Of a DNA stretch of 64,000 nucleotides, positions 1 to 64,000 are shown piece by piece (positions within the stretch are counted from its first letter, which is position 1; the number at the start of each line of letters is the position of its first letter). A model generated the notes under the pieces. The model had not been told where the DNA came from, ran no database searches, and was given only the letters and a program-made list of their open reading frames with translations. The translations under genes and the position numbers were made by a program. Source of the stretch: an uncultured bacterium (GTDB lineage Bacteria > Omnitrophota > Omnitrophia > Omnitrophales > Aquincolibacteriaceae); assembly GCA_964606385.1 (NCBI GenBank), contig CAZSFZ010000005.1, positions 40,650 to 104,649 on the forward strand. Reading direction: 5' to 3'.

Positions 1-19
1 GGAAGAAAACCCCGTTTTT

Positions 20-3000
20 ATGAACATCGAAGAGTTTCGTCAGGCTTTGAGAACGCCGGGAGGTATCGCGGGTCTTAAGGCCAGGCTTGAGATCGCGGGC
101 ATGAGCGATTCCAAGACCGATGCGCTCCGTAAAGAACTGGAAGCCCTCAGGCAGATGCGAAGAGGGATCCACAGCAAACAATTCACCAGCGTGTGGGCGA
201 AGCTGGGCTATGACACCGGAGCTTTCCGCGCGAACGTGGGCATGAACATGAGGCTTTTCGGGGGCGATTACCGTGCGCGTCTCAAGGTCAACGAGTATGA
301 GCAGGAAAAGAAAGCAGACCAGATCGAAGAGCGTGAACAGGCGCTTTTGTTTGAAATGGAACGGAACCTCACGAGCCTCATCAGCACCGCGGAGCAAAAG
401 GATCTCGCGCGCCAAAGGCTGCAGGTCCTTATGAACGGGTGGGAAGAGAATCGGAGGAGCACGGCGCTTGGCCTTATCGGTGGTGATGCGGGTTTTGATG
501 ACGAGAGGAAACTTGTAGAGGCTTACCATGCCTTAAATGCCGTCGATCAGGCACACATGTGGAATTGGACGGATTTTAATCTGTTCCTTGTGAGGGGGAA
601 TATTAATCCAAGTATCCTGGGTGTTGCCGCCCAGGCTGCTGCCGGGACTGCCGAGATCACTCCCGTTCCGGCTCAGTCGAAGGCGAAAGTCGAGGTGCTG
701 ACGAAAGAAGATATCGGCCTTGATGCATTTCAATCGGACAGAAAGGTGATCGGGGAGACCGACAAGCGGGCTGAATTTCAACCCAATGCACGCGACCTGA
801 TGACGTCTCTTGGACTTGGCGTTTCCCTGTCTGCTGCAGAAGTTCAAAAATCAGAGGCTCTTTTCAAGGAGGCTGAAGAAGGACTGAAGGCCGCCAGGTC
901 CGGGCGCGATGCGGCTGCACGTAGGGTCCAGGAGCAGCAAAAGAAGGTGGATTCCCTTGCCAGGGAGCTTGAAAGTCTAAAAGTGTCTGAAAAAGCGAAA
1001 GCGGAGAAGAAAGACGGTTTTCTGAATTGGTTGTTAGGGCTTTTTGGCGTGGGGGAACAGTTTTCAGGGACTTTGAAGAGTGCTCTCATCGCAAAAGATC
1101 TTGAAAAGGCGGAACAGGAACTGGTGCGGCTCAAGGCCGATCTGGCGAAGGCTGAGCAGGATCGCCAGGAATGGGAAGTAAAGGCGCGGGAGGCGGACGG
1201 GCAGAGGAGGGCTTCGCTGTCCGCACAGGGTCTGGAAGAACTTATTGCTAAGATCCTAGGGGCTAATGTGGACAGCCATAACCTGGCGTCCACCCTTGGG
1301 AAAGAGGGCCTCCAACTGCGTTATCTCAATGCCTTGATCCAAGCGGCAAAATTTGACGGTGCGGAACGTATTTTGGAAAAGTTGCTCAACGGTCAAAAGC
1401 TTCAGGCATTCTGGGAGCAGGATGTGGGGGCTTCCTTTTTGGCGGATCCGGCGGCTACCGATGCCTTGCAGGAGATAAGGCTTGGGGCTGTCAAGTCCGA
1501 GGATCCCTCGAAAGATGTCAGCTTTTTGAGGTATGTCGGCTTTCTGGATTTTGTGGTGGCGCGGCATGTGGATTGGGCGCTTTTGAGTCCGGAGTTCCGC
1601 GCGAAGGCGAAGATCAATACACCTGCAGATGCGAACCGCTGGTTCCTCGAGCTTTTTGGGACCTTGGTTCAGGCTCGGGATCTTTTACAACAGCATTACC
1701 GTAATCTTCCCGATTCTGCGTTTCCCGCCGGTACGGATAAGGTCGCGATGGCAAAGTTGAAGCTCGGGATCCCGCTCGATATTAACGCTCCGGCCGAATT
1801 CGGTATGATCTGGGGGCTTGCATATGATGCCAAGCTTCGCGGGATCGATCTCGGGCGGGGTGAAGCGATCTTTAATGAAGAGATCACCGAGGAGAAGGAT
1901 TTTGACGGGGATAAAAAGCCGGATGTCACTGTGACGAGGAAGTATGAGGAGATCCTGAGGGAGAGTTTTCCGGATTACTCGCTTAACAAGCGTTGGCGCG
2001 CCGTACAGGATCGCCGTATCAATAGCGACGAGCGCCGCTATGGCATGGAAGAGGCCTGGGAATTCCGTGCGATCGTTCACGGAAAGTTTGCGCCGGACGG
2101 CAGCGTGACGCTTAACCAGATCGATCAGGATCAGACGGTAGAACAGGCGAGGACCCTCGCGGTGCAGGCGGCCCTCCGTCAATCGGGAGTCCGGAAGGAA
2201 CATTGGGGCAAGGTCGCTTATGCGGTCGGGATGATGAAGACCCTGATGGATACGAATATTCCCGCACCTATGGAAGGGTTTGAAGCGCTTGCCCGGCTGA
2301 GACAGATCGCCGCTGACGTGGCTGCTGTGCAATCCAAAAAATCCGGCGGGGCAGTGCTGACCCCGGTAGAGGAAAAAATACTGGCAGATGCTGCTGAAAA
2401 GGAAAAAGTCGCTATGCGCATTCTTGTTCAGGATAAGTTCGTGCAGTCTTCCGGAGCTTTTGCCGCGCGCGAATCCCTGACGCTGCTGCTCAAGAACGTG
2501 GGGACCCTGAGCCCGTCGGATAAAACCGCATACTACGATCTTATTGAGACCTCCATGGTCGACGCCAAGGATGGTATCGAGTTGGGCCGTGCGATGGGCC
2601 TTTTGAATACCCTGCTCCATGGTTCCGGTTTTGAAAGCTCGGAGGAGCGTGCGGCGTGGATCAAAATGGATCTATCGAAGCGCATCGAAAAAATGAAACA
2701 GCTTCTTGGGACCGCGTTCAACCTTAATAAGGTTATTAGCTATCCTATTGCGTCCGATGAAACAGGGGAACTGCTCGGACGGCTCCTTGCTATTGCCGGG
2801 GATCTTGATAAGGGGACGGATGCTTGGACGGAATTTTTCGATAAGGACGGAAATTTAGCCGGCACAGAGGAGAAGAACCAGGTCAAGATCGATCGTGCCC
2901 GTCGGCTTTCAACGAAACTGTTCCACACGATCCTGACGCCCGAGGGCCAGGCGGCTATTCTGAAATATGCGGCCGATGTGGATGAAATGAGTATCCATGA

Positions 3001-6000
3001 AAGTAAAAACAAACGCGGCAAAGAAGGTGACGTGGCGGCCATTGCCCGCGATCTCGCGCTCAATGACAGGCTGCAGACCTTGGATGACGTCAAAGAAGAA
3101 TTGAGTATTCGCACGCAAATATTCCAGGAGGCTCCGAAGCTTGGCGAAGATTTTAGGCTGCATGCCACCGAGCTGAACTTTTACTCCGACATGTTCCGTG
3201 AATTCAGGGATCTTTATACCCAGATGACCGTGCCGCAGTTGTTTGATCTCATCAAAGCGGCCATGAGTTCCCGGGGAGAGCTTTTGCAGACCACGATCCC
3301 GTCTTTAGAACAAAGGGTGAAGCCTGAGTTGCTAACGACGGACGATTACAAGGCGTTTCTTGAAAAGGCGCGCTATCTGTCCGGGCAGACCATGGATTTC
3401 AGCGCAGCCTTTCAGCTCGTGACGGACTTTTTCAACGATCAGAAAAGACGGGTTCCGGAAAAGAGGGCGGCATTCGAAGATGCGGCCTCCTGGATCGCGG
3501 AACAAGAAAAAATAAAAACGCTCTTGCAGGCAGGATACATGCTCACGCATTTTGATGAAGCGGGCGATCCCCTGCCTATGGAAGGCTCGGACATTTCTTC
3601 CTGGATTGATAATATCCGCCGGGGATTTTTTGGTGAGGACCAGATTGCTGCAGTGATGGATAACGTTCAGGTGCTTAAATACGATGGTGATATCGAGATC
3701 TTGAACAACGTGGCCAAGGGGAAATTCCTGCGCGCCTATGCGGGGCGCGTGCTTCTTGCCGGCGCCATGTCTGAAGCGGATGTTTCGAAGGTGCTGGACG
3801 CCATTTTCTCGAAGATCGACAGCCGCGGACGGTATGATTTTAAGGCGATCGAGGCGGAGATCCAGGCGCGGATCCAAAATCCGGAAGCAAGACAGAAGGT
3901 CCTTGAGGCCATGAACAAGTTCCCGGTCTTTAAGTATTGGGAAAAAATGGGGCTTGCCAGGGACGCAGTTAACCTGAAGCGTTCCCCGGAATGGATGCGT
4001 TTGTGGTTCGATTTTGTCGCCGTTTTGGAAGAAGCATCCCTGGTCGAAGCGAATAAAATGGTCGATACGGCCCAGTTGAGTTTTGCGGTTCGCCGTTCCT
4101 TGAAGGGGACGGTGACCGTTGATTCCATGAAGTCCTTTTTAATGGGCCCGGAGGATCCTTGGTATAAGAAACCCTTTAGCTGGGCTCAGAATAAGAGGCT
4201 TTTTAGACAAATGCGTTTCGTGGATGAGTATCATGATTTTGCATTTATGGATATGGGGCCTGCGATCAATGACTATCAGCGGTTGGTGGGGACCTGGAAT
4301 ATGGTTTTCAAACAGCTTCCGGGCACGGCCGAGGTCGATTTCGGGACCGAAATCTGGAATGCGATGGATAAGGATCCGGTTTTCTCACAGTGGAAGATTT
4401 CTGACCGTGAAGCCTTGCAGCGGCAGGCGATCGCTCACTTTCAGATGATCGATGCGTCGTTCGCGGATAAATATTACGCCGCTCTTGTGGGGAAGCGTAC
4501 TCAACTCACAGAAGCCGAGAATCAGGAAATATGGGGTAAGGTCCGGGCAGCCCAGGAGGCGGTCCGCGCTCAGATGAAACAGACGGTTATTGACTCGCTG
4601 ATTTCCCGGGCGAAAGGAGAGCCGGATCGCGCCGCTTTCCGGAAGGAGAGCCTCACGCTTAGTGCAGAGCTTTTAGGATTACGGGGTGCGGCAAAAGACG
4701 CATGGAAATCCCGGCGCGATTTTTATGATGAAAATCGCGCGTTCCCCGAAGGTAAAACGGAAAAAGAGATCGCGAGCGGACTTCAAACAATGTATACGGA
4801 ACTTCTTGCGAAGATCCCCGCCGGAGATCGAGGGTTCTATCCTAAAGAACTCGATAAATACACGCTGGAGGCTCTTGTAAAGGAGATGATCGTTTGGGGC
4901 TATACCATGAACGACGTCTTTTACCGGTTTGTTCAGTTGAATTATGAGGTCGAAGGGGCCTACCGCAAGGCGCTCAAGATCCCGGACTCGACCCGGTTGA
5001 CGCGTGTGCAATCGGGAGAGGTCAGTGCGTATACCGAAGAGCTTTTTAAGTCCGTGGGATTCCTGATTTCAGGCGCATATCCCGGTGAAGCAGAAGCTCT
5101 GAAAAGGGTCGGAAGGCCGCTCGACGGGATCATAACGACGGAGTTGGCGCGTTTTCAGGACCGGCTGGTGCTGAGGGATCAGTTGAAAGATCTTTTCACC
5201 AAGAAGTTCGGTAATACGACCCAGATCCATGAAAGTAAAACCGAAGTGGATAGAAAGGCCTATCTCTGGGCCACCAAGTTGCAGGAGCGAGTAAAAACCG
5301 TTAAAGATGTTGAGGTGTGGGTTACTCAGGCCCAGGCTTTGATGACGACCGCGCCGCAGCTCTCCGTCAGTGAAGCATTAGCCCTGATGGATACTTGGAT
5401 CGACCTAGGCATCGCGGATGCACCGTCTACAGAGAAAGTCTGGGATGATGCTCAGATGAAGTCTGAGTGGGATACTTACCGGACCGGCCTTGTTGCTTAT
5501 GCGCAAGGTCCGGGTTATGAAAAAGCATGGCGTAACTTCTGGCTGTATGATCCGGCCACGCAGGTGATGCGTGATTTCAATTCCCCTGAATTCCAGGCGC
5601 TGGTCAATGCCAGGATCGCTCAGCGTAAAATATCGCCGGTCCAGCTTAAAGCCTTGATCGACCAGGTGATGAAGACCGATGCCCTGATCCGTAAGATCAT
5701 GCGCCAGCAAGACGAAAAAAGCATCTCCGACAAAACACGTCTCATCGAGGGGATCCGTTCCATTTCCATCGTGGACCTTCTGTTCTACTACGACGCCATT
5801 TCGAACCCCGGTGAAAAGATCGATTTTATAGACATTGCGGCAGAGACGTCCGGGCGGAGGGACGAAATGCTCCCGCAGATGCAGGCTTGGCAGAAAATGG
5901 TCCAGGACGCCATAAGTTCCGCGAAGAAATTCGAGCTCGAGGAGGGGATGCTTCCGGAAAAGTTCGATCTAACAGAGTTTACTACGCCCAAGGCGCCGGC

Positions 6001-9000
6001 GCCGGTTGAGGGTAAATTCCAGCAATGGCGCAACGAATTCGACTGGAAGTTCAAACAAATGTTGCGGGGGACGCTGGACCTCGAGAAGCATGGTTGGGTC
6101 AATATCGCCATCATATCGGCGATCGCAGGCGCATTGCTTTTTATCGTCAGCTTGCTTCGCGACATTGCACGAAAAACAGTTTTGAAAAAAATAGGGCATG
6201 GAAAAATATATGACAATGATTTAAAAAGCCCGCAAAGTCAGCAGGGTTTTGACTGGGGATATCGCTTTTACGCCGCATTTATTTTTGCCGCGACCACGGG
6301 GATCATGGGGGTCTTTGCCTCGGTCAAGAATCTTGATGTTTTCTGGAGTCCGGCGTTTGTTTTCACGATCGCGGCTAATTTCTATCTCATTTATCACATC
6401 GTTAATATCTTCTTTCAGTATTTTGTCGGGAATCTCGGCGCCCGGCCGGTTTATCCGATGAAACCTTCCGGAGGAAGCCAGCCACTCCTTTCCGGAGAGA
6501 GTGATGAGCTTCAAGCCAAGGTTCTCGTGAGGCTGCTTCAAAAATTAGCGGCTGCTTCTCCAGACGCCCGTCCTCTTATTGGTGATCAAGTAGAAGCTTC
6601 CATTACACGTGTATTGAAGCAAAGGACGGGAGAATATCCGGCCACGGCCGATATCGTACCGTCCATTGTAGGTCAGTTAGCGGCTGCTCCCGACACGGAG
6701 GTTGCTGTCCGGGATTGGCTCGACAGCCTTCCCGCTGCTCGGTCAGAAACTAGAGCGGAGTCTCAGCCGAGATCCCAGATGCGGTTGACGGATGTGCAGG
6801 AAAAACAATTCCAGAAGGCAATGGATGGTGCGCAGGATAAATGGTGGTATAACTTTTTTCCAGATGGTGGTGAAAAGCGCAGAATTGATGCAATGCAAGC
6901 CTTAGCCGAGTTCAAAGACTCGAGAGCTATTCCCACATTAATTAAGATTTGGGAGAGCTCATTATCAGGTGGAAATGCTGATTCTTTCTTAGAGCGTGCT
7001 ATTCGAAACAGTGCGCAGCGCGCACTCAAGACATTTGAGTCGCATGAGTTTGTTCCCGAGCTTATTGATGCTTTAAATAATGCAACGGATTCTGGCATGC
7101 GTTATGTTTTTAGAATCTTTTCCACGCTTAAAGATCCGAGGACTTTCCCAGTCCTTCTCAATGCCTTAAAAGATGCTCGCCTCAGTTATCGGTTAAGTGC
7201 CGTTAGAGCTTTGACCGAGATGAGCGATGCCCAATTCGTTCCCGAGCTAATGACTGTTTTAAATGATGATAGCCCTGAGGTCTGCGTGCTTGCCGCTGGA
7301 GCCATTTTAAAATTTAACGATCCCCAAACCTTTCCGAAGTTAGTTGACGCTTTGGTCAGGGTTTTGGAAAGGTTGCCTCGTGGTGGTGAACATACAACGG
7401 CAGGTGATGATGCTATGAAACTCTTGGGTGAGTTAAAAGACCCTCGGGCAATTCCGGCATTGTCTCAGTTCGAAAGACGCCATGGACATGCTCAGTGGAC
7501 ATCATTGCGGGTTTGGTCCGATGCCTTAGAATCAATCAAAAAAGGCACTCAGGAACGTTCCGAACTCCGTTCCGAGGAAGATGAAGCTCGGGAAGATGCG
7601 GAACTTGAATTTCGCGAAGCCGCGGCACGAGGGAAGTGGAAAACCATGCCGCCGATGCCGCCGGTGGGGCAGATCCAGGCGTTACAAGAACTGCTTCGTC
7701 CGGACCGGGATGATCTCGGGGAAATGCAGGCCTGGATCGGACATCTCGTCCGGGTGCTTGAAGAGACGCCGCCTTCCTTAAAGCTTTTCCTTTTTGCTCG
7801 TGATTGGGACAGCCCCACGTCCAAAGAAGAGGGGATGACGGCGAAGGAGTTTATGCTTGCCGCAATGCGCAATGCCAAAACGGTCGACGGGCGAAGGGTT
7901 GATCTTTTGAAAGAATTTGGGGACCGTGTCGTGGTCTTCACCCGGAGCGGGTCGTTTGAAAAGCCTTATGATTACCAGGCCATTATGCGGTGGCTGAAGA
8001 CCGGGAAGCATACGCTGGAAGGTCGCATTAGCGAAGATATTGCGGATCCTGCTAAGCGTGCAGCTTTTGAGCATAAGTGGGGCGCTGATAAGGAGTGGGA
8101 TAAGTGGGAAGGGCATAATGCCCGGAAAGCCCTTGAACCGGTGCCTAGCAATGAGCCTGAGTTGGATGAACAAGGCCTTCCCAGAAAAGATGAAAAAGGC
8201 AATATCGTTTATAAACCTACATTGGATGAGAATGGTAATGTCGTGTATCCGCTTGAGCGCATTCCGCTGATCAACGGTGTGCTGGACAACAGGACTGGTG
8301 AGGAGATATCTCTCGATGCTGATCCGAAGAAATGGCCTCCCTTGGTTCAATCGCTACGAAATACGGAGCTCGGGAAATCCTCGGTAGAACACCTTCTCGT
8401 TTTTGATGCTGAGATCGGCATGACAGGGGAAGACGTGTTCTGGACGTTCGCAAAGATGAACGATCCGCGCAACAAACGTCACGGGATGTTCGAACCCCGC
8501 CAGATCGTCCGCAACGAAGCGGAAACAGTCCAAACTTTCAATGAGGCCACTGCCGGTGGTTCTCTCTGGTTCACGCATGGCGCCCTCAGCCGGTTCTTTA
8601 ACAGGATCCGCGCGTTCGGCAAGTTCGGGATCAAAGTAAACAAGTACTACGACGACATTATGGAGCCGACGGTCGATGACCCGTACGGTCCGTATATCGG
8701 GGCGTCGGTCAGAGCCAGCGATATGATCTTGCATCCCACGGCTTTCAAGCTCACTAAATTCTTTATTTTTATCGTTGTTCCCGTCGCGGTCACTTTATGC
8801 GTGAATGCGGTGATCGGATTGGGCGTCTTCCTGGCGGCATTCTCACTCCTGCCGAGGTTTTTTGCGAAGTGGCCGCACGTAAAAGGCTCGGGGACTTCCC
8901 GAGCGCTTTTGAGTCATGACGAATGGGAAGCGGTTTTTACGCCGGTAGCGCTGATGAACGACATTGTCATGGAGGATGACGCGAAGCCGAAGCCGATCAA

Positions 9001-12000
9001 CTGGCTTGAGCGTTTGTATCGCTGGATCGGAACTTTTGATGCCAACAGTATCCTTGCGAGGGCCCGTAACGCCCATATTTTCCGCCAGTCGAGTCGCGTG
9101 TTCAATAACGTGATCATTCGCGGGTTATTCGCGACCGCGATCTGGCTGGTCGTGATCCTTGTCGGGGGAGCTGAGACGTCGGTACCGGGTCTGGGTGGGG
9201 TTGCGCGGCCGTTGCTCGGGGAACTGTTGTATGCCGGCACGATGATCGCGCTATTGCATACCAAGATCACCGGACCGCTGATGAACTATTTAAAGAAGCT
9301 CGGATGGGGTTGGGGCTCCGTTGTCGCGGTCATCATGGGCGCGGCTATTTGGAAATTCCAATTGGACGCTCTCTTCTTTATGGTCGCGTTGTCAGGGCTA
9401 GTCGCATTGGTCGCTATCTTTCTGCCCCACGGGTGGGGTACGAACCTCTATTTCCACATAGGGGAAAGGGAGCTTTCCGGAACTGTAAGACTGAAAGGCG
9501 ACATTAAGCAAACCCGTCTGAAAACGGCGCTTTCCGCTCCTCTCCAGATGGGCGACATCGTTAATCAGGGCGGGGAGGAGACGGTTGCTTCGACCGGTTT
9601 TCTTCTGAATTACCTGGATTATTCGGTTCGTTACATTCGAAAGGCTTTTTCGAGCGTTTTTGCCATGCTTAAGACCAAGCGGGTCACGGCACTTGCACAG
9701 CCCAAGATCCCGAAAGAAACCATTTTTGATGCTATTCGAGCACTTCGCGTGACCGTGACCATTGGACTAGTCCTCCTTTTTGGAATGTGGGGGGCGGGGT
9801 GGATGCCGGATGCCGGGCTCGGAGCTTTACAGGTAGGGTTCTGGGGGCAGTTGGGGATCGCTTTGTTTTATTCCCTCGTTTTCCTCGGAAATTATGTGCA
9901 TATTTTTCAAAAATGGATCGCTACTAAAATTAATTTGGCCAAGGCAAAGGAAAACCTTGAAAAGGAAAAAATCAAAGAAAAAGAAATGGAAGTGATTGCG
10001 GCGAGAAATGCAACCGCTAATGGGACCACCCTTGAAGAGGAAAAGATAAAATTACGGAAAGCAGGGATGGGAGCGAATCTAAGCAGGTCCGCGGATTTTC
10101 AGGCTGAGATTGATGATGCGAAGCATGCTTCACGTCTGAACAAGAAGGATATTTTAAGGACGCTCTTTCATCCGATCGCTTTGCTGGCCGCAGTATACTT
10201 GGCACCGTATTATGGCCCGCTGCTCGATCAGCACCTCTTGGGACGTGCGCTCCCGATCCATCTGGCTTTGATCGGAGGGCCTTTCATCGCCTTCTTTCTC
10301 GGATTCGAATTCCACAAAACGAAGTTGTTGAAATATTTTGCCGAGAAATCCAGGCCTATCGCGACGCTCATCGGATCAATAACATGGGCAGGTACTTTCT
10401 GGTACTACGTGGCCATGGAACGTTTGCCGTGGCTTGGTGCGCTCTACCATAATGCGTTAGGTTGGCTCGGGATTATGTCCACGACGAGTTCCGCCGAAGG
10501 GTTTGTGATCAGCGGAACCGGACTTGGCGCGATGCTGGGTACAAATCCCGTCTTTGTCCTTCTTCATATTTTCGTGTTTGTGGGGGTCTCTCTCCTGGTG
10601 GTTATCGGTGCCGGTCTGGGAATCTACCATTATGTAGAAAGCCTTTTAACGAAAAACATCAAAAACACAGAAATTGGGGTTTTGAAAAAAGCTCTTAAAG
10701 ATTGGAAGAAGTACAATGAAAAAATGGCCGAACGAAAAGCTGCCTCGCAGGCTCAGTCACCTGACGCGCGGTCTGAGATGAGGAATGCGGTGTTGACGGA
10801 TCTCACCAAGATCATGGCGCGGCAGGATGCGCTGCCGGAAAAAGCGGATCTCATCATGGTGTTCGGGAGCGGGGATCTGCGCGTGGCGGCGGAGGTGGCG
10901 GAGATGTACAAGGCCTATGCCGCGAAGGGTGTGTCGCTGAAGGTCCTGGTTGCCGGAAAAGGCGACAAGACCGAGAAGCCTGAAGCCGAACTTTATAAGA
11001 ATGAGATGGTGGCCCGCGGTGTCCCGGCTGAAGCGGTGCTGATTGAACCGACCTCCATGAATATGAAGGAAAACGCTGAGTTTACGCAGAAGGTCCTGGT
11101 TGTTGAAAAGGAAAAATCGGGATTCGATCCTCAGGATATTATTTTTGTTCACGCACCGTTCCATGTTTTAAGAGGCGCGGATGCCGCAGTCAAGGTTTTT
11201 GGAACAAAGATCAAGGCCATCCACGCGGCGTATGTACCGACTGCGACTGAGTTACAGGACGCCAAAGTCATCGCCACGCTTGAAAAACAGGCGCCCAGGG
11301 TTGCCGAGATGCCGTCGATCGCCGAATCCGCAGCCATTAAGGCAAAACTCGACGAATATAAGGCGCTTACGGCACCCTCAGCTGTGCCACCCGCCCGCTC
11401 CGAGTTGCGTACGCCGGAGCAGGAGGCGTTGGTCCAGCCGGTGCGTATGATGACGGATGCGATGCTCGAAATGGTCACGACGGAAACTCTCGCAAATAAA
11501 TTCCGGGAGTTCATGCGCGCGGACATCCTTTTGACGCTCGCTCCCGAAAACAAGATGCTTTTCTACTCCGCGGGACCGGCGACCGGAAAAGGCGCCGTGC
11601 TTGGGGCCTCCTTCCTCGCCGAAGATGGGGAAATCGCGGCTCCGTATCAGGACCTTGTTCAAAAATTTGTCCTGGGCCACCAACGGGATTTCAGGCCCGG
11701 CGATAAGGAGAAAGACGGCCGGCATTATCATTTCCGGTCTCAGAGAGGCTATTGGGCTTCGAAATATGCCGCGCTTAAAGATGCGGGGTATTTCGAGATC
11801 CGAATGATCAACAACCAGGAGCAGATGCTGCCGATCAGGACTTTCACCGACTATGATGTTCCAGTCGAGCACGTTCAGAATGCCGGCCTGATCAATCCGC
11901 AGGATGTTGTGGTCAGCTACGAGATCCCGGAAGGACAGCGCATGAGGACGGAGCTAGTCGTTGAACGTCCTGGAGAAGGGCGTGTGACGCTACGCGATAT

Positions 12001-15000
12001 TATTATTCCCGCGGACAAGCAGGGGACATTCTTGCCGGAAGACGAAGTTGTCAATGTGTCGGGCTCTACGGTCACCGTGAACCGGCGCATCATAGGACTC
12101 AATGAGATGCTTGCCGCCAACCGTTTTACGGTTTTTGAAGGCGGTTACGATTGGTTCCGCTGGATCCAGGAAAATCATCCCGGCGCCTTGACCCTTTTCC
12201 TCTCACCGTTCGAGGAAGCGGATTTTGAAAAACGCTCCAAGAATATGGCGTGGATCCTCAGCGCGAAAGATTCGGCAGGAAGAAAACTGTTCCAGACCCC
12301 TCTCGATGTGTACCTGGCTTTTGAAGCAATTGACATGTTGGTGGAAGGAAAAGATCTAGGAGCTTTTGGGAAGATTGCGCCGAGAGGGGAGCTTGACATC
12401 ACCGGTCAGACCGATCTTCAGGAAACTGTGGTGAGGATTGTCCAACATTTGCGGTCGGGCGCTTACCCGGTCCAAGAGGCCAATGAGAGCGTCATTTTGG
12501 GTTCCCGTTTTATACAGGACCTCAATAATGTCATGGGCAATTTCGGCGCGCCTCAGATCGCTGCAAAGGATTACATGCTGGCTCGTGCGCTTGCCAATGA
12601 ATTGCAGCATCGGACCATGAGCCGCAAGGGAGCTGAACCGCAGCCTTTCTATGTATCCAATAAGCAGTCTAATGCTTATGAAAGGATTTTAGAGGGGATC
12701 TTCCAGATCATGACGCGCCACAACTATGGCGCGGGGAATGTTCTTCCGAACGCGCGGATTGCCGATGAGCAGCAGCGCAAAGAGGCGTTGGCGAAACTTG
12801 GCGACAAATTTGCGCGCCGGCTCTTTGAGCACACCATTGCGGGTATCCGCCGTTCCGAACTCCGCGAAGATGAAACGCCGGTCACCGTTTCGCGGTCTGA
12901 AGTGCGATCTGCGGAGGAGGTCATCCGGCATGTCAAGGAAATGCCCGCTGCAGATTTTGATGCTTTGAAGGTGCCGGAATTGGTTGAGTTGACCCGCGCG
13001 ATGATCCGTACGGGAGCTTTTAAACATTTCCCGGGTCTCGAAGAAAAAATGATGGTTTTTTCGGCCGGACCCGGAACGGGGAAAGGTACGCTTCTCAAAG
13101 TTACTTTTAAAGTTGAAGCGGCGGATCTTGAGAAAGATCCGACTGCCAGGGCGCCTTTCGAAGACTTAGTTGATCGGTTTGTGCTTTACCATTCTCGTGC
13201 TGCGCGCATTGATGTAGAGACTGGTTTGTCGGAAAAAGACGGGGAAGATTATCACTTCCGGAACAACACGGATTATCAGTTCGAAGTTCAACCGGAAAAT
13301 GTGAAGAAAGGTACCTATTTAAGAAGTTTGGCCGCCCAAGGACTGCCGCTGGAGATACAAGAGATTAACCGTCAGGCCCAAGGCATGGCGGTCAATGATT
13401 TTCCGGATGGAGAACCCGGGGTAGTCGTTGCAGATGTCGGCGGAACGGGTCTGTCTCAGTTAAAGACCGGAGATCTCGTGATTGACTTTGACCGAAGGCA
13501 GGGGTTGCTTCGAGTCATGCACCAGGAGAACGAAAGAACGGAAGTCTTGGGGATCTCTATCCCGAGGGACAAAAAAGGTCTTTTTCTCCCTGGAGATCGT
13601 ATCGAGGGTGTGCACGGGACAACGGTGACCGTGAAACGTTCGATCCGTGGCATTACGGGACTTTTTTCAGGTGACCGGCTTGGATTTCTGGAGGGGGGCT
13701 ACGAGTGGTTCCGGTACCTGAAAGATCAGTACCCGAAGATTTGGACATGCTTTCTTGCGCCATTGTCCCCGGCAGAACTTCAACAGCGAATTTATAATGA
13801 AGCCGCTATCGATTCAGCTTTTAAAGATCCCGAGGCGAACGCGTTGGCGCACCATATCATGTTTGCCCGCATGGCTGAATTGAACCGCGAAATAGATCTT
13901 CGCCTTCAGACAGAGATGGAAATGATCCGGGCCGAAGTGGCGAAAGGAGAAAATGGAAAATATGGCTCTATGGATCCTGTGCTTCTTAATAATTCGAAAC
14001 TTATTAAGTCCCCTCGCTTTAAGCGGGAACTCGATTCTCTGCTGCAAAAATACAACATGCCGCCTGTTAGCGTGGAGAGGCTGAAACAGGCCGAGGCGCT
14101 TGCATATGAGATCCAGCGCAGGCTTATCACTCGTGACCCCATACAACCCTTTTTGGATGGGGCGGACAAACCGACGGATCGTCTTAATCGTGTTCTGACG
14201 GGGATCTTCCAAAATTTCACGAGTGAGCAGTATAGCCAGACTGTTGTCAACCGATTCGGATATACAAGGGAGCAAAGAAAGGCAAATCTTGCGCAACTAT
14301 CAGATGAATTCATGGACGGCTATTTGAGGCATGTGCTGGCCGCTGTGCGTCGCTCCGAAGTGCGTGTCCAAACGGTTTCGGACCTTCTGGATGTGGTGGG
14401 TGAGGATGACCAGGCGACGGGGCAGCAGGTGGAGCGGAACGTGGCCCATGAAACGGGTGTCCGTCATCGCGCTGCGGTGCTTTTCGCCTTCAACCGGAAA
14501 GGGGAACTGCTGATCCAGAAGCGGGGTATGGAGAAGGACGTTTTCCCGGATACGTGGACATTCTCGGCAAGCGGTCATGTGGATGCCGGAATGAGCTACG
14601 CCAAAACGATCTTGAAAGAAGCTCCCGAGGAAATGGGTATGTCGCTCGATCCGCAGAGGCTGAATGTCATCGGGGCTACGGGGATGCCGTGGTCGTCCCT
14701 GAAGCAGTACGCTTATACTTTTTCGACTGATGACGTTGCTAAAACCCAGGAGGCGATCGAAAAGGCCCATGAAAGATTAGTCCGTGACGGAGTGCTGCCC
14801 GCCCGGCTTGAATTTGATAATCTTCTTTGGAGAGTTTGGCCGGATCCCGCCAAGGGGAAGGTGACGGTATTCTTGTATAAGTTGAGCTCGAAGCTGGACA
14901 CGGCTTTGGATGCGGCCCGCGACAAAGTAAGTCCCGTGCTGAGAGAAATGGTCGGGGAGTATGAACAGCGGACCATCATGAACCGGGATAACCGGACCCA

Positions 15001-17764
15001 TTACGCGTACCGCTTGAACGAACAGGAAGAGGAATTCCTCGCAAAACGTGCCGAGGAGATCCGCCGGAAGGCCGGGGCCGAGCCGTCCGCCGAGGTGACC
15101 GACCTGAAGTTCGCTTCCCTTGAAGATATCCGGCAGCAGTTCCGTCAGCATCCGACGCTCTTTGTCGAGGACATGCTGATCCTCTTCGACCCGCAGTTGA
15201 ATCGGGACCTGGAGGTCACGGAAGACCTTCTTCGCGAAAGCAAGGTCCAGGAAAAGATTCCGGCTGTGGCGGGTCTGAGCCAGAACGTGCGGGAGGTCAA
15301 GCAGCGGCTCCAGAGGTCGCTTGAGGATCCGAGAGAGGATTTCGACGCGGTCGTGCTGGTCGTGAACCCGGCGTTTACGGGTGTGGTGCGCGAGGCCTTG
15401 GAGGGATTGAAGGGGATCGCGTATAACCCCGCGCTCAGGATCGCGGTCGTGGAAGAAGAGCCCGCGGGGAGCATTACGGATTCATTGGTCGGTGCCGACA
15501 TAGCATTGCGTCAAATGTTCGGAGAAAACTACGCGTCGCAAGTGGCCGATAAGAAGGTCGCGATCATCACGATGTCCGGTTTCGGAGCGCGGATGCCGAC
15601 CGATTTCGGTAAAGGGCTCTTGTCCTTGCCGGGCGGACGGACATACCTGGAACAAATACTGCGACAGCGTTTCTTCTTCCTGGACAAGAACTTCCGCGGG
15701 TTGATGGTCCTTTCGATCGATGGCATCAAGATCCCTCAGTTCATGCCTGAGATGGGCAAGGCCGGTATCCAGGTCATCGGATTGCCGATGGCCCGGACGG
15801 ATGAGAACGTCGGAGAACTGGGGCTTTTCGTCGTGAGCGATCCGTTCCGTCCCGGTGCGCAACCCATCCAATATGCTTTTGAAAAGTTACCGCGCTCTCA
15901 ACGGGATGATTATGCCGCCCGGCAGTTGATCCCGGGCCGGTACGTCAATGTATCGCAGGCGGATTATCCTCTTTCCTGGGAAGCTTATACATGGCTGCTG
16001 GAACAGGTGCGGGCGATGCAGCAAACGCTTGAAACGAAATATCGGGCCGAAGGGAAGAGCTATCGCGACGATAATGTGGCTTACAACTGGGCCGAGCATT
16101 TGTTCGAGCTGGCGTTTTTGCCGGAAGACCTGGTTCCGGACTATCTGGAGCGCTCGGTGGAGCGTTCGGGTCCCATGGACAAGGATGTTTTTGATCAGTT
16201 CCTGCGCATCGCGCGCGAGGCGAGGCAGCGTTTCGGTATGGAATTCGTCAACGTGGGGACCGATTCCGTTTACCATAACACGAACCGTCCCGATCAATAC
16301 CGCGATTTTCTGATCTCGCTCCTGTCGAACGCGGCCGTGCGGGACATGTTCGATCTTGTGGAGCGCCAAGGAAAGCTGGTCGATCTGCAGGCGGAGCAGG
16401 TCAGTCCGTCCGTGTTCAGCTCTCCGATCGAGAGCGGCGTGCTGGTCTCCAAAAGTATCATTGACCTCGGCGTGCAGATGAAAAAAGGAAGCGTTGTTTT
16501 CAATAGCGCGCTGGTGGCGGGTACCAAGATCGACACGCAGGGAGCCGTCATCAACAGCGTGGGGCGCTTCATCGTGCCGCGCGGGGCGATCGTGGACTCC
16601 GTGATCGCTCCTGCGGAAGGTCTGGAAGTGCTGCCGGATAGCTACACGCGGGGGTATTTTGTCAAAAGGCCGGACGGAAAGATCGAGCAGATCCTCGTGT
16701 CGCTCCCGGTGAAGATCCTGGTTACAAGCGGGCAGGCGGCTGATCTAAAGGTGACGGATGTGAAGAGCGCCTTGGATGGTAAACGCTTGAGCCGTTTCGA
16801 GATCTTCCCTCGAGCGGAGCATTTGGCGAATAGGATCCCGTCCTTGGCTGAAGAATCCCCGGAAAAATATTCATTGGATGAGATCCGCAAAGATCTCGAT
16901 CGTGACATGGCTTGGCAGTTCCGTCGGCAGTTGGTCCAGGCCGCCCAAGATCAATCGATGACCGCCTTCCGCCTTGCGGAGAACATGAAAGCTTCTCTTG
17001 CTCAAAAAGGCATGGTCGAAATGAAGCGTTCGGAATTGCGGGAAACGGAAGCGGAAGTCCTCCCGGCAGAAACCGGCGATATTCAGGCAAAAACGGAAGC
17101 TGCCCTCGTGGAATCGCGCGATGATGAGATCGCCGAGGCGATCCAGGCGGCCGTGAAGGAATCTGCGGCGATGCGTCAGGAGATCAGGCTGCAGACCGAA
17201 GTTTTGAGTCAGGATGCGATGCGTGCCGAGGTGCGGATGACCGCGAAAATCATTGAGATGATGAAAGACCTGGGCTTGCAGTCTTACGGCGATCAGACGC
17301 GCTTTGTGGTGCCTTTTGACCAGGATCTCATCCAGAGTCTGATCAAGAATAACCCGAAGGCCAAGATCGTGATCGTGACGAAGTCGTTGGAGGAGAAAGC
17401 GACGGCCGAAGAGCGTACGGCGGGATTCACGGAAGCCACGGGTGTTGTGTTCGATTACGTAGTGAGCAGGAACTTCCAGCTCGATGTCCGTAATATTGCC
17501 GCCGACCAGGCGAAGGAACTGGGTCTCGAGGTCGTCTCCGGTCAACGGAACCGCAGCGTTCTCTTGGTCCGTAAGATCGCGGATGCCGCCATGACGGCCG
17601 AGAAGATCAACCGGGCTTATGCTCTGGTAGGCCAGATGTTCGGTATTGTCGCGATCGTGGGCTTCCAACCCGATGTGTCCGTCGATTTCGCGACCGATCA
17701 CTCGATCGCCGACATCCTGCAATCCGAGATCAGCGCCCAGCAGGCGATCGGCAAGTCCGCATAA
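20..17764 (+). CDS. Giant multidomain membrane-associated protein (5914 aa); the 5' end may extend beyond the window, since the frame is open from nt 2. Modules: N-terminal charged/coiled-coil region; 3 TM helices (~6098-6430); HEAT/PBS-lyase-like repeats (~6790-7500); 12+ TM helix block (~8740-10640); DUF218/YdcF-like (~10850-11230); two tandem ~500-aa modules (~11396-14365); Nudix-like (~14430-14890); sugar-nucleotidyltransferase-like plus left-handed beta-helix (~15550-16620)
   Basis: A single stop-free frame of 17.7 kb in the standard code, which cannot arise by chance at this GC content. Motifs read directly from the sequence: DPRAIPAL/DSRAIPTL HEAT-like repeats; LIMVFGSGDLRV...IFVHAPFHVLRG (DUF218-like); GHVDAGMSYAKTILKEAPEEMGM (degenerate Nudix box); ITMSGFGARMPTDFGKGLLSLPGG (NTP-transferase-like G-x-G-x-R) followed by hexapeptide-repeat segment VVFNSALVAGTKIDTQGAVINSVGRFIVPRGAIVDSV; many hydrophobic 20-23 aa segments. 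RSE[LV]R motifs at 7556, 11396, 12851, 12893, 14351 and 17027. Confidence 0.85.
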   Translation: MNIEEFRQALRTPGGIAGLKARLEIAGMSDSKTDALRKELEALRQMRRGIHSKQFTSVWAKLGYDTGAFRANVGMNMRLFGGDYRARLKVNEYEQEKKADQIEEREQALLFEMERNLTSLISTAEQKDLARQRLQVLMNGWEENRRSTALGLIGGDAGFDDERKLVEAYHALNAVDQAHMWNWTDFNLFLVRGNINPSILGVAAQAAAGTAEITPVPAQSKAKVEVLTKEDIGLDAFQSDRKVIGETDKRAEFQPNARDLMTSLGLGVSLSAAEVQKSEALFKEAEEGLKAARSGRDAAARRVQEQQKKVDSLARELESLKVSEKAKAEKKDGFLNWLLGLFGVGEQFSGTLKSALIAKDLEKAEQELVRLKADLAKAEQDRQEWEVKAREADGQRRASLSAQGLEELIAKILGANVDSHNLASTLGKEGLQLRYLNALIQAAKFDGAERILEKLLNGQKLQAFWEQDVGASFLADPAATDALQEIRLGAVKSEDPSKDVSFLRYVGFLDFVVARHVDWALLSPEFRAKAKINTPADANRWFLELFGTLVQARDLLQQHYRNLPDSAFPAGTDKVAMAKLKLGIPLDINAPAEFGMIWGLAYDAKLRGIDLGRGEAIFNEEITEEKDFDGDKKPDVTVTRKYEEILRESFPDYSLNKRWRAVQDRRINSDERRYGMEEAWEFRAIVHGKFAPDGSVTLNQIDQDQTVEQARTLAVQAALRQSGVRKEHWGKVAYAVGMMKTLMDTNIPAPMEGFEALARLRQIAADVAAVQSKKSGGAVLTPVEEKILADAAEKEKVAMRILVQDKFVQSSGAFAARESLTLLLKNVGTLSPSDKTAYYDLIETSMVDAKDGIELGRAMGLLNTLLHGSGFESSEERAAWIKMDLSKRIEKMKQLLGTAFNLNKVISYPIASDETGELLGRLLAIAGDLDKGTDAWTEFFDKDGNLAGTEEKNQVKIDRARRLSTKLFHTILTPEGQAAILKYAADVDEMSIHESKNKRGKEGDVAAIARDLALNDRLQTLDDVKEELSIRTQIFQEAPKLGEDFRLHATELNFYSDMFREFRDLYTQMTVPQLFDLIKAAMSSRGELLQTTIPSLEQRVKPELLTTDDYKAFLEKARYLSGQTMDFSAAFQLVTDFFNDQKRRVPEKRAAFEDAASWIAEQEKIKTLLQAGYMLTHFDEAGDPLPMEGSDISSWIDNIRRGFFGEDQIAAVMDNVQVLKYDGDIEILNNVAKGKFLRAYAGRVLLAGAMSEADVSKVLDAIFSKIDSRGRYDFKAIEAEIQARIQNPEARQKVLEAMNKFPVFKYWEKMGLARDAVNLKRSPEWMRLWFDFVAVLEEASLVEANKMVDTAQLSFAVRRSLKGTVTVDSMKSFLMGPEDPWYKKPFSWAQNKRLFRQMRFVDEYHDFAFMDMGPAINDYQRLVGTWNMVFKQLPGTAEVDFGTEIWNAMDKDPVFSQWKISDREALQRQAIAHFQMIDASFADKYYAALVGKRTQLTEAENQEIWGKVRAAQEAVRAQMKQTVIDSLISRAKGEPDRAAFRKESLTLSAELLGLRGAAKDAWKSRRDFYDENRAFPEGKTEKEIASGLQTMYTELLAKIPAGDRGFYPKELDKYTLEALVKEMIVWGYTMNDVFYRFVQLNYEVEGAYRKALKIPDSTRLTRVQSGEVSAYTEELFKSVGFLISGAYPGEAEALKRVGRPLDGIITTELARFQDRLVLRDQLKDLFTKKFGNTTQIHESKTEVDRKAYLWATKLQERVKTVKDVEVWVTQAQALMTTAPQLSVSEALALMDTWIDLGIADAPSTEKVWDDAQMKSEWDTYRTGLVAYAQGPGYEKAWRNFWLYDPATQVMRDFNSPEFQALVNARIAQRKISPVQLKALIDQVMKTDALIRKIMRQQDEKSISDKTRLIEGIRSISIVDLLFYYDAISNPGEKIDFIDIAAETSGRRDEMLPQMQAWQKMVQDAISSAKKFELEEGMLPEKFDLTEFTTPKAPAPVEGKFQQWRNEFDWKFKQMLRGTLDLEKHGWVNIAIISAIAGALLFIVSLLRDIARKTVLKKIGHGKIYDNDLKSPQSQQGFDWGYRFYAAFIFAATTGIMGVFASVKNLDVFWSPAFVFTIAANFYLIYHIVNIFFQYFVGNLGARPVYPMKPSGGSQPLLSGESDELQAKVLVRLLQKLAAASPDARPLIGDQVEASITRVLKQRTGEYPATADIVPSIVGQLAAAPDTEVAVRDWLDSLPAARSETRAESQPRSQMRLTDVQEKQFQKAMDGAQDKWWYNFFPDGGEKRRIDAMQALAEFKDSRAIPTLIKIWESSLSGGNADSFLERAIRNSAQRALKTFESHEFVPELIDALNNATDSGMRYVFRIFSTLKDPRTFPVLLNALKDARLSYRLSAVRALTEMSDAQFVPELMTVLNDDSPEVCVLAAGAILKFNDPQTFPKLVDALVRVLERLPRGGEHTTAGDDAMKLLGELKDPRAIPALSQFERRHGHAQWTSLRVWSDALESIKKGTQERSELRSEEDEAREDAELEFREAAARGKWKTMPPMPPVGQIQALQELLRPDRDDLGEMQAWIGHLVRVLEETPPSLKLFLFARDWDSPTSKEEGMTAKEFMLAAMRNAKTVDGRRVDLLKEFGDRVVVFTRSGSFEKPYDYQAIMRWLKTGKHTLEGRISEDIADPAKRAAFEHKWGADKEWDKWEGHNARKALEPVPSNEPELDEQGLPRKDEKGNIVYKPTLDENGNVVYPLERIPLINGVLDNRTGEEISLDADPKKWPPLVQSLRNTELGKSSVEHLLVFDAEIGMTGEDVFWTFAKMNDPRNKRHGMFEPRQIVRNEAETVQTFNEATAGGSLWFTHGALSRFFNRIRAFGKFGIKVNKYYDDIMEPTVDDPYGPYIGASVRASDMILHPTAFKLTKFFIFIVVPVAVTLCVNAVIGLGVFLAAFSLLPRFFAKWPHVKGSGTSRALLSHDEWEAVFTPVALMNDIVMEDDAKPKPINWLERLYRWIGTFDANSILARARNAHIFRQSSRVFNNVIIRGLFATAIWLVVILVGGAETSVPGLGGVARPLLGELLYAGTMIALLHTKITGPLMNYLKKLGWGWGSVVAVIMGAAIWKFQLDALFFMVALSGLVALVAIFLPHGWGTNLYFHIGERELSGTVRLKGDIKQTRLKTALSAPLQMGDIVNQGGEETVASTGFLLNYLDYSVRYIRKAFSSVFAMLKTKRVTALAQPKIPKETIFDAIRALRVTVTIGLVLLFGMWGAGWMPDAGLGALQVGFWGQLGIALFYSLVFLGNYVHIFQKWIATKINLAKAKENLEKEKIKEKEMEVIAARNATANGTTLEEEKIKLRKAGMGANLSRSADFQAEIDDAKHASRLNKKDILRTLFHPIALLAAVYLAPYYGPLLDQHLLGRALPIHLALIGGPFIAFFLGFEFHKTKLLKYFAEKSRPIATLIGSITWAGTFWYYVAMERLPWLGALYHNALGWLGIMSTTSSAEGFVISGTGLGAMLGTNPVFVLLHIFVFVGVSLLVVIGAGLGIYHYVESLLTKNIKNTEIGVLKKALKDWKKYNEKMAERKAASQAQSPDARSEMRNAVLTDLTKIMARQDALPEKADLIMVFGSGDLRVAAEVAEMYKAYAAKGVSLKVLVAGKGDKTEKPEAELYKNEMVARGVPAEAVLIEPTSMNMKENAEFTQKVLVVEKEKSGFDPQDIIFVHAPFHVLRGADAAVKVFGTKIKAIHAAYVPTATELQDAKVIATLEKQAPRVAEMPSIAESAAIKAKLDEYKALTAPSAVPPARSELRTPEQEALVQPVRMMTDAMLEMVTTETLANKFREFMRADILLTLAPENKMLFYSAGPATGKGAVLGASFLAEDGEIAAPYQDLVQKFVLGHQRDFRPGDKEKDGRHYHFRSQRGYWASKYAALKDAGYFEIRMINNQEQMLPIRTFTDYDVPVEHVQNAGLINPQDVVVSYEIPEGQRMRTELVVERPGEGRVTLRDIIIPADKQGTFLPEDEVVNVSGSTVTVNRRIIGLNEMLAANRFTVFEGGYDWFRWIQENHPGALTLFLSPFEEADFEKRSKNMAWILSAKDSAGRKLFQTPLDVYLAFEAIDMLVEGKDLGAFGKIAPRGELDITGQTDLQETVVRIVQHLRSGAYPVQEANESVILGSRFIQDLNNVMGNFGAPQIAAKDYMLARALANELQHRTMSRKGAEPQPFYVSNKQSNAYERILEGIFQIMTRHNYGAGNVLPNARIADEQQRKEALAKLGDKFARRLFEHTIAGIRRSELREDETPVTVSRSEVRSAEEVIRHVKEMPAADFDALKVPELVELTRAMIRTGAFKHFPGLEEKMMVFSAGPGTGKGTLLKVTFKVEAADLEKDPTARAPFEDLVDRFVLYHSRAARIDVETGLSEKDGEDYHFRNNTDYQFEVQPENVKKGTYLRSLAAQGLPLEIQEINRQAQGMAVNDFPDGEPGVVVADVGGTGLSQLKTGDLVIDFDRRQGLLRVMHQENERTEVLGISIPRDKKGLFLPGDRIEGVHGTTVTVKRSIRGITGLFSGDRLGFLEGGYEWFRYLKDQYPKIWTCFLAPLSPAELQQRIYNEAAIDSAFKDPEANALAHHIMFARMAELNREIDLRLQTEMEMIRAEVAKGENGKYGSMDPVLLNNSKLIKSPRFKRELDSLLQKYNMPPVSVERLKQAEALAYEIQRRLITRDPIQPFLDGADKPTDRLNRVLTGIFQNFTSEQYSQTVVNRFGYTREQRKANLAQLSDEFMDGYLRHVLAAVRRSEVRVQTVSDLLDVVGEDDQATGQQVERNVAHETGVRHRAAVLFAFNRKGELLIQKRGMEKDVFPDTWTFSASGHVDAGMSYAKTILKEAPEEMGMSLDPQRLNVIGATGMPWSSLKQYAYTFSTDDVAKTQEAIEKAHERLVRDGVLPARLEFDNLLWRVWPDPAKGKVTVFLYKLSSKLDTALDAARDKVSPVLREMVGEYEQRTIMNRDNRTHYAYRLNEQEEEFLAKRAEEIRRKAGAEPSAEVTDLKFASLEDIRQQFRQHPTLFVEDMLILFDPQLNRDLEVTEDLLRESKVQEKIPAVAGLSQNVREVKQRLQRSLEDPREDFDAVVLVVNPAFTGVVREALEGLKGIAYNPALRIAVVEEEPAGSITDSLVGADIALRQMFGENYASQVADKKVAIITMSGFGARMPTDFGKGLLSLPGGRTYLEQILRQRFFFLDKNFRGLMVLSIDGIKIPQFMPEMGKAGIQVIGLPMARTDENVGELGLFVVSDPFRPGAQPIQYAFEKLPRSQRDDYAARQLIPGRYVNVSQADYPLSWEAYTWLLEQVRAMQQTLETKYRAEGKSYRDDNVAYNWAEHLFELAFLPEDLVPDYLERSVERSGPMDKDVFDQFLRIAREARQRFGMEFVNVGTDSVYHNTNRPDQYRDFLISLLSNAAVRDMFDLVERQGKLVDLQAEQVSPSVFSSPIESGVLVSKSIIDLGVQMKKGSVVFNSALVAGTKIDTQGAVINSVGRFIVPRGAIVDSVIAPAEGLEVLPDSYTRGYFVKRPDGKIEQILVSLPVKILVTSGQAADLKVTDVKSALDGKRLSRFEIFPRAEHLANRIPSLAEESPEKYSLDEIRKDLDRDMAWQFRRQLVQAAQDQSMTAFRLAENMKASLAQKGMVEMKRSELRETEAEVLPAETGDIQAKTEAALVESRDDEIAEAIQAAVKESAAMRQEIRLQTEVLSQDAMRAEVRMTAKIIEMMKDLGLQSYGDQTRFVVPFDQDLIQSLIKNNPKAKIVIVTKSLEEKATAEERTAGFTEATGVVFDYVVSRNFQLDVRNIAADQAKELGLEVVSGQRNRSVLLVRKIADAAMTAEKINRAYALVGQMFGIVAIVGFQPDVSVDFATDHSIADILQSEISAQQAIGKSA
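11396..14365 (+). repeat. Intragenic tandem duplication of a ~1.47-kb (~490 aa) module inside giant ORF 1 (copy A ~11396-12865, copy B ~12893-14365); copies are diverged at the DNA level but clearly homologous at the protein level
   Basis: Both copies share the ordered motifs M(L/V)F(Y/F)SAGPxTGKG, DLV(Q/D)(K/R)FVL(G/Y)H, (K/D)GxxYHFR, GxTVTV(N/K)R, (F/L)EGGY(D/E)WFR(W/Y), QPF...GIFQ, and both end in (I/V)RRSE(L/V)R. Confidence 0.7.
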
Positions 17765-17787
17765 CACAAGCCTCACTATGGCTTGTC

Positions 17788-17857
17788 GTGGAACGGGGAA
17801 CGCAGAACGGTAAACGATGCTTTAGACGTTCCGCGTTTCCCGTTTCCCGTTACCCGG
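17788..17857. repeat. Inverted-repeat element made of tandem GGNAACG-type heptamers (4 units per arm, 10-nt loop), 24 nt after the stop of giant ORF 1; likely intrinsic terminator or REP-like element
   Basis: Forward arm GTGGAACG GGGAACG CAGAACG GTAAACG, loop ATGCTTTAGA, reverse arm CGTTCCG CGTTTCC CGTTTCC CGTTACC CGG; the arms are reverse complements unit by unit. Confidence 0.6.
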
Positions 17858-17862
17858 CCTTT

Positions 17863-17871
17863 TGCTATACT
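17863..17871 (+). promoter_or_regulatory. Extended -10 element TGcTATACT ending 7 nt before the nadE ATG; implies a leaderless or near-leaderless nadE transcript
   Basis: TGCTATACT at 17863-17871; nadE ATG at 17879 with no Shine-Dalgarno sequence in between. The same 9-mer recurs at 20094-20102 and 24615-24623 upstream of other genes. Confidence 0.4.
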
Positions 17872-17878
17872 TCCACTC

Positions 17879-19549
17879 ATGAAAACTCCCTTGAAGATCG
17901 CCATCGCGCAAATGAATCCGACCGTGGGGGACTATGAGTCCAATACGGCGCGGATCCTGCGGTGGATCGATCTTGCCGAGCGGCAGGGCGCGGATCTGAT
18001 CGTTTTTCCCGAAGCCGCGCTTTGCGGTTATCCCGTCTGGGACCTGGCCAATAAAAAGCAATTCCTCGCGGAAGGGATGAAGAGTCTTGGCCGTATCGCG
18101 GCTTCAACCAAGCGAAAAAAGATCGCGGCTGTTGTGGGCTTTATTGCTCCGTGCAAACTGCACGGCAAACGGACCACGGGGAACTCGCATAACGCCTTGG
18201 CCTGGGTCGAAAAGGGGAAGGTCCGGACGGTCTATCACAAACAGCTTCTGCCCACCTATGATGTCTTCCTCGAGGAGATCTTCTTCCGCCCCGGAACTGA
18301 TACCAAAGTCATTCCGTTCAAGGGCCATAAGATAGGCCTTACGGTCTGCGAGGATATCTGGGACGAGAAGTATGAGGTGAAGCCGCTCGCTGCTCTTGCG
18401 AAAAAGAAAGTAGATCTTGTGATCAATATTTCCGCCTCGCCCTATTACCGCGGTGTCGCCGCTTCTCGTGAGAAACTTTTGAAAGGCCATGTGCAGCGTT
18501 ACGGTTTCCCGATCCTTTATGTGAATCAGGTAGGGGGGCAGGATGATCTTCTCTTCGACGGGCAGAGCATGTTTGTGGGTGAAAACGGCAAGATCCTTTT
18601 CAGGGCTCCCGCGTTCAAAGAAGATCTCTTCTTTTTCGATCCGACCCAGATCCGACCCCGGAGGTCGGATGGGCCGTTTCGACCTCCGGGGTCGGATCCG
18701 GTTAGCGAGCTGTATCAAGGGCTTGTCATGGGAGTGCAGGATTATTTTCGCAAGAACGGTTTCAAGAAGGCCGTGATAGGGTTAAGCGGCGGCATTGATT
18801 CGGCGCTTGTGGCCGCGATCGCGGTGGATGCCTTGGGAAAAGAGGCTGTCAAGGGCGTGACGATGCCCGGGCCGTTCTCATCGGAGGGGAGCTGGAAGGA
18901 TTCGGCGGAGCTTGCGAAAGCGCTTGGGATCGAGTTTGAGGTGTGGCCGATTAAGGAAATGTACCGGACGTTTCTTAAACAACCGCCTCGGGGAACGGGG
19001 AACGGGGAACGCAAACTTACATTAGCAATGGAAAATCTCCAGGCACGTCTCCGCGGGATGGAGCTTATGTATATTTCCAATGATGAAAACCGGCTTGTTC
19101 TGACGACCGGGAATAAGTCCGAGCTCGCGATGGGATACTGCACGCTGTACGGCGATATGGCGGGCGGCCTGGCCGTGATCGGGGATGTGTATAAGACCGA
19201 GGTCTACCGCTTGGCGCGATACAGGAATTCCATTCGCAAAGCAATCCCGGAATCCACGCTGACCAAGGCGCCTTCCGCAGAACTCCGGCCGAACCAAAAG
19301 GACCAGGATTCGCTGCCCTCGTATGAGGTGCTTGATGAGATCCTCGGGCTTTATATCGAAAAGAACCTGAGCCGCGACGAGATTGTCCGTAAGGTTCGCA
19401 AGAGGATCCCTGAGGCGGTCGTGGCCGATGTGGTTCGCAAGGTCGATCATAATGAGTACAAACGCCGCCAGACGCCGCCCATCCTGCGTGTGACCGAAAA
19501 GGCGTGGTTTGGCCGCCGCATGCCGATCACGAACCGATTTGCCGGATAG
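17879..19549 (+). CDS. nadE: Glutamine-dependent NAD+ synthetase (N-terminal nitrilase/CN-hydrolase domain plus C-terminal NAD synthetase domain)
   Basis: KIAIAQMNPTVGDYESN...LIVFPEAALCGYP (CN-hydrolase) and GLSGGIDSALVAAIA (SGGxDS PP-loop) ...GNKSELAMGYCTLYGD. The start is taken at the internal ATG 17879 (MKTPLKIAIAQ) rather than the ORF-track start 17783, which overlaps the upstream repeat element. Confidence 0.9.
   Translation: MKTPLKIAIAQMNPTVGDYESNTARILRWIDLAERQGADLIVFPEAALCGYPVWDLANKKQFLAEGMKSLGRIAASTKRKKIAAVVGFIAPCKLHGKRTTGNSHNALAWVEKGKVRTVYHKQLLPTYDVFLEEIFFRPGTDTKVIPFKGHKIGLTVCEDIWDEKYEVKPLAALAKKKVDLVINISASPYYRGVAASREKLLKGHVQRYGFPILYVNQVGGQDDLLFDGQSMFVGENGKILFRAPAFKEDLFFFDPTQIRPRRSDGPFRPPGSDPVSELYQGLVMGVQDYFRKNGFKKAVIGLSGGIDSALVAAIAVDALGKEAVKGVTMPGPFSSEGSWKDSAELAKALGIEFEVWPIKEMYRTFLKQPPRGTGNGERKLTLAMENLQARLRGMELMYISNDENRLVLTTGNKSELAMGYCTLYGDMAGGLAVIGDVYKTEVYRLARYRNSIRKAIPESTLTKAPSAELRPNQKDQDSLPSYEVLDEILGLYIEKNLSRDEIVRKVRKRIPEAVVADVVRKVDHNEYKRRQTPPILRVTEKAWFGRRMPITNRFAG
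18649..18698. repeat. Perfect 19-bp inverted repeat (GATCCGACCCCGGAGGTCG / CGACCTCCGGGGTCGGATC) with a 12-nt loop, lying in-frame inside the nadE inter-domain linker; preceded by a direct repeat of GATCCGACCC
   Basis: Arms 18649-18667 and 18680-18698 are exact reverse complements. The element translates as RPRRSDGPFRPPGSDP without disrupting the frame. Confidence 0.8.
18989..19011 (+). repeat. Three tandem CGGGGAACG heptamer units inside the nadE coding sequence (encoding GTGNGE); the same unit family as the intergenic inverted-repeat elements
   Basis: cggggaacggggaacggggaacg, read directly from the sequence. Confidence 0.6.
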
Positions 19550-19583
19550 CAAATCGGAGCCCACGGCCGACAGACTGCAGCAA

Positions 19584-20063
19584 ATGAACAGCCTACAAAA
19601 AACACCGGTCAAAACAAAGGCCGGGATTTTTATGCTTGAGTTCAGCCCGAAGGGGCTTTATGCGGTCCGTTTTCCGTCTAAGATGCCTGATTCCACCCCA
19701 CCTGCGAGGTGGGGTGGGTTCGGGAAGAAGCGATTGAAGCTCGATTTGACGGGCTACACACCATTCCAACGCAGGGTGTACGCGGCGCTTCGAAAAGTCC
19801 CTGCGGGAAAGACCATTACCTATGGGGAACTCGCCAAGCGGGCGGGATATCCGGGGGCAGCCCGCGCGGTCGGGAGCGCGATGCGCAAGAACCGGCTTCC
19901 GATCGTGATCCCATGTCACCGGGTCATTCAAGGAGACGGAAGCTTGGGAGCCTATTCGGCGGGAGTGAAGTGGAAAAGGTTTTTGCTCGAGTGTGAGAAA
20001 GTATTGGCGTGTCAGAGTGTCAACGTATCAAAGTGTTATAACGATAGGGCCATGACACGCTGA
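19584..20063 (+). CDS. ogt: Methylated-DNA--protein-cysteine S-methyltransferase (Ogt/MGMT)
   Basis: The active-site motif PCHRVI and a helix-turn-helix DNA-binding region (TYGELAKRAGYPGAARAVGSAMRKN) are present. Start is uncertain: ATG 19584 or ATG 19632. The ORF-track start 19509 would overlap nadE. Confidence 0.8.
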   Translation: MNSLQKTPVKTKAGIFMLEFSPKGLYAVRFPSKMPDSTPPARWGGFGKKRLKLDLTGYTPFQRRVYAALRKVPAGKTITYGELAKRAGYPGAARAVGSAMRKNRLPIVIPCHRVIQGDGSLGAYSAGVKWKRFLLECEKVLACQSVNVSKCYNDRAMTR

Positions 20064-20093
20064 TACTTTGATACCCTGAAACTTTATTTTTTG

Positions 20094-20102
20094 TGCTATA
20101 CT
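20094..20102 (+). promoter_or_regulatory. Extended -10 element TGcTATACT upstream of rsfS-argS
   Basis: The identical 9-mer TGCTATACT is found upstream of nadE and tal-pgi; it lies ~50 nt upstream of the rsfS TTG start. Confidence 0.35.
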
Positions 20103-20152
20103 CCTCAAAATTCGATACAGTATTTCATCCGTTTTAGGGAGGAATTTGATAC

Positions 20153-20485
20153 TTGCAGCCTAAAAAGATCGCGGAGTTGTTGCGGACGCTTGCGGAGGAC
20201 AAAAAGGCCGAAGATCCGGTCCTTCTTGACATTTCCAAGCATTCCAGCCTGGCCCATTATTTCTTTGTCTGTCATGGGAATAGCGACCGTCATGTGAAGA
20301 CGATCGCCATGCACCTGGCGGATGAAATGAAACATCGCAAGATGCCGGCTTACCATATCGAAGGCCTGGTCGAGGGGAAATGGGTCCTCCTCGATTTCGG
20401 GCCGGTCATCGCCCATATTTTTTACCACGAAACCCGGCAATTCTATGGTCTCGAACGCCTGTGGGGCGAAGCGAAGAAGGTCTAA
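20153..20485 (+). CDS. rsfS: Ribosomal silencing factor RsfS (iojap family), with a TTG start
   Basis: Iojap-like sequence ...DPVLLDISKHSSLAHYFFVCHGNSDRHVKTIA...WVLLDFGPVIAHIF; RBS AGGGAGG 11 nt upstream of TTG. Confidence 0.8.
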   Translation: MQPKKIAELLRTLAEDKKAEDPVLLDISKHSSLAHYFFVCHGNSDRHVKTIAMHLADEMKHRKMPAYHIEGLVEGKWVLLDFGPVIAHIFYHETRQFYGLERLWGEAKKV

Positions 20486-20488
20486 AAG

Positions 20489-20554
20489 CCGGGTAACGGG
20501 TAACGGGTAACGCCGAACGCTTTCGTTGATCGTTTCCCGTTCACCGTTCCCCGC
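20489..20554. repeat. Heptamer inverted-repeat element (GGGTAACG x3 + CCGAACG / CGTTTCC CGTTCAC CGTTCCC), 4 nt after the rsfS stop; likely terminator or REP-like
   Basis: The arms are reverse complements built of GGNAACG units with an ~11-nt loop; same family as 17788-17857 and 46888-46970. Confidence 0.6.
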
Positions 20555-20566
20555 TGAAACCATCCT

Positions 20567-22228
20567 ATGAAAAGTAAAATCGAATCCATTGTTGATGAAG
20601 CTGTAAAAGACTATTGCAGGACGCAGAATACCGCCGTACCGGATGGTTTCAGCTACGACCTCCATCCCCCCAAAGACAGCCAGCACGGGGATCTCGCCTG
20701 TAACGTCGCGTTCAAGCTTGCCAAGGTGACGCGCCAAAAGCCCGCTGAGATCGCCGCGGCATTCATCAAGCTGCTTGCAGAAAAAAACGCCAAGGATTCC
20801 CCGGTCGAAAAGACAGAGCTCGCCGGCGGTGGTTTCATCAATTTCTATCTCAAAAAAGAGGACCTGGGTGCGGTGCTCCTGGAGATCCATAAACAGGACA
20901 AGCATTACGGCAGTTCGGATTTCGGGAAAGGGAAGAAGGTCATTCTGGAATTCGTGAGCGCGAATCCCACGGGTCCGCTCACGATCGCGCACGGGCGTCA
21001 GGCCGCGGTCGGGGATTGCCTCGGGCGTATCCTGAAGTTCACCGGGCACGGGGTCCACGCGGAATATTACCTGAACGACGCGGGCCGCCAGATGCGGATG
21101 CTCGCACAAAGCGTCTGGGCGCGTTACAACGAGCTTCTTGGCATGGAAATGGCGTTCCCGGAGGACGGCTACCAGGGCGACTATATCCGGGATATCGCGC
21201 GCGATATCATCGAAAAGGAAAAGAAGGACTCGCTCCTCAAAGAAACCGAAGAAAAAGCGGTGGAGTATTGCGGCCATTACGCGGTGAAATACCTGATGGG
21301 AACGATCGAGTCGGATCTCGCCAAGATGCGGGTCCATTTTGACCAGTATTTCAGCGAGAAATCGCTTTACGCGAAGAACGCCGTCGAGCACGCGCTCAAG
21401 GTGCTGAAAGACAAAGGGTATCTCTTTGAAAGCGAGGGGGCTCTCTGGTTCCGCTCGACCGATCTCGGTGACGATAAGGACCGCGTGGTCAAAAAATCCA
21501 CGGGGGAATACACCTACCTCGCGCCGGATATTGCGTACCACCTTTCCAAGTATGAGCGTGGCTACAATGTGCTCGTGAACTTCTGGGGACCGGACCACCA
21601 CGGGTATATCCCGCGCCTCAAAGCGGCTTGCCGGGTGCTCGGCTACCCACCGGAAGCGATCCATATCGGGATCGTCCAGCTCACCACGCTTTTCCGCAAA
21701 GGCCAGCCGGTACGCATGTCGACGCGGGCGGGGGAATTTGTGACCCTGCGTGAACTTTATGAAGAGGTCGGCGTCGACGCGACGCGGTTTTTCTTCGTGA
21801 TGCGCCGGCAGGAGAGCCATCTGGATTTCGATCTCGATCTCGCGAAAGAACAGTCCCAGGAAAATCCCGTGTATTACCTTCAGTATGCCCACGCGCGCAT
21901 CGCGAGCCTTGTGAAGTTCGCGGATCAGCCCGTCACGACGAAAGTGGACTTGAAGCTTCTGGTTGAACCCGAAGAAGCGGAACTCATCGGCTGTCTCTCG
22001 CAATTCTCCGATTATTGTATTCAGGCAAGCCGTTCGACCGAGCCATACCGCCTAGCGGATTATCTGCGCCAGGTGGCCGCGTGTTTCCACAAGTTCTACA
22101 GCCATCACCGCGTGGTCACCGAAAACAAGGAGCTCACCAAGGCCCGGCTGCTTCTGGCCGACGCAACCCGCATCGTGCTCCGGAATGGCCTGGAACTTCT
22201 CGGCATCTCCCAACCGGAATCCATGTAA
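20567..22228 (+). CDS. argS: Arginine--tRNA ligase
   Basis: SANPTGPLTIAHGRQAAVGD (HIGH-region equivalent) and RMSTRAGEFVTL (KMSKS-like), with overall class I ArgS layout. Confidence 0.92.
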   Translation: MKSKIESIVDEAVKDYCRTQNTAVPDGFSYDLHPPKDSQHGDLACNVAFKLAKVTRQKPAEIAAAFIKLLAEKNAKDSPVEKTELAGGGFINFYLKKEDLGAVLLEIHKQDKHYGSSDFGKGKKVILEFVSANPTGPLTIAHGRQAAVGDCLGRILKFTGHGVHAEYYLNDAGRQMRMLAQSVWARYNELLGMEMAFPEDGYQGDYIRDIARDIIEKEKKDSLLKETEEKAVEYCGHYAVKYLMGTIESDLAKMRVHFDQYFSEKSLYAKNAVEHALKVLKDKGYLFESEGALWFRSTDLGDDKDRVVKKSTGEYTYLAPDIAYHLSKYERGYNVLVNFWGPDHHGYIPRLKAACRVLGYPPEAIHIGIVQLTTLFRKGQPVRMSTRAGEFVTLRELYEEVGVDATRFFFVMRRQESHLDFDLDLAKEQSQENPVYYLQYAHARIASLVKFADQPVTTKVDLKLLVEPEEAELIGCLSQFSDYCIQASRSTEPYRLADYLRQVAACFHKFYSHHRVVTENKELTKARLLLADATRIVLRNGLELLGISQPESM

Positions 22229-22232
22229 TTGC

Positions 22233-22360
22233 AAACCCGAAATCCTAAACTCGAAACCCGAAACAAATCCAAATGCTTCAATAATAAAAACGTTTTTTTT
22301 GAGTTTTGAACTTTGCTTGTTTGAGTTTGTTTCGAATTTCGGATTTAGAGTTTCGGGTTT
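22233..22360. repeat. AT-rich ~130-bp imperfect inverted repeat (35-nt arms with ~6 mismatches, reiterated CCCGAAA units) and a nested AAAAACGTTTTTTTT palindrome; bidirectional terminator or MITE-like element between argS and miaA
   Basis: Left arm AAACCCGAAATCCTAAACTCGAAACCCGAAACAAA (22233-22267); right arm TTTGTTTCGAATTTCGGATTTAGAGTTTCGGGTTT (22326-22360); the centre is AT-rich with a T8 run. Confidence 0.55.
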
Positions 22361-22391
22361 AAGATGAGCCAGTGAGGCCAAAGTTAAAAAG

Positions 22392-23492
22392 ATGCAACGA
22401 ACGATGAAAAGCAGGCCTTTGGTGCTGTTTATCGTGGGTCCCACAGCCATCGGGAAGTCGGCGCTTGCCGTAGCTCTGGCCAAGAAACTCGATGGCGAAA
22501 TCCTTTCCGCGGATTCCATGCTTGTTTATCAGGGGATGGATATCGGGACCGCGAAACCCACCCCCAAAGAACGGGGCGGCATTCCGCATCACGGGATCGA
22601 CCTTATTCCTCCCACAAAAAGCTTCTCGGTTTTTGCTTACCGCCAATACGCCCTCAAGGCGGTCCGGGGGATCGTTAAAAGGGGCAAAATCCCTATTGTG
22701 GCGGGGGGGACCGGCTTTTACATTAGGGCCCTTTTAGAGGGGCTTTCTCCTCTACCCGGCACGAATGCCCAGATCAGGGGTAAACTCGAGCGGGAGGCCC
22801 AGGAAAAGGGCTTGCCGGCCCTCTATAGGAGGCTCCTAAAGATCGACCCCTCCCGGGCTAGGGCGATTGGCCCCCATAACCAAAGGCGTATTATCCGGGC
22901 CCTGGAGATCTACCTGACCTCGGGAAAGAAGCCCTCCCGGGCGGACCGGAAAACACCGGGTCTCCGGCAGTTGGGTTACAGGCCGATCGTGATCGGGATC
23001 CACCGCGACCGGGAAGCGCTATACGGGAAGATCAACCGGCGGGTGGATGCGATGTTCCGAAAAGGCCTTGTGCGCGAAGTGAAACGGCTCGGGCGGAAGA
23101 AATTGTCTCAAACCTCGCTTCAGGGGGTAGGATATAAAGAAATTCTAGAATGGCTTCGGGATTGTCATTGCGAGAAGCGAAGCGACGCCTGGCTTTCACC
23201 AAATCTGATATCAGAAGCCAGTGCTGTACTTGCCTCCTTTAGAAAAAGAACAGAGGGCAAGTACGAAGCAATCTTAAAGACAAGATCGCCGCGTCGCCTC
23301 AAAGAGGCTCCTCGCGATGACAAGAGTTTGACGGAAGTCAAAGACAGGATCAAACAGGCGACGCGTCATTTCGCCAAACGGCAGTGGACCTGGTTCAAAC
23401 GGGAGCAGGGCATCCGCTGGGTTTGGTGGCCGGAAGGCGCGAATCTTCAAAGCGTTCGTGATCTTGTTCTGAAAAAGATAAAGAGGCCTTAG
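22392..23492 (+). CDS. miaA: tRNA dimethylallyltransferase, with a ~60-aa C-terminal insertion/extension
   Basis: GPTAIGKSALAVALAKKLDGEILSADSMLVYQGMDIGTAKPT P-loop plus DMAPP-binding region; ...ATRHFAKRQWTWFK near the C-terminus. Confidence 0.9.
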   Translation: MQRTMKSRPLVLFIVGPTAIGKSALAVALAKKLDGEILSADSMLVYQGMDIGTAKPTPKERGGIPHHGIDLIPPTKSFSVFAYRQYALKAVRGIVKRGKIPIVAGGTGFYIRALLEGLSPLPGTNAQIRGKLEREAQEKGLPALYRRLLKIDPSRARAIGPHNQRRIIRALEIYLTSGKKPSRADRKTPGLRQLGYRPIVIGIHRDREALYGKINRRVDAMFRKGLVREVKRLGRKKLSQTSLQGVGYKEILEWLRDCHCEKRSDAWLSPNLISEASAVLASFRKRTEGKYEAILKTRSPRRLKEAPRDDKSLTEVKDRIKQATRHFAKRQWTWFKREQGIRWVWWPEGANLQSVRDLVLKKIKRP

Positions 23493-23493
23493 T

Positions 23494-24597
23494 ATGCCGC
23501 GCGATAAAGTTTGTCTTGTGATCATCAAAAATTACGGGAAAGACGACGCGGACCCGCGTGAGGTGCTCGAGGAAATGATCGAGCTCACCGAATCGGCGAA
23601 CGGGATCGTGGTCGCGAATCTTGCGGGGAATGTTCCGCACCCGAGCCCCAGCCATTTTATTCGCGGCGGAAAGATCGCCGAGATCCGGGAGGAGATCGCA
23701 AGATCCGGGGCGAATGTCCTGATCTTCAGTGTGGATCTCACGCCGGTCCAGGCCAGGAATCTCGAAGCGGAATGCGGGGTGCGGATCGTGGACCGCACGG
23801 GACTGATCCTCGATATCTTTGCCCGGCGCGCAGTCTCAAGCGACGGGAAACTCCAGGTCGAGCTCGCGCAGATGCAATATCTTTTACCGCGGCTTCTGGG
23901 GCTGGGCGTGGTCCTCTCGCGTCTTGGGGGCGGCATCGGGACCCGCGGGCCCGGTGAACAAATGAAGGAAGTCGACCGCCGCAAGATCCAGAGGCGTATC
24001 GAATCCATCAAAGAACAGCTCGAGAAACTCCGGACGCACCGGGCCCAGATCCGAAAAGGGCGCCGGCAAAAGGGGCTCCCGCAGGTCGCGATCGTGGGTT
24101 ATACGAACGCCGGGAAATCCACACTCCTGAATGCTCTGACCGGGGCCGACGCGTATGTTGAAGACAAGTTGTTCGCCACGCTCGATTCGAAGACGCGTGT
24201 CTACGAGGACGGCCAAGGGTCTGGAATTCTTTTCACAGACACCGTCGGTTTTATTCGGAACCTGCCGCACGGGCTCGTGAAGGCCTTCCACGCGACGCTG
24301 GAGGAAGTGCTCGAGGCGGACCTGATCCTTATCGTGATCGACGCGGCCAGCGAGCACGCCGTTCATCACAAGAGTGTGGTTGATGAAGTGCTGAAAGAGA
24401 TCGGAGCGGAAGCGAACCCGAAACTTCTCGCTTTGAACAAGACGGACCTTTTGACGGGACCGGAAAAGAACCGGATCCAGGATGTTTTTCCCGAGGCGGT
24501 GCTGATCTCAGCTGCCCAGAAACAGGGGTTTGAGGAACTGATCGTGAGGATCCGTCAGTCCATTCAGGCCGGGCAGGAATTCAAAAAGGCGGTGTAG
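23494..24597 (+). CDS. hflX: GTPase HflX
   Basis: HflX N-terminal domain followed by a GTPase domain (VAIVGYTNAGKSTLLNALTG, DTVGFI, NKTD). The start is 1 nt after the miaA stop. Confidence 0.9.
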   Translation: MPRDKVCLVIIKNYGKDDADPREVLEEMIELTESANGIVVANLAGNVPHPSPSHFIRGGKIAEIREEIARSGANVLIFSVDLTPVQARNLEAECGVRIVDRTGLILDIFARRAVSSDGKLQVELAQMQYLLPRLLGLGVVLSRLGGGIGTRGPGEQMKEVDRRKIQRRIESIKEQLEKLRTHRAQIRKGRRQKGLPQVAIVGYTNAGKSTLLNALTGADAYVEDKLFATLDSKTRVYEDGQGSGILFTDTVGFIRNLPHGLVKAFHATLEEVLEADLILIVIDAASEHAVHHKSVVDEVLKEIGAEANPKLLALNKTDLLTGPEKNRIQDVFPEAVLISAAQKQGFEELIVRIRQSIQAGQEFKKAV

Positions 24598-24614
24598 CCG
24601 AGGGCATGGGGCTA

Positions 24615-24623
24615 TGCTATACT
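24615..24623 (+). promoter_or_regulatory. Extended -10 element TGcTATACT ~60 nt upstream of tal-pgi
   Basis: Third copy of TGCTATACT; an RBS-like GGAAAGGGAA precedes the ATG at 24683. Confidence 0.35.
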
Positions 24624-24682
24624 TTCCGCGTTTTTCCTCCCAGATTTTCTAAAAATTCATAAGCCGAAATGGAAAGGGAATC

Positions 24683-27556
24683 ATGGATACTGCGACGAAA
24701 CAATTGCCGAGCATCGAACTCTATAAAGCCGGTCAGGGACCGTGGCTCGACACGATCAGCCGCAAACTTTTAAGGTCCGGAACGCTCAAGGCCTATATCG
24801 AAGAAAGCGGCCTGCTCGGAGTGACGTCGAATCCTTCTATTTTCCAGCAATCGATCAGCCACGGGGAGGGTTACGAGCAGGATATCCAGAAGATGGTGAA
24901 GCGCGGCGCGAGCACGGTGGAGATCTATGACGCGCTGACGATCAGCGATATCCGCGAAGCGTGCGATCTTTTCCTGCCGGTGTTCCAGAAGACCTGCGGC
25001 GAACACGGTTTTGTGAGCCTTGAAGTCCTGCCGAACCTCGCGTTTAACGAAGAAGCGACGGTCGGAGAAGCGCGCCGTCTTTACCGGCTCGTGAACCGTC
25101 CGAACGTGATGATCAAAGTTCCCGCGACCGCGCAAGGGGTTGCCGCGGTCCGCCGTTTGATCGGGGAAGGCATCAACGTTAACGTGACGCTCATTTTCTC
25201 CCAGAAAAATTACCGTGATGTCGCGAACGCCTATTTGGAAGGACTCGAGGCGCTCGCAAAAAAAGGCGGCGATCTTGGCAAAGTGCATTCGGTGGCGAGC
25301 GTATTTGTCAGCCGCATCGACACGGATATCGATAAACAGCTCGACGCGAAGATCGCGACGGAAACCGAGAATTCCCGGCGGATGCTTCTGACGGACCTGA
25401 AAGGGAAGTCGGCGGTCGCGAATTCCAAAATGGTCTACCTGGCTTTTAAGGAAATTTTCGGGACGAACCGTTTCCAGAAACTCAAGAACCAGGGCGCCTA
25501 TGTGCAAAAGCCGCTCTGGGCGAGCACCAGCTGCAAGAACCCATCCTATCCCGATCTGATCTATGTGGAGACGCTTGTCGGAAAAGATACCGTGAACACG
25601 CTGCCGCAGGCCACATGGGAAGCGCTTCTCGCGCATGGCGAGATCCGGCCGGGAACGGTGGAAGAGGATATCCAGGATTCCCAGGCGGTCATTGCCGAGC
25701 TCAAGAATATCGGGATCGATATCCATGCCGTTTGCGACCGCCTGCAAAAGGACGGCGTTAAAGCTTTCGTTCAATCCTTTGAATCCCTCATGACAACCCT
25801 CGAAAAGAAAAGAGAATTTTCCATGGCCGCTCCCGTGAAGACGAATTTTTTGCTCCCTCAAAACCTTGAAAAGACCTTTTCGGACACCTTGAATCAGCTC
25901 GCGAAAAAAGATGTCCACGCCCGCTGGCTCGCGAAAGATCCGACGCTTTGGTCAAACGACGCCGCTCATCAGAAGGTGATCCTGAACCGCCTGGGGTGGG
26001 TGGAGAACTGCGAGAAGATCCGCGGCCAGCTTTATGAGATCGATGAGCTCCAGCAAAAACTTTTCAGCGCGAAAGTCCGCGACATCGTGTTGCTGGGTAT
26101 GGGCGGATCAAGCCTCGCGGCCGAAGTGCTGTCGCTCATTCTGAAGAAACCTTCCCAGAAAGTGAAGGGCGCCCTCAAGGGCATCCGTTTCCATCTGCTC
26201 GATACGACGGATCCGGCGAGTATCCTGAAGGTTGAAAAAGCCGTCCGTTATCCTTCCACCCTGTTCATCGTGGGCAGCAAGTCCGGTTCCACGATCGAGA
26301 CGCGGTCCCAGTACCAGTATTTCTTCGATCGCGTGAAAAAGTTCTACAAGAACGATGAAAATAAGGCCGCGGAGCGATTTGTGATCATCACAGATCATGG
26401 TTCGCCGCTTGAGACGCTCGGCTGCAGCAAAACCTTCGGCGGGCTTTTTCTGAACCCTCAGGACATCGGGGGCCGGTATTCCGCGCTCTCTTTCTTCGGG
26501 CTTGTGCCTGCGGCGCTTCTGGGGATCGATATCCGCCAGATCCTGGCCGACGCGCAGCGTTTTCTTGACGCGATGCGCTCCACCAAGGATATCGCCAAGA
26601 ACGAAGGGATCGCGCTGGGGGTCCTTTTAGGCGCGTTGGCCGTCAAAGGGAAGGATAAATTAACTTTTTGGACTTCACCCGAGCTTGCGTCGTTCGCGGA
26701 TTGGGCGGAGCAATTGATTGCCGAAAGTACCGGGAAAGAAGGAAAAGGGATCACCCCGGTGGCGGGGGAACCTCCAGTCGGTCTTGAACGGTACGGCAGC
26801 GACCGCGTCTTCGTCATGCTCCGTTTTAAAGGGGAGAACGAAAAGCTTTGGACGAAACGTATCAAGGACCTCAAAGCGAAGGGTTTTCCGGTCCTGGATT
26901 TTGTCTGGAGCGACGGCATGAACGTGGGCGGGGAGTTCCTCCGCTGGGAAGTTGCCACGAGTTTCGCGAGTGTGGTGCTCAAAGTGAACCCTTTTGATGA
27001 ACCGAACGTGACGGAATCCAAGAACATTACGAGCCGGCTCCTGGAAGATGTGAAGAAGAAAAAGGCGTTGCCCAAACCCGGAAAACTTCTTACGGCGAAG
27101 GGTGCCGTCCTGACCCCGGGGGATAAGAAAATTCTTGAGGCGTTTTTCTCGAAGCGTCCGAAACATGGTTTTGTGTCGCTTCTGGCGTATGTGGACCGTT
27201 CGCCCGCGACGAAAAAAGTTCTTCAGGGGTTGCAGAGGTCCATGGCCGCGGTGTTGAAAGTCCCGGTGCTGTCCGGATTCGGCCCCCGTTATCTGCATTC
27301 CATCGGCCAGCTTTATAAAGGCGGGCCGAAGCAGGGGATCTTTGTCGAGTTTTTTGTGAAGGACGGCAAGGACGTGAAGATCCCGGGCGAGGTTTACGGG
27401 TTCAGCCAGCTCAAGCAGGCCCAGGCGATGGGGGACTATGAGGCGATCTCGAGTAAAGGGCTTCCGATCCTCGGGGTGGATCTCGGGTCCAATCTTGCTT
27501 CCGGGTTCGCTTCTTTCCAGAAAAAGATGGTTTGTTTTCTTAAGGGCCGCAGCTGA
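24683..27556 (+). CDS. Bifunctional transaldolase / glucose-6-phosphate isomerase fusion
   Basis: N-terminal transaldolase motifs (LGVTSNPSIF, active-site Lys region KVPAT) and C-terminal PGI motifs (LLGMGGSSLAAEV, ...GGRYSALS). Confidence 0.85.
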   Translation: MDTATKQLPSIELYKAGQGPWLDTISRKLLRSGTLKAYIEESGLLGVTSNPSIFQQSISHGEGYEQDIQKMVKRGASTVEIYDALTISDIREACDLFLPVFQKTCGEHGFVSLEVLPNLAFNEEATVGEARRLYRLVNRPNVMIKVPATAQGVAAVRRLIGEGINVNVTLIFSQKNYRDVANAYLEGLEALAKKGGDLGKVHSVASVFVSRIDTDIDKQLDAKIATETENSRRMLLTDLKGKSAVANSKMVYLAFKEIFGTNRFQKLKNQGAYVQKPLWASTSCKNPSYPDLIYVETLVGKDTVNTLPQATWEALLAHGEIRPGTVEEDIQDSQAVIAELKNIGIDIHAVCDRLQKDGVKAFVQSFESLMTTLEKKREFSMAAPVKTNFLLPQNLEKTFSDTLNQLAKKDVHARWLAKDPTLWSNDAAHQKVILNRLGWVENCEKIRGQLYEIDELQQKLFSAKVRDIVLLGMGGSSLAAEVLSLILKKPSQKVKGALKGIRFHLLDTTDPASILKVEKAVRYPSTLFIVGSKSGSTIETRSQYQYFFDRVKKFYKNDENKAAERFVIITDHGSPLETLGCSKTFGGLFLNPQDIGGRYSALSFFGLVPAALLGIDIRQILADAQRFLDAMRSTKDIAKNEGIALGVLLGALAVKGKDKLTFWTSPELASFADWAEQLIAESTGKEGKGITPVAGEPPVGLERYGSDRVFVMLRFKGENEKLWTKRIKDLKAKGFPVLDFVWSDGMNVGGEFLRWEVATSFASVVLKVNPFDEPNVTESKNITSRLLEDVKKKKALPKPGKLLTAKGAVLTPGDKKILEAFFSKRPKHGFVSLLAYVDRSPATKKVLQGLQRSMAAVLKVPVLSGFGPRYLHSIGQLYKGGPKQGIFVEFFVKDGKDVKIPGEVYGFSQLKQAQAMGDYEAISSKGLPILGVDLGSNLASGFASFQKKMVCFLKGRS

Positions 27557-27616
27557 AATTTGTCCTAAAGACCTTGGGATTTTTGGCGTAAATCTTTATC
27601 AATAAGGATTCCAGCG

Positions 27617-28429
27617 GTGTTACCACAAGCCATATTCCATAGATCGTTGAACAGGTATCTTGGGACGGTTTTTACTCTCCTGATCGGGGCGGGCTTTCTC
27701 TCGGGTTGCGCATCGTCATCCGCCGTCCGTCCTGCTTCCTATGTGCCGCCGCGTTCGACGTCCGCGATCACGACCATGCTTCCGGCGCCTGGCGGTGTTC
27801 CGCGCAATATTTATCATGAGGTCGGCCCGTCGGAGACTTTGTGGCGTATTTCGACGATCTACAGCGTGGATATGGCGACGATCATGCGGGTGAACAACCT
27901 CAAGGATCCGACCCAGATCAAGAACGGCATGAAGCTTCTGATCCCCAACACGCGGGGGCCCCGGCCCAATATTCCTCTTTATCCTACGACGCGCTGGACC
28001 CATATCGTGATCCATCATACGGTCACCGACCAGGGAAGCGCTTATACGATCAACGGGCTTCATCAGCAGCGCGGCTGGGAGAACGGCATGGGGTATCATT
28101 TCCTGATCGATAACGGAACCCGCGGCAAAGCCCTCGGGCAGATCGAAGTGGGGCCCCGATGGATCAAGCAAATGGACGGCGCCCACACGAAGGCGGGGGA
28201 CTATAACCAGAAAGGTATCGGTATCGCCGTTGTGGGAGATTACAGTCAGTCCGGATTGCCGGACAAGATGTTTGATAATCTTGTTTTTCTCACCGTCACG
28301 CTTCAAAAATTTTACAATATCCCTGATCAGAATGTGGTAGGTCATCGGAACGTCCCCGGCGCCGCGACGGAATGCCCCGGGAAATTCTTTCCTTGGAGCG
28401 AATTTAAACGCCGTCTTGCCCAGTACTGA
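27617..28429 (+). CDS. N-acetylmuramoyl-L-alanine amidase (amidase_2/AmpD-PGRP type) with a LysM domain and a lipoprotein signal; GTG start
   Basis: Lipobox LSGC; LysM YHEVGPSETLWRISTIYSVDMATIMRVNNL; amidase_2 WTHIVIHHT...GYHFLIDNG...AHT...GIGIAVVGDY...CPG. Confidence 0.85.
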   Translation: MLPQAIFHRSLNRYLGTVFTLLIGAGFLSGCASSSAVRPASYVPPRSTSAITTMLPAPGGVPRNIYHEVGPSETLWRISTIYSVDMATIMRVNNLKDPTQIKNGMKLLIPNTRGPRPNIPLYPTTRWTHIVIHHTVTDQGSAYTINGLHQQRGWENGMGYHFLIDNGTRGKALGQIEVGPRWIKQMDGAHTKAGDYNQKGIGIAVVGDYSQSGLPDKMFDNLVFLTVTLQKFYNIPDQNVVGHRNVPGAATECPGKFFPWSEFKRRLAQY

Positions 28430-28454
28430 TCCCTCCCCGATTCTCACGCAAGAT

Positions 28455-28482
28455 TTGACAAATTTCCGGAATCTGTTACATT
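28455..28482 (+). promoter_or_regulatory. Sigma70-like promoter: perfect -35 TTGACA, 16-nt spacer, extended -10 TGtTACATT
   Basis: TTGACA at 28455-28460; TG at 28474-28475; TACATT at 28477-28482. It sits ~30 nt upstream of the small ORF at 28512 and ~210 nt upstream of the intrinsic terminator at 28692. Confidence 0.45.
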
Positions 28483-28511
28483 CCCCTTGTAAGCCATCAG
28501 TCAGGAAAGCT

Positions 28512-28658
28512 ATGAAAAAGCGTAACCTCATTAAAAACCATGGCCTGAAATACCCCATGACGATTGTCATGGCGCAGGCGTGGTTTCTGTCCACGAAGTG
28601 CCGCCATACGGTTCGCGGCCGTGGGCTTTTGAGGGACGTTCGGGAGGATCTAGCGTAA
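28512..28658 (+). CDS. Hypothetical basic 48-aa small protein, or alternatively a non-coding RNA transcribed from the upstream promoter
   Basis: ATG with GGAAAG 5 nt upstream; MKKRNLIKNHGLKYPMTIVMAQAWFLSTKCRHTVRGRGLLRDVREDLA. The unit is bracketed by a promoter and a strong terminator. Confidence 0.3.
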   Translation: MKKRNLIKNHGLKYPMTIVMAQAWFLSTKCRHTVRGRGLLRDVREDLA

Positions 28659-28691
28659 GGCAGTAGCAGGATAAACCGGAATCATTCAAAA

Positions 28692-28727
28692 GCCCATGAT
28701 CGCAATAGCGGTCATGGGCTTTTTTTT
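28692..28727 (+). terminator. Rho-independent terminator (12-bp stem GCCCATGATCGC/GCGGTCATGGGC, AATA loop, T8 tail)
   Basis: Hairpin plus U-run read directly. The ORF-track ORF starting at 28696 merely translates this hairpin. Confidence 0.8.
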
Positions 28728-28914
28728 CGCCCGCGCTGGTTTTTTGCGCGGGACGAATCCGCCGGATTTTTGGCGGAGCATTGCCCGATTTCGTATGTTG
28801 CGAAAACGGGATAGTAAGAAAGATCCGCCACAAGGCTTTGGCGGATTTAACTCGCACAGTAGCTTGCGTTCACGATGTTCCGCAAGTTGCGTGCTCATAA
28901 AAGGAGGAGTGAAC

Positions 28915-29130
28915 ATGAGTACAGCCACTAACTCAACCAGCATCTCAAGATCCAGACGTCGAACACGGGATCCCGTGAAGTTGACGGCCTTGATCTACCT
29001 GAGGGAGGCGTTGATCGCGGAGCGGTACGAGAATTGCGCCGACTTCATCGCGATCGCGAAAGAATTCGGAGCCCTGGATGCAGAGATACGCGTCTTACTC
29101 GAAGATCCTCGAAGACACCCGAGTTCGTAA
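28915..29130 (+). CDS. Hypothetical small protein (71 aa)
   Basis: Strong RBS AAAGGAGGAG 5 nt upstream of ATG 28915; MSTATNSTSISRSRRRTRDPVKLTALIYLREALIAERYENCADFIAIAKEFGALDAEIRVLLEDPRRHPSS. Confidence 0.6.
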   Translation: MSTATNSTSISRSRRRTRDPVKLTALIYLREALIAERYENCADFIAIAKEFGALDAEIRVLLEDPRRHPSS

Positions 29131-29392
29131 GCGTGAGGCGGTAGCGACCCTGGTCACCGACAGGAGGGGTGTGCCCAGTTTTTTAAATACCAATCACCAA
29201 GGGACAAGAACCAAGCGGACCACGGGAAGAATTCGGATGTGGTTTTGGAGCTCGAATGTCGCTTGGAAATTGGATCTTGGGATTTTGCCGCCGGGAGGGG
29301 TGTATTCGCAGGAAATTTTTTTTAAAAAATGCGTGAAACGATTCAAGATTTCATCATTTTGTCCGTTAAATATAGCAACAAAGGGGGACACA

Positions 29393-29605
29393 ATGATCAA
29401 CAACATGGTTTTATCGCGTGAGATTGAATGGATCGGTTACGAACATAAGCGCAACATGCTTCAGGTTGAATTCATTGTGGGTTCCATTTACCAGTACGAG
29501 AACGTCCCCGAGACCGTTTATCAGGAATTCCTCACGGCGCCATCCTACGGCCGCTATTTTGAGTCCAATATCAAGAATAAATACCACGTCCGTAAGGTCC
29601 GCTAG
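29393..29605 (+). CDS. KTSC-domain small protein (70 aa)
   Basis: RBS AAGGGGGA upstream of ATG 29393; EWIGYEHKRNMLQVEFIVGSIYQYENVPETVYQEFLTAPSYGRYFESNIKNKYHVRKV matches the KTSC domain pattern (GY...L.V.F..G..Y.Y..VP...Y..L..A.S.G.YF...IK..Y). Confidence 0.65.
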   Translation: MINNMVLSREIEWIGYEHKRNMLQVEFIVGSIYQYENVPETVYQEFLTAPSYGRYFESNIKNKYHVRKVR

Positions 29606-29666
29606 ATCGTTTGTTTTTAGCTCTATTTTGTTGAATCCCTAGCCGATTTTCGTTAGTCTTTCCGCC

Positions 29667-31241
29667 ATGACCCAATCCAATCCCAAGCCCCGGGAGCAAT
29701 GGGGCACTCGTTTCGGACTTATCATGGCCATGGCCGCCAATGCCGTGGGTCTCGGCAACTTCCTCCGGTTTCCCGTCCAATGCGCCAATAACGGCGGCGG
29801 TGCTTTCATGATCCCGTACTTTGTGGCGTTCATCCTTCTCGGGATCCCGCTTTTATGGATCGAGTGGGGGATCGGCCGCTTCGGCGGGAAGTACGGTCAC
29901 GGCACCACGCCGGGCATGTTCCACTACCTTTGGAAACATCCTCTCGCGAAGTATATCGGGGCCATTGGCCTCATGATCCCGTTCGCCCTGGTGATCTATT
30001 ACAACTACATCGTGTCGTGGACACTAGGGTACAGCGTTTTTTCCTTCATCGGGAAGTACGGCGGCATCACGAACTTTCAGGGGATGGCGGATTTTCTGGC
30101 AGCTTACCAGGGAAAGGTCTCCAACCAGTATTTCCCGAGCATCGCGACCGCGTTCCTTTTTTTCTGCATTACCCATTTCTGCATGATCTGGATCATTTCG
30201 CACGGCGTTTCCAAGGGGATCGAGCGGCTCGCCAAGACCGCAATGCCTCTGATCTTTATCTTTGGGATCATCCTGGTGGTCCGGGTGCTTTTTCTGGGGA
30301 CGCCGGACCCCGCGTCGCCGGACAACAATATCGCGAACGGCTTCGGGTTTATCTGGAATCCTGATTTCAGCATGCTGAAACAGAGCAAAGTATGGCTTGC
30401 GGCAACGGGGCAGATCTTCTTCACTTTGAGTGTCGGTTTTGGCGCGATCCAGACCTACGCGAGTTATTTAAAGCCCAAGGACGATGTGGTTCTTTCGGGG
30501 CTTGCCACCGCCTCCACGAATGAATTTTGCGAGGTCATTTTGGGCGGGTCGATCGCGATCCCCGTGATGGTGGCTTTTTTCGGTTTGGCACAGACCCAGG
30601 CGATCGCGGCCGGCGGCGCGTTTGACCTCGGATTTTTTGCGATGCCCGTGATCTTTCAGAAAATGGCCTTCGGCAGTATCTTCGGGACGATCTGGTTCTT
30701 CCTGCTTTTTTTGGCTGGCGTGACCTCGTCGGTCGCGATGGCGCAGCCGATGATGGCCTTCCTTCAGGAGGAGTTCAAGATGACGCGCAAGGGGGCGGCC
30801 TGGATCGTCGGGACGATGACTTTTTTCTTTACGCTTCCCATCATCTTTTTCCTGAAGCACGGGTTTTTGAATGAGATCGATTTCTGGATCGGGACGTTCG
30901 GGCTCGTGGTGTTCGCGATCATCGAAGTGGTGCTTTTTATCTGGGTGTTTGGCTCCGAGAACGCCTGGAAAGAGATCAACTCCGGGGCCGATCTCCGGCT
31001 TCCCAAATTTGTTCTGCCGATCATGAAATATGTGACGCTGGCTTATTTGGTGGTCCTCATGGTGTTCTGGTTTATTCAGGACGGATGGGGAGTGCTCACC
31101 ATGAAGGGTGTTCCGCAAGCGGATTACCCTTATGTCTGGTTCGCCCGGTTCATGTTGATCGGGATCGGGGTGTGCATGGTTTTTCTGGTCCGACTTGCCT
31201 GGCAACGGCGCCATATCATCCAGCAGAGGATCCCCGAATGA
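29667..31241 (+). CDS. Sodium-dependent transporter, neurotransmitter:sodium symporter (SNF/NSS) family
   Basis: NAVGLGNFLRFPVQCANNGGGAFMIPYFVAFILLGIPLLWIEWGIGR (NSS TM1 signature); ~12 TM helices. Confidence 0.9.
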   Translation: MTQSNPKPREQWGTRFGLIMAMAANAVGLGNFLRFPVQCANNGGGAFMIPYFVAFILLGIPLLWIEWGIGRFGGKYGHGTTPGMFHYLWKHPLAKYIGAIGLMIPFALVIYYNYIVSWTLGYSVFSFIGKYGGITNFQGMADFLAAYQGKVSNQYFPSIATAFLFFCITHFCMIWIISHGVSKGIERLAKTAMPLIFIFGIILVVRVLFLGTPDPASPDNNIANGFGFIWNPDFSMLKQSKVWLAATGQIFFTLSVGFGAIQTYASYLKPKDDVVLSGLATASTNEFCEVILGGSIAIPVMVAFFGLAQTQAIAAGGAFDLGFFAMPVIFQKMAFGSIFGTIWFFLLFLAGVTSSVAMAQPMMAFLQEEFKMTRKGAAWIVGTMTFFFTLPIIFFLKHGFLNEIDFWIGTFGLVVFAIIEVVLFIWVFGSENAWKEINSGADLRLPKFVLPIMKYVTLAYLVVLMVFWFIQDGWGVLTMKGVPQADYPYVWFARFMLIGIGVCMVFLVRLAWQRRHIIQQRIPE

Positions 31242-31333
31242 AGACCGGCGGTTGGATATTCCTCGCACTAAGTTGGGCCTTTATTCTTGTCATGATGATC
31301 ACGTCGTTTGCCCGAGTTCTCCGAAATAAATAA
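31238..31333 (+). CDS. Putative 31-aa single-TM protein, translationally coupled (ATGA overlap) to the SNF transporter
   Basis: MKTGGWIFLALSWAFILVMMITSFARVLRNK; its start overlaps the transporter stop codon. Confidence 0.4.
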   Translation: MKTGGWIFLALSWAFILVMMITSFARVLRNK

Positions 31334-31339
31334 GTTTTT

Positions 31340-31636
31340 CCACTTTTCGCTGAGTCTAGCCTCCTAGGTTGATCCCTCGATTTAAACCCTATTGGGAATT
31401 TTTGACTTTTTGATATAGCAATAAATATCATTCATAGCTAATTATAGCAATTTATAACCAATATTAATCAAATATATCCTTTTAAACCCTTGTAATAACT
31501 ATATTCAAATGGCATATTTTTAGTAGAGATAAAACACGGAGCAAATTGAATGGAATATCGCATTAACAAATAAGTTAGCTCGCGTCAGAAATTGAACTAA
31601 ACGCTAACTTCGGGAATGGAATAAGGGACATAAAAC
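31340..31636 (+). promoter_or_regulatory. Strongly AT-rich ~300-bp island upstream of giant ORF 2; probable promoter/regulatory region containing direct repeats (ATAGCAATAAATA / ATAGCAATTTATA / ATAGCTAATTATA)
   Basis: Base composition contrasts sharply with the ~58% GC flanks. Repeated ATAGC(A/T)AT motifs lie ~190-230 nt upstream of the ATG at 31637. Confidence 0.5.
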
Positions 31637-34600
31637 ATGTTTAAAAAAAGTGGCCAAACCCATCGAAGAGGATCAAGAGCCATTGCTCTTGGCGTGGCGT
31701 TTGTGTTCACTCTGACCAGCATCACCTGGTCCACGCCGACTCTGGCTGCACCTTCGGATGTCTCCCTTGCCCCTGCCATGCCGATTGAGAAACTTTCCAT
31801 TCCAGCTGAGATGGGCTCTATAAGTAAAACTTATCGTGGATCGGGAGACGTGGCCCCGCACGACCGCATGGTCGTGCTCATCCAGGACGCGCATGCGGTG
31901 GTGGACGCCCAGGAAAACATCTCGAAGATCCTGGGGCATCTCGGTAAGGCCTACGGCATACGTCTCACAGCGCTTGAAGGCGCCAAGGGCCGGCTCGAAC
32001 CCATTCTCTTCAGGGCGTTCCCGGATCCGATCGTGAAACGAAATATTCTTGCCGGTTACGAGAACCGGGCTGAGCTTTCGGGGCCGGAGATGGCTTCAGT
32101 ATTCCAGGAAGAAGCTGCTGATTTCCGGGGGATGGAAGATTGGGCCCTGTATGAGCAGAACTATTTCGCGTATCTCCGGGGCCAGGAGAAAAAAGAAGCC
32201 CTTCTTAAAAAATGGAGCGGCTTCAAGGAAAAGCGCGACAAGGAACGCGCCAAGGTCTATGACGAAAAACTCAACGAATTCCAGGAAGCCCGGGAAAATT
32301 TTCTCGCGGAAAGATCTTCATTGCTTGACCTCTTGGTGTATCTGTCGAACTTTAAGCCGCTTTTTAGTTCCGGGGACTACAAGGAGCTTCCGGGTCTGAT
32401 CGATTCGATGGGATATGAAAAGGCCGGGAAATCCGAGGCTCTTGTCCCGATGGTGCGGAAGATCGCGGATGAATTCAAGGTGAAATACCTTCGCAGCCTT
32501 GGCGTCAAGACCGAGATGAATTTTTATAACCGCTATCAGGCTTTCATGACCGGACAGATCACGGCAGGCCAGATGCTTCAGTATCTCGTTCAGGTGGGCC
32601 GCGAACACGGGAAGAACATCAAGCTGACGCCGGCCCTCAAGAAACTGCTCGGACACGCGGAGCTCCTTTCCGAGATCCGCGGGAGCACCCTCTATGAAGA
32701 ATTGCAGCGCTTTCTGCCGGTGGTGGAGGCCAGTCTTCTCAAGACCCCGGAACAGAGAAAAATGGCGGATGTTTACGGGAAGCTTTTTCTCCTCCGGGAA
32801 CTGATCGAACTTGAGCTCACGCACGAAGCTTTGGAGAAATACCAAAAAGAACCCGACGCCTACCTGGACCTTTTGGGAGACCCGCAATTCAGGAAAGACC
32901 TTGTTCCCGCGTTGGAATTTTACCGTGCAGCGTTAGAGCGCGATCAGGCATTTCTTGCCAAGATCAACGCGATGATGGCGGATTCGAAACAAAACAACGC
33001 GGCGGTGGTCGCGGGCGGTTTTCATACGAACGGGATCGAACGTCTTCTGAAAAATAAGGGGATCTCCTACGCGGTCGTGACCCCGAAGATCGCCTCGCTG
33101 GCCGGTATCGAGAATTACGCCAAGGTCATGAAGGGGGACATTTCTTTCAAGGACGATCTCAAGACCACTTATTTCGACGCGCTGATGCGGCATGCGTCCA
33201 AAGCATTGATCGAGGCATTACCGATCCCGGACCGTGTCAGGACTTTAAAGACCTGGCGGGACAATCTGATCCGCGAACTCGCCAAGCAGGGCCGCATTAC
33301 GGAGGCGGGAAAATACCTGCCGTATATCGACGGGATCCTCCAAACCATGCCGGAAATGGTCAGCGCTGTGGGACCCGTGCGAACGAAGGAAGAAACGCTT
33401 GACCTTATCCGCAAAGAACTCGAGCGGTTCAAAAAAGATTCCCTGGAGCGGATCTGGAAGACCTTTGAGTTTCAACTGGGTGTCTTCACCGACGGTCTCA
33501 AGCAGCTGATCGCGAAGAAAGATCTGAATGAGAGCTCCGTTTCATTACTGCTTAATCGTGCCAGTCAGACCAAGCCGCAATTCGTGAGCTGGGTGCAGTG
33601 TCTTGATGGGGAGATAGGAGTGCTTGGCCAATCTGTTCCCATGGTTCCGGACACCTCCAATATTTTCGCGACCCGGCCGCAGATTCTCGATGAGCTCGGC
33701 CGTATTGCGCAGGGAACCCCGCTAGGGATCGCAGGTCCCGCCATAGCTGCGACAGCAGCACAGTTATCCAAAATCGGAATGGCAACAGAAGAGGCTGTCC
33801 GGAGCGGAGAGATCGGAACCCCGGAGCCTTCAGTAACCGGTCCGGCAGTGGAGGGGATCGTGGATCAATTGGCCGCGGGGGCGGACAAGCGTGTCGTGGC
33901 CGCGCAGCTCGCAAACGAGATGAACTCGCAACTGCCCGGGCGTATCGCTCCCACGTCCGATCTTCGCTCGGAGGCCCGGTCTGAATTACGGGCGGAATTG
34001 GAAAAGAGGCTTGGTGCGATGCGCTCCTTTGGGCGGAATGAAAGATTTGCCGGAGCCACGGTTAGGATTTATCTGGAGAAGAAGGGGGAATTCTACGAAT
34101 GGGTCGTGAAGGCGAGTGATGCGAATATTTTTCATTTTGTGATGCGCGAGAACCTTGCCGGAGAATTGGTGGGCTATTACCAGCGTTTTGAAGTGGACAG
34201 ACAAAGTAGGTCTGAGACGGCCCAAGGTGACATTCATACCGTAGGGGAATCCAAGGCCTTCGGGAACCACCATTTTTTTGCCGGGAAGCGCGATCAGAGT
34301 ATGGATCCGCTTCATTTCTCGGTTCGTCCGGGCAAGGACGCGAAGGGAGCTTTCGTCAATATCGAGGTCGAAAGCAAGGAAAAAGGCGTCGAAGTCCGGT
34401 GGGATGGATCGATGGAAAAGGTTCCGGAGAAGGTTCTCGAAGCCAAAAAGGAAGAAGTGCCGCATGATGACACCCCGACGGCTGAAACGGTTGAAACTCT
34501 AGAACCCGAAGAGAGCGTGACCAACCGGGAAGCCTTTGGCCCTGAGCAGTACACGCTTGCCGGCATAACACGGTCGCCCCGGACCATTTCGGTGGATGTC

Positions 34601-37600
34601 CCGGCGTTCCGCTTCAGGAACGGCCGGATCGAGCAGAACCCGGATTACCACAATCCGGCGCTTGAAGGCGATGAGTCTTTTTCCGAGATCGTGAGAGCGC
34701 TTGAAAAAGAGCTCAGCGGTTTGTCGCAGCAAGATCAAGCGGTTCTGACGCAGGCAGCCAACGGATGGATCTTGGGAGATGACGCGGTTTCGGATTGGAT
34801 CACTCACGCGGTTCATCTTTTGAACGAGCGGGATTATACGAAGCGGGATCTGGGACTGCGGGATTTTATAAGGCAATATTTGAAAGATTCCCTGCGTTAT
34901 CTGCGTGCCTCCGGGCAGGAACAGGCGCGGTTTGCGGAAGAACTTGCCAAACATTACAGGTATTTTTCCCGAACGCAGCTCCTTCGGGAAAAACCGCAGA
35001 GCAAATTTTCGGTTCTTCATGGCAGCGATCTGAGCCGATTGCGCATTGCCCCTGAAGGGGATTCGAGATCGTTGAGCCCCCATGTGATGACGATCGAGCC
35101 CATCGTCTACCAGTTCAACAAAGGCAGACGTTTCCGGGGGGAGGAGATACCGCCCGAGAAGTTGGTGTTCGCCAAGTGGAAGGGAAGGACCTTTCTTTTT
35201 TATACTTCGCGGACGCATGCCGTTGCGGGAGTGACCCAGCACACATGGAGGCACGCGGAAGCTTATTTTGGATTAAGGGGCGGTTGGCTCGTAAAACATA
35301 TGGGCGAAAGTTATCCGGAGAACATGGATGATCTTCCTCCGCAAATAGGGCAATTGCTGGATGAGATCATTTACTCGCCTGACGTTCGTACGCTTCAGAG
35401 TTCTGAGGCCTTCGTGAAACGCGCGGATGAACTGGGCCTGCTCAATTTTACGGATTGGAACGAACTCGCGACTATTTTTGAGGCAAGGTCGGCGGATGAT
35501 CTCAAACGGACCATGGGGAAGGTGCGGGGTGCGGGACTTGTTGACAAATTATCGGGCATGAAAGTAAACCCTCAGATTTTGCAAGCTCGGGATTACATGC
35601 TTGAACAGTTCAACAATCCTGATGCGGACGATGAATCTCCCACGCAGAATTTTGAAGAACCGGAAACCGAGACCTGGGATACTCCCACCCGCTCCGAGGT
35701 CCGGGATGCTCTTTCGTCTGAACAAAACATTGCCGGCAGTGTTGAGCGTATCGGTCAAGCCCTGTTAAAGGTGGCCCCGAAAAACCTTGCGGGGGTTGAT
35801 ATTGCGGAAGCTGCCGTGGCGGTTCAAGCGTTCCGGTCCGATATGGGCGGGAATGTCAAAGTGGTTTTTCAACCTGACCGTACTGCTGAAAATCCTCGCC
35901 CCAAGAAGGTGATGCTGAGTGACGGCGAAGGGGAGATTATTTTACTTCGCAGCCAGGATCTTCTCGACATGATCGACCTACGGTATGTGGGTCGGGAAAT
36001 GAATATCAAGGAAAACATAAGAGAAGAGGATATCCCCGCTTTCAAGCGTCCCGAAGTAGCGGAGATCCACCAGGAACTCAAGCTCTTCCTTTCCACGCTA
36101 ACGAGGAACCGGTTCCTTGAAATGGTGAGAAATATTTCAGGAGATAGCTCCCTGCAATGGGAGGATCTGGGCGGGGACGTTTCCTTGGATGCGTACATGG
36201 CGGGTTCGAATAAGCATGTTTTTAAGGTGACGTTGACGAGATCAGCCGGAGATGCCCTGAGCTTTGCGGTCGCCACCAAAATAGGCCGCACAGACGCTTC
36301 GATCGCTCAAACCGAAATCAACGAGATGGAAGTGCTGAATGACAGGCCCGAGCAGGTGACGCCGCGATTTGGAGGGGCGCGGCATACAAAAGGCCGCCGC
36401 TGGTATGTTGAGGAGTTCATTGAAGGAAAGACCGTAAGGGACTTGGAGAAGGAAAATCGGGTCACGGAGGATGTGCGTCGTGGTGTGATCTCGGCCCTGC
36501 TGTCGGTTTCGATGGGGCTTAAAGGCAAAATGCCGCGCGATATGCACAGCAATAATTTTGTCGTCCGCCAAAGCGATGGGCGCGTCATTATGGTGGATAT
36601 CGGCGTAAACCGGTTCAATGTGCTCGACCAAATTGATAATGCGATCCAGAAGGAAACGCAGGCGCATCACCGGATCGCCAGTCTTGCTGTGATCCTGGCG
36701 CAGTATGGATATGTGGAGGGTTCTCCGGAGCAGAATGATTTTATTTTCGACACTCTCATGAACGATGAGGACCTCCCGCCCGGAGAGGGAAAAAGATGGG
36801 TCGAAGGCGTTTATCAGAATTTGGCAGGCAGGGACGTCTCCGAAATTGCGGACTTTTTGCATAACCGGAAATGGCTGAATCACTTCCGCAGTATTTTTGA
36901 ATCCCGAGGGTATGGCGAGTATCCCACCGAAGAACAATCGAAAAGCGCATTGCGGTCTGTAGCTTCCATGCTGCAAACAAGCATTACCCGGTACGCGGAA
37001 GAGCGAGGAATGAAATCAGGCCAGCCCTCTGTTTCTTTGATTCCTTCCGTCGGGGAACGCTCAACCCGCTCTGAGGTCCGAACGGGATCCGACGGAGCAG
37101 ACGCGTCCATCCCGGGGAATGTCCGGACCCAGGCGCTGGCGGAGATCGGTGGGGTGATGATAAGCGCCCGTTCTTTGGCGGATATGGTTCCGTTTGTCCA
37201 GGATGCGATCCGGGTTGCTGTAGCCGGGAACAACTACCAAGGTTTGGAAGAATTTTCAGAGATCTTGACAGTTATGGTTCCTGCTTTAGACGGGCAGGAT
37301 CATGTTTTTATCGTGGCTCCGCGATTTCCGACAAAAGAAAACAAAGTCGGAACATTTCATCAGGAACTTGTCGAAAAGGCCGGATTGGGATCCAGAAAAA
37401 AGGAAATGATCCGGGCCTCCCTTGATTTTGCCCCAATGGGAGTCCTCGAGGAGATTTATCTTATTCCGAGTATTTCAGGATTGCGTGTGGGCGATGACGG
37501 AACGGTCGATGCTTCCTCTAAACTGCCCGAGCTGAAACAGTTCGGATCATTTCTTTTCGATGTTTTTTCCGGGATGGGATACACGCCGCAGGATCTGGAT

Positions 37601-40600
37601 AAGATCAAGTTGACTCTGGATAGTTCTGTACAGGACGCCTTGGGCGGGCGTGAGATCCGTTTGTCTCAGCTAGCGGAGGTGAGTGCCGAAGACGCTTCTC
37701 GTTCCGAATTGCGGCTGCGGGACATGTACGGCTATTTGATGAATAAAGTGCTGATGCCCGCGGTGCTGGCTGTGTGGCTGGCGTTGCCTTCGTTCGCGAC
37801 AGCTCAGCCTAACCAACCTTACAGCGCGCGTTTCGATCCTGCAATGGGCATGGAAGCCGGCGCTGAAAATCTTTACTCCGGTTATCGGGCGCTGAATGAA
37901 TTTGCGATCGATCCTGTGACCGGGAGCATTCCTTACCTTGAGAATAACCCGTTGGGCAGGTTCGTGAAATTGTTTGCTGTGGACCGTATAAGCGCTGACT
38001 TTTTCTGGGTGGCCCAGCATGAATTTTTCGGTCACGGGGCGCAGTCGCGCGAGGTCGGGGATTATGGATCTTCGTATCGTATGAATTTTGAGACACCGAG
38101 GCTGGAGTATTTCAACGGCTATAGGATCTTCGGTTGGTGGTCGGGGGCTGCGTCGCGAGGCGACCGGGAATATTCGACGGACGAATCTCTCGAAACTATT
38201 GCCGGCGGCATGGAAAGCACACAGGTCATGTCAGACTGGATCCGCTGGAACATGTTCCGTTACGGCGCAACGGCACAGGACGCGGTTCTTTATTATGTCT
38301 CAAAACTCGATCTGACGGATTACATTGAGACGACGCCCAGCCCGGCTTCTCGCGCGGGATTGATCGTGAAGGGTGGCGGTAACAGCGATGTGGATGCCTA
38401 TGGTGAAGAGATGACCGCGAAGTACGGGGAGGATGCGGATCTTTGGAGCGATATGGAGCGGGCCGCGCTTTGGAATGCGCTGGATCCCACGATTTGGATC
38501 TCGGCTTTCCGCCAGCTGGATTATGTAGCGCGGGGAACCCGGGAATTCCGGTTGCCCCGGATCCTGCCCTATACTGGAGCCAATCTGACGCCGCTGGGCC
38601 CCGAATATTATTTGGGAGCTCATTTTACGGCTGCGGAGCTTTACTATGACGTATATGGTAGAAAAGGCGTTGGGCCTGCGGGCGAATTTTATGGGGCGGG
38701 TCTTCGTGTTGGAGATATTGATCTGGGGAACGGCTACTCACTTGGGATGAACCTCGATGCGTGGGACCAGGAACGATTCGGCTTTGCGGTGAGGACAACT
38801 GTAAGCAAAAGTTTGAGTGATCGATTCAGGATCAGCGCTGGCGCCGATTATAAAACAGAAGGTTATCTGAAAGGGCGTCAAAGCGATGAGGGAGTCTCTG
38901 GCTTTATCAGTGTTCAAGGGGCTTTGTCGCGTCCGGAGGTTCGCTCGACCTCTGGCCGCTCGGAATTGCGCGAAGGAGAGGTAAGCGTCAAGGCTGGATT
39001 ATTTGATGCCGTGATCCAATTGAATGAAGCGGTTAAATATCTCATTATGCCCGCTAGCATGCTGGCGGGATTCTATTTGTGGAAAAGCTCGCTGCTCTTG
39101 CTCGCCAAAGCCTCCCTATTGCCTGAAGGAACGCTCATGATCGTGGCCAGTTTCACCACAGCATTTCTCGGTGTTGTATTAGGTGCTAATGCGATGCTTC
39201 GACTGCTGTTTAATCCGGAGAGGACCACGATCTATCGGGGCATTCATGGGAGCGCGGATACCATTCTTGATGTTCTCAGACGCGGTGACATTGTTGAAGC
39301 GCCCAAACCAAGTGACGAGATCGCCTGGAGCGAAGTGATAGGGCATTTTGGAGGCAAACCCAGCTCCTCTCTCAAATCCATGACGCCACAAAAACGATGG
39401 GCTGAATATTACACGCTATTTTCCGCTTACGGGCAGAAGGATGTTTCGCGGGGCGAAAGATTTCTTAATGCGTTCAAAGAAATCTTTGCCAGAAAATTCA
39501 TGAAAGATCAGCGTATTAAGATCGTCACGACCCCCGAGGAGGGCGCGCAACTGCTTTCGGAGTTGCAGGAGCAGGGCGGAATTAACGGAGAAATAGGCTT
39601 GCTTGAAACGGTGCCGGGCGTGCCCAACGCGCAAAGCCGTATGCTTTACTGGAATCCGTTCGGTGGACATATCGAAATTGCGCTTGCTTACGGTGTGACG
39701 CCGAAAGAGATCTCGACGGTGGAGATCTTTATCCCGCGCGAAGGTAACGAGCATCTCGGTTTAGAAGCCTTATCCGAAAGAGCGGCTGGGAGTGTTCGTT
39801 CCGAGTTGCGGGGAATGATTTCACGCATGACGCTGGGATTAACGATGGCGGCGATCCTGTCGTTCTCGGCGCTTTCGGCGGAAGGTGCGCAGAAGCGTGA
39901 CGCGAAGACGAGTCAGATACAGACGGAACTTGTTTCGATGGGATATTTGCAAGACAGCGATGTCCAAGGGAACTATGGGTTCTACGGACCTAAAACGAAA
40001 GCGGCGGTTACGCGGCTTCAGACCGATCTAAAAAAGACTGGCCATTATAAGGGGCCGATCGATGGCGACTATGGCCCCGGGACTGATCGGGCGCTCAGAG
40101 CTTGGCAGCAAGCTCAGGGAACCGCTCCGGCCGTGCCGGAGGCGGCTGTGCCTGTCGAAGGGGATCAGGATGTTATCGATGCTCTTGAAGATCTCAGGGG
40201 CCTTCGGCGTGATGCTCCCGAACATATATTTAATCTGCTGTTAGACAGCGGTCAAAGGCGTCTTTCATTTGACGCGAAATCAGAGCTTGTTTCACAAATG
40301 AGTTTTCAAGAGGTCTTGGAAAAAGTTTCGGTTCGCTCCGGGCTTGCGGCATCTGAATTTGAAAGGATCGCGCAGAAATATGATGTCCCGGTTGAATCCC
40401 TGATCGCCCGCGGCTTTAAAGAGAATCCCAAATTTGATCCGTTGGTCAGCGGGCCGGACGGAAGGGATATCGGATTATTCCAGGTAAGGATCGACACGGT
40501 TCGGGACGGGAGGTTTTTCCCGCTGCTCAAGGATCTTGCCGTTCAGGAGGGGTTGCTCAAAGGGGCCGAAGCGAAAGCAAGTTCGCGTTCGATCACGGAT

Positions 40601-43600
40601 GCCAAGCTGAAACAGATCCTCAAAGATTCTTCCATCAATGCGGAAATGAGTATCATGATCCACAAGACTTATTCTCAAGAAGTGGCAAGGCTGAAAACTG
40701 TTACCGTCACGGGAGCCGCCGGGATCGGAAGCCAAGCCCTTGAAGTTTATTTGTCGGGGGATTATTTAGAAAAAGGGCAGGCTGCTTATAACATCGGGGT
40801 CGGGAATTTCCAGAAGATCGTGAATACCGTTTCGGTCTCGGGGATTTCGGGATTGCCGGCCTCACTGGCAAAAGTCGCCCGGCGCGGGCAGGCTTACGCA
40901 GCGGAAATAGAGGGATTCCAGGAAGTTCTGGAGGCTACCAACAATGTCCCTTCGACCGGCCAAGATCTTTTAGCCATGAATACCCGTGGCCGCTCCGAGG
41001 TGAGGACTGTGGATCAAAGTGAAATTGCAGAACGTGTCGCGGCGAAGCATCCGTCGTCCAGCCGGTTTTCGAAAGAACCGATCTTGGGTTTTGAGATCAT
41101 GAGCGTGGATTGGAAAAATATTCCCAAGGCGATTCGGGACCGGCTTGGGAAAGTGGATCAAACCTACAAGGAGGGAGTCGAAAAAGTTCTCGCGGCGAAT
41201 ATCGGGGGATTCATTGCGCTTCAGATGAAAGGGGACCAGCCGGATTTTTATATCGTTAGCCCCCGGGTGGCGCAGGGGAAATACCAGAAAACCGTGATCG
41301 GTTATGAGGGGTATGACAAACTGGTCCGGGCGATGAAAGCGGGTGTGGTCGAGATGATCCGCATGTCGGATCTCGGCTATTCAAAAGACGAATCCGTTTC
41401 CATTCAAGTGGATTGGGGGAGCGGTCCCGAGAAGCAGACGAAGCCCGCGGGTCAGGATGCCTATCTCGCCCATGACGGGAAACAGTGGTACATGCTGAAT
41501 GTCAACGTCGAGGGGCTTCCCATCAGTTATGTTCCCGTTTCAGCGTCCGGATCTGCGGCGAATCGTGTCGATCTGATGATCAAAGGACTGATCGATGTGA
41601 TCGCGCGCCGGCAGAATTTGTCCGATGAAGACCGGAAAAAAGTTGAGATGATTGCGGAACTTGCCAAAACGGCGCATTCGGGCCAGAAACGGAAGAACGG
41701 GGATCCGTATTTCCGGCATCCGCTCGAAATGGCGTGGTACATGATGACGCGATTCGGTAATTATTCGCCGGTTGAGTTTCAAGTCAATCTTCTGCATGAC
41801 ACTCGCGAGGACCAGGCCGAATTTTATGAAGCGATCAAAGCGATCCTGGATGATATGTTCGCGCAGTTGGAAAAACTGGGAGATTCCGCCCAAACCGAAC
41901 AGGATCGCAGGAATTACAACTTGATCCGACTTGGCGTGAGGCTTTTAACGAAGATCGTGCCTGAGGAGGTCCGGGGCGCGGATGGGACTGTCAAATGGCA
42001 AATTACCCACAAGGATGTGAACGGAAAGGATGTTACGAGGACTTTTGATAGCGAGGCCGATGCCGATGCGGCCGGACAGATCCAATACTACACGCAAATG
42101 TTGAATCCGCACCGCTATTTCAGAAAAGAGATCATTGCCGCGGGGATTTCCGAGGATGAGGCCGCGCGGATCCGCGGTCGGTACGCGGATTATGACGATG
42201 CCTTTATTCGCGGGATCCAGCAAGCCAAATTAAGTGACAGGATCGTTAACACACGGGACCTGATGAACCTTTTCAACCCGCAAGTCGAGCAGACCGATTC
42301 GATCCGGAAATTTCCCGCGCGGATGATCGGTAAAACGCTGGATTGGATGATCCCGAATCTGGTTGAAGCGGAAAATGCCGGGCAAGGGCTGCATCCCGAT
42401 GATCGCCGGATGTTCTATGAGGGATTTGTGGGGATCCTTGTGGATTACGCCAATCTTGATACGGGATTAAATCCCATGGTCAAGCCGCTGAAAGACGCCG
42501 CCCTCGCGACGCTCCGGGATCCCCGCTTGCAAGTCGGTATTGAGATCGCGGGAATGCGCCGGGAGGTCGACGAGGCGATACAACATCGTTCCGAAGTCCG
42601 TGCGGGAGAGGTTCAGCCGCTCCGGCTGAACGAGCAAAAAGAGAATGAGTTTTATGAGAGGTGGGGAGAGTCATTAAAGAAGAGCGGCCATCGTTCACCT
42701 CAAGCCCTTATCAATATTGCGCAACATATCCGCGAAAGCCGGCAGGTCGTAAGCTATGCGGATTTTCTTGGGCAAATGAAGGGGATGCAGCCGAAGCTGG
42801 CAGCGGCCTTGGGGACCACGGGATCTTATGCGGTTGTTTGGGATGAGCCGGCGGAAGGCGAGGCGGATCACATGAAATTGCACAAATCCCGCCGCTGGGC
42901 GTGGTCGCTTATCCGTGATGGCTTGCGCGCGCCGTCAGCCGAGATCTATGGGAACGAGCTCGGTAAGGCTCGCGGCGTCTCAACATTTGTGATCGCGGAT
43001 GACGCGAGTTATAGCGGAACTCAGATCCGGGAAACGATTGAAAGGATCTCAAAGGCGAATCCGAGGGCTCAAATCACTATAGCTGTTCCCTACATGACAA
43101 GCCGGGCCGAACGCGTGATACGGTCCCGGAGAGGGCTTCCGGAGGGCGTTTCCATTAGAGTTCTGGAACATGAGACCATGCCGACGCTTTCTGAGATTCT
43201 CACGAAGTCCGAACGCGACCTTTTTGCCGATAACCGTACTGCATTCGGGACGGTGACGATCGATGGGAAATCCTACGATGTGCTGCTGACGGCCGTGACG
43301 CTCTTCGATCATAAGGTCGCTGATTCTTGGTCGGTTTATCAGCGTCTCGCACAATTCTATGATCCAGTGACGCCGCCCTACAAGAATGAGCGGAGCGCGT
43401 ATTATCAGGAAGAATCAGGAACGCTTGCTGCCGAAGAAGTTCCGGTGCGGGCGGAGGTGCTAGAGCCTGAATTTTATAAAACAGAGACAAAGTTCCAGCT
43501 TGTGGATTCGAGCGCGCGACCGGGGGAACCGGAAGCCCAAAAGGTTCCCACGCTGCGAGCGTTTGAAGTGTTTAATCTGGATCTGACCACAGAGGAACAG

Positions 43601-46600
43601 CGGAATGTTGTAGAACGGATCCAGAACGGACAAGCCCCGAATGTGATGCTCTTGACCCGTGAGGCGTTGCTTAGCAAAGGAGCGTTCACGGCGGATACAA
43701 AAGCGGGAATTTTCCCTGCGGAGCTGAGGGGAACGGAGTTGGCATTGGGGGATAACGGAAAAGCTTTGTTCCAGACCTTGTATGTGAATCTTTTGGATCC
43801 GAGGCTGCAGGGTGAAGGAAATATCCGTGTCAGCGTCGCCGGTTTGTTCCGAATTAGAGTTGACCGGGCCGATATCACGGGATTTTCAGAACCTCTTTAC
43901 CTGGTGATTCTCAATAAAAATCGTCGGACTCCCGAAGGCCTTTTGACCGTTGGAGCGATCGGCGGAGCTTATCAAACCCAAGGTGTGGCGGCGCCGCAGG
44001 ATATACGCGGACTTATAGAAAAACCGGATTCCGAAGCTTTCCTGCAATGGTTCGTGACGGGACAGGGGCGGGAAACCAACCCTTTGAGAGAATTTGAAGA
44101 AGAGGTCCTTGGCGCAGCCGGCGACCAGGTAAATCTTTTTGACGAGCTTCCCACAGCCCTTCGTAATTTCAAGACCCGTTCGGAAGCACGGGAGCAAATG
44201 GTAGACATGGATGTAGGTAAAACATACGCGATGACGCTTGGCTCGAATGGCGTATGGGAAAAGAAAGAAGTCGGGGCGGATGTATGGCCCAAGAATGCGG
44301 AAGATATCAAGCCGGGCCGTATGGGGATGATCGATCTGACCGCGGCAGGTCATCGGCCGATCGGTTTTGAACTGAATTTTTGCAGCGCGTTGGTTCTTTT
44401 TACCCCGACCGCAGTCTATTATGCCCATTCGTTTTTTGAGAATCTGAATAATCTGCACGATACCAACCGGTTGATCCGAAATCAGTTTTACGGCCGCGAA
44501 CAGCAAGTCACCGCGATGTTAGGATGGGGGACGGATTATCAGCGGATGCCGGCTGAGAAACAGGAGAAGCTTGTGTCGCAGCAAAAGGCCTTTGGCGACA
44601 TTCTGTCCGAAGGATTTAATACATTATCCCTGGAGCCCGGTGAAAATATCATCCTAAAAGTCGCTTTTGATCCCAAAACACAGACGCTCTATGCGCGGCA
44701 GGAAAAACCGGTGGGCCGTTCTGAAGCGAGAGAAGAGGATGCAACCTCGAGCGTTCTCCGGGTCAAAGGGGACAAAATACCGATCCTGGTGCGTGATTTT
44801 ATCGGAACGCAGATCAAATCGGGCACGAGTGCCCTTGAGATGGGCATCGGGTCGGGGGCCTTGACACGCGATCTCGCCGAAGGGGCCTCCCGATTGAAGG
44901 ACGTTCAATTCGTTGGCGTGGATATCAATCCGGAAGCGGTGCAGATGTCCCGGTCGCTGCTCGGCAAATACAGGAATGTGCGCGTCTTGGAAAGTGATCT
45001 CTTCTCAGCCTTCACAAAGGGAGAAAAATTCGATGTGATTTTCTGGAATCCTCCCTGGTCCTCCCAGGGCGAGGCCGGCACGCTGGCGCTCGCAAAATCC
45101 GATCCCGGCTTCGAGACTCTTAGCCGCTTCTTTAAAGAAGCACCCATGTTTTTGAAGCCTGGGGGAAAAGTGTTCCTGATCATGCCTGTCGAGGCCATGG
45201 AGGAGATCTGGGAGGATGCCTCCGCGAAGTTCGAGATCGATAGAAAAGGCTGGGAGAAAACCAAGAATTCCAACATTGGAATTTTTGAGTTGAAACCTAG
45301 GGCGCTTGAGCAAGTTCAGGCGTCGGATGCCGTGATTTCATCGGATTCCGATTGGCGGGAGGTTTTTCAGGACAATAGTCGTCCGTTATTTGTGGAAGTT
45401 GGCGTGGGAGACGGCAAGAAAAGCATGTTGGTCGCTGAAAGCCGTCCGGACGCGAATTTCATCTTGATTGAACCGGAGGCAAGCGCTTTCCAAAAATTGC
45501 AGCAGACGGTTCGTGATTCGGGATTAACTAATATCCGGATCGTACGGGGTCAGGACGGCGACCTGTTTGATCTTCAAAAGGGAAGCGGCTTTATCGACCT
45601 GATCTATTGCGTGGCGCCGTTCGTGAACACGCCGTGGCCTTATTTCTTTTCCGAAGGTCCGAAGGCGCCCACATACCAGCGTGCATTGAGCTTATTGAAA
45701 AGCCGCGGGGAGATACTGGTCATGCCCGATGAAACGCTTGCTGGCGAGTGGTACGACCATTTTGAAGGGCAATACCCGAATGCCGAGATCGTGCCGCAAA
45801 GCCGTGTTTTCCCGGGATTGAATGCCGCCCTGGAACGCTATCATCAACAAGTGCTCGATTTTAAATATAGCGACCCTATTGTGATCACACGGCGCTCAGA
45901 GAATCGCGCAGTTTCAGGTTTTTGGTCTTCTGTGGAGTCGAAAGATATTGTCGCGGAAGCTCGGGACAAGGGGCCGGACGCGGCACGTGCGATGTTTGAA
46001 CGATCAGGCCGCACGGAATTGGGAAAGATTGGTGATGCTTACGATGCGGGAAGTACGGATTTGATGTCGGTTTTGAGAGATGCGCCGTCAATGTCCGCGG
46101 CGCTTCCCGAGGCAGTCGCGCAGCTATCCGGCCGTATGGGGAATGATGCCAATTTGTTCAACTGGCCCGCCCTGCAAGCCGGCCTTGAGAATATCCTGAT
46201 GCCGACGGCGATGGCGCTCGAAACCGTGAACGCGGATGTGGCGAATATTGTTCCCGCCCAGATGAAGCTTCTCATCGATACGTTGGCAAATATCAAAGGA
46301 TCGCTCACGATCGGTCTGGACCTCGGAACGGGGAAGGATGCGGAGATCGGCAGCGCGGTTTTGGAACAGCTTATCAAAGCGATCGGCGAGCGCAGCGGCA
46401 TCGTCAATGAACTTGCCGTGAGCGGTAAGCTGCCCGGGCCGGCGCGTCAAACCCTGAAATCAAGGGGTATCAATGACCGGCCGATCCGGCCGAACCAGTC
46501 CTTTATTCCGATCAATGCGCAGGATGCTGTTCCGCTGGTCATGAGTTCGAGCGCGGCGAACGGTGTGATCCATCAAGTATTCTATCCGATCGTCGGCGAT

Positions 46601-46882
46601 CGAGGAGCCGTGACCGATACGCTTGTGAACGATTACGCGAATCTCCTGGAAGTGGTGGCGGCGATCCACTGTGCGGATATCATTTCACGTCAGCCCAATT
46701 TGCTGAAGCAGCCCGAGCTTTTGAAAGCCGAACTTCTTAAGACGCTTTTCCGTCAGGAGCAGGGCGCTGTTGAGAACCTGATCCAGGTGCGCGCGGGAGG
46801 ACGCGGATTTACGGTCTCGAGCGCGGCGGTGAAGGTCTATCTCGAGATGATGGCGAAGCAGTCGGTCGAGAAGGCAGCGTAA
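31637..46882 (+). CDS. Giant secreted/membrane multidomain protein (5081 aa). N-terminal signal/TM; kinase-like (~36120-36650); internal signal-like segment (37739-37808) followed by HEFFGH metallopeptidase motif (38018-38035); TM pair (~39040-39210); second internal signal-like segment (39815-39890) followed by PG_binding_1 domain (~39900-40110) and SLT-like region; SpoT-type HD domain (~41650-41830); PRTase-like motif (~42985-43025); HemK-like methyltransferase (~44790-45290, NPPW); TrmB-like methyltransferase (~45370-45600)
   Basis: 15.2-kb stop-free frame. Motifs read: AIALGVAFVFTLTSITWSTPTLAAPS; KVTLTRSAGD...EEFIEG...PRDMHSNNFVV...MVDIG (kinase-like); AQHEFFGHG; YGFYGPKTKAAVTRLQ...DGDYGPGTDRALRAWQ; AHSGQKRKNGDPYFRHPLEMA...LLHDTRED; FVIADDASYSGTQI; LEMGIGSGALT...FDVIFWNPPW; LFVEVGVGDGKKSMLVAESRPDANFILIEPE. 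Ten RSE[VLA]R motifs mark the boundaries. Confidence 0.85.
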   Translation: MFKKSGQTHRRGSRAIALGVAFVFTLTSITWSTPTLAAPSDVSLAPAMPIEKLSIPAEMGSISKTYRGSGDVAPHDRMVVLIQDAHAVVDAQENISKILGHLGKAYGIRLTALEGAKGRLEPILFRAFPDPIVKRNILAGYENRAELSGPEMASVFQEEAADFRGMEDWALYEQNYFAYLRGQEKKEALLKKWSGFKEKRDKERAKVYDEKLNEFQEARENFLAERSSLLDLLVYLSNFKPLFSSGDYKELPGLIDSMGYEKAGKSEALVPMVRKIADEFKVKYLRSLGVKTEMNFYNRYQAFMTGQITAGQMLQYLVQVGREHGKNIKLTPALKKLLGHAELLSEIRGSTLYEELQRFLPVVEASLLKTPEQRKMADVYGKLFLLRELIELELTHEALEKYQKEPDAYLDLLGDPQFRKDLVPALEFYRAALERDQAFLAKINAMMADSKQNNAAVVAGGFHTNGIERLLKNKGISYAVVTPKIASLAGIENYAKVMKGDISFKDDLKTTYFDALMRHASKALIEALPIPDRVRTLKTWRDNLIRELAKQGRITEAGKYLPYIDGILQTMPEMVSAVGPVRTKEETLDLIRKELERFKKDSLERIWKTFEFQLGVFTDGLKQLIAKKDLNESSVSLLLNRASQTKPQFVSWVQCLDGEIGVLGQSVPMVPDTSNIFATRPQILDELGRIAQGTPLGIAGPAIAATAAQLSKIGMATEEAVRSGEIGTPEPSVTGPAVEGIVDQLAAGADKRVVAAQLANEMNSQLPGRIAPTSDLRSEARSELRAELEKRLGAMRSFGRNERFAGATVRIYLEKKGEFYEWVVKASDANIFHFVMRENLAGELVGYYQRFEVDRQSRSETAQGDIHTVGESKAFGNHHFFAGKRDQSMDPLHFSVRPGKDAKGAFVNIEVESKEKGVEVRWDGSMEKVPEKVLEAKKEEVPHDDTPTAETVETLEPEESVTNREAFGPEQYTLAGITRSPRTISVDVPAFRFRNGRIEQNPDYHNPALEGDESFSEIVRALEKELSGLSQQDQAVLTQAANGWILGDDAVSDWITHAVHLLNERDYTKRDLGLRDFIRQYLKDSLRYLRASGQEQARFAEELAKHYRYFSRTQLLREKPQSKFSVLHGSDLSRLRIAPEGDSRSLSPHVMTIEPIVYQFNKGRRFRGEEIPPEKLVFAKWKGRTFLFYTSRTHAVAGVTQHTWRHAEAYFGLRGGWLVKHMGESYPENMDDLPPQIGQLLDEIIYSPDVRTLQSSEAFVKRADELGLLNFTDWNELATIFEARSADDLKRTMGKVRGAGLVDKLSGMKVNPQILQARDYMLEQFNNPDADDESPTQNFEEPETETWDTPTRSEVRDALSSEQNIAGSVERIGQALLKVAPKNLAGVDIAEAAVAVQAFRSDMGGNVKVVFQPDRTAENPRPKKVMLSDGEGEIILLRSQDLLDMIDLRYVGREMNIKENIREEDIPAFKRPEVAEIHQELKLFLSTLTRNRFLEMVRNISGDSSLQWEDLGGDVSLDAYMAGSNKHVFKVTLTRSAGDALSFAVATKIGRTDASIAQTEINEMEVLNDRPEQVTPRFGGARHTKGRRWYVEEFIEGKTVRDLEKENRVTEDVRRGVISALLSVSMGLKGKMPRDMHSNNFVVRQSDGRVIMVDIGVNRFNVLDQIDNAIQKETQAHHRIASLAVILAQYGYVEGSPEQNDFIFDTLMNDEDLPPGEGKRWVEGVYQNLAGRDVSEIADFLHNRKWLNHFRSIFESRGYGEYPTEEQSKSALRSVASMLQTSITRYAEERGMKSGQPSVSLIPSVGERSTRSEVRTGSDGADASIPGNVRTQALAEIGGVMISARSLADMVPFVQDAIRVAVAGNNYQGLEEFSEILTVMVPALDGQDHVFIVAPRFPTKENKVGTFHQELVEKAGLGSRKKEMIRASLDFAPMGVLEEIYLIPSISGLRVGDDGTVDASSKLPELKQFGSFLFDVFSGMGYTPQDLDKIKLTLDSSVQDALGGREIRLSQLAEVSAEDASRSELRLRDMYGYLMNKVLMPAVLAVWLALPSFATAQPNQPYSARFDPAMGMEAGAENLYSGYRALNEFAIDPVTGSIPYLENNPLGRFVKLFAVDRISADFFWVAQHEFFGHGAQSREVGDYGSSYRMNFETPRLEYFNGYRIFGWWSGAASRGDREYSTDESLETIAGGMESTQVMSDWIRWNMFRYGATAQDAVLYYVSKLDLTDYIETTPSPASRAGLIVKGGGNSDVDAYGEEMTAKYGEDADLWSDMERAALWNALDPTIWISAFRQLDYVARGTREFRLPRILPYTGANLTPLGPEYYLGAHFTAAELYYDVYGRKGVGPAGEFYGAGLRVGDIDLGNGYSLGMNLDAWDQERFGFAVRTTVSKSLSDRFRISAGADYKTEGYLKGRQSDEGVSGFISVQGALSRPEVRSTSGRSELREGEVSVKAGLFDAVIQLNEAVKYLIMPASMLAGFYLWKSSLLLLAKASLLPEGTLMIVASFTTAFLGVVLGANAMLRLLFNPERTTIYRGIHGSADTILDVLRRGDIVEAPKPSDEIAWSEVIGHFGGKPSSSLKSMTPQKRWAEYYTLFSAYGQKDVSRGERFLNAFKEIFARKFMKDQRIKIVTTPEEGAQLLSELQEQGGINGEIGLLETVPGVPNAQSRMLYWNPFGGHIEIALAYGVTPKEISTVEIFIPREGNEHLGLEALSERAAGSVRSELRGMISRMTLGLTMAAILSFSALSAEGAQKRDAKTSQIQTELVSMGYLQDSDVQGNYGFYGPKTKAAVTRLQTDLKKTGHYKGPIDGDYGPGTDRALRAWQQAQGTAPAVPEAAVPVEGDQDVIDALEDLRGLRRDAPEHIFNLLLDSGQRRLSFDAKSELVSQMSFQEVLEKVSVRSGLAASEFERIAQKYDVPVESLIARGFKENPKFDPLVSGPDGRDIGLFQVRIDTVRDGRFFPLLKDLAVQEGLLKGAEAKASSRSITDAKLKQILKDSSINAEMSIMIHKTYSQEVARLKTVTVTGAAGIGSQALEVYLSGDYLEKGQAAYNIGVGNFQKIVNTVSVSGISGLPASLAKVARRGQAYAAEIEGFQEVLEATNNVPSTGQDLLAMNTRGRSEVRTVDQSEIAERVAAKHPSSSRFSKEPILGFEIMSVDWKNIPKAIRDRLGKVDQTYKEGVEKVLAANIGGFIALQMKGDQPDFYIVSPRVAQGKYQKTVIGYEGYDKLVRAMKAGVVEMIRMSDLGYSKDESVSIQVDWGSGPEKQTKPAGQDAYLAHDGKQWYMLNVNVEGLPISYVPVSASGSAANRVDLMIKGLIDVIARRQNLSDEDRKKVEMIAELAKTAHSGQKRKNGDPYFRHPLEMAWYMMTRFGNYSPVEFQVNLLHDTREDQAEFYEAIKAILDDMFAQLEKLGDSAQTEQDRRNYNLIRLGVRLLTKIVPEEVRGADGTVKWQITHKDVNGKDVTRTFDSEADADAAGQIQYYTQMLNPHRYFRKEIIAAGISEDEAARIRGRYADYDDAFIRGIQQAKLSDRIVNTRDLMNLFNPQVEQTDSIRKFPARMIGKTLDWMIPNLVEAENAGQGLHPDDRRMFYEGFVGILVDYANLDTGLNPMVKPLKDAALATLRDPRLQVGIEIAGMRREVDEAIQHRSEVRAGEVQPLRLNEQKENEFYERWGESLKKSGHRSPQALINIAQHIRESRQVVSYADFLGQMKGMQPKLAAALGTTGSYAVVWDEPAEGEADHMKLHKSRRWAWSLIRDGLRAPSAEIYGNELGKARGVSTFVIADDASYSGTQIRETIERISKANPRAQITIAVPYMTSRAERVIRSRRGLPEGVSIRVLEHETMPTLSEILTKSERDLFADNRTAFGTVTIDGKSYDVLLTAVTLFDHKVADSWSVYQRLAQFYDPVTPPYKNERSAYYQEESGTLAAEEVPVRAEVLEPEFYKTETKFQLVDSSARPGEPEAQKVPTLRAFEVFNLDLTTEEQRNVVERIQNGQAPNVMLLTREALLSKGAFTADTKAGIFPAELRGTELALGDNGKALFQTLYVNLLDPRLQGEGNIRVSVAGLFRIRVDRADITGFSEPLYLVILNKNRRTPEGLLTVGAIGGAYQTQGVAAPQDIRGLIEKPDSEAFLQWFVTGQGRETNPLREFEEEVLGAAGDQVNLFDELPTALRNFKTRSEAREQMVDMDVGKTYAMTLGSNGVWEKKEVGADVWPKNAEDIKPGRMGMIDLTAAGHRPIGFELNFCSALVLFTPTAVYYAHSFFENLNNLHDTNRLIRNQFYGREQQVTAMLGWGTDYQRMPAEKQEKLVSQQKAFGDILSEGFNTLSLEPGENIILKVAFDPKTQTLYARQEKPVGRSEAREEDATSSVLRVKGDKIPILVRDFIGTQIKSGTSALEMGIGSGALTRDLAEGASRLKDVQFVGVDINPEAVQMSRSLLGKYRNVRVLESDLFSAFTKGEKFDVIFWNPPWSSQGEAGTLALAKSDPGFETLSRFFKEAPMFLKPGGKVFLIMPVEAMEEIWEDASAKFEIDRKGWEKTKNSNIGIFELKPRALEQVQASDAVISSDSDWREVFQDNSRPLFVEVGVGDGKKSMLVAESRPDANFILIEPEASAFQKLQQTVRDSGLTNIRIVRGQDGDLFDLQKGSGFIDLIYCVAPFVNTPWPYFFSEGPKAPTYQRALSLLKSRGEILVMPDETLAGEWYDHFEGQYPNAEIVPQSRVFPGLNAALERYHQQVLDFKYSDPIVITRRSENRAVSGFWSSVESKDIVAEARDKGPDAARAMFERSGRTELGKIGDAYDAGSTDLMSVLRDAPSMSAALPEAVAQLSGRMGNDANLFNWPALQAGLENILMPTAMALETVNADVANIVPAQMKLLIDTLANIKGSLTIGLDLGTGKDAEIGSAVLEQLIKAIGERSGIVNELAVSGKLPGPARQTLKSRGINDRPIRPNQSFIPINAQDAVPLVMSSSAANGVIHQVFYPIVGDRGAVTDTLVNDYANLLEVVAAIHCADIISRQPNLLKQPELLKAELLKTLFRQEQGAVENLIQVRAGGRGFTVSSAAVKVYLEMMAKQSVEKAA

Positions 46883-46887
46883 GGCCA

Positions 46888-46970
46888 CGTAGAACGCGGC
46901 CGGGAAACGTGGAACGGTTAACGTTAAAGCAGTCGTGCGTTCAGCGTTTCCCGTTCACCGTTCCCCGCGG
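46888..46970. repeat. Heptamer inverted-repeat element between the convergent giant ORF 2 and the minus-strand transporter; likely bidirectional terminator
   Basis: CGTAGAACG..GGGAAACG TGGAACG GTTAACG / CGTTCAG CGTTTCC CGTTCAC CGTTCCC; it starts 6 nt after the giant ORF 2 stop and ends 4 nt before the stop of the minus-strand gene. Confidence 0.6.
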
Positions 46971-46973
46971 TTC

Positions 46974-48218
46974 TCAGCGAAAGAATATCAGCGTAAGGAT
47001 CAGGAAAAGCGGTAGCAGGACCGCTCCCGACCACAAAACATATCCGAAAAAGCTCGGCATCTTCCAGCCCCGGTGCTGAGCGATCGAGCGCACCATGAAA
47101 TTCGGAGCGTTTCCGATGTAGGTCATCGCTCCGAAAAAAACAGCTCCCACGCTGATCGCGACCAGTAGCGCTTCCGGAATGTTTAGATGAGGCCCCGCGA
47201 GTTTCAATCCCTGGGCAAGCGAAACGAAGGTTAGATAAGTCGGCGCGTTATCGAGGAAGGATGAAAACGCTCCGGTGGCCCAGAAGAACTGCCAGGGAGC
47301 CGTGACACCCAATTCGCCGCCGCGGAGGTAAAGGATCTCAAGGGCGGGTTCCATGGTAATGAAAATGCCGAGAAAGAGGATCGCGACCTCCAGAATGGGA
47401 TAAAAATTGAAACCGTTCGCGTGGTGATAGGTCTTGGGGGTGATCCTGAGCGACAACAGAGCGGCCGCGACCATGACGATCTCCCGGGCGGGCTGGGGGA
47501 CCCAGATCGTGGATGCGATGATCATGGCGAGACATCCGAGGTTCCGCAATCCCTTGATGTGAACAGGAATATCCGAGCGTGCTTCTTTCTGGAGACGTTT
47601 GGTTTCATGATCGAAAGCCCTGTGGTCGATCACGTAGAAAAGAACCAGGAGGATGCCCGTCGCGAGGAGCCAGAAAGGGAAAAGTTTGAGGGTCCAGAAA
47701 AAGGGAACGCCCAATAAAAATCCCAGGAAAAGGGGCGGATCTCCGAGTGGCGTCAGAAGCCCGCCGATATTGCTGACGAGCATGATAAAAAAGATCGGGA
47801 TGTGAATATGGTGTTTGCGGTACTGGTTCGCGAAAAGAAGGGGGCGGATCAGGACCATGCTGGCGCCCGTGGTTCCGATGAAATTGGCAAGTACTGCGCC
47901 CAGAGCGAGCATCAGGGTATTCGCCAGGGGCGTGCTGACGAGATCTCCCGTAATGCAGATGCCGCCTGAGATGATGAAAAGGGAGCCAAGAAGAATGACG
48001 AAGGATAGATAATGCTCCAGGCCTGACAAAAGAAGGTAAGAATTATTGACGAGGCATAAATAGACGACCGGGATCGAAAAGAAAGCGGCCACCCACGCTT
48101 GGTTCTTCAGGGAATGCCAGAATTTCGGAGCGGCAAGCGGCAGGATCGCGATCGAGAGAAGAAGACCGATAAAAGGGGTGGTCATCCAGAATTCCGGCAG
48201 CCATTCGTGATGGTTCAT
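46974..48218 (-). CDS. Polytopic membrane transporter, ion-transporter (ArsB/NhaD-like) superfamily, putative Na+/H+ antiporter
   Basis: ~12 TM helices with paired re-entrant-loop-like motifs (TPLGDPPLFLGF and IGNAPNFMV). The family assignment is by pattern recall only. Confidence 0.7.
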   Translation of the reverse strand: MNHHEWLPEFWMTTPFIGLLLSIAILPLAAPKFWHSLKNQAWVAAFFSIPVVYLCLVNNSYLLLSGLEHYLSFVILLGSLFIISGGICITGDLVSTPLANTLMLALGAVLANFIGTTGASMVLIRPLLFANQYRKHHIHIPIFFIMLVSNIGGLLTPLGDPPLFLGFLLGVPFFWTLKLFPFWLLATGILLVLFYVIDHRAFDHETKRLQKEARSDIPVHIKGLRNLGCLAMIIASTIWVPQPAREIVMVAAALLSLRITPKTYHHANGFNFYPILEVAILFLGIFITMEPALEILYLRGGELGVTAPWQFFWATGAFSSFLDNAPTYLTFVSLAQGLKLAGPHLNIPEALLVAISVGAVFFGAMTYIGNAPNFMVRSIAQHRGWKMPSFFGYVLWSGAVLLPLFLILTLIFFR

Positions 48219-48219
48219 A

Positions 48220-48615
48220 TCAGCCCGGACGTTTCTCGATCATCAGATAGGATTCGAAATGGACCTTCCAGTCCAGGATGACGCGGATATGGAGCAGGCC
48301 GTCTTCCTTGATCTCGAGTTCCGGCGGGAAGGCGTGTTTGTGCCAACGAAAAAGAACGCTCGAGGTGACGGGTTCGATATCCATCGGGGGAGTTTTCAGG
48401 ATCCGACCGTCTTCCGTGGAATATTCGATCACTTCTTTATGGAACATCTTGTCCTTGCGCCAGCAAGTGACGGCATAGAGTTTGTCGAAGCGATAAGGGA
48501 AGGCCGTCACATGAAGATTGCTCCGGACGACGTTCGCGGTGTAAGAATCCTGTTCGCCCGGTTCGAAATCCCTGCAGACCATGAATTGTAGGAGGCGGAT
48601 CTTGTCGTGGGACAT
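48220..48615 (-). CDS. Hypothetical protein (131 aa), adjacent (1-nt gap) to the downstream transporter gene
   Basis: Only sizeable minus-strand ORF in this gap; its operon-like adjacency to the transporter supports it. No motif recognised. Confidence 0.5.
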   Translation of the reverse strand: MSHDKIRLLQFMVCRDFEPGEQDSYTANVVRSNLHVTAFPYRFDKLYAVTCWRKDKMFHKEVIEYSTEDGRILKTPPMDIEPVTSSVLFRWHKHAFPPELEIKEDGLLHIRVILDWKVHFESYLMIEKRPG

Positions 48616-48670
48616 GGAGGAATATTAATCAATGAGGCCTGATAATGCAAGGATTGAACAGGCCCCGGGG

Positions 48671-48748
48671 GATGTGGAACGGGTAACTTAGATCGTGACA
48701 GTTGGTTTTCTCTTACCCTATGCTGCATTCCACGTTTGGCGTTTCCCG
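48671..48748. repeat. Weaker copy of the heptamer inverted-repeat family (GTGGAACG GGTAAC ... CACGTTTGG CGTTTCCCG) in the divergent intergenic region
   Basis: GTGGAACGGGTAA at 48674-48686 pairs with TTACCC/TTCCAC around 48714-48732, with a wider loop than the other copies. Confidence 0.35.
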
Positions 48749-49007
48749 ATCCCGTATTTTCCCTTGAAAATCGCGTCTTAAAATCATACAATGCAGGCTA
48801 CAAGTCGCAGGGGTTGGTGAGGGCCCGTCAGAGGCCTTCGAACGACTTAGAAGCCTTTCAAAGTACCCCCGTTCCATGCCTCATACTTGGAATATCCGGT
48901 GGATACGCAGTAGAAAGAAGTAGGCGCTCCGTGTGTTTTGATACGGGTTCTTTTTCTGCCCGCTTTGCATTGACATTATAAACCTCGAACCGATAAGGAA
49001 TTATAAA

Positions 49008-52000
49008 ATGGCCGAACAAACCCTCGAAAAATCCGAAGCAAAATCCACCGGTAAAAAATTCGTTACGATGGATGGCGGCGAAGCCGTCGCCCACGTAGCG
49101 TTCCGCATCAACGAATGTATCGCGATCTATCCCATTACGCCTTCCTCCACCATGGGGGAATGGGCGGATGAATGGGCCGCCCAGGGCAGGAAGAATATCT
49201 GGGGGACCGTTCCGTCGGTTTCCGAGCTCCAGAGCGAAGCGGGCGCGGCGGGTGCCGTGCACGGCGCGCTTCAGCGCGGCGCTTTGACGACGACTTTTAC
49301 CGCGTCGCAGGGTCTTCTTCTCATGATCCCGAATATGTATAAGATCGCCGGCGAACTCACCGCGACCGTGATGCATGTCTCCGCTCGTTCTCTCGCGTGC
49401 CAGGCGCTCTCGATCTTCGGCGACCATTCGGATGTCATGTCGGTGCGTCAGACCGGTTACGCGCTTCTGGCTTCGAACTCAGTCCAGGAAGCGATGGATT
49501 TCGCGCTTATCTCACAAGCGGCCAGCCTTGAGTCCCGTATTCCTTTCCTTCATTTCTTTGACGGTTTCCGGACCTCCCACGAAGTTCAAAAGATATGCGT
49601 TGTTTCCGATGACCAGATCCGCAGCATGATCGATATGAACCGGGTCTTGGAACATCGTGCCCGCGCGCTTTCCCCGGACAATCCCGTGCTTCGCGGCACC
49701 GCGCAGAACCCGGACGTTTATTTCCAGGGCCGTGAGACGGTGAACAAGTTCTATACCGCCTGTCCCGATATCGTCCAGAAGACGATGGATAAATTCGCAA
49801 GCATCACCGGCCGGAAATACCAGTTGTTCGAATATTTCGGAGCCAAGGACGCCGATCAGGTCATCGTGATCATGGGTTCGGGCGTCGAAGTGGTCACCGA
49901 GACCGTCAAAGCGCTGAACGCCAAGGGCGCGAAATTCGGCTGCCTGAAGGTTTCTTTGTACCGTCCTTTCGATGTGAAACGTTTCATGAGCCTCATCCCG
50001 CAGACGGTCAAGAACCTGATCGTGTTGGACCGCACCAAAGAACCGGGGTCGCTCGGCGAGCCTCTTTATATGGATGTGGCCACCGCACTCCAGGAAGCCG
50101 CGCAGAACGGCTGGGCCAAGTTCAATCAGACGCCTAAGGTCTATGGCGGCCGTTACGGTCTTTCCTCAAAGGAATTCACACCCGCGATGGTGAAAGGTAT
50201 TTTCGACGCCTTTGCGGCCGGGAAAGGGAAACACGGGTTCACGATCGGTATTACCGACGATGTGACGAACCTGAGCCTTGATTATGACTCGGAATTTTCG
50301 ATTGAGTCCGATTCCACCAAGCGCGCGCTTTTCTACGGCTTGGGCGCGGACGGTACGGTGGGCGCGAACAAGAACTCCATCAAGATCATTGGGGAAAATA
50401 CGGAAAACTACGGTCAGGGGTATTTCGTCTACGATTCCAAAAAGTCCGGCGCGATCACGGTGTCGCATCTCCGCTTCGGGCCCGAGCCTATCCGCTCTCC
50501 GTATCTCATCAGTAAGGCTCATTTTGTGGCGTGTCATCAGACCGTATTCCTCGAAAAATACGATATGCTTCGCAATGTCATGCCGGGCGGAACTTTTCTC
50601 CTGAACGCTCCCTGGGGCGCCGAAGAAGTGTGGCCGAATATTCCCGTCGAAGTCCAGAAGCAGATCATCGAGAAAAAACTGAAATTGTTCGTGATCGATG
50701 CTTACAAGGTCGCGGCCGACAGCGGCATGGGGATGAGGATCAACACGATCATGCAGGTCTGCTTTTTCGCGATCTCCGGCGTGCTGCCGCGCGAGCAGGC
50801 GATCGAAGAGATCAAGAAATCGATCAAGAAGACGTATGGCAAGAAGGGCGATGAGGTCGTTCAGCAGAATCTCAAGGCCGTGGATATGACGCTCGCGCAT
50901 CTCCATGAAGTGAAAGTGCCCGCGACAGCCGATAGCAAGCTTAAACGGCTTGCTCCTGTGACTGAGAATGCCCCGGAGTTCGTGAAAAATGTTCTTGGCC
51001 TTATTGTTCAGGGCCGCGGCGACGAACTTCCCGTGAGCGCGATGCCGGTCGACGGCACCTTTCCAACTGCAACGACCCAGTACGAAAAGCGCAATATCGC
51101 GCTGGAGATCCCGGTGTGGGAGCAAGACATTTGTATCCAGTGCGGTAAGTGTAATTTTGTGTGTCCGCATGCCGTGATCCGCATGAAGGTTTATGACCCG
51201 AAGCATCTTGAAGGCGCTCCGGAAGGATTTAAATCCGCGGATGCCAAGATGCCGGATTTTAAAGGACAGAAGTTCACGATCCAGATCGCGCCCGAGGATT
51301 GCACCGGTTGCGGCCTTTGCGTGGATACGTGTCCGGCGAAGAGCAAAACGGATCCCAAGAAAAAAGCCATCAATATGGCGCCTCAGATGCCGCTTCGCTG
51401 CGTCGAGGCTCCCAAGTGGGAGTTCTTCCTCAATATTCCGGAATATGACCGCCGGAAGTTGAAAACGACGATGATCAATCAGCAGCAAGCAATGCGTCCG
51501 CTCTTTGAATTCTCCGGGGCTTGCGCCGGTTGCGGCGAAACGCCTTACGTTAAGATCGTGTCCCAGCTTTTCGGGGACCGGGCCGTGATCGCCAATGCTA
51601 CCGGTTGTTCTTCCATTTACGGAGGCAACCTGCCGACGACGCCATGGGCCCAGGACGCGAACGGCCGTGGTCCGGCGTGGTCGAATTCACTTTTTGAGGA
51701 TTGCGCCGAATTCGGATTCGGTTTCCGGATGGCGATCGATAAGCAGAAAGAATATGCCTCGGAACTTCTCGTGAAGCTTCAAGACAAGATCGGCGCGGAC
51801 CTCGTGCAGGGGCTTTTAAAGGCTTCGCAGCAGACCGAAGCCGAGATCTACGATCAACGCGAACGCGTCGCCGAGCTCAAAAAGAAACTTGCGACGCTTG
51901 GTAATGACGCGGATGTTAAGGACCTTCTTAGCATTGCGGATACGCTTGTGAAAAAGAGCGTCTGGTTGTTTGGCGGCGACGGTTGGGCTTACGATATCGG

Positions 52001-52631
52001 GTTCGGCGGCCTGGATCATGTGCTCGCTTCGGGCAAGAACGTGAATGCCTTCGTGCTTGATACGGAGGTTTATTCCAACACGGGCGGTCAGGCTTCAAAA
52101 TCCACCCCGCGCGCCGCGACGGCAAAGTTTGCGATGGGTGGAAAAGCCGGCGGCAAGAAAGACCTCGGCATGATCGCTATGTCTTACGGGAATATCTATG
52201 TTGCGACGATCGCGATGGGGGCGAACGATCAGCAGGCCCTGAAGGCGATCCAGGAGGCCGAGTCCTATGACGGCCCATCGCTTATCATCGCGTACAGCCA
52301 TTGCATCGCGCACGGCATCAATATGATCAACGGGCTTCAGGATCAAAAGGCCGCGGTGGCGTCCGGTCAATGGATCCTTTACCGATTCGATCCGCGCCGT
52401 ACCGAAAAGGGGGAGAATCCGCTTGTGCTGGATTCTAAGGCGCCCACGATCCCGCTTGAGCAGTACCTCAAGATGGAGAACCGTTTCAAGATGATCATGA
52501 AGAGCAATCCCGAAGAAGCCAAGAAGCTTTTCGAGATCGCGCAAAAAGAAGTCACGGCGCGGTGGAAGCGTTTCGAGTATTTGGCGCAGGCGAAACCTTC
52601 GATCGAAGCCCCCAACCCGACGACCGTTTAA
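49008..52631 (+). CDS. nifJ: Pyruvate:ferredoxin (flavodoxin) oxidoreductase, single-chain PFOR
   Basis: Two 4Fe-4S ferredoxin motifs (CIQCGKCNFVCPHA; CTGCGLCVDTCPA), TPP-binding GGDGWAYDIGFGGLDHV, ~1200 aa. Confidence 0.95.
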   Translation: MAEQTLEKSEAKSTGKKFVTMDGGEAVAHVAFRINECIAIYPITPSSTMGEWADEWAAQGRKNIWGTVPSVSELQSEAGAAGAVHGALQRGALTTTFTASQGLLLMIPNMYKIAGELTATVMHVSARSLACQALSIFGDHSDVMSVRQTGYALLASNSVQEAMDFALISQAASLESRIPFLHFFDGFRTSHEVQKICVVSDDQIRSMIDMNRVLEHRARALSPDNPVLRGTAQNPDVYFQGRETVNKFYTACPDIVQKTMDKFASITGRKYQLFEYFGAKDADQVIVIMGSGVEVVTETVKALNAKGAKFGCLKVSLYRPFDVKRFMSLIPQTVKNLIVLDRTKEPGSLGEPLYMDVATALQEAAQNGWAKFNQTPKVYGGRYGLSSKEFTPAMVKGIFDAFAAGKGKHGFTIGITDDVTNLSLDYDSEFSIESDSTKRALFYGLGADGTVGANKNSIKIIGENTENYGQGYFVYDSKKSGAITVSHLRFGPEPIRSPYLISKAHFVACHQTVFLEKYDMLRNVMPGGTFLLNAPWGAEEVWPNIPVEVQKQIIEKKLKLFVIDAYKVAADSGMGMRINTIMQVCFFAISGVLPREQAIEEIKKSIKKTYGKKGDEVVQQNLKAVDMTLAHLHEVKVPATADSKLKRLAPVTENAPEFVKNVLGLIVQGRGDELPVSAMPVDGTFPTATTQYEKRNIALEIPVWEQDICIQCGKCNFVCPHAVIRMKVYDPKHLEGAPEGFKSADAKMPDFKGQKFTIQIAPEDCTGCGLCVDTCPAKSKTDPKKKAINMAPQMPLRCVEAPKWEFFLNIPEYDRRKLKTTMINQQQAMRPLFEFSGACAGCGETPYVKIVSQLFGDRAVIANATGCSSIYGGNLPTTPWAQDANGRGPAWSNSLFEDCAEFGFGFRMAIDKQKEYASELLVKLQDKIGADLVQGLLKASQQTEAEIYDQRERVAELKKKLATLGNDADVKDLLSIADTLVKKSVWLFGGDGWAYDIGFGGLDHVLASGKNVNAFVLDTEVYSNTGGQASKSTPRAATAKFAMGGKAGGKKDLGMIAMSYGNIYVATIAMGANDQQALKAIQEAESYDGPSLIIAYSHCIAHGINMINGLQDQKAAVASGQWILYRFDPRRTEKGENPLVLDSKAPTIPLEQYLKMENRFKMIMKSNPEEAKKLFEIAQKEVTARWKRFEYLAQAKPSIEAPNPTTV

Positions 52632-52642
52632 GGAGAAAAAGT

Positions 52643-54781
52643 ATGAGCGCAGAGGCTGTGGTGACATCCAAGAAGAAAGATCTGAAGGCCCTTTTTGAAC
52701 CGAAGGTCATCGCGGTGGTCGGAGCCTCCCGGCGTACCGAGGCGGTAGGCTACGCCATTCTTAAAAACCTTTTGCAGACCGGGTATAAAGGCAAGATCTA
52801 TCCGGTGAACCCCAAAGCGGCGGATATCCTGGGTGTGAAATGCATCCCGACCGTGGCGGAGATCCCTGAAGAGATCGATATGGCGGTCTTTATCATTCCC
52901 GGGGCTTCCGTTCCTGCGGAGCTGGAGGCTTGCGCGAAAAAAGGCGCGCGCGCCGCGATCGTTATTTCGGCTGGTTTCCGGGAGATCGGGGGCGAAGGGG
53001 TCAAGCTCGAACAGGAGATCAAACGTATTTCCGATCAATACGGCATCGCCGTGTTGGGTCCCAATTGTCTCGGGCTTATCAACAATGACCCGAACTTTTC
53101 CGTCAATGCGAGTTTTGCCGGAACGATCCCCAAGAACGGGAACATCGCTTTCATTTCTCAGAGCGGGGCATTGGGGACGGCGCTTTTGGATTATGCTCAC
53201 GGCGAAAATGTCGGCTTTTCGAAATTTGTGAGCCTTGGGAATAAAGTGGATGTCACGGAGCTCGAGATCCTTCAATACCTGAAAGACGATCCGAATACCG
53301 ATGTGATCATGATGTACCTTGAGGACATCGGAAAAGGCCAGGAATTCATTGAGATCGCCCGCGAGATCACGGGAGATATCGCCAAGACTAAACCGATCCT
53401 TGTACTCAAGTCGGGCCGTACGGCACAAGGCGCCAAAGCTGCGAGTTCTCATACGGGCTCCCTGATGGGGGCCGACGAGGTTTATGACGCCGTATTCACT
53501 CAATCGGGTGTCATGCGCGTGGATTCCGCGCAGGAAATGTTCGATCTCGCGATCGTGTTCGCGAATCAGCCCCTCATGAAGGGGAACCGCGTTGCGATCG
53601 TGACGAATGCCGGAGGGCCGGGCATTATGGCGACGGATGCCTGCGTCAAGTTCGGACTTCAGATGGCCGAGATGAGCCCGGTGACGGTCGCCAAGCTCAA
53701 GGAAAAACTTCCGCCCACCTCAAATTTCTCCAATCCGATCGATGTGATCGGGGATGCCCAGCACGATCGCTACGAACACGCGCTGCGCTGCGTGATCGCG
53801 GAACCCAATGTGGACGGTGTGTTGGTTCTTCTCACGCCTCAGGCGATGACAGAGGCGGAGGCAACGGCAAAAATTATTGTGGATGTTGATAAAGAATCGG
53901 ACAAAACGATCGTGACTTGCTTCATGGGGCATTCGGATGTCGAGGCGGGTGTGAAAGTCCTCAAAGAGCACATGATCCCTCATTGTTCTTTCCCGGAGGA
54001 TTCGGCGCGGACGCTGGCCGCGATGAACCGGTACCAGCAGTGGCTTCACCGATCCCGGACCGGCGTGAAGCATTATCCCGTGGACCGCCAGGCTGCGGAT
54101 GTTGTTATTATGAGAGCGCAGAAGGAAAAGCAAAAGTTCCTTCCGATCAATCAGTCGATGGAGATTTTTAGCGCTTACAAGTTTCCGGTGATCCCTTGGG
54201 CGTTTGTCCGTACGGCCGAAGATGCCTGGGAGCAGGCGGTGAAGATCGGTTTTCCGGTCGTGATGAAAGTTGTTTCCCAGCAGATCATCCACAAAGTCGA
54301 CGTGGGCGGCGTGCGTCTTAATTTGAACAACGCGGATGATGTTCAGCATGCGTTCAAGGACATCATGGCGGTGGGCGAACGGCTCCGGGCCAAGATCGAC
54401 GGTGTTTTCATGCAGCGTATGGCCCCTAAAGGCAGGGAAGTTATCCTCGGGATGAAGCGGGATCCCCATTTCGGTCCGATCCTGATGTTCGGGCTCGGCG
54501 GCATCTATGTGGAAGCCTTAAAGGACGTCACGTTCCGCGTGGCTCCGATCCGTGAGCTGAGCGCTTATGACATGCTGCGCAACATCCGCGCTTTCAAGCT
54601 TCTCGAAGGCGTGCGCGGCGAACCGCCGGCGGACCTTGAAGCGATCGCGGACTGTCTCAAACGGCTTTCCCAGCTTTCCTGTGACCATCCCGACATCGAC
54701 GAGATCGATATCAATCCCTTGATGGTGTATGGCGAAGGCAAGGGTGCCGGCGTGATTGATGCCCGCATCATTTTAAAATAA
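52643..54781 (+). CDS. Acetyl-CoA synthetase (ADP-forming), fused alpha/beta; acetate--CoA ligase
   Basis: CoA-binding KVIAVVGASRRTEAVGYAI, succinyl-CoA-synthetase-like ligase-CoA domain, C-terminal ATP-grasp; RBS AGGAGA 6 nt upstream of ATG 52643, 11 nt after the PFOR stop. Confidence 0.88.
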   Translation: MSAEAVVTSKKKDLKALFEPKVIAVVGASRRTEAVGYAILKNLLQTGYKGKIYPVNPKAADILGVKCIPTVAEIPEEIDMAVFIIPGASVPAELEACAKKGARAAIVISAGFREIGGEGVKLEQEIKRISDQYGIAVLGPNCLGLINNDPNFSVNASFAGTIPKNGNIAFISQSGALGTALLDYAHGENVGFSKFVSLGNKVDVTELEILQYLKDDPNTDVIMMYLEDIGKGQEFIEIAREITGDIAKTKPILVLKSGRTAQGAKAASSHTGSLMGADEVYDAVFTQSGVMRVDSAQEMFDLAIVFANQPLMKGNRVAIVTNAGGPGIMATDACVKFGLQMAEMSPVTVAKLKEKLPPTSNFSNPIDVIGDAQHDRYEHALRCVIAEPNVDGVLVLLTPQAMTEAEATAKIIVDVDKESDKTIVTCFMGHSDVEAGVKVLKEHMIPHCSFPEDSARTLAAMNRYQQWLHRSRTGVKHYPVDRQAADVVIMRAQKEKQKFLPINQSMEIFSAYKFPVIPWAFVRTAEDAWEQAVKIGFPVVMKVVSQQIIHKVDVGGVRLNLNNADDVQHAFKDIMAVGERLRAKIDGVFMQRMAPKGREVILGMKRDPHFGPILMFGLGGIYVEALKDVTFRVAPIRELSAYDMLRNIRAFKLLEGVRGEPPADLEAIADCLKRLSQLSCDHPDIDEIDINPLMVYGEGKGAGVIDARIILK

Positions 54782-54840
54782 AGTAGTTATCGGGAGTCGG
54801 GTACTCGCGTGCTATGATGGATGTGGAATAGAGGTGGTTT

Positions 54841-55566
54841 ATGACCGAGATCCATAAGCTGACGTCATTCATTGACAGTCTTCACTACCGGGAACAAACC
54901 GGTCCCCAGATCAATCCCCAAAGAGGTTGTTTCCCCTTCATCACGATATCACGCCAGGCCGGTGCCGGGGGGAACGCCCTCGCGGCCGCTCTCGAACAAA
55001 AGATCCAGAAACTCCAGACGGAACCTCTCTTTCGCGGATGGCAGGTGTACGGCCATCAATTATGCGAAATCGTCGCGCAAGATCCCAAGCTCCGGGACCT
55101 TGTCGATTCCCTGAGGCGCATCGAATATCATTCCCAGGCCGAAGATATGATCGCGCAGCTCATTCACGGCGGCTCCTCGCAGGATCTTGTCGTCAAAAAG
55201 ATGTTCCATCTGATAAGGACTTTCGCGATCCACGGAAAGGTAATCTTCGTCGGCCGGGGATCGACCCATTTGACCCAGGATCTGCCGCTCGGGATCCATG
55301 TGAGGCTCGAGGCGTCCATGGAATCAAGGATCAAGCGCATGATGGCGGATTTCGGCCCGGACGAAAAGAAGGTGCGGCAGGTCATCGAAGAAAAGGACAA
55401 GGCGAAGGCCGTTCTCGTAAAGACTTTCTTCAATAAGGACGTCGGCAATCCTCTTTTGTACGATGTCCAGTGGAATACGGACCGCGTTTCGATCGACGAG
55501 ATCGCCAAGATCCTGATCGAGATGATCCGCGACAAGGCCGCACTGAACAACCCAAAAAGCTTTTGA
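54841..55566 (+). CDS. Cytidylate kinase-like family protein
   Basis: FPFITISRQAGAGGNALAAALEQK, matching the N-terminal motif of the cytidylate-kinase-like family. Confidence 0.7.
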   Translation: MTEIHKLTSFIDSLHYREQTGPQINPQRGCFPFITISRQAGAGGNALAAALEQKIQKLQTEPLFRGWQVYGHQLCEIVAQDPKLRDLVDSLRRIEYHSQAEDMIAQLIHGGSSQDLVVKKMFHLIRTFAIHGKVIFVGRGSTHLTQDLPLGIHVRLEASMESRIKRMMADFGPDEKKVRQVIEEKDKAKAVLVKTFFNKDVGNPLLYDVQWNTDRVSIDEIAKILIEMIRDKAALNNPKSF

Positions 55567-55579
55567 AGGAATGTTTAGT

Positions 55580-55650
55580 GCGGCACTCGCTTTCAATAAA
55601 ATTTTTATGAGAGCCAGTGCCGCCGGAGTTTATTAGCGTCGTTTTTTTAT
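55580..55650 (+). terminator. Possible terminator: 11/12-bp hairpin (GCGGCACTCGCT ... AGCCAGTGCCGC) with a downstream T-run
   Basis: The hairpin is 14 nt after the stop; the T7 run is ~18 nt downstream of the stem, so this is atypical. Confidence 0.3.
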
Positions 55651-55982
55651 TTTCAAGTATTTTTTTCGAAAAAAAATATCTCCGACCGTTCCCTCGCTAA
55701 AAAAATCTGATTATTTTTCTTGAAACTTTTTTCTGATGCGAATATCATCCTCGCTGTTTGAAATAAATCCTTGTGGGGCGGCATCCATTAAAATTTTTCA
55801 GAGGTTCGGGATTCATAAGCAACCCGCAAAACAAAGTTCGCTTCAGAGTTCTAGCAGCATTCAATATGGTTCATAACGAGAGTTCATGATTCACCGCTTG
55901 TACTAGATATGGGGCAGGGCCAAAAAAAACTACAATATATGGCCTTGTAGCCGATAACTAGGAGGCGAATAAGGGAGATCCT
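55651..55982 (+). promoter_or_regulatory. AT-rich leader/promoter region of nrdD with an A/T palindrome (ATTTTTTTTCGAAAAAAAAT) and two NrdR-box-like sequences (CAATATATGG at ~55936; CAATATGG at ~55860)
   Basis: Composition shift; palindromes read directly; partial resemblance to the NrdR box core (C-w-A-t-A-T-a-T-w-G). Confidence 0.35.
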
Positions 55983-58043
55983 ATGGCTGATATGTTCCTT
56001 TCCAAGAAGATCACCAGCATCCGCAAACGCGATGGTTCCATCGTTCCGTTCGATGGCGCCAAGATCTATAACGCGATCGTGAAGGCGGGGCAGGCGACGG
56101 GGGAATATGACGGCGCGGAAGCCCAGATCTTAACCTTAGAAGTTGTAAAAGTTATTGATAACCGTTACTCTCCGGGATTCCTCGATATCGAAAAGATCCA
56201 GGATATCGTGGAGCAGGTCCTCATCTCCTCGAATCATCTCAAAACCGCCCGCGCGTACATCGTCTACCGCGAACAGCACAAGAAGTTGCGCCGTGATAAG
56301 AAGACGGTAGTCGACGTTACCTCGTCCGTGAACGAATACCTTTATAAGCTCGATTGGCGCGTGAACGCGAACGCCAATCAGGGTTATTCCCTCGGCGGCA
56401 TGATCCTCAATATATCCGGCAAGGTGATCGCGAACTATTGGCTCTCTCATGTCTATCCCGAAGAAGTCGCGAACGCCCATCGCCACGGGGATGTCCATAT
56501 CCACGATCTGGACATGCTCTCGGGTTATTGCGCGGGGTGGTCTCTCAAAACGCTCATCCGCGAAGGTTTCAACGGGGTTCCCGACAAAGTGGAATCGGCT
56601 CCCCCGAAACATCTGAGCTCCGCGGTCGGGCAAATGGTGAATTTTCTCGGTACGCTACAGAACGAATGGGCAGGCGCGCAGGCGTTCTCTTCTTTCGATA
56701 CCTATCTTGCGCCGTTCATCCGGATCGACAAGCTTCCGTATGAAGAGGTGAAACAGAGCATTCAGGAATTCATCTATAACCTGAATGTTCCTTCCCGCTG
56801 GGGGACGCAGACGCCTTTCACGAACGTGACCTTTGACTGGACCTGCCCGGAGGACCTCAAGAACGAGCATCCGGTCATCGGCGGCAAGGAAGTGGATTTT
56901 GTGTACGGGGACCTGCAGGAAGAAATGGCCATGATCAACAAGGCTTATATCGAGGTCATGATGCGCGGCGACGCCAAGGGCCGCGTGTTCACGTTCCCGA
57001 TCCCGACCTACAACATTACGCCGGACTTTGACTGGGACCATCCCAACTGTGAGCCGCTTTTTGAGATGACCGCGAAGTACGGGTTGCCTTATTTTCAGAA
57101 CTTCCTCAATTCAGACCTCAAACCGAATCATGTCCGTTCCATGTGCTGCCGGCTTCAGCTCGATCTCCGCGAACTCCTGAAACGCGGGAACGGCCTTTTT
57201 GGTTCCGCGGAACAGACCGGTTCGCTCGGCGTCGTGACGCTCAATTGTGCCAGGATCGGTTATCTCTCTAAAGGGGACGAAAATGCTTTCTTTAACCGCA
57301 TCGATACGCTTCTCCAGATCGCGAAGACGAGCCTCGAGCTCAAACGCAAGATCATCCAGCGTCACATGGACGCCGGGCTTTTCCCGTATACCAAACGCTA
57401 TCTCGGGACGCTCCGTAATCATTTTTCAACGATCGGCGTGAACGGGATCAATGAATGCGTCCGCAATTTCACAAGCGGCAAGGAGAATATTACGACCCAG
57501 GCCGGCTATGAGTTCGCGCTCAAGATGCTCGATCATATCCGCGCGCGCATCGTCGCTTTTCAGGAGGAGACGGGTCATCTGTACAATCTTGAAGCGACGC
57601 CCGCGGAAGGCGCGACCTATCGTTTTGCCAGAGAGGACCTCAAGCGCTTTCCGGACATTCTCCATGCCGGGACCGCCGAGCGCCCCTACTACACGAATTC
57701 TTCCCAGCTGCCGGCGGGGTTCACGGACGATCCGTTCGAAGCTTTGGGGCGCCAGGAGGCCTTGCAGCGGCGCTATACCGGCGGGACGGTGCTGCATCTT
57801 TACATGGGGGAACGCGTTTCGAGTTCGGAGTCCTGCAAAAAGCTTGTGCGGCGGGCCCTGGAAGGCTACCGGATCCCTTATATCACGATCACGCCGACCT
57901 TTTCGATCTGTCCGACGCACGGTTATCTGGCCGGCGAACATGAATTCTGCACGAAGTGTGATCAGGAGCTTATCAATCAAAAAATGTTCCAGCCTGAGAC
58001 CGCGGGATCCGAGTCCGCCGCGGCCACGGAAATCAAGGTTTAA
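55983..58043 (+). CDS. nrdD: Anaerobic ribonucleoside-triphosphate reductase (class III) large protein, lacking the C-terminal glycyl-radical segment
   Basis: N-terminal ATP-cone (ITSIRKRDGSIVPFDGAKIYNAIVKAG), class III RNR core, C-terminal Cys cluster CPTHGYLAGEHEFCTKCD. It ends at TAA 58041-58043, in-frame with the next ORF. Confidence 0.9.
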   Translation: MADMFLSKKITSIRKRDGSIVPFDGAKIYNAIVKAGQATGEYDGAEAQILTLEVVKVIDNRYSPGFLDIEKIQDIVEQVLISSNHLKTARAYIVYREQHKKLRRDKKTVVDVTSSVNEYLYKLDWRVNANANQGYSLGGMILNISGKVIANYWLSHVYPEEVANAHRHGDVHIHDLDMLSGYCAGWSLKTLIREGFNGVPDKVESAPPKHLSSAVGQMVNFLGTLQNEWAGAQAFSSFDTYLAPFIRIDKLPYEEVKQSIQEFIYNLNVPSRWGTQTPFTNVTFDWTCPEDLKNEHPVIGGKEVDFVYGDLQEEMAMINKAYIEVMMRGDAKGRVFTFPIPTYNITPDFDWDHPNCEPLFEMTAKYGLPYFQNFLNSDLKPNHVRSMCCRLQLDLRELLKRGNGLFGSAEQTGSLGVVTLNCARIGYLSKGDENAFFNRIDTLLQIAKTSLELKRKIIQRHMDAGLFPYTKRYLGTLRNHFSTIGVNGINECVRNFTSGKENITTQAGYEFALKMLDHIRARIVAFQEETGHLYNLEATPAEGATYRFAREDLKRFPDILHAGTAERPYYTNSSQLPAGFTDDPFEALGRQEALQRRYTGGTVLHLYMGERVSSSESCKKLVRRALEGYRIPYITITPTFSICPTHGYLAGEHEFCTKCDQELINQKMFQPETAGSESAAATEIKV

Positions 58044-58058
58044 ACAGAGGAGGCAAGG

Positions 58059-58232
58059 ATGACCCAGGATCAAGTCGTTTTGAAAGACGAAGAACGGACG
58101 CGCTGCGAGGTCTGGACGCGCGTGATGGGGTATCATCGCCCGGTCGCCGGGTTCAATGTGGGGAAAAAAGGCGAATTTTATGAACGGAAATATTTCGCCG
58201 AGCCCAAAGAAGCCGGGTGCGGTTGTTCCTAG
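58059..58232 (+). CDS. Stand-alone NrdD C-terminal glycyl-radical domain (57 aa)
   Basis: RCEVWTRVMGYHRPVAGFNVGKKGEFYERKYF matches the class III RNR glycyl-radical motif (R-V-x-G-Y-x-R-P-V ... G-K ... E-R-K). RBS GAGGAGG 6 nt upstream. Same reading frame as nrdD, separated only by one TAA and 5 codons. Confidence 0.65.
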   Translation: MTQDQVVLKDEERTRCEVWTRVMGYHRPVAGFNVGKKGEFYERKYFAEPKEAGCGCS

Positions 58233-58265
58233 CACTGCATTTTAAAAAATAACGGTTTGCAGTGC
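58232..58265. repeat. 8-bp perfect palindrome pair GCACTGCA...TGCAGTGC with an AT-rich 18-nt loop, overlapping the stop of the glycyl-radical mini-ORF
   Basis: Read directly; possible attenuator or terminator between the mini-ORF and nrdG. Confidence 0.4.
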
Positions 58266-58290
58266 TTGTACCGTTAACCCATGAAATCTA

Positions 58291-59013
58291 ATGAAGAACG
58301 GTGCTGAAGCTCTGACCGATATCTGCGTCGCGGGCATCACGCCCTTTACGACGATAGATTTCCCCGGCCGTCTGGCCGGGGTTTTCTATCTCCAGGGGTG
58401 TCCGTGGCGGTGCCGTTACTGCTATAACGCCGAGTTCTGGCCATTACCTCCCGAAGGACAGCGCGTTCCCGCCGAGAAGATCCTCGAGTTCCTGGATTCC
58501 CGTAAAAATCATCTTGATGGCATTGTCTTTTCAGGTGGAGATCCTACGGTCCATGAGCGTCTTCCTGTCTGGATGAAAACCGTGAAAGACATGGGGTTTG
58601 AAATCGGTCTTCACACCGGCGGGATGTTTCCGGACCGTCTTGTCAACATCCTGCCGCTTTGCGATTGGGTCGGCCTCGATATCAAAGCTCCTTTCGATCG
58701 CTATGAAAAAGTGACGCAAATCGCTGGAAGCGGGGAGAAGGCCCATCGGAGCGCGGAACTTGTCCTTGCGAGCGGCGTATCCTATGAATTCCGCACGACT
58801 TTTCATCCCGCGTTGCTTTCTGAAGAAGATGTGCTCGCGATGGCCCAAAAGCTTGCCGGAATGGGATGTAAGCGTTATGCTCTTCAAATGTTCCGACCCG
58901 ATCATTGTGCTGATAAAGAGCTTCGCGAAAGTTCTGTCCCTGCGGCCGGCATTTCCGCGGCGCTTCGCCAGAACCTCAAAACTTATTTCTCGGAATTTCT
59001 TATTAGGGAATAA
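58291..59013 (+). CDS. nrdG: Anaerobic ribonucleotide reductase activating protein (radical SAM)
   Basis: GCPWRCRYCYN (CxxxCxxC radical-SAM cluster), directly downstream of nrdD. Confidence 0.88.
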   Translation: MKNGAEALTDICVAGITPFTTIDFPGRLAGVFYLQGCPWRCRYCYNAEFWPLPPEGQRVPAEKILEFLDSRKNHLDGIVFSGGDPTVHERLPVWMKTVKDMGFEIGLHTGGMFPDRLVNILPLCDWVGLDIKAPFDRYEKVTQIAGSGEKAHRSAELVLASGVSYEFRTTFHPALLSEEDVLAMAQKLAGMGCKRYALQMFRPDHCADKELRESSVPAAGISAALRQNLKTYFSEFLIRE

Positions 59014-59225
59014 CGAAGTTTTCGATGAGGAAGAGGATCGTTTGGCTCTGTTTCCAAGCCAGATATCATCAAAATGCCCACGCTGAAAGTTATCGTAAGC
59101 AAAGGTTTTCCGCATGCTTTTTATGCCGGGTTAGTTGCTCCTGAAAGATCCCCGAAGTTCCTAGAAGACCTTGTTGAATTAGTGTAGATTGTCAATAGAA
59201 ACGCCGTTATAAATAAAAATATTCG

Positions 59226-60608
59226 ATGCGGAGGGGTATGACCACTCAGACCGTAACGGTGAAGAAAGCGTCAAAGAAGAATTTTTTGAAGAGGCTGGAG
59301 GAACCTCTCAAAATCGTCGAGGCTTTTCTTATTTTTATTTTCCTCCCGATGCTTGTTTATATCCTCATGTGGACCTGGGGGATCCCTTTCCGTTTTGTTT
59401 ATTACATTTGCGTGACCATCTATGGCTTTACGGCGGTGATGACGATCTTTGAAGCGCTTCTCGCCGTTAAGAGAAAGTACGCATTCAGCAGAAAAAAACA
59501 GGAAATCCCCATCCGGCCGACCTTCACCGTTATTATTTCCGCATTTCTTCCGAACGAACAGAATATCATTTTGGGCGTTCTTGATCATTTTCTCAATAAA
59601 ATGGGGGAATACGAAGGGCAAATCATTCAAATCATTCTGTGTTATGACACGCCGCACGATCTTCCCGTGGAAGATGATCTGAGACGTCTTGCGGCTGCTT
59701 ATCCTAAGTTCATGCCCTACAAGGCGGGAGGAGGAGGAAAAGCTGCCAGCTTGAATAAGGCGATCAAGTTCGTCAAGGGAGCTATCACTGTTCTTTTTGA
59801 TGCGGATCATCTTCCCGAAAGCGAGGCTTTTGGCAAGGCTGCGCGTTGGCTCTATGGGGGGTACGATATTGTCCAGGGAAGAAACATTATCAGGAACGCC
59901 GCTGAGAATCCTTTGACCGCCATGATCGCGGTTGAATTTGAGACAATCTACTCGATAGGCCATGTGGCCAAATCCCTTATCTGTGATACGGCCATTTTCG
60001 GTGGTTCCAATGGATATTTTCTGACGAGCTCGCTCAAGCAATATCATTTCGACCCTAATCAAATGACCGAAGATATCGATCTTTCGGTCCGGACCCTCTT
60101 GGATGGAGGACGGATCCTTCATGACCGGAGTCTTATTGCAAGCGAACTTGCACCGACGACCTGGAAAAGTCTCTGGCTCCAAAGAAAACGATGGTGCAAT
60201 GGATGGTTTCAGGTTATGTTGGCTCATCAGTGGAATGTTTGGTGGAGCAAGAATTTGAGACTCTCCCAAAAACTCTACTGGACCTATTTGCTTCTCTGGG
60301 CGCAGGCCATTTACCCGATCGGGGGTTTTCAGGTCTATGCCCTGATCCTTGCCTGGTGGATCGTGACGGGAAGATTTGATCTCGGTTTTGATTGGTATAT
60401 TCTCCTCACGCTTGTTCTTACGGTGATTTCGGGTCCCATCCAGATCTATTGCGCTTATTTGCGGCAGGCAAAGAAAATGCCGGCGTTCTATTTTGTTAAA
60501 TATGGCTTCTTCAATATCTACTACTCATTTTTCAAGATGCTTGTGGGCCTTGTGGGGATGAGGGATTGCATCGCGCATGAAAAAAAATGGGTTGTTACGA
60601 GCCGATGA
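59226..60608 (+). CDS. Membrane-embedded family 2 glycosyltransferase (processive, cellulose/chitin-synthase-like)
   Basis: DAD (VLFDADH) motif, then QRKRWCNGW (QxxRW), with TM helices on both sides. Confidence 0.8.
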   Translation: MRRGMTTQTVTVKKASKKNFLKRLEEPLKIVEAFLIFIFLPMLVYILMWTWGIPFRFVYYICVTIYGFTAVMTIFEALLAVKRKYAFSRKKQEIPIRPTFTVIISAFLPNEQNIILGVLDHFLNKMGEYEGQIIQIILCYDTPHDLPVEDDLRRLAAAYPKFMPYKAGGGGKAASLNKAIKFVKGAITVLFDADHLPESEAFGKAARWLYGGYDIVQGRNIIRNAAENPLTAMIAVEFETIYSIGHVAKSLICDTAIFGGSNGYFLTSSLKQYHFDPNQMTEDIDLSVRTLLDGGRILHDRSLIASELAPTTWKSLWLQRKRWCNGWFQVMLAHQWNVWWSKNLRLSQKLYWTYLLLWAQAIYPIGGFQVYALILAWWIVTGRFDLGFDWYILLTLVLTVISGPIQIYCAYLRQAKKMPAFYFVKYGFFNIYYSFFKMLVGLVGMRDCIAHEKKWVVTSR

Positions 60609-63600
60609 ACTTCGGCTCAGATAGGGGGACAACACATAAGCCCGTGTTGCTGAAAATACTTTGTCTTGTTTTGTATATAGGACTGTCATTCTTGGCTCCG
60701 GAAAGCATCTTGGGTGTCGAAAAAGATAAAGCCTCAGAAGCTTCCATCGAGCAGATGACCTCCGAAGCCGATATGCATCTGTGGAAGAATGATTTCCAAA
60801 CCGCCATCGAAATTTATGACAAGATCCTTGCGATTGATCCACCGAATTTTATAGCCGCCGCCCACAAGGCTTTGGCCTATTCCCGGAGCGGAGAATACGG
60901 CAAGGCGCTTGCCTTGTATGACAAACTTCTTGTCGCCCATCCTGCGTACACGGATCTTTTGTTGGACAAGGCGAACACTTTGAGATGGTCGGGTGATCTG
61001 GAGAAGGCAGAGCTTGCCTATTGGCGTGCCTACGACAAGAACTCCAATTATATACCGGTACTGCAGGCGTTGGGCGATCTTTTAAATTTAAGGGGAAAAC
61101 ATCGTGAGGCCACCGAGGTCTTCAGTGAGGCTATCAAGATCGACAGCACGAAGCACGATCTGTGGATCGGCCGCGCTTGGGCCTGGCGGTGGCTTGAAAA
61201 TTATCAAAAATCAGGCGAGGATCTGGCGCAGGCTCTTGCCCTTGATCCGAAAAATAAGTCAGCTTTTGAGCTCTCGGAACAATTAAAAGCATCGGCCACT
61301 GCGCAATATTCCGACCGCCTTGCTAAGGCGGATGATCTTCTGGCGAAGGGCGATCTTCAGACCGCTCATCAGATCTATGATGAAATCCTCCAAAAGGATC
61401 CTGCGAATCGCGTTGCTTTGGTCCGAAAAGCCGCGGCATATGTCGGCGGGGGCGAATATGAAAAAGCGGTTGAAATTTTTGACCAGCTTCTCGTTGTCGA
61501 TCCGGATAATACGGAGGTGCTTTTAAATCGGGCGAATGCTTTGAGACGAAAAGGTGCTTTGGATGAGGCGGAAGCCGCTTACCGTGAAGCATTTGCCAAA
61601 CACTCCAAAGATCTGTCGATTCTGGAGGGATTAGCCGAGACCCTGAATTTGCGAGGAAAACATCGAGAAGCTGTTAATGTTTATGATCAGGGGCTTGCGA
61701 TTGACGTAAAACGGTCCAGTCTCTGGAGCGGCCGGGCTTGGGGGTGGCGGTGGCTTGATGATCTTCCCAAAGCGAACGAAGATCTTGCGAAAGCCTTTGA
61801 GCTTGATCCGAAAAATAAATCCGCGCTTGAGTTGAAATCCCATATCTTCGCCTCAGGGCGGGAGGAAGTTATTGACCGTATGGCATCCGAGGCTGACGCG
61901 CACTTATGGGTTAAAGATTTTACCGAGGCCTTACGGGAATATGATGAGATCCTCAAAAAAGCCCCGTCTAATTTCCGCGCTCTTTCACATAAAGCGTTGG
62001 CTTACTCCTGGAACGGCGAGTATGAAAAATCCATCGAAATCCTGAACCATCTCCTCGTTTCCGATCCGGATAATCCGGAATTGCTTTTGAATCGAGCGGA
62101 TGCTCTGAAACGAAAGGGAGCGGTGGACGCCGCAGAGGTTGCTTACCATGAAGCTTTCAGCAAACATCCCAAGGATCTATCCATTCTGGAGGGATTAGCC
62201 GAGATCCTGAACCTGAGGGGGAAAAATCAGGAAGCCGTTGAAATCTACGATCAAGGATTGGTGCTTGATGCGAAAAGGTCGAGCTTGTGGAGCGGCCGAG
62301 CTTGGGCCTGGCATTGGCTGGGCATCCACACAAAGGCCGGTCAGGATATTGAGAAAGCCTTGGAGTTGGATCCCAAAAATCAATCGGCGCTTGAACTTCA
62401 AGCACAACGCTCTGCGGCCGCTAAGCAGCAACACGAGGACCGCCTTGCGGCTGCCGATAACTTTTTGTGGAAGCGGGATATTGTTAAGGCCATTCAGTTC
62501 TATGATGAAGTTCTCGTTCATGACCCCGAAAATTTCAGGGCTTTGTCTCATAAGGCATTGGCTTATTCCTGGAACGGCGAATACGGAAAATCCATTGAGA
62601 TTTTTGACAAGCTTCTTGTCTCCGATCCGAATAACGGGGAATTGCTTTTGAATCGGGCCAACGCCTTAAGATGGAAGGGTGATTTGGAAAGAGCTGAAAA
62701 AGCCTACCGTGAAGCCGTCGTCAAACATCCGAAGGATCTGAATATTCTGGAAGGATTGGCTGAGACACTGAATTTGAGGGGCAAGCATCAAGAAGCCGTC
62801 GAGATCTACGATCAAGGTTTGGAGCTTGACGAAAAACGGTCCAGTTTTTGGAGCGGTCGGGCGTGGGCCTGGTACTGGCTGGGCATCAAAACCAAGGTTG
62901 CGGAGGATATCGGGCAGGCGCTCAAACTTGATCCCAAGAATCAATCAGCGATCGAGTTACAAAAACAAATTCCCATGCCCGATATCACTCAATATGAGAA
63001 TCCGCTGGCGGCCGCGGACGATTTTTTATGGAAGAATGATTACCTTTTCGCTCTTCGTTTGTATGATGCTATTCTCCAAAAAGATCCAAAAAATCTCAAA
63101 GCGAAGTCCAATAAGGCGTTGGCATGTGCCCGGAGCGGTGATTATGAAGAGGCCTTGCATCTCTATGATGAATTGCTGGCACAGCAGCCGGACGAGGTCG
63201 AACTGCTTTTAAACAAGGCGAACGTTCTTCGGTGGAAGAAGGATCTGGAAGCTGCGGAGAAGGTCTATTGGGAAGCATTCGATAAAGATCCCAAAAATAG
63301 CGAGGTTGCGGAAGGGCTTGCCCAAACACTGAACCTGCTTGGAAAACATGAGACGGCGCTCGAAGTATGTAACAAGGGATTGACGATTAAAAATAAAAGC
63401 GTTCTTTTGTGGCTGACTCGTGCTTGGGCATGGTATTGGATGGGGGAATTCGAGCGTTCGAAGCAAGATCTGGCAAGAGTTTTTCAGCTGGATGTCAACA
63501 ACCGCTCCGCTTTTGAACTGCAGGGAAAGATCCTCCGTTCCCGGACCGATGCCTTAATCGGAAGTGCGGATAAGGACCTTTGGACGAATGAGTTTGACGC

Positions 63601-64000
63601 AGCTATCAAGAAGTATGATGAGGCTCTGGCTCAGGAACCGGAAAATTTTCACGTCCTAAACTATAAAGCATTGGCTTATTCGCGGTCAGGCCGGCAAGCT
63701 CAGGCGATTGCGATTTATGACAAGCTTCTTGCGACTTACCCGGACAATCCCGAGCTGCTTTTGAACAAGGCCAATGCTCAAAAGTGGAATGGAGATATGC
63801 GAGCCGCCGAGGTCACTTACTGGAGGGCGCTTGAGAAACGCCCTGCCAATGTTGTGATCCGGGAGGAGCTTGCGGAAACGCTGAACCGACTCGGAAAACA
63901 CAAAGAAGCTATCGCCATGGCGGATGAAGGGTTAGCGATCGATCCCCAAAGTGTAAAACTGTGGTTGACCCGGGCTTGGGCGTGGAGGTGGTTGGGAGAG
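60605..64000 (+). CDS. TPR-repeat protein with N-terminal signal/TM, built from ~187-aa super-repeats; 3' end truncated by the window (>=1132 aa); start overlaps the GT2 stop (ATGA)
   Basis: My own translation of frame 2 from ATG 60605 runs stop-free to nt 64000. This ORF is absent from the ORF track, presumably because no stop lies within the window. Repeated blocks: D..LW..DF..A...YDEIL..DP.NF.AL.HKALAYS..GEY.K.IEI...LLV.DP.N.ELLLNRA.AL..KG....AE.AY.EA..KHPKDL.ILEGLAE.LNLRGKH.EAV.IYDQGL.LD.KRSS.WSGRAWAW.WLG. Confidence 0.8.
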   Translation, partial: MNFGSDRGTTHKPVLLKILCLVLYIGLSFLAPESILGVEKDKASEASIEQMTSEADMHLWKNDFQTAIEIYDKILAIDPPNFIAAAHKALAYSRSGEYGKALALYDKLLVAHPAYTDLLLDKANTLRWSGDLEKAELAYWRAYDKNSNYIPVLQALGDLLNLRGKHREATEVFSEAIKIDSTKHDLWIGRAWAWRWLENYQKSGEDLAQALALDPKNKSAFELSEQLKASATAQYSDRLAKADDLLAKGDLQTAHQIYDEILQKDPANRVALVRKAAAYVGGGEYEKAVEIFDQLLVVDPDNTEVLLNRANALRRKGALDEAEAAYREAFAKHSKDLSILEGLAETLNLRGKHREAVNVYDQGLAIDVKRSSLWSGRAWGWRWLDDLPKANEDLAKAFELDPKNKSALELKSHIFASGREEVIDRMASEADAHLWVKDFTEALREYDEILKKAPSNFRALSHKALAYSWNGEYEKSIEILNHLLVSDPDNPELLLNRADALKRKGAVDAAEVAYHEAFSKHPKDLSILEGLAEILNLRGKNQEAVEIYDQGLVLDAKRSSLWSGRAWAWHWLGIHTKAGQDIEKALELDPKNQSALELQAQRSAAAKQQHEDRLAAADNFLWKRDIVKAIQFYDEVLVHDPENFRALSHKALAYSWNGEYGKSIEIFDKLLVSDPNNGELLLNRANALRWKGDLERAEKAYREAVVKHPKDLNILEGLAETLNLRGKHQEAVEIYDQGLELDEKRSSFWSGRAWAWYWLGIKTKVAEDIGQALKLDPKNQSAIELQKQIPMPDITQYENPLAAADDFLWKNDYLFALRLYDAILQKDPKNLKAKSNKALACARSGDYEEALHLYDELLAQQPDEVELLLNKANVLRWKKDLEAAEKVYWEAFDKDPKNSEVAEGLAQTLNLLGKHETALEVCNKGLTIKNKSVLLWLTRAWAWYWMGEFERSKQDLARVFQLDVNNRSAFELQGKILRSRTDALIGSADKDLWTNEFDAAIKKYDEALAQEPENFHVLNYKALAYSRSGRQAQAIAIYDKLLATYPDNPELLLNKANAQKWNGDMRAAEVTYWRALEKRPANVVIREELAETLNRLGKHKEAIAMADEGLAIDPQSVKLWLTRAWAWRWLGE
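60772..64000 (+). repeat. Tandem ~561-bp (187-codon) repeats, at least 6 copies, inside the TPR gene
   Basis: Repeat starts at ~60772, 61334, 61895, 62456, 63017 and 63569 (periods 562/561/561/561/552 nt). The spurious alternative-frame and antisense ORFs in this region reflect this repetitiveness. Confidence 0.75.

Follow-up and report, generated by a model that had tools for sequence, protein, structure and literature searches.

The open reading frame at the start of the 64-kb stretch of DNA analysed here (the window) is probably the 3' portion (17.7 kb) of a gene for a giant inner-membrane protein of the Omnitrophota type, which would work as a glycan factory and whose modules are separated by a short peptide, R-S-E-x-R, that an endopeptidase may cut. 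Giant genes of the Omnitrophota are a recent puzzle, as regards both what their products do and whether these function as a single intact chain or in pieces. What is new here is the glycosyltransferase identity of the transmembrane (TM) block, the guanylate kinase-like (GK-like) nature of a duplicated module, the R-S-E-x-R motif, and the depletion of cysteine.

A giant gene and its relatives

The giant ORF occupies positions 20-17764 of the forward strand, on which all of the features described below also lie, and encodes 5914 aa up to its stop codon. The codons at 2-19, ahead of ATG20, contain no stop, and the frame is therefore open at the 5' edge of the window, as the initial annotation stated in describing a single ORF of at least 17.7 kb. 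Ribosome-binding sites are weak across the whole window and do not decide whether ATG20 is a start. Two relatives, both themselves truncated, extend upstream of the equivalent start point, L003 by at least 1353 aa and L004 by about 1100 aa, and upstream extensions of at least 1100-1350 aa are found in homologues from three independent assemblies. Because homologues run further upstream, the ORF is probably a 5'-truncated gene, in line with the continuation that had been suspected.

Colinear homologues are found in at least five independent assemblies. They range from P0001 and P0005 (about 80-90% identity) through L003 (50-61%), a single ORF of 18.8 kb, to L004 (23-36%), where a giant of 17.8 kb is followed by NadE (60% identity) and ArgS (61%) in the same downstream order as in the window; P0006, P0007 and P0016 are further examples. 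On account of these homologues and of the NadE-ArgS synteny in one of them, comparison of sequences shows the ORF to be a real gene, the product of neither chance nor faulty assembly. Judged against L004, the giant has diverged far more rapidly (23-36% identity) than the housekeeping genes beside it (60%).

The protein is rare in databases. A 4914-aa query taken from it had P0001 as its sole match in a protein homology search, and the window's own giant protein is absent from a collection of 5.8 billion proteins. No tRNA or Rfam features, rRNA included, were found in the 64-kb window. Taxonomy comes from P0002, which is 68% identical to aa 4783-5674 (99% of that span) and carries the NCBI label Candidatus Omnitrophota; by that label the giant ORF would belong to Omnitrophota. 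The description of the architecture as unprecedented has to be withdrawn, as similar giants have been described for this phylum.

Membrane segments and a putative polysaccharide synthase

The N-terminal region (aa 1-2020; positions 20-6079), delimited by alignment with relatives, has no assigned fold. It is kept in P0001 (83% identity), L003 (50%) and L004 (23%), has no match in Pfam, NCBIfam or PDB profile searches, and yielded no relatives when its alignment was used in a metagenome scan. The initial annotation took it for a long coiled coil; a crude composition filter finds such character only at aa 296-393, and aa 456-2020 are conserved and rich in aromatics. It is followed by a first hydrophobic block, in which hydropathy indicates three TM-like segments (aa 2024-2132; positions 6089-6415) that are conserved in L003, L004 and P0001. 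About 10-12 more lie at aa 2902-3543, where hydropathy and the AlphaFold2 (AF2) model agree. The total of ~13-15 hydrophobic segments makes the earlier estimate of about 15 TM helices reasonable by hydropathy (3 plus about 10-12). Neither a signal peptide nor a secretion-system domain turned up in the available part of the giant.

The second of these blocks belongs to a module (aa 2518-3583; positions 7571-10768) in which a predicted cytoplasmic GT-A domain at aa ~2550-3010 is combined with TM helices at aa ~2902-3543. No Pfam or NCBIfam model matches it, nor its counterparts in P0006, P0010-13 and P0017. A profile of the module (A5) run against the PDB nevertheless finds the cyclic glucan synthase Cgs (8rf0/8rf9) with an E value of 2.4e-15. 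The sequence contains D2796-A-E2798, E2825-P-R, S-H-D2967 and Y-R3001-W3002, and in the HMMER alignment L-S-H-D2967 and L-Y-R3001-W3002 are matched with the SHD and RW of Cgs. D2796 corresponds to Cgs D624 and D2967 to its catalytic D739, and the R-W pair is retained as well. D624 and D739 are the residues that have been mutated to inactivate Cgs, D739 being the catalytic one (PMC10901819). The DxD position reads D-A-E in the window and DAD in P0013 and P0016, and the equivalent of QPR is E-P-R.

An AF2 model of the module (mean pLDDT 60, with 60-90 in the glycosyltransferase part) packs a domain of GT-A fold against the TM helices. In a Foldseek search with this model, Cgs, hyaluronan synthase (HAS), CesA, chitin synthase and BcsA lead with a probability of about 1, and almost all of the top 45 are Cgs, HAS, CesA, chitin synthase, BcsA or Fks, at TM-scores that are low (0.2-0.4) and come from a moderately confident model. 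Profile and predicted fold thus agree in making the "12-TM block" a processive glycosyltransferase of GT84/GT2 type, divergent and embedded in the membrane. The initial annotation was right about the TM segments of its 12+-TM block, of which there are about 10-12, and missed the synthase module that they belong to; its suggestion of a cell-envelope role is supported, and sharpened, by a polysaccharide synthase core of this type.

Enzyme-like and accessory modules

Downstream of the putative synthase, some 490 aa are duplicated (aa 3800-4289 against 4295-4784; 32% identity, E 5e-63), which bears out the duplicated 500-aa module of the initial annotation. Paralogue comparison and a profile (A3) delimit module A at aa 3798-4277 (positions 11411-12850) and module B at aa 4297-4777 (positions 12908-14350). 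In the PDB, profile A3 matches 11 sequences over GK residues 10-70, with a best E of 6.9e-5, and every one is a guanylate kinase. Module A has the P-loop SAGPATGKG, which on direct reading falls one residue short of GxxGxGK, and the segment EKDGRHYHFR, whose EKDG-x-YHFR resembles a GMP-site motif. Neither copy in the window matches PF00625 in Pfam, and the copy in L003 reaches E 0.0095 and 16.1 bits, below the gathering threshold of 25.2. A protein homology search with module A returned nothing, though it also missed a copy in P0006 that is 63% identical to module A. In sum, the duplicated module appears guanylate kinase-like in part, through similarity in the P-loop and the GMP-binding segment.

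A putative sugar-1-phosphate nucleotidyltransferase and beta-helix module (NT-like; aa ~5100-5640; positions 15317-16939) is harder to place, with no Pfam, NCBIfam or PDB sequence or profile match at normal thresholds. Below them, PF07959 (Fucose_pyrophosphorylase) gives E 0.039 and 13.3 bits against a cut-off of 34, over module residues 370-428 only. Foldseek ranks 9iis and 9iit first (E 2e-3 and 5e-3; the next match is at E 0.13), a weak pointer only, given that the AF2 model behind it was built from a 4-sequence alignment and has a pLDDT of 41. FKP/FPGT is nonetheless the one family on which Pfam scan and fold search converge. Among homologues at 36-78% identity, the stretch MSGFGxRMPT...GKGLLSLPGGRTYLEQ is largely conserved, with many invariant residues, and its G-x-G-x-R...K-G block is invariant. 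Read directly, the module has a G-x-G-x-R...K-G...P-G-G motif characteristic of sugar-1-phosphate nucleotidyltransferases, and a beta-rich part comes after it; in contrast to FKP/FPGT, a fucokinase (GHMP) domain is missing. These signals weakly support a nucleotidyltransferase that looks more like FKP/GDP-fucose pyrophosphorylase than GlmU, so that of the GlmU-like nucleotidyltransferase with left-handed beta-helix proposed earlier the enzyme class survives, weakly, and the GlmU likeness does not. Sequence comparison delimits a last domain of ~240 aa (positions 17042-17761), to which no fold is assigned and which Pfam does not match. It ends in ...GKSA, and the ends of relatives are similar (...ATSA in P0002, ...AKSA in P0004 and ...QASA in L004).

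Three further modules, all noted in the initial annotation, pass Pfam thresholds. HEAT or PBS lyase-type repeats lie at aa 2288-2486 (positions 6881-7477; HEAT_2 6.9e-14, 52.3 bits; HEAT_PBS 1.4e-9, 37.9 bits), and are present in P0016 and absent from P0001, L003 and L004. A DUF218 domain of the YdcF/SanA type (PF02698) is found at aa 3610-3746 (positions 10847-11257) with 4.9e-14 and 52.8 bits against a threshold of 27.6, covering profile positions 1-119 of 133; it is missing from L003, L004 and P0006. A NUDIX domain (PF00293, 3e-8, 34.2 bits against 21.1) at aa 4815-4910 (positions 14462-14749) is nearest to Nudix proteins of the IPP isomerase (IDI)/YfcD/DR0079 type (NCBIfam; PDB 1ow2/1q27). 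The Nudix fold had been called degenerate, and its box at aa 4852, read directly as GHVDAG-M-SYAKTIL-KEAPEEMGM, is partly so: compared with the intact box GX5EX7REUXEEXGU, the first Glu is Met and the Arg is Lys, and the catalytic Cys of IDI is Ser.

A recurring peptide at module borders

Nearly every module border is marked by a strict R-S-E-[VLMA]-R, present in 8-9 copies, at 8 borders, in the 5914-aa giant. Following the chain from its N terminus, aa 1-2020 contain none, and the motif then appears in doubled form as RSETR-x5-RSQMR (aa 2241-2255; positions 6740-6784) ahead of the HEAT repeats and as RSELR (aa 2513-2517; positions 7556-7570) behind them. The synthase module is followed by RSEMR (aa 3584-3588; positions 10769-10783) and the DUF218 domain by RSELR (aa 3793-3797; positions 11396-11410). 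A second doubled form, RSELR-x9-RSEVR (aa 4278-4296; positions 12851-12907), separates the two GK-like modules, RSEVR (aa 4778-4782; positions 14351-14365) precedes the NUDIX domain, and RSELR (aa 5670-5674; positions 17027-17041) precedes the C-terminal domain. The pieces so delimited measure 180-1100 aa. Between motifs, relatives have lost the HEAT repeats, gained an extra module of 285 aa, or swapped the Nudix domain for a HIT-like one, the last assignment being our own reading of the sequence.

The motif recurs 12 times in a second giant ORF of 5081 aa (positions 31637-46882), for which BLASTP at E<=1e-3 gives no similarity to the first. In an unbiased scan of gapped pentamers, R-S-E-x-R tops the list, with 8 and 12 copies observed in the two giants against about 0.1 expected, and 20 copies lie in the giants' own frame, whereas the five other frames have 0-3 apiece. 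Among relatives, 49 instances have R, S, E and R fixed and V, L, M or A at position 4. Some borders in L003 have a degenerate form of the motif, which is absent from L004, L005, L006, P0013 and P0015. The codons of the motif vary synonymously at all third positions, with Arg encoded by both CGN and AGR; the TCN class of Ser is alone fixed, as expected under purifying selection. This pattern indicates that R-S-E-x-R is selected at the protein level. The variation at all third positions led us to reject an origin at the nucleotide level, be it a DNA repeat, a recombination site or an RNA signal. Nothing relevant came up in the literature under the motif strings.

Since the motif is common to an unrelated giant and missing in distant orthologues, we infer a lineage-specific trans-acting factor that recognises it, and R-S-E-x-R may be where the giants are processed. 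The 64-kb window, both giants included, yielded no protease.

Both giants are also depleted in cysteine, at 0.05-0.08% against 0.5-2.9% in their neighbours, and the giants of L004-L006 have none in about 19,000 aa. Proteins that pass through membranes in an unfolded state, or that reside outside the cytoplasm, typically have so little cysteine. The motif, the second giant that carries it and the depletion of cysteine had all been overlooked in the initial annotation.

Proposed function and alternatives

The conserved core of the chain would comprise the N-terminal region of >2000 aa, the three hydrophobic segments, the GT84/GT2-type synthase, a GK-like module, the FKP-like NT-like module and the C-terminal domain of ~240 aa, to which this genome would have added accessory decoration in the form of HEAT repeats, DUF218, a second GK-like copy and an IDI/YfcD-like Nudix domain. 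In L004, the glycosyltransferase, GK-like, NT-like and C-terminal modules occur together without the accessory ones. As a membrane-tethered glycan factory, the chain would make an NDP-sugar, possibly a GDP-sugar, in its NT-like module, recycle or police the nucleotide pool through its GK-like and Nudix modules, and polymerise the sugar at the cytoplasmic face; the polymer would probably be threaded through the synthase's own TM channel, a function that we assign by analogy with processive synthases. We infer enzyme activities, sugar identity, polymer export and cleavage alike, and the supply of nucleotide sugar is proposed because the enzyme modules around the synthase fit it. Processive GT2 synthases usually use UDP-sugars, which is a poor fit with the guanine-nucleotide reading of the helper modules. 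Several catalytic motifs of the chain deviate from the norm, namely D-A-E, E-P-R, the short P-loop of the GK-like modules, the Nudix box without its first Glu, and the replacement of the IDI Cys by Ser.

The factor that recognises R-S-E-x-R would likeliest be an endopeptidase, and the giant would be cleaved by it into products about the size of a module (200-1100 aa). In the full form of this proposal, to which we hold only tentatively, a lineage-specific endopeptidase recognises R-S-E-[VLMA]-R and the giants are true bacterial polyproteins, which after translation and membrane insertion are cut into enzymes of 200-1100 aa that remain co-localised about a polysaccharide synthase of a novel kind. 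The same data fit a hinge or docking motif that is not cleaved. A chain of the same anatomy might never be cut, its motifs serving as hinges, helix caps, places where the HEAT scaffold or a different partner docks, or sites of Ser/Arg modification, and its tethered enzymes channelling substrates beside the membrane synthase. We regard this as possible, if somewhat doubtful. Such tethering is a plausible selective reason for fusion, no protease was found nearby in the 64-kb window, and in the GK-like modules the motif continues directly from the last domain helix (...FEHTIAGIRRSELR), leaving no free loop; moreover, a DeepTMHMM-based study of Omnitrophota treats proteins of this kind as single membrane-anchored chains (10.64898/2026.06.07.730766). 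However, a hinge or cap rarely requires four of five residues to be invariant across unrelated modules and proteins, doubled motifs 0-9 residues apart (RSEARSEVR, RSELR-x9-RSEVR) resemble paired sites more than structural elements, and the orthologous giants of L004-L006 manage without the motif.

The deviating signatures could also mean that catalysis has been lost and that the modules now have binding or structural roles in an envelope or attachment structure of very large size, the protein perhaps being exported or exposed, in an organism of episymbiotic or predatory lifestyle. The low cysteine content (0.05% in this giant) and the rapid evolution of the giant relative to its neighbours point the same way. 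We think this unlikely, as the residues that matter most are retained (D2796, D2967 and R-W of the glycosyltransferase, the P-loop K, EKDG-x-YHFR, and G-x-G-x-R...K-G of the NT-like module) and the available part has neither a signal peptide nor a secretion-system domain. Scarcely credible is the notion of ordinary operon genes fused by assembly or sequencing errors, or of a chimeric contig, even though the motif-delimited pieces are of ordinary protein size and the protein collection lacks the window's own protein: 17.7 kb are free of stops in one frame, the same colinear, stop-free layout recurs in L003, L004, P0001, P0005, P0006 and P0016, from independent assemblies of different projects, the linkers encode a conserved peptide instead of stop, ribosome-binding and start signals, and downstream synteny is conserved. 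Independent assemblies and synteny together effectively refute an artefact. Our preferred account remains the membrane-tethered glycan factory, with a motif that may be cut.

Comparison with known systems

The best match of aa 2518-3588 in both sequence profile and fold is Cgs, which likewise has a GT-A domain docked beneath TM helices, and both are very large multi-domain inner-membrane proteins that carry a synthase and other enzyme domains on a single chain. Only ~180 residues align, the window has Glu for the second Asp of DxD and EPR for QPR, and against the 6 TM helices of Cgs its module has about 10-12, including an extra TM hairpin between the FGKFG and SHD motifs. With neither a GH94 phosphorylase nor a cyclase domain in the window giant, there are no grounds for expecting its product to be a cyclic beta-1,2-glucan. 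BcsA, CesA, HAS and chitin synthase couple polymerisation with export through a cytoplasmic GT-A domain and a TM channel; their likeness to the module is at the level of fold only, with sequence identities of 8-12% and the low TM-scores given above.

A short, strict peptide where conserved and swappable modules meet recalls the motifs that demarcate modules in polymorphic toxins (VENN in CdiA, PxxxxDPxGL in Rhs), as well as the protease sites of viral polyproteins. In Rhs proteins and viral polyproteins such motifs are cleavage sites. Unlike the VENN and Rhs motifs, which occur once, R-S-E-x-R recurs 8-12 times per protein, and the modules that it separates are metabolic enzyme-like, with no toxins, immunity genes or protease found.

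The closest kin of the window giant are the giant membrane-anchored multi-enzyme proteins of Omnitrophota, with HEAT scaffolds, NUDIX domains, glycosyltransferases and many TM helices (bioRxiv 10.1101/2023.11.21.568195; 10.64898/2026.06.07.730766), which include the "Archaeovorin"-type giants of West-Roberts et al. (bioRxiv 10.1101/2023.11.21.568195) and the "multi-enzyme metabolic cluster" class of Nielsen and Lui (bioRxiv 10.64898/2026.06.07.730766). They share with it a very long ORF, many TM helices, no obvious signal peptide in the part seen, unrelated enzyme domains that tile the chain, HEAT scaffolding, NUDIX and glycosyltransferase content, tiny or singleton sequence families and a housekeeping genomic context. 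The catalogue of Nielsen and Lui starts at 10 kaa, whereas the window giant measures 5914 aa or more, its frame being open at the window edge. No C39 or S8 peptidase, SecA-like or dockerin domain was found in it, in contrast to published giants, and where GT5 and GT1 are most prevalent among these, the window has a GT84-like synthase invisible to Pfam. Neither preprint (10.1101/2023.11.21.568195; 10.64898/2026.06.07.730766) contains a conserved inter-module motif or cysteine depletion. According to West-Roberts et al., cleavage points are not known, and the lack of them blocked module-wise analysis (10.1101/2023.11.21.568195). If the cleavage reading is true, R-S-E-x-R is the first usable map of the cut points absent from the giant-gene literature, and near-total avoidance of cysteine a second, unexplained design rule of giants; if the motif is a hinge, it is still a useful annotation marker of module borders in this lineage. 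In either case it offers a rule for splitting giants into modules for structure prediction, and its presence in unrelated giants of one genome makes processing directly testable. To the published giants the locus adds a functional anchor, a putative synthase with nucleotide sugar-type enzymes, that points to envelope glycan production and not only to the degradation of prey.

The giant gene and its relatives

Giant 1 is listed as an ORF at 20..17764 (+), 5914 aa in length; residue numbers below are its own unless another protein is named. The six codons preceding ATG20 are free of stops and the frame is therefore open at the window edge. Ribosome-binding sites are weak across the whole window and give no verdict on ATG20 as the start. 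A 4914-aa query returned a single match from 5.8 billion proteins, the relative P0001 at about 80% identity, and an exhaustive HMMER search of 1.84 billion representatives with aa 2518-3588 returned 15. The family is rare. Another relative, P0002, shares 68% identity over aa 4783-5674 and is labeled at NCBI as a partial NUDIX protein of a Candidatus Omnitrophota bacterium; the taxonomic assignment of giant 1 is founded on this label.

Four loci of use came from genome and metagenome scans. The first, L003, spans 18.8 kb as a contig with a single stop-free frame from end to end, residue 1354 of which aligns with residue 16 of giant 1. L004, taken from a 72-kb ENA contig, carries a giant ORF of at least 5924 aa that is open at the start of the locus; its residue 1951 aligns with residue 835, and it is followed by NadE (60% identity) and ArgS (61%), in synteny with the window. 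L005 and L006 consist of one ORF each (6291 and 6902 aa) running off at both ends. Giant 1 is therefore a real and conserved gene, and its reading frame very probably continues a good way beyond the 5' edge of the window.

A diverged synthase at the core

The initial annotation, a mosaic of membrane segments and enzyme-like modules, was largely right. Its HEAT (HEAT_2/HEAT_PBS, aa 2288-2486), DUF218 (aa 3610-3746), and NUDIX (aa 4815-4910) assignments all exceed Pfam gathering scores, and its duplication of about 500 aa is borne out between aa 3800-4289 and 4295-4784 (32% identity, E 5e-63). The NUDIX domain is nearest to IPP isomerase (IDI), YfcD, and DR0079 in NCBIfam and the PDB; "degenerate" is a fair description because its Nudix box is partly so and Ser replaces the catalytic Cys of IDI. 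The long coiled coil proposed for the N terminus did not hold up: a crude filter for coiled-coil composition is passed by aa 296-393 alone, and aromatic residues are abundant in aa 456-2020.

By hydropathy, aa 2024-2132 contain three hydrophobic segments and aa 2902-3543 about 10-12. Within the latter block, the strings LLSHDEWEA and LERLYRW resemble OpgH/Cgs motifs, which prompted a profile test. The resulting alignment to Cgs in the PDB (8rf0/8rf9) spans the DAD, QPR, SHD, and RxxRW region, with D2796-A-E2798, E-P-R2827, S-H-D2967, and Y-R-W3002 as the residues of giant 1. The glycosyltransferase (GT) of Cgs is killed by mutating D624/D626/D739 (PMC10901819); giant 1 retains the equivalents of D624 and D739, whereas Glu stands in for D626. 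An AF2 model built on a 16-sequence alignment has a mean pLDDT of 60 (60-90 in most of the GT part). A Foldseek search of the PDB with this model places Cgs at the top, followed by hyaluronan synthase, plant cellulose synthases, chitin synthases, and BcsA, with probabilities of about 1 and low TM-scores. No Pfam or NCBIfam model matches the GT module of any family member scanned. Taken together, the profile alignment, motif residues, and structural model indicate that the block is a strongly diverged, membrane-embedded processive GT2-fold synthase, closest to GT84, whose activity is predicted.

In the clade of the window, the GT domain carries an inserted hydrophobic hairpin, about 95 aa long (8723..8869, aa 2902-2950), between FGKFGIKV and SHD, in a region of low AF2 confidence. 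The corresponding stretch in stand-alone relatives such as P0012 is only about 25 residues long.

Modules that accompany the synthase

When five copies of the duplicated module were combined into a profile, it gave 11 matches in the PDB, all of them guanylate kinases, the best of which (E 6.9e-5) covers the P-loop and GMP-binding segment. The guanylate-kinase-like (GK-like) copy of L003 matches PF00625 below threshold, and the P-loop, AGPxTGKG, is one residue short of the canonical form. The nucleotidyltransferase/left-handed β-helix module of the initial annotation (aa ~5100-5640) is weakly supported: it has no match at normal thresholds in Pfam, NCBIfam, or the PDB, but weak FKP-type signals are present. 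PF07959 (Fucose_pyrophosphorylase) is matched at E 0.039, and Foldseek, using a model with pLDDT 41, returns FKP GDP-fucose pyrophosphorylase as its two top matches, well apart from all others. These two independent weak signals agree, and the module is treated here as a probable sugar-1-phosphate nucleotidyltransferase of the FKP/FPGT type. Homologues at 36-78% identity retain most of the block MSGFGxRMPT..GKGLLSLPGGRTYLEQ, many of whose residues do not vary.

Comparison of family members separates core from accessory modules. The L004 giant runs from the N-region through TM segments, the GT84-like module, one GK-like module, and the nucleotidyltransferase-like (NT-like) module to the C-terminal domain, without HEAT, DUF218, Nudix, or a second GK copy. 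P0001 lacks HEAT and has an additional 285-aa module ahead of DUF218; in P0006, the synthase leads directly into GK-like modules; P0004 has GNAT-like and HIT-like modules in place of the Nudix of the window (the HIT-like module by direct reading of the sequence); and in P0016, the synthase is followed by HEAT, DUF218, and then other enzymes. Synthase, GK-like, and NT-like modules persistently occur together, from which we infer that giant 1 may serve as a "glycan factory." The cell-envelope role originally suggested is supported and becomes more specific.

A C-terminal domain of about 240 aa (17042..17761 in giant 1) is common to the family giants, and P0002, P0004, and the L004 giant also end in it; the window copy has no Pfam match. 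The extreme C termini are also alike (...IGKSA*, ...IATSA*, ...TAKSA*, ...IQASA*) and may represent a conserved C-terminal signal. The L004 giant has R-S-E-Q-R 10 residues before its end.

A linker motif and the depletion of cysteine

On reading the translation, RSELR, RSEVR, or RSEMR is found at nearly all module borders of giant 1. R-S-E-x-R occurs 20 times in the reading frame that encodes the two giants of the window, against 0-3 times in each of the five other frames. When all gapped pentamers are scanned without bias, it heads the ranking in giant 1 (8 observed, 0.10 expected), in giant 2 (12 observed, 0.12 expected), and in L003 (6 observed, 0.11 expected). The variable position across 49 instances in relatives is V (24), L (9), M (7), A (5), I (2), or T (1), with small residues (G/P/A) immediately ahead of the motif and acidic residues immediately behind. 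Its codons vary freely at synonymous sites, and selection is therefore on the peptide. The motif delimits pieces of 180-1100 aa, gains and losses of modules between homologues are located between motifs, and doubled forms (RSEARSEVR, RSELR-x9-RSEVR) are frequent.

Giants 1 and 2 have the motif in common, yet show no BLASTP similarity at E<=1e-3, and it is absent from the orthologous giant of L004, the giants of L005 and L006, and the more distant giants P0013 and P0015. Its presence in unrelated proteins and absence from these relatives argue for a lineage-specific reader acting in trans. The most economical guess would be a processing protease, with the motif as a putative cleavage site; no protease was found within the 64-kb window. 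The cleavage points of giant proteins have been stated to be unknown (West-Roberts et al., bioRxiv 10.1101/2023.11.21.568195), and a literature search on the motif strings found nothing relevant.

Cysteine accounts for 3 of the 5914 residues of giant 1 and 4 of the 5081 of giant 2, compared with 0.54-2.9% in 14 neighboring ORFs. L003 has 1 in 6262, and L004, L005, and L006 together have none in about 19,000 aa; NadE and ArgS of L004 have 7 and 9. The depletion possibly reflects export or unfolded translocation, extracytoplasmic exposure, or a need to keep very long chains from cross-linking. As a percentage, cysteine content is 0.00-0.08% in giants 1 and 2 and the L003-L006 giants, reaches at most 0.13% in fragmentary close relatives, and is 0.28% in P0013 and P0015, and 0.64% in the stand-alone synthase homologues P0012 and P0017.

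The remainder of the window

Giant 2 (31637..46882 (+), 5081 aa) has Pfam matches to PG_binding_1, HD_4 (weak), PRTase-CE (weak), Sa_NUDIX, and at least two SAM methyltransferase domains; aa 1-2600 have no Pfam match. TM-like segments are few, and its 12 motifs delimit pieces of 180-780 aa.

Outside the two giants, the window is ordinary bacterial housekeeping: NadE, ArgS, MiaA, HflX, a transaldolase-phosphoglucose isomerase (Tal-Pgi) fusion (24683..27556 (+), 957 aa, TAL_FSA + PGI), a LysM amidase, SNF symporter, CitMHS transporter, PFOR, ADP-forming acetyl-CoA synthetase, a cytidylate-kinase-like protein, NrdD, a radical-SAM protein (presumably the NrdD activase, NrdG), and a GT2. No tRNA or Rfam family was found in the 64 kb. 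The NadE ORF is listed at 17783..19549 (+) with a TTG start at 17783; because its alignment to the L004 orthologue begins only at residue 37, translation probably begins at the Met near 17879, which would leave an intergenic gap of about 115 nt 3' of the giant 1 stop. The stand-alone, conventional GT2 (Glyco_tranf_2_3, Glyco_trans_2_3) lies 41 kb downstream at 59226..60608 (+), so ordinary GT2 enzymes that Pfam recognizes are encoded in this genome as well. A third long ORF (60581..64000 (+), at least 1140 aa) continues past the 3' edge of the window; its N terminus is hydrophobic and signal-peptide-like (...LLKILCLVLYIGLSFLAPESILG), and local GC is lower, at 0.49.

Comparison with known systems

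The closest solved relative of the giant 1 core is Cgs, in its own right a multi-domain membrane glucan factory; giant 1 is without any Cgs cyclase or phosphorylase domain. The overall architecture, initially considered unprecedented, fits a kind already described, the Omnitrophota giant proteins. These include an "Archaeovorin" category with GTs, methyltransferases, NUDIX, and HEAT (10.1101/2023.11.21.568195) and a "multi-enzyme metabolic cluster" class with TM anchoring (Nielsen & Lui, bioRxiv 10.64898/2026.06.07.730766). Compared with them, giant 1 is shorter as seen and has a different synthase core, invisible to curated models. It also shows two features unreported for them, the linker motif and cysteine depletion, neither of which is mentioned in either preprint. 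This motif-punctuated, cysteine-free design, common to unrelated giants, is the most interesting result, and it makes the question of processing testable.

What the first reader, a model, noticed from the sequence alone, without database searches (positions are those of the whole stretch)
11396..14365. Ancient tandem duplication of a ~500-aa module, each copy ending in RRSE[LV]R
Copies A and B align along their full length with conserved motif order, both close with (I/V)RRSE(L/V)R, and both open with similar helical leaders. This shows that the giant gene grows by duplication of modules delimited by the RSE[VL]R signature.
Basis: seen in the sequence. Interest (0 to 1): 0.55.

Follow-up and report, generated by a model that had tools for sequence, protein, structure and literature searches.

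The report
Duplicated kinase-like module with punctuation motif
Two old, diverged copies of a guanylate-kinase-like module sit side by side in a giant Omnitrophota protein, and the RSE[LV]R bracketing them is one of several lineage-specific "punctuation" motifs at module borders, which may be the unknown cutting sites of these giant proteins.

Summary
Copies A (nt 11396-12865) and B (nt 12893-14365) align end to end: 32% identity, E=3e-64. Nucleotide similarity is gone, and this is the only strong internal repeat in either giant ORF.

The module is an unannotated, divergent guanylate-kinase-like domain with a P-loop, a GMP-site signature, a beta insert and a helical tail. Among 1.84 billion representative proteins it has 46 relatives. 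Nearly all lie in giant ORFs of Omnitrophota, a few in Elusimicrobiota. Tandem copies arose repeatedly there.

The window is an Omnitrophota chromosome, syntenic with UBA2337.

- Only this one module pair is a duplicate. The other RSE[LV]R-bounded segments are unrelated (DUF218, NUDIX, HEAT, PG-binding, RelA/SpoT-type HD, methyltransferases).
- Modules are shuffled, inserted or deleted as cassettes at the motif.

RSE[LVM]R occurs 15 times in the two unrelated giants (0.01-0.02 expected per protein) and in no other gene. Its codons vary synonymously, so selection acts on the peptide. Other lineages carry different short motifs at the same module borders: RAEVR, [GA]ARLA, SSP[IV], SSAG.

My best reading (inference, about 0.45) is genome-specific processing or recognition sites of a polyprotein. 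No protease was found. I found no report of such motifs.

The parts
20..17764 (+). Giant ORF p1 (5914 aa counted from the ATG at nt 20). The frame is open to the left edge of the window, so the true start may lie upstream.
   Evidence: Pfam: HEAT 2288-2445, DUF218 3610-3746, NUDIX 4815-4910. TM-like segments at aa 2027-2131 and 2914-3529. Syntenic with the giant ORF of Omnitrophica UBA2337.
11396..12865 (+). Copy A of the guanylate-kinase-like module (aa 3793-4282). It starts with RSELR and ends with IRRSELR.
   Evidence: Orthologues: P0001 (64% identity) and L001 (42%).
12866..12892 (+). Nine-residue spacer (EDETPVTVS) between the two delimiters at the A/B junction.
   Evidence: A similar double delimiter occurs in P0001 (RRSELR-DSEIEEFSTPV-RSEVR).
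12893..14365 (+). Copy B of the module (aa 4292-4782). It starts with RSEVR and ends with VRRSEVR.
   Evidence: Sister to the A clade in the NJ tree, bootstrap 86%.
11567..11593 (+). P-loop of copy A: SAGPATGKG.
   Evidence: Aligned to the guanylate kinase P-loop.
13061..13087 (+). P-loop of copy B: SAGPGTGKG.
   Evidence: B also gives a weak TIGR03263 P-loop hit.
11678..11734 (+). GMP-site-like signature of copy A: HQRDFRPGDKEKDGRHYHF.
13190..13258 (+). GMP-site-like signature of copy B: HSR...EKDGEDYHF.
12137..12211 (+). Core motif EGGYDWFR ... FLSPF of copy A. It aligns to the LEIE...IFLAPPS region of guanylate kinase.
13691..13765 (+). Core motif EGGYEWFR ... FLAPL of copy B.
7556..7570 (+). 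Delimiter RSELR (p1 aa 2513), just after the HEAT region.
10769..10783 (+). Delimiter RSEMR (p1 aa 3584), at the start of the DUF218 segment.
10769..11395 (+). DUF218 module: a 209-aa segment lying exactly between two delimiters. The relative P0001 lacks it.
11396..11410 (+). Delimiter RSELR (aa 3793), at the start of copy A.
12851..12865 (+). Delimiter RSELR (aa 4278), at the end of copy A.
12893..12907 (+). Delimiter RSEVR (aa 4292), at the start of copy B.
14351..14365 (+). Delimiter RSEVR (aa 4778), at the end of copy B and the start of the NUDIX segment.
14351..17026 (+). NUDIX-containing segment (aa 4778-5669) between two delimiters.
17027..17041 (+). Delimiter RSELR (aa 5670). It is conserved in position with RSELR 4667 of L003.
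31637..46882 (+). Second giant ORF p2 (5081 aa). It has no detectable similarity to p1 but carries the same delimiter 8 times. The delimiters start at nt 33977, 35690, 37067, 37700, 38957, 39797, 40991 and 42587. Looser RSE[AN]R copies start at nt 33965, 44177, 44717 and 45893.
   Evidence: Pfam: PG_binding_1, HD_4, PRTase-CE, Sa_NUDIX, methyltransferases.

Best explanation
What it is. The window is a stretch of an Omnitrophota chromosome. It carries two 'multi-enzyme' (Archaeovorin-like) giant genes. Nt 11396-14365 of the first giant gene encodes two adjacent, anciently diverged paralogous copies of a module of about 490 aa.

The module. Its core is a divergent guanylate-kinase-like P-loop domain. 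It has a P-loop (SAGP[AG]TGKG), a GMP-site-like signature (H-x-R..R...EKDG..YHF), a core motif (LEGGYxWF ... F-x-S-P-F ... R), a beta-rich insert and a helical extension of about 200 aa. Both copies keep every residue that is invariant in the family. I therefore infer that both are functional, probably as nucleotide-monophosphate-type kinases or binders.

How the giant gene is built. The gene is a chain of autonomous modules. Evolution duplicates, shuffles, inserts and deletes these modules as cassettes.

The RSE[LVM]R pentapeptide. It brackets the modules and is a signal at the peptide level. It is used across all giant proteins of this lineage. Other Omnitrophota lineages use different short motifs at the same module borders.

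Most likely mechanism (inferred, not shown). A trans-acting, genome-specific factor reads these motifs. The most plausible factor is an endoprotease that cuts the giant precursor into its modules, as in a polyprotein. This would explain how modules with their own signal peptides and modules of cytoplasmic enzyme type can share one ORF.
For: Duplication:
- A against B gives E=3e-64 over the full length. It is the only strong off-diagonal. Synonymous sites are saturated and there is no DNA repeat.

Module identity:
- A 20-sequence profile hits more than 20 solved guanylate kinases, best E=1.8e-8.
- Pfam Guanylate_kin matches 9 of 20 members, best E=8.8e-6.
- 27 invariant columns are all kept in both A and B.

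Family and host:
- 46 relatives among 1.84 billion representatives.
- 27 genome loci and 15 metagenome loci, nearly all Omnitrophota and nearly all inside open frames of 1.4 to more than 7 kaa. None in viral contigs.
- L008 (UBA2337) has a homologous giant ORF followed by NadE-Ogt-ArgRS-MiaA-HflX-Tal/PGI in the same order as the window.

Recurrent multiplication:
- 2-4 copies per ORF in many lineages. Copies cluster within genomes: L003 pair 100%, L005 pair 98%, L027 trio 100% bootstrap.

Delimiter:
- 15 in-frame sites in p1 and p2 against 0.01-0.02 expected, and none in other genes.
- Every degenerate codon position varies, so selection acts on the peptide.
- 10 sites in three giant ORFs of the related MAG SRP342105_co1_308, none in about 95,000 aa of giant ORFs from the other 24 genome loci (L002, L004-L027).
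- Across 40 sites only the five core residues are conserved.

Other lineages:
- RAEVR x5 (L028); [GA]ARLA x9, x6, x11 and x5 (L016, L022, L032, P0023); SSP[IV] x6-9 (P0004, P0016, L019, L035 and both ORFs of L036); SSAG x4 (L007).
- 24 of 52 GK-module borders have a delimiter within 25 aa, against 4.4 expected.

Cassette behaviour:
- Homology blocks and the DUF218 insertion/deletion end at delimiters.

Autonomy of modules:
- Signal-peptide-like or TM stretches lie directly after delimiters: p2 aa 2022 and 2721 (the latter followed by PG_binding_1), L001 578, L016 324/4466/4502, L043.
Against: - No protease domain or HExxH motif was found in p1 or p2, and there is no protease gene in the window.
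- Cleavage is not shown by any data here.
- Several relatives (L006, L010, L015, L020) show no significant repeated short motif with the exact 4-mer test.
- Some delimiters are missing or degenerate at orthologous borders: RSETR and RRAVEL in L003, none between GK and DUF218 in P0021.
- The first 2512 aa of p1 carry no strict motif.
- The guanylate-kinase assignment rests on sequence profiles below Pfam and NCBIfam cut-offs. A itself has no hit; B scores 21.8 bits against a cut-off of 160.
- The only structure model was poor (pLDDT 43).
- Duplication on the spot is not proven. A is nearer to L001's solitary module than to B, and P0001 has a different subtype in second place.
Confidence: 0.7

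Rival explanations
1. The delimiters are real peptide signals but are not cut. They would be short linear docking motifs or uniform linker caps, read by a genome-specific partner such as a chaperone, a secretion or translocation component, or a modifying enzyme. The giant would then work as one polypeptide.
For: The same facts as for processing fit equally well: genome-wide uniformity, change between lineages, position at module borders. No protease was found. p1 has many TM segments and could act as a membrane scaffold.
Against: Signal-peptide-like stretches directly after delimiters look like N-termini of separate exported proteins. One chain holding both exported-type and cytoplasmic-type enzyme modules is topologically awkward (inference). 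Double delimiters 4-14 aa apart are easier to read as tandem cut sites.
Confidence: 0.3
2. A and B are paralogues but did not arise by tandem duplication at this spot. Two already diverged GK-like modules were placed next to each other by the module shuffling that pervades these genes.
For: A groups with P0001 copy 1 and L001 (bootstrap 99), and the split 'A+B only' has 0 support. L001's orthologue is solitary and sits in a different protein context, with a p2-like N-terminus. In P0001 the module after the A orthologue is of the P0021 subtype and is only 26% identical to B. Module order differs between relatives.
Against: B is sister to the A clade (bootstrap 86). Both share the same leader and the RRSE[LV]R tail. 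Tandem pairs that clearly arose in place are common in relatives (L003, L005, L027, and L002/L004). p1's [A][B][NUDIX] is collinear with L003's [GK1][GK2][NUDIX'].
Confidence: 0.3
3. The motif is a DNA-level feature: a recombination site or target-site-duplication scar of a cassette-inserting mechanism, or an internal Shine-Dalgarno plus start codon. It would not be a peptide signal.
For: The DUF218 cassette in p1 is flanked by RSEMR and RSELR, where P0001 has a single RSEVR. This looks like a flanking direct repeat. Homology blocks end at the motif.
Against: The 15 sites use CGT/CGC/CGG, TCC/TCT/TCG, GAA/GAG, CTC/TTG/TTA/GTG/GTC/ATG and CGT/CGC/CGG/CGA/AGG. Every degenerate position varies while the peptide is kept. 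There is no AGGAG and no constant start codon. An unselected scar would also decay at non-synonymous positions.
Confidence: 0.07
4. The feature is an artefact: a chance similarity, an assembly-generated repeat, or two genes fused by a sequencing error.
For: None found.
Against: E=3e-64. At 47% nucleotide identity an assembler could not have created or collapsed the copies. Independent assemblies (GCA_035366775.1 and ERZ795030) show the same continuous ORF across a GK-GK junction with a double delimiter. Dozens of loci have the module inside long open frames.
Confidence: 0.01

Closest known systems
Omnitrophota giant proteins: 'Archaeovorins' (West-Roberts et al. 2023, bioRxiv 10.1101/2023.11.21.568195) and the 'multi-enzyme' class of Nielsen 2026 (bioRxiv 10.64898/2026.06.07.730766)
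   Same: Same phylum (synteny with UBA2337). Very long ORFs tiled with many unrelated enzyme domains (methyltransferases, NUDIX, HEAT scaffolding, TM segments). Internal repeats that are ancient and no longer visible in the DNA. Processing into smaller products has been proposed.
   Different: p1 and p2 are 5-6 kaa, below the >=10 kaa (Nielsen 2026) and >=30 kaa (West-Roberts 2023) sets those papers analysed. No C39 or S8 peptidase, SecA or dockerin domain was found here. Neither paper mentions a guanylate-kinase-like module or any linker or cleavage motif, and the 2023 paper states that cleavage points are unknown.
Guanylate kinase / GK-like domains (Pfam PF00625, TIGR03263; MAGUK GK domains)
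   Same: P-loop, R-x-x-R ... E-x-D-G-x-x-Y-x-F GMP-site signature, core strand and the PPS-like turn followed by Arg. All are aligned by profile searches.
   Different: Scores are far below the family cut-offs. The first P-loop Gly is Ala. There are extra residues inside the GMP signature. A beta-rich (weakly PDZ-like) insert of 60-100 aa is present. A family-specific helical extension of about 200 aa follows. The module is always embedded in giant proteins and is often present in 2-4 tandem copies.
Polyvalent proteins of phages and conjugative elements (Iyer et al. 2017, PMC5512222)
   Same: One polypeptide strings together many unrelated, often nucleotide-directed enzyme domains (NUDIX, methyltransferase, RelA/SpoT-type HD). 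It is thought to be cut into functional units.
   Different: The context here is chromosomal, among housekeeping genes. There are no relatives in viral contigs. There is no MPTase/zincin domain or HExxH motif. The repeated short delimiter is not a described feature of that class.
   Same: A short consensus recurs at domain junctions of a long precursor. It is specific to the lineage and therefore presumably matched to a cognate protease.
   Different: No protease was identified and no cleavage is demonstrated. These are cellular chromosomal genes of 5-7 kaa or more. The motif changes wholesale between related lineages (RSE[LV]R, RAEVR, GARLA, SSP[IV], SSAG).

Membership tests
Guanylate kinase family (PF00625 / TIGR03263) | P-loop G-x-x-G-x-G-K-[ST/G] | tested here: met
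   SAGPATGKG (A) and SAGPGTGKG (B) align to SGPSGVGKG of S. aureus GMK. The first Gly is Ala in the family consensus SAaPGTGKG.
Guanylate kinase family (PF00625 / TIGR03263) | GMP-binding signature T-[ST]-R-x2-[KR]-x2-[DE]-x2-G-x2-Y-x-[FY] (PROSITE pattern, quoted from memory) | tested here: inconclusive
   H-[QST]-R-x2-R ... E-K-D-G-x2-Y-H-F is present and invariant. However, 3-9 extra residues lie between the Arg pair and the Glu, so the strict pattern is not matched.
Guanylate kinase family (PF00625 / TIGR03263) | Score above the curated family threshold | tested here: not met
   Pfam: A and B have no hit at E<=1; 9 of 20 family members hit weakly (best 8.8e-6). NCBIfam: B scores 21.8 bits against a cut-off of 160.45; A has no hit.
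Guanylate kinase family (PF00625 / TIGR03263) | P-loop NMP-kinase fold with CORE, NMP-binding and LID parts | not testable with these tools
   AF2 with the 2-sequence alignment gave pLDDT 43. Jobs with the 20-sequence alignment were not accepted.
Guanylate kinase family (PF00625 / TIGR03263) | ATP:GMP phosphotransferase activity | not testable with these tools
   This needs an enzyme assay.
Omnitrophota multi-enzyme giant proteins (Archaeovorin-like) | Encoded in an Omnitrophota genome | tested here: met
   Gene order giant ORF-NadE-Ogt-ArgRS-MiaA-HflX-Tal/PGI is shared with Candidatus Omnitrophica UBA2337 at 38-61% protein identity. The nearest relative, HOG23561.1, is annotated Candidatus Omnitrophota.
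Omnitrophota multi-enzyme giant proteins (Archaeovorin-like) | Many distinct enzyme domains in one ORF, none dominant; HEAT scaffolding; TM segments | tested here: met
Omnitrophota multi-enzyme giant proteins (Archaeovorin-like) | Length >=10 kaa (Nielsen 2026) or >=30 kaa (West-Roberts 2023); C39/S8 peptidase and SecA-like domains | tested here: not met
   p1 is at least 5914 aa (open at the window edge) and p2 is 5081 aa. No peptidase or SecA domain was found.
Polyvalent proteins of mobile elements (Iyer et al. 2017) | Encoded by a phage, plasmid or conjugative element | tested here: not met
   The neighbours are housekeeping genes, in conserved synteny. No viral relatives.
Polyvalent proteins of mobile elements (Iyer et al. 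2017) | Internal MPTase (zincin) peptidase for self-processing | tested here: not met
   No HExxH or HxxEH motif and no peptidase hit.
Protease-processed polyprotein | Recurrent short consensus at junctions between autonomous domains | tested here: met
Protease-processed polyprotein | Cognate protease and demonstrated cleavage products | not testable with these tools
   No protease was found in the window. Cleavage needs proteomics.

The most novel reading that the evidence does not exclude
Omnitrophota (and some Elusimicrobiota) giant genes would be true cellular polyproteins. Each genome would use its own 4-5-residue cut site (RSE[LV]R here; RAEVR, [GA]ARLA, SSP[IV] and SSAG elsewhere). A dedicated protease that co-evolves with the site would read it. 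The giant ORF would thus be an 'operon in one reading frame', whose modules can be duplicated, shuffled, inserted and deleted between cut sites without loss of function. The A/B pair would be two separately released guanylate-kinase-like enzymes.
Probability: 0.4. Interest if true: 0.85.

Novelty: new variant of a known kind. Interest (0 to 1): 0.62.

Why it matters
It is an open question whether the giant ORFs of Omnitrophota act as single huge proteins or are cut into many products. The 2023 study says that cleavage points are unknown.

The punctuation motifs found here predict exact module borders in each genome. This makes the question directly testable in three ways:
- by proteomics, looking for protein termini at the motif;
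- by structure prediction of each module separately;
- by searching for a protease whose specificity changes together with the motif.

The work also names a sizeable piece of 'dark matter' in these proteins: a guanylate-kinase-like module that has been multiplied repeatedly. It shows as well that these genes evolve as chains of cassettes, and only in small part by internal duplication.

Tried and rejected
- Word-indexed homology search with A+B and with the 20-sequence alignment found nothing. The exhaustive HMM search was needed.
- Exact look-up of the window's MiaA found no contig on record.
- AF2 with two sequences gave pLDDT 43, unusable, so no fold search was run. Four later structure jobs were not accepted.
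- I considered that RSE[LV]R might translate an internal Shine-Dalgarno plus GTG/TTG start (AGGAGCGAAGTG). This is rejected: Arg is CGN or AGG, Ser is TCN, and the fourth codon varies.
- I looked for a self-processing peptidase with Pfam at E<=0.5 on delimiter-defined segments, phmmer against PDB, and the HExxH motif. None was found.
- PADLOC has no model for the module. NCBIfam gives only a sub-threshold P-loop hit.
- There are no relatives in viral contigs.
- 'QALG' x6 in L014 turned out to be a HEAT-repeat consensus, not a delimiter.
- 'LKTA' x4 in L008/L039 is only marginal (p about 0.05). L008 has RSEAR at the module start instead.
- My first reading, that P0001 carries a B orthologue, was corrected. 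Its second module is of another subtype.
- Literature searches for RSELR/RSEVR and for Omnitrophota cleavage sites found nothing relevant.

Full report
**1. Observation**

The window holds two giant + strand ORFs. p1 spans nt 20..17764 (5914 aa) and its frame is open to the left edge of the window. p2 spans nt 31637..46882 (5081 aa).

The finding's coordinates are exact: aa 3793-4782 of p1, from the first base of RSELR to the last base of RSEVR.

BLASTP of A (aa 3793-4282) against B (aa 4283-4782) gives one full-length alignment: 32% identity, 204 bits, E=3e-64. In a chunked all-against-all comparison of p1 and p2 this is the only strong off-diagonal signal. The only other signal is a HEAT-repeat match at aa 2343-2481, and p1 and p2 share nothing detectable. 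A profile of A+B finds just these two copies.

The copies are 47% identical at the nucleotide level. Third positions of identical residues agree in 56 of 166 cases, which is saturation. TRF and the direct-repeat search see no DNA repeat. The observation, including 'ancient', is confirmed.

**2. What the module is**

Pfam, NCBIfam and PADLOC do not name A or B. An exhaustive HMM search of 1.84 billion representative proteins found 46 relatives. Most are long or are fragments of long proteins.

A 20-sequence alignment shows the following conserved blocks:
- SAaPGTGKG
- LYHTRxPR...EKDGxxYHFR
- VNxQLQG
- vLEGGYxWF
- iFIsPF...R..N
- a conserved helical tail: NAxxIES..F, ARALAYEVxRR, DRYNRVLEGVxQI

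The profile of this alignment hits more than 20 solved guanylate kinases, best E=1.8e-8. These hits align the P-loop, the GMP-site signature and, weakly, the core strand plus the PPS turn. Pfam Guanylate_kin matches 9 of 20 members.

Between the GMP-binding part and the core lies a beta-rich insert. Half of the relatives lack its first part. It gives only weak PDZ/NfeD hits.

All 27 family-invariant columns are kept in both A and B. I infer that both copies are under purifying selection and are probably active. Fold and activity could not be tested.

**3. Where it lives**

Scans with the alignment gave 27 loci in GTDB genomes and 15 in metagenomes. Nearly all are Candidatus Omnitrophota. A few are labelled Elusimicrobiota/Endomicrobiaceae, Planctomycetia or Nitrospirae. 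None came from viral contigs. The module almost always sits in an open frame of 1.4 to more than 7 kaa.

L008 (Omnitrophica UBA2337) has a p1 homologue followed by NadE, Ogt, ArgRS, MiaA, HflX and Tal/PGI, in the window's order, at 38-61% identity. The window is therefore a chromosomal Omnitrophota locus, not a mobile element. The closest relative, P0001 (HOG23561.1), is an unnamed 'hypothetical protein' of an Omnitrophota MAG.

The architecture fits the Archaeovorin or 'multi-enzyme' class described in two preprints: HEAT, DUF218, NUDIX and TM segments in p1; PG_binding_1, RelA/SpoT-type HD, PRTase-CE, Sa_NUDIX and methyltransferases in p2.

**4. History of the pair**

The NJ tree with 200 bootstraps gives these supports:

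| Grouping | Bootstrap (%) |
|---|---|
| A + P0001 copy 1 | 100 |
| A + P0001 copy 1 + L001 | 99 |
| the above + B | 86 |
| A + B only | 0 |

The tree topology is and the supports. The A/B split is therefore older than the split of this organism from the L001 MAG, to whose module A is 42% identical.

At the syntenic site, UBA2337 has one module where p1 has two.

Tandem sets are widespread. Copies often cluster within a genome, for example the L003 pair (100), the L005 pair (98) and the L027 trio (100). The L002/L004 pairs are shared between the two genomes. The module has therefore been multiplied repeatedly and independently.

One caution applies. In P0001 the module after the A orthologue belongs to another subtype (P0021-like) and is only 26% identical to B. 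L001's A orthologue is solitary, in a protein whose N-terminus resembles p2. Juxtaposition by shuffling therefore remains a live alternative to duplication on the spot.

**5. The RSE[LV]R signature**

Frequency and specificity:
- RSE[LVM]R occurs 7 times in p1 and 8 times in p2, against 0.01-0.02 in shuffles.
- All 15 sites are in frame in the giants. No real gene elsewhere in the window has one.
- The looser RSE.R pattern adds RSETR in p1, and three RSEAR and one RSENR in p2.

Level of selection:
- Codons vary at every degenerate position, so the peptide is what is conserved, not the DNA. This also rules out an internal ribosome-binding site and a recombination site.
- Over 40 sites in the lineage only R-[SA]-E-[LVMI]-R is conserved. 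Flanks show only a bias to small or basic residues before the motif and acidic residues after it.

Position:
- The sites fall at domain borders: HEAT | 2513; 3584 | DUF218 | 3793 | A | 4278, 4292 | B | 4778 | NUDIX ... 5670. The pattern is the same in p2.

Distribution among relatives:
- The motif is present in all three giant ORFs sampled from MAG SRP342105_co1_308 (10 sites in 9,229 aa), and also in P0021 and in L043.
- It is absent from about 95,000 aa of giant ORFs from the other 24 genome loci, L002 and L004-L027.

**6. Other lineages use other punctuation**

| Motif | Where (copies) |
|---|---|
| RAEVR | L028 (x5, plus one RSEVR) |
| [GA]ARLA | L016 (x9), L022 (x6), L032 (x11), P0023 (x5) |
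| SSP[IV], usually after A/S/T/G | P0004, P0016, L019, L035, and both adjacent giant ORFs of L036 (x6-9 each) |
| K-x-SSAG | L007/P0015 (x4) |

The 4-mer counts for ARLA, SSPI and SSPV exceed nearly all of 100 shuffles (at most 2 of 100 reach the observed count).

At the same place, the end of the GK-like module, the sequences read:
- ...GIR|RSELR (window)
- ...LAIHD|RAEVR (L028)
- ...SGTEG|ARLA (L016)
- ...AANG|ARLA (L022)
- ...AAPKA|SSAG (L007)
- ...KEKLS|SSPI (L035)

Of 52 module borders in such ORFs, 24 have a delimiter within 25 aa, usually within 7 aa. Chance would give 4.4.

Some relatives show no clear motif with this crude test. Some orthologous borders have lost it.

**7. Cassette behaviour**

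- P0021 carries NUDIX-GK-DUF218, whereas p1 carries DUF218-GK-GK-NUDIX. Block ends coincide with R[SA]E[LM]R.
- p1 has the 209-aa DUF218 segment between RSEMR and RSELR. P0001 has a single RSEVR at that point.
- L003 has duplicated a larger GK-NUDIX block.

The giant genes therefore change mainly by module shuffling and by insertion or deletion at delimiters. Duplication is one contributor among several.

**8. Mechanism**

Shown:
- The motif is a peptide-level signal.
- It is shared across unrelated giants within a genome.
- It differs between lineages.
- It sits at module borders.

Inferred:
- A trans-acting, genome-specific reader exists.

I favour an endoprotease that releases the modules (probability about 0.45 for actual cleavage), for three reasons:
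1. Delimited segments look like complete proteins. Several begin with signal-peptide or TM-like stretches right after the motif. The clearest is p2 aa 2721, RSELR-GMISRMTLGLTMAAILSFSALSA, followed by a PG-binding domain. Others are p2 aa 2022, L001 578, L016 324/4466/4502 and L043.
2. Exported-type and cytoplasmic-type enzymes share one chain.
3. Double sites 4-14 aa apart recur.

Against this reading, no protease domain or zincin motif is present in p1, p2 or the window, and nothing here demonstrates cleavage. A docking motif that is not cut fits the same sequence facts.

**9. Comparison and novelty**

Ancient, DNA-invisible internal repeats are already described as the rule in Omnitrophota long proteins. 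The duplication itself is therefore an ordinary instance of a known pattern.

In the searchable literature I found no report of a guanylate-kinase-like module or of any linker or cleavage motif in these proteins. The 2023 preprint states that cleavage points are unknown.

Functionally, the nearest analogues are phage and plasmid polyvalent proteins and protease-processed polyproteins. Membership of the former fails on context and on the MPTase domain.

Verdict: a new variant of a known kind. Interest is moderate to high, and it comes from the punctuation motifs rather than from the duplication.

Noticed in passing
window 17741-17761 and 46859-46879; also L001, L003, L005, L007, L013, L022, L024, L025, L027, L029-L033, L040-L042: Complete giant ORFs, even unrelated ones, end in a similar short tail: ...[KSQ][AS]A, ...SAA/AAA, or ...[QS]AI. 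Examples: p1 ...QQAIGKSA; p2 ...QSVEKAA; others ...QVEKAA, ...QALIAA, ...GILSAA. SSP-type lineages end in ...ALN or ...RLN. This could be a C-terminal recognition or secretion signal or a degron. It is unexplained.
   Followed up: partly
window 37715-37810 and 39812-39889 (p2 aa 2027-2058 and 2726-2751): Signal-peptide-like stretches lie immediately after two delimiters inside p2: LRDMYGYLMNKVLMPAVLAVWLALPSFATAQ and GMISRMTLGLTMAAILSFSALSAEGA. The second is followed by a PG_binding_1 domain. p2 also has its own N-terminal signal peptide.
   Followed up: partly
window 12851-12907; 33965-33991; 38930-38971: Double delimiters lie 4-14 residues apart: RRSELR-EDETPVTVS-RSEVR; RSEA-RSELR; RPEVR-STSG-RSELR. 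The same habit is seen in P0001 and, with a different motif, in L032 (ARLA-LRKVEGRTG-ARLA).
   Followed up: partly
window 60587-64000: A third long ORF starts near nt 60587 and runs off the right end of the window (at least 1138 aa). It has a signal peptide and TPR-like repeats and no RSE[LV]R in the part seen.
   Followed up: partly
window 1-20: The p1 reading frame has no stop between the window's left edge and the ATG at nt 20. The gene may be longer than 5914 aa.
   Followed up: no
window 42587-46879 (p2 aa 3651-5081): The C-terminal part of p2 matches models of anti-phage defence components: mad2-like methyltransferase (6e-28), Sa_NUDIX as in 2TM effectors and RT-associated NUDIX, and PRTase-CE. 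Together with the RelA/SpoT-type HD and the GK-like modules of p1, the cargo is strongly nucleotide-centred.
   Followed up: partly
window 17783-27556 and L008 14236-21447: The gene order NadE-Ogt-ArgRS-MiaA-HflX-Tal/PGI downstream of the giant gene is conserved with Omnitrophica UBA2337. The giant gene is therefore a long-standing resident of this chromosomal site. Tal and PGI are fused in one 957-aa ORF.
   Followed up: partly
L003 (ORF aa 2146-4674): In MAG SRP342105_co1_308 a larger block (GK-like module plus NUDIX segment) is duplicated, and the first GK is itself doubled. This gives three GK-like modules in one ORF. At two module ends the delimiter has decayed to RSETR and RRAVEL.
   Followed up: partly
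L008 9851-9865 (ORF aa 3286) and L039: UBA2337-like genomes have RSEAR at the start of their single GK-like module but no other RSE-type site. This is either a remnant or forerunner of the delimiter, or chance.
   Followed up: no
P0001 aa 1391-1611 compared with p1 aa 4292-4520: Orthologous A copies are 64% identical between the window and P0001. The modules in second position are only 26% identical and belong to different subtypes. This suggests replacement of a module at a fixed position.
   Followed up: partly

Follow-up and report, generated by a model that had tools for sequence, protein, structure and literature searches.

Background

How did a perfect 19-bp palindrome come to lie, in frame, within the gene of a conserved enzyme? 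This question is raised by nadE, the gene of a glutamine-dependent NAD+ synthetase, in an uncultivated member of the phylum Omnitrophota. A sequence-only reading of the window, i.e. the whole 64-kb stretch of DNA analysed here, had suggested that the palindrome is a recent in-frame insertion of about 16 aa by a mobile or repeat element, analogous to Rickettsia palindromic elements (RPE), or alternatively a regulatory RNA hairpin that pauses translation. From comparison with orthologues, the palindrome appears instead to be of local origin, grown from a small palindrome that is native to the linker between the two domains of the enzyme, as repeatedly in related bacteria.

Results and discussion

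The nadE gene and its inter-domain linker

The start of nadE was placed at the ATG at 17879, the mechanical ORF beginning further upstream with a TTG at 17783, and a 100% identical protein match was found (P0001). All NadE orthologues retrieved come from Omnitrophota and carry PF00795 and PF02540; the host is a member of this phylum. The Pfam domains CN_hydrolase and NAD_synthase cover residues 6-250 and 280-531, respectively, and residues 258-274, encoded by the palindrome, fall in the linker that joins them, in frame between the nitrilase and synthetase domains as first read; the translated frame across it is ...DPTQIRPRRSDGPFRPPGSDPVSE... The best PDB match, the solved NadE of A. baumannii (5kha, E = 2e-130), has a linker of comparable length in which hardly any residue is identical in the alignment, and on the basis of this alignment the linker is probably exposed and flexible. 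Among 35 homologues it proved hypervariable in both length and sequence.

Table 1. Coordinates of nadE and of the features of its linker palindrome (positions in the window)
Feature	Position	Strand	Basis
nadE CDS (glutamine-dependent NAD+ synthetase, 556 aa)	17879..19549	+	ORF and translation
Extra direct copy of GATCCGACCC (codons D-P-T)	18638..18647	+	Repeat search
Extended hairpin, 22 bp with one A-C mismatch	18646..18701	+	Repeat search and fold, about -48 kcal/mol
Left arm of the 19-bp inverted repeat, GATCCGACCCCGGAGGTCG	18649..18667	+	Inverted-repeat search
Spacer (hairpin loop), 12 nt, GATGGGCCGTTT	18668..18679	+	Inverted-repeat search
In-frame surplus, 27 nt (9 codons), GPFRPPGSD	18671..18697	+	MAFFT alignment against single-unit orthologues
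Right arm, CGACCTCCGGGGTCGGATC, exact reverse complement of the left arm	18680..18698	+	Inverted-repeat search

Anatomy and rarity of the palindrome

The exact inverted repeat and its 12-nt spacer were recovered as described in the sequence-only reading (Table 1). Each arm contains a 15-nt mini-palindrome (CGACC-N5-GGTCG): the native unit CGACC-CCGGA-GGTCG (18653-18667), encoding RPRRS, in the left arm and the flipped unit CGACC-TCCGG-GGTCG, encoding RPPGS, in the right one. The direct duplication reported ahead of the palindrome is also present, GATCCGACCC occurring at 18638-18647 and again at 18649-18658, and the first of these copies is able to pair with 18689-18698 to form an alternative stem. 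At its position, orthologues read GATCCCGCGC (L044) or GATCATGACC (L022); that the differences giving rise to this third copy are clustered would fit a templated multi-base change.

Chance is far from accounting for the 19-bp repeat. Leaving it aside, the longest perfect inverted repeat in the window (loop of at most 60 nt) measures 12 bp, and the longest in 30 Markov shuffles reached at most 14 bp. A search of the window for the 19-mer with up to 3 mismatches returned the two arms and no further copy, against 0.08 occurrences expected. When all 60-nt windows of the 64 kb were folded, the palindrome was by far the most stable local structure, at -48.5 kcal/mol against a background of -13.9 +/- 4.7.

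A native linker unit and a 27-nt surplus

In the MAFFT alignment, a 27-column gap opens in L044 against the window, and the orthologues with a single unit (L044 and L047) served as the reference for an in-frame surplus of 9 codons, composed of the spacer and a reverse-complement copy of the native linker unit. The boundaries of this surplus are ambiguous by up to 8 nt, since GGTCGGAT is present both at 18663-18670 and at 18690-18697. Once the surplus is removed, the linker reads IRPRRSDPVSE and resembles IRPRRLDPVRE of P0013.

The relatives share the linker peptide I-(R/Q)-P-R-R-(L/S)-D-P, encoded with a small palindrome, ATCCAACCT-CGG-AGGTTGGAT in L044, whose linker is ATC CAA CCT CGG AGG TTG GAT CCG; that of L043 is ATC CGA CCT CGG AGG TTG GAT CCG GTT. 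Compared with ATC C(G/A)A CCT CGG AGG TTG GAT of these two loci, the left arm matches at 18-19 of 21 positions with the loop in like orientation, and, with the GATCCGGTT that comes after it, the left arm corresponds to the linker of relatives with a single unit. Judged from these alignments, the left arm is native linker coding sequence, orthologous in relatives. The proposed insertion is supported as an in-frame surplus over L044 and L047 in a linker of variable length, but it amounts to 9 codons and not to some 16, and the orthologues, some of which also have palindromic DNA at the site, account for the left arm. The two-unit arrangement is found in three separate parts of the neighbor-joining tree (P0003, P0012 and P0013), with one unit in L044 and L047; with the two-unit forms scattered in this way, two units could be the ancestral state, from which deletions would have left the single-unit forms.

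Recurrence and decay of linker hairpins in relatives

A palindrome occupies the linker site in six of the 11 orthologues with DNA, as a single 9-bp unit in L044 and as a long hairpin, with a stem that differs from case to case, in five; it is missing or decayed in the remaining five (L022, L045, L046, L047 and L048). The arms measure 18 bp with one G-U pair in L021, 15 bp in L043, where the inverted copy lies upstream of the native unit, and 13 bp in L049, where they are built from a PRVC-type unit; L050 has a perfect 20-bp repeat. Only the window and L050 (2/11 lineages) have perfect arms; those of the window argue for a recent event, and this element of the insertion claim is upheld. Three hairpins unrelated in sequence are nearly alike in geometry (19+12+19, 18+11+18 and 20+11+20). 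When folds were ranked within each nadE, that of the linker came first in the window, L021, L049 and L050 and second in L043. L045 and L022 keep an architecture of the L043 type but have lost the pairing (within-gene z-scores of only -1.3 and -0.6), and this decay is evidence against purifying selection on the structure.

Within the mini-palindromes, 80.8% of cells are paired, compared with 64% in shuffles, and 25 are changed on both sides, compared with 10.8 expected; none of 500 shuffles reached either observed value. In this covariation test the rows are non-independent and the register was picked by the analyst, and the observed values exceed both shuffled and slid controls. The potential of the peptides alone to form palindromes was also assessed in 109 NadE linkers: for 15 of them at most 1 of 40 shuffles reached the observed value, about 4-5 being expected by our own estimate, a weak enrichment in a low-power test.

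A proposed origin by template switching

We give slightly better than an even chance to the explanation that template switching during replication, recurring at a quasi-palindrome in a linker free of constraint, produced the palindrome, with a neutral outcome. The nadE linker of this Omnitrophota clade would long have carried a short coding palindrome centred on Pro-Arg codons (CCN-CGG). Such short palindromes are hotspots at which the polymerase briefly copies the nascent or the complementary strand, which yields reverse-complement copies and renders both arms identical. In the lineage of the window, an event of this kind would have added the spacer and, in inverted orientation, a second copy of the native unit of 15-19 nt, a net gain of 27 nt giving the perfect 19-bp repeat. 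Selection would pass in-frame outcomes only, the flexible linker tolerating the added residues; the mRNA hairpin (about -48 kcal/mol) would be a by-product that decays if not maintained, as in L045 and L022. Both the mechanism and the neutrality of its outcome are what we infer from the anatomy and comparisons described above.

The reverse complement of the adjacent sequence, the signature of template switching, matches at 19/19 positions, or at 21/22 in the extended hairpin. One-step template switching also gives symmetric changes on both sides, like those of the mini-palindromes (PMC8794818). The spacer fits less well: the search for a local donor gave none that was convincing, the only candidate being a 7-mer, GCCGTTT, complementary to 18583-18589, so that 9-12 nt of the spacer (GGGCCGTTT) have no identifiable local template and a simple four-point template-switch model leaves these bases unexplained.

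The locus resembles the template-switch (quasipalindrome-associated) mutations of the Ripley and Lovett models, of Monttinen & Loytynoja 2022 (PMC8794818) and of coding examples in yeast (PMC8604942) in the one-step reverse-complement copy of neighbouring sequence, the perfect arms when young, the compensatory-looking changes on both sides, the multi-base mutation clusters and the recurrence at a pre-existing short inverted repeat. Those studies dealt with genes of rRNA and other RNAs, E. coli reporters and yeast genes, whereas the present site lies in the linker between two domains of a bacterial enzyme; unlike the published cases, it shows several independent events across one phylum and spacer bases with no template found.

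A selected mRNA hairpin as a less likely alternative

Alternatively, the similar geometry of three hairpins and the perfect arms in 2/11 lineages could reflect selection for the hairpin. It would then be an mRNA structure at a domain boundary, kept by compensatory evolution, which would slow ribosomes after the glutaminase (CN_hydrolase) domain emerges and so aid co-translational folding, or would stabilise or process the mRNA. We consider this unlikely. The linker holds the strongest local fold of the 64 kb and ranks first within nadE of four loci, as given above; the stems differ in sequence and yet share their position and similar dimensions, and the covariation of the units lies above shuffled and slid controls. 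That covariation is expected equally if template switching homogenises the arms, and the 5 of 11 orthologues with the hairpin absent or decayed speak against its maintenance.

Two further observations concern the RNA strand. Sense folds are better than antisense folds by at least 3 kcal/mol in 8 of 11 hairpins, against 40% in the background (nominal p ~0.03, the cases being non-independent), an asymmetry that is suggestive and confounded by G+T skew as well as by this non-independence. The single mismatches of L021, L043 and L049 are each a G-U pair on the sense strand, a count that is biased because A-C mismatches end the predicted stem and so go uncounted. A search of Rfam gave nothing above threshold, the sole match at the site being mir-1294, which scored 24 bits where the gathering score is 90, and no terminator-like tail was found at the hairpin. 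Strong hairpins are moreover held by other variable loops away from the domain boundary, namely in nadE of L043 (three), in the MGMT gene and in an ArgRS insertion of L050. We also rejected the generalisation that every insertion in these genomes is a hairpin: in an automated test of 8 gene families, 2 of 15 insertion segments had z < -2, with segment boundaries that often halved hairpins, and since this result is mixed we make no general claim.

SHAPE studies of HIV-1 are said to have proposed that mRNA structures at protein domain boundaries pace translation. The nadE hairpin is comparable in that a very stable predicted hairpin stands exactly between two domains that fold independently, and it differs in that about half of the orthologues are without it. 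It is still more doubtful that several Omnitrophota lineages re-invented or maintained, in sequences unrelated to one another, a selected mRNA element whose stem measures about 18-20 bp and whose loop measures 11-12 nt (window, L021 and L050; weaker in L043 and L049). Such an element would pace translation at the glutaminase/synthetase boundary for the co-translational folding or assembly of a tunnel-coupled two-domain enzyme, or would serve as a binding or processing site.

A mobile palindromic repeat as a less likely alternative

The palindrome could also stem from a small mobile repeat of palindromic type (REPIN, MITE or RPE), one copy of which would have inserted in frame in the linker; this is likewise improbable and ranks behind a selected mRNA structure as such. 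Its architecture is REPIN-like, with two mini-palindromic units inverted about a 12-nt spacer, and the surplus is flanked by the 8-nt direct repeat GGTCGGAT, which is itself part of the palindrome. Bertels and Rainey are said to have described in 2011 REP doublets (REPINs or BIMEs) that are mobilised by RAYT transposases, are extragenic, reach tens to hundreds of copies per genome and measure about 100 nt. The nadE palindrome shares with REPINs the two short, imperfect palindromic units that are inverted and fold as one longer hairpin; unlike them, it is intragenic, within the nadE CDS, and single-copy in all sequence searched.

RPE are protein-coding palindromes of about 100-150 bp that form dispersed, many-copy families with a conserved peptide (reviewed in PMC10969869). 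As in RPE, palindromic DNA is here translated in frame in a conserved housekeeping enzyme, at a position that tolerates additional residues, and the surplus is absent from the orthologues L044 and L047, though half of the palindrome is native. The surplus differs from RPE in being single-copy and derived from native sequence, and its 27 nt are far below the size of an RPE or MITE, elements of about 100-150 bp that end in inverted repeats and duplicate their target site. The proper counterpart of RPE in these bacteria is an element of about 70 nt in L043, palindromic and inserted in frame in nadE as well as in miaA, other copies being intergenic; the RPE analogy drawn from the sequence alone holds for these insertions and fails for the surplus of the window. 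A second unit, CCACCCCACCT-GCG-AGGTGGGGTGG, is common to the MGMT gene (window and L021) and to the nadE linker of L021.

Searches for dispersed copies argue against mobility. The source genome was searched over 64 kb, in which there is no second copy of the window unit with up to 3 mismatches; a 15-mer match at 27905-27919 was set aside as a coincidence, as it encodes the LysM peptide KDPTQIK. Across 168 kb of Omnitrophota loci, a search with the degenerate unit, together with blastn-short, placed the window unit in nadE linkers only. The 19-mer gave 19 single matches in genome_contigs, in unrelated taxa and at about chance level. Neither unit matched the viral contigs, and a viral origin was rejected. 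The mobile or dispersed nature claimed for the element therefore finds no support in the window or in the Omnitrophota loci.

On 20 soil-metagenome contigs, units identical to the 15-nt ones do make up a family that is dispersed and REP-like. This family was rejected as a relative, being of 65% G+C and from a probable acidobacterium (ADOP permease, 773 bits), with a different architecture (tandem, with a 13-nt period, and intergenic between convergent ORFs). As the nadE unit evolves in place among orthologues (CAACCTCGGAGGTTG to CGACCCCGGAGGTCG), its identity with the soil family looks convergent.

Artefact and frameshifting as improbable alternatives

That the palindrome arose artefactually in assembly or amplification, for instance as a fold-back chimera in the MAG, is very unlikely: the window does come from a metagenome assembly and the exact sequence is found in one assembly only (P0001; 1 contig), but the surplus is exactly 9 codons, the 556-aa conserved enzyme is left intact, and analogous hairpins occur at the nadE linker in five independent assemblies (JGI, ENA, NCBI, Logan). 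We give next to no credence to the hairpin as a stimulator of programmed -1 frameshifting at an upstream C-UUU-UUC, yielding a stand-alone glutaminase domain that ends at TAG 18703-18705; although the window has a U-rich run whose end lies 8-11 nt ahead of the hairpin, and its -1 frame stays open across the hairpin to a stop just beyond, there is no conserved slippery heptamer 5-9 nt upstream of the structure, the heptamer being non-canonical and merely encoding a conserved LFFF motif, no slippery site being shared by the hairpin-bearing orthologues (CTT TTT TAT TTT in L049, CTC TTT TTT CTA in L021), and the -1 open frames running for 1 to 50 codons with no pattern.

Conclusions

The nadE palindrome does not represent a novel type of genetic system. 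Should template switching be its true origin, the linker would offer a natural series at one orthologous site in a bacterial enzyme, with the birth (perfect arms, window and L050), ageing (one G-U pair, L021, L043 and L049) and death (L045 and L022) of coding hairpins. Template switching would then lengthen protein linkers and mimic compensatory evolution without selection, which would call for caution in covariation-based calls of RNA structure within genes. Uncultivated Omnitrophota also have RPE-like dispersed palindromes that are translated in frame in housekeeping enzymes, as in nadE and miaA of L043.

Structure of the palindrome and its position in NadE

The exact 19-bp palindrome reported in the sequence-only reading and the direct duplication that precedes it are both present in the window (18649-18698 and 18638-18647, respectively), and the inverted repeat reaches 22 bp with one mismatch (18646-18701). 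Both arms are themselves mini-palindromes of the form CGACC-N5-GGTCG (hereafter the unit), whose sole difference is a flipped 5-nt centre, CCGGA vs TCCGG. No perfect inverted repeat of the window is longer; the second one measures 12 bp, and the longest obtained in 30 Markov shuffles was 14 bp. When 60-nt RNA folds were slid over the entire 64 kb (mean -13.9 kcal/mol, SD 4.7, runner-up -35.7), the palindrome was an extreme outlier at -48.5 kcal/mol. Of the other strong hairpins of the window, the one at 28688-28723, 3' of the LysM-amidase ORF, resembles a common intrinsic terminator.

The palindrome codes for NadE residues 258-274 (IRPRRSDGPFRPPGSDP), which fall between the Pfam domains CN_hydrolase (residues 6-250) and NAD_synthase (280-531); its in-frame position within the inter-domain linker, as previously claimed, was thus confirmed. 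Close NadE homologues all belong to Omnitrophota (top identities 85%, 81% and 79-80%), and the order giant gene, nadE, PF01035 (MGMT-type) gene, rsfS and argS is conserved. The giant ORF directly upstream of nadE starts 19 nt from the left edge of the window, which may cut it short; in relatives, its syntenic counterparts range from 2,549 to 11,388 aa (L021, 10,233; L049, 11,388; L050, 8,256). Different small genes occupy the argS-miaA gap in different relatives, which suggests a hotspot for small-gene insertion.

Coordinates and architecture of the features discussed (L-numbers other than L025 and L036, orthologous Omnitrophota loci; L025 and L036, soil-metagenome contigs)
Locus	Feature	Position	Strand	Description
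Window	Giant ORF	20-17764	+	5,914 aa
Window	nadE	17879-19549	+	Glutamine-dependent NAD+ synthetase, 556 aa
Window	Direct copy	18638-18647		GATCCGACCC
Window	Left arm	18649-18667	+	GATCCGACCCCGGAGGTCG, exact 19-bp inverted repeat
Window	Spacer	between the arms	+	GATGGGCCGTTT, 12 nt
Window	Right arm	18680-18698	+	CGACCTCCGGGGTCGGATC, exact reverse complement of left arm
Window	MGMT hairpin	19693-19717		CCACCCCACCT-GCG-AGGTGGGGTGG, perfect 11-bp stem, 3-nt loop; variable N-terminal part
Window	Hairpin	28688-28723		AAAAGCCCATGA-N12-TCATGGGCTTTTTTTT
Window	Strong hairpin	58341-58400		TTTCCCCGGCCGTCTGGCCGGGGTTTTC, -35.7 kcal/mol
L021	Linker	3767-3814		18-bp arms, one G-U pair, 11-nt spacer; different unit, CCACCCCACCT-GCG-AGGTG(G/T)GGTG, occurring twice
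L021	MGMT copy of linker unit	4796-4820
L043	Linker			15-bp arms, one G-U pair; inverted copy upstream of native unit
L043	nadE surface-loop hairpins	10241-10312, 11099-11156, 11571-11645		Three further in-frame insertions
L043	Copy sites outside nadE	15707-15777 (miaA), 17165-17212, 14568-14600
L043	argS-miaA insert	14605-14928		GIY-YIG nuclease gene
L046	argS-miaA insert	14417-14782		23S_rRNA_IVP / bAvd-like four-helix-bundle gene
L046	Linker			No hairpin
L047	Linker			Single unit, decayed
L045, L022	Linker			L043 architecture, pairing lost
L049	Linker			13-bp arms, one G-U pair; PRVC-type unit common to L048
L050	Linker	10736-10786		Perfect 20-bp repeat, CCCTGTACACACCGGGTGTG-N11-CACACCCGGTGTGTACAGGG (whole, PCTHRVCTEVPHPVCTG)
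L025	REP-like array	4767-4807
L036	REP-like array	10803-10869

Comparison of the linker with orthologues

Among 35 aligned homologues, the linker was hypervariable in sequence and length, that of the window being of ordinary length, and the linker of the solved A. baumannii structure 5kha is about as long with almost no identical residues within it, so that at the protein level the segment is no obvious foreign insertion. The DNA comparison was the more informative one, with a 27-nt surplus relative to L044.

nadE DNA was compared among ten orthologues (L021, L022 and L043-L050). L044, which shows a 27-column gap against the window (MAFFT), carries one small linker palindrome, ATCCAACCT-CGG-AGGTTGGAT, with a 9-bp stem and coding for IQPRRLD; the native unit of L043 reads ATC CGA CCT CGG AGG TTG GAT CCG GTT. 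Set against this native unit, the left arm joined to the GAT CCG GTT found 3' of the right arm agrees at 18-19 of 21 positions, and its centre has the same orientation. Deletion of 27 nt (18671-18697, GPFRPPGSD) gives back IRPRRSDPVSE, similar to IRPRRLDPVRE of the NadE protein P0013, and the borders of the surplus can slide inside the repeated GGTCGGAT. Given this match and this surplus, one half of the palindrome is native linker, and the other half consists of a spacer and the native half copied in reverse complement. Clustered base differences from orthologues at the third GATCCGACCC copy (18638) would fit a templated multi-base change.

Recurrence at the same site

Hairpins were also found in other lineages, including L021, the sister of the window (protein 85% identical), and L050, from another Omnitrophota MAG (GCA_022709525.1), whose stem is unrelated in sequence to that of the window and nearly identical in dimensions. 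The linker is the top local fold within nadE in the window, L021, L049 and L050; it ranks second in L043 and does not stand out in five orthologues. The symmetry of the mini-palindrome is retained across 15 unit instances: with a register centred on the palindrome by choice and rows that are not independent, 80.8% of cells were paired vs 64% in shuffles and 25 cells had changed on both sides vs 10.8 expected; 0 of 500 shuffles attained either value, and slid controls were 19-48% paired. In the neighbor-joining tree the window groups with P0002, then P0003, and two-unit arrangements turn up at three distinct places, a distribution compatible with more than one order of gain and loss.

Origin of the palindrome

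On balance, we favour replication template switching at a quasi-palindrome as the source, in view of the pattern of seed, two-sided inverted copies, younger and older arms, and relics. A seed palindrome would already have existed in the native linker; inverted copies would arise independently on either side of it, perfect when young, near-perfect when older and finally decayed relics, the direction of change being drawn from 11 sequences; and selection would retain only in-frame products, which the linker tolerates. Template switching has been documented to yield perfect stems in a single event and to mimic compensatory substitution (PMC8794818; see also PMC8604942 and PMC7202029).

A selected mRNA hairpin seems unlikely. 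It draws its best support from three unrelated hairpins strikingly alike in geometry (19+12+19, 18+11+18 and 20+11+20). Neither a matching Rfam family nor a terminator-like tail was found. In 8 of 11 hairpins, vs a 40% background, folding favoured the sense over the antisense strand by 3 kcal/mol or more, a weak indication, since strand composition and common descent both confound it. When palindrome potential was assessed from the peptides alone, 109 linkers showed only weak enrichment, which fits sporadic rather than universal occurrence.

Slightly less probable still is a REPIN- or RPE-like element (RPE, Rickettsia palindromic element). The mobile or repeat element initially suggested was not borne out: the 19-mer had no copy in the window beyond the two arms (up to 3 mismatches), and a degenerate pattern and blastn-short, applied to 168 kb of Omnitrophota sequence (64 kb of the source genome, in the window, and nine loci, L050 excluded), recovered the unit in nadE linkers only. 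In other genomes the 19-mer gave 19 single matches in unrelated genomes, about chance level, and neither 15-nt unit was present in the viral contigs searched. The metagenome scan for both units retrieved 20 contigs with a dispersed REP-like family (L023-L042; soil, 65% G+C), which probably derive from an acidobacterium; they encode an ADOP permease (773 bits), which we take to be typical of Acidobacteriota. Their tandem 13-nt palindromic units (CGACCYCSGRGGT; 13-nt period, mixed orientation) form long hairpins between convergent ORFs and, with their A-rich and T-rich flanks, look like bidirectional terminators. The soil unit is identical to the arms of the window; as the unit drifts in place among Omnitrophota orthologues (CAACCTCGGAGGTTG to CGACCCCGGAGGTCG), we read this identity as probable convergence.

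An assembly artefact and frameshifting are together very improbable, and the latter was rejected because neither the slippery site nor the -1 frame was consistent.

Relation to known systems

True RPE-like behaviour occurs in L043, where all four variable-loop insertions of nadE are strong hairpins. One is a ~70-nt palindromic element (peptide MSFPHVVSGNPDSGSPIKAFGDDK) with more copies within the same 22 kb, in frame in miaA, whose L045 orthologue lacks it, and otherwise intergenic. These genomes also carry insertions that are not hairpins. The L021 linker unit also occurs in the MGMT genes of the window and of L021, either as an ectopic copy over ~1 kb or as a small dispersed repeat; in the window it is translated in frame as STPPARWGG and is the fourth strongest local fold.

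The window palindrome works like a template-switch hairpin. It resembles RPEs solely in being a translated palindrome, and differs from RPEs and MITEs (small mobile elements) in copy number and size, and from REP sequences in copy number and in their extragenic location. Rather than a new kind of system, it is a fresh instance of processes already known, seen in an unusual phylum and at a site where recurrence is unusually high.
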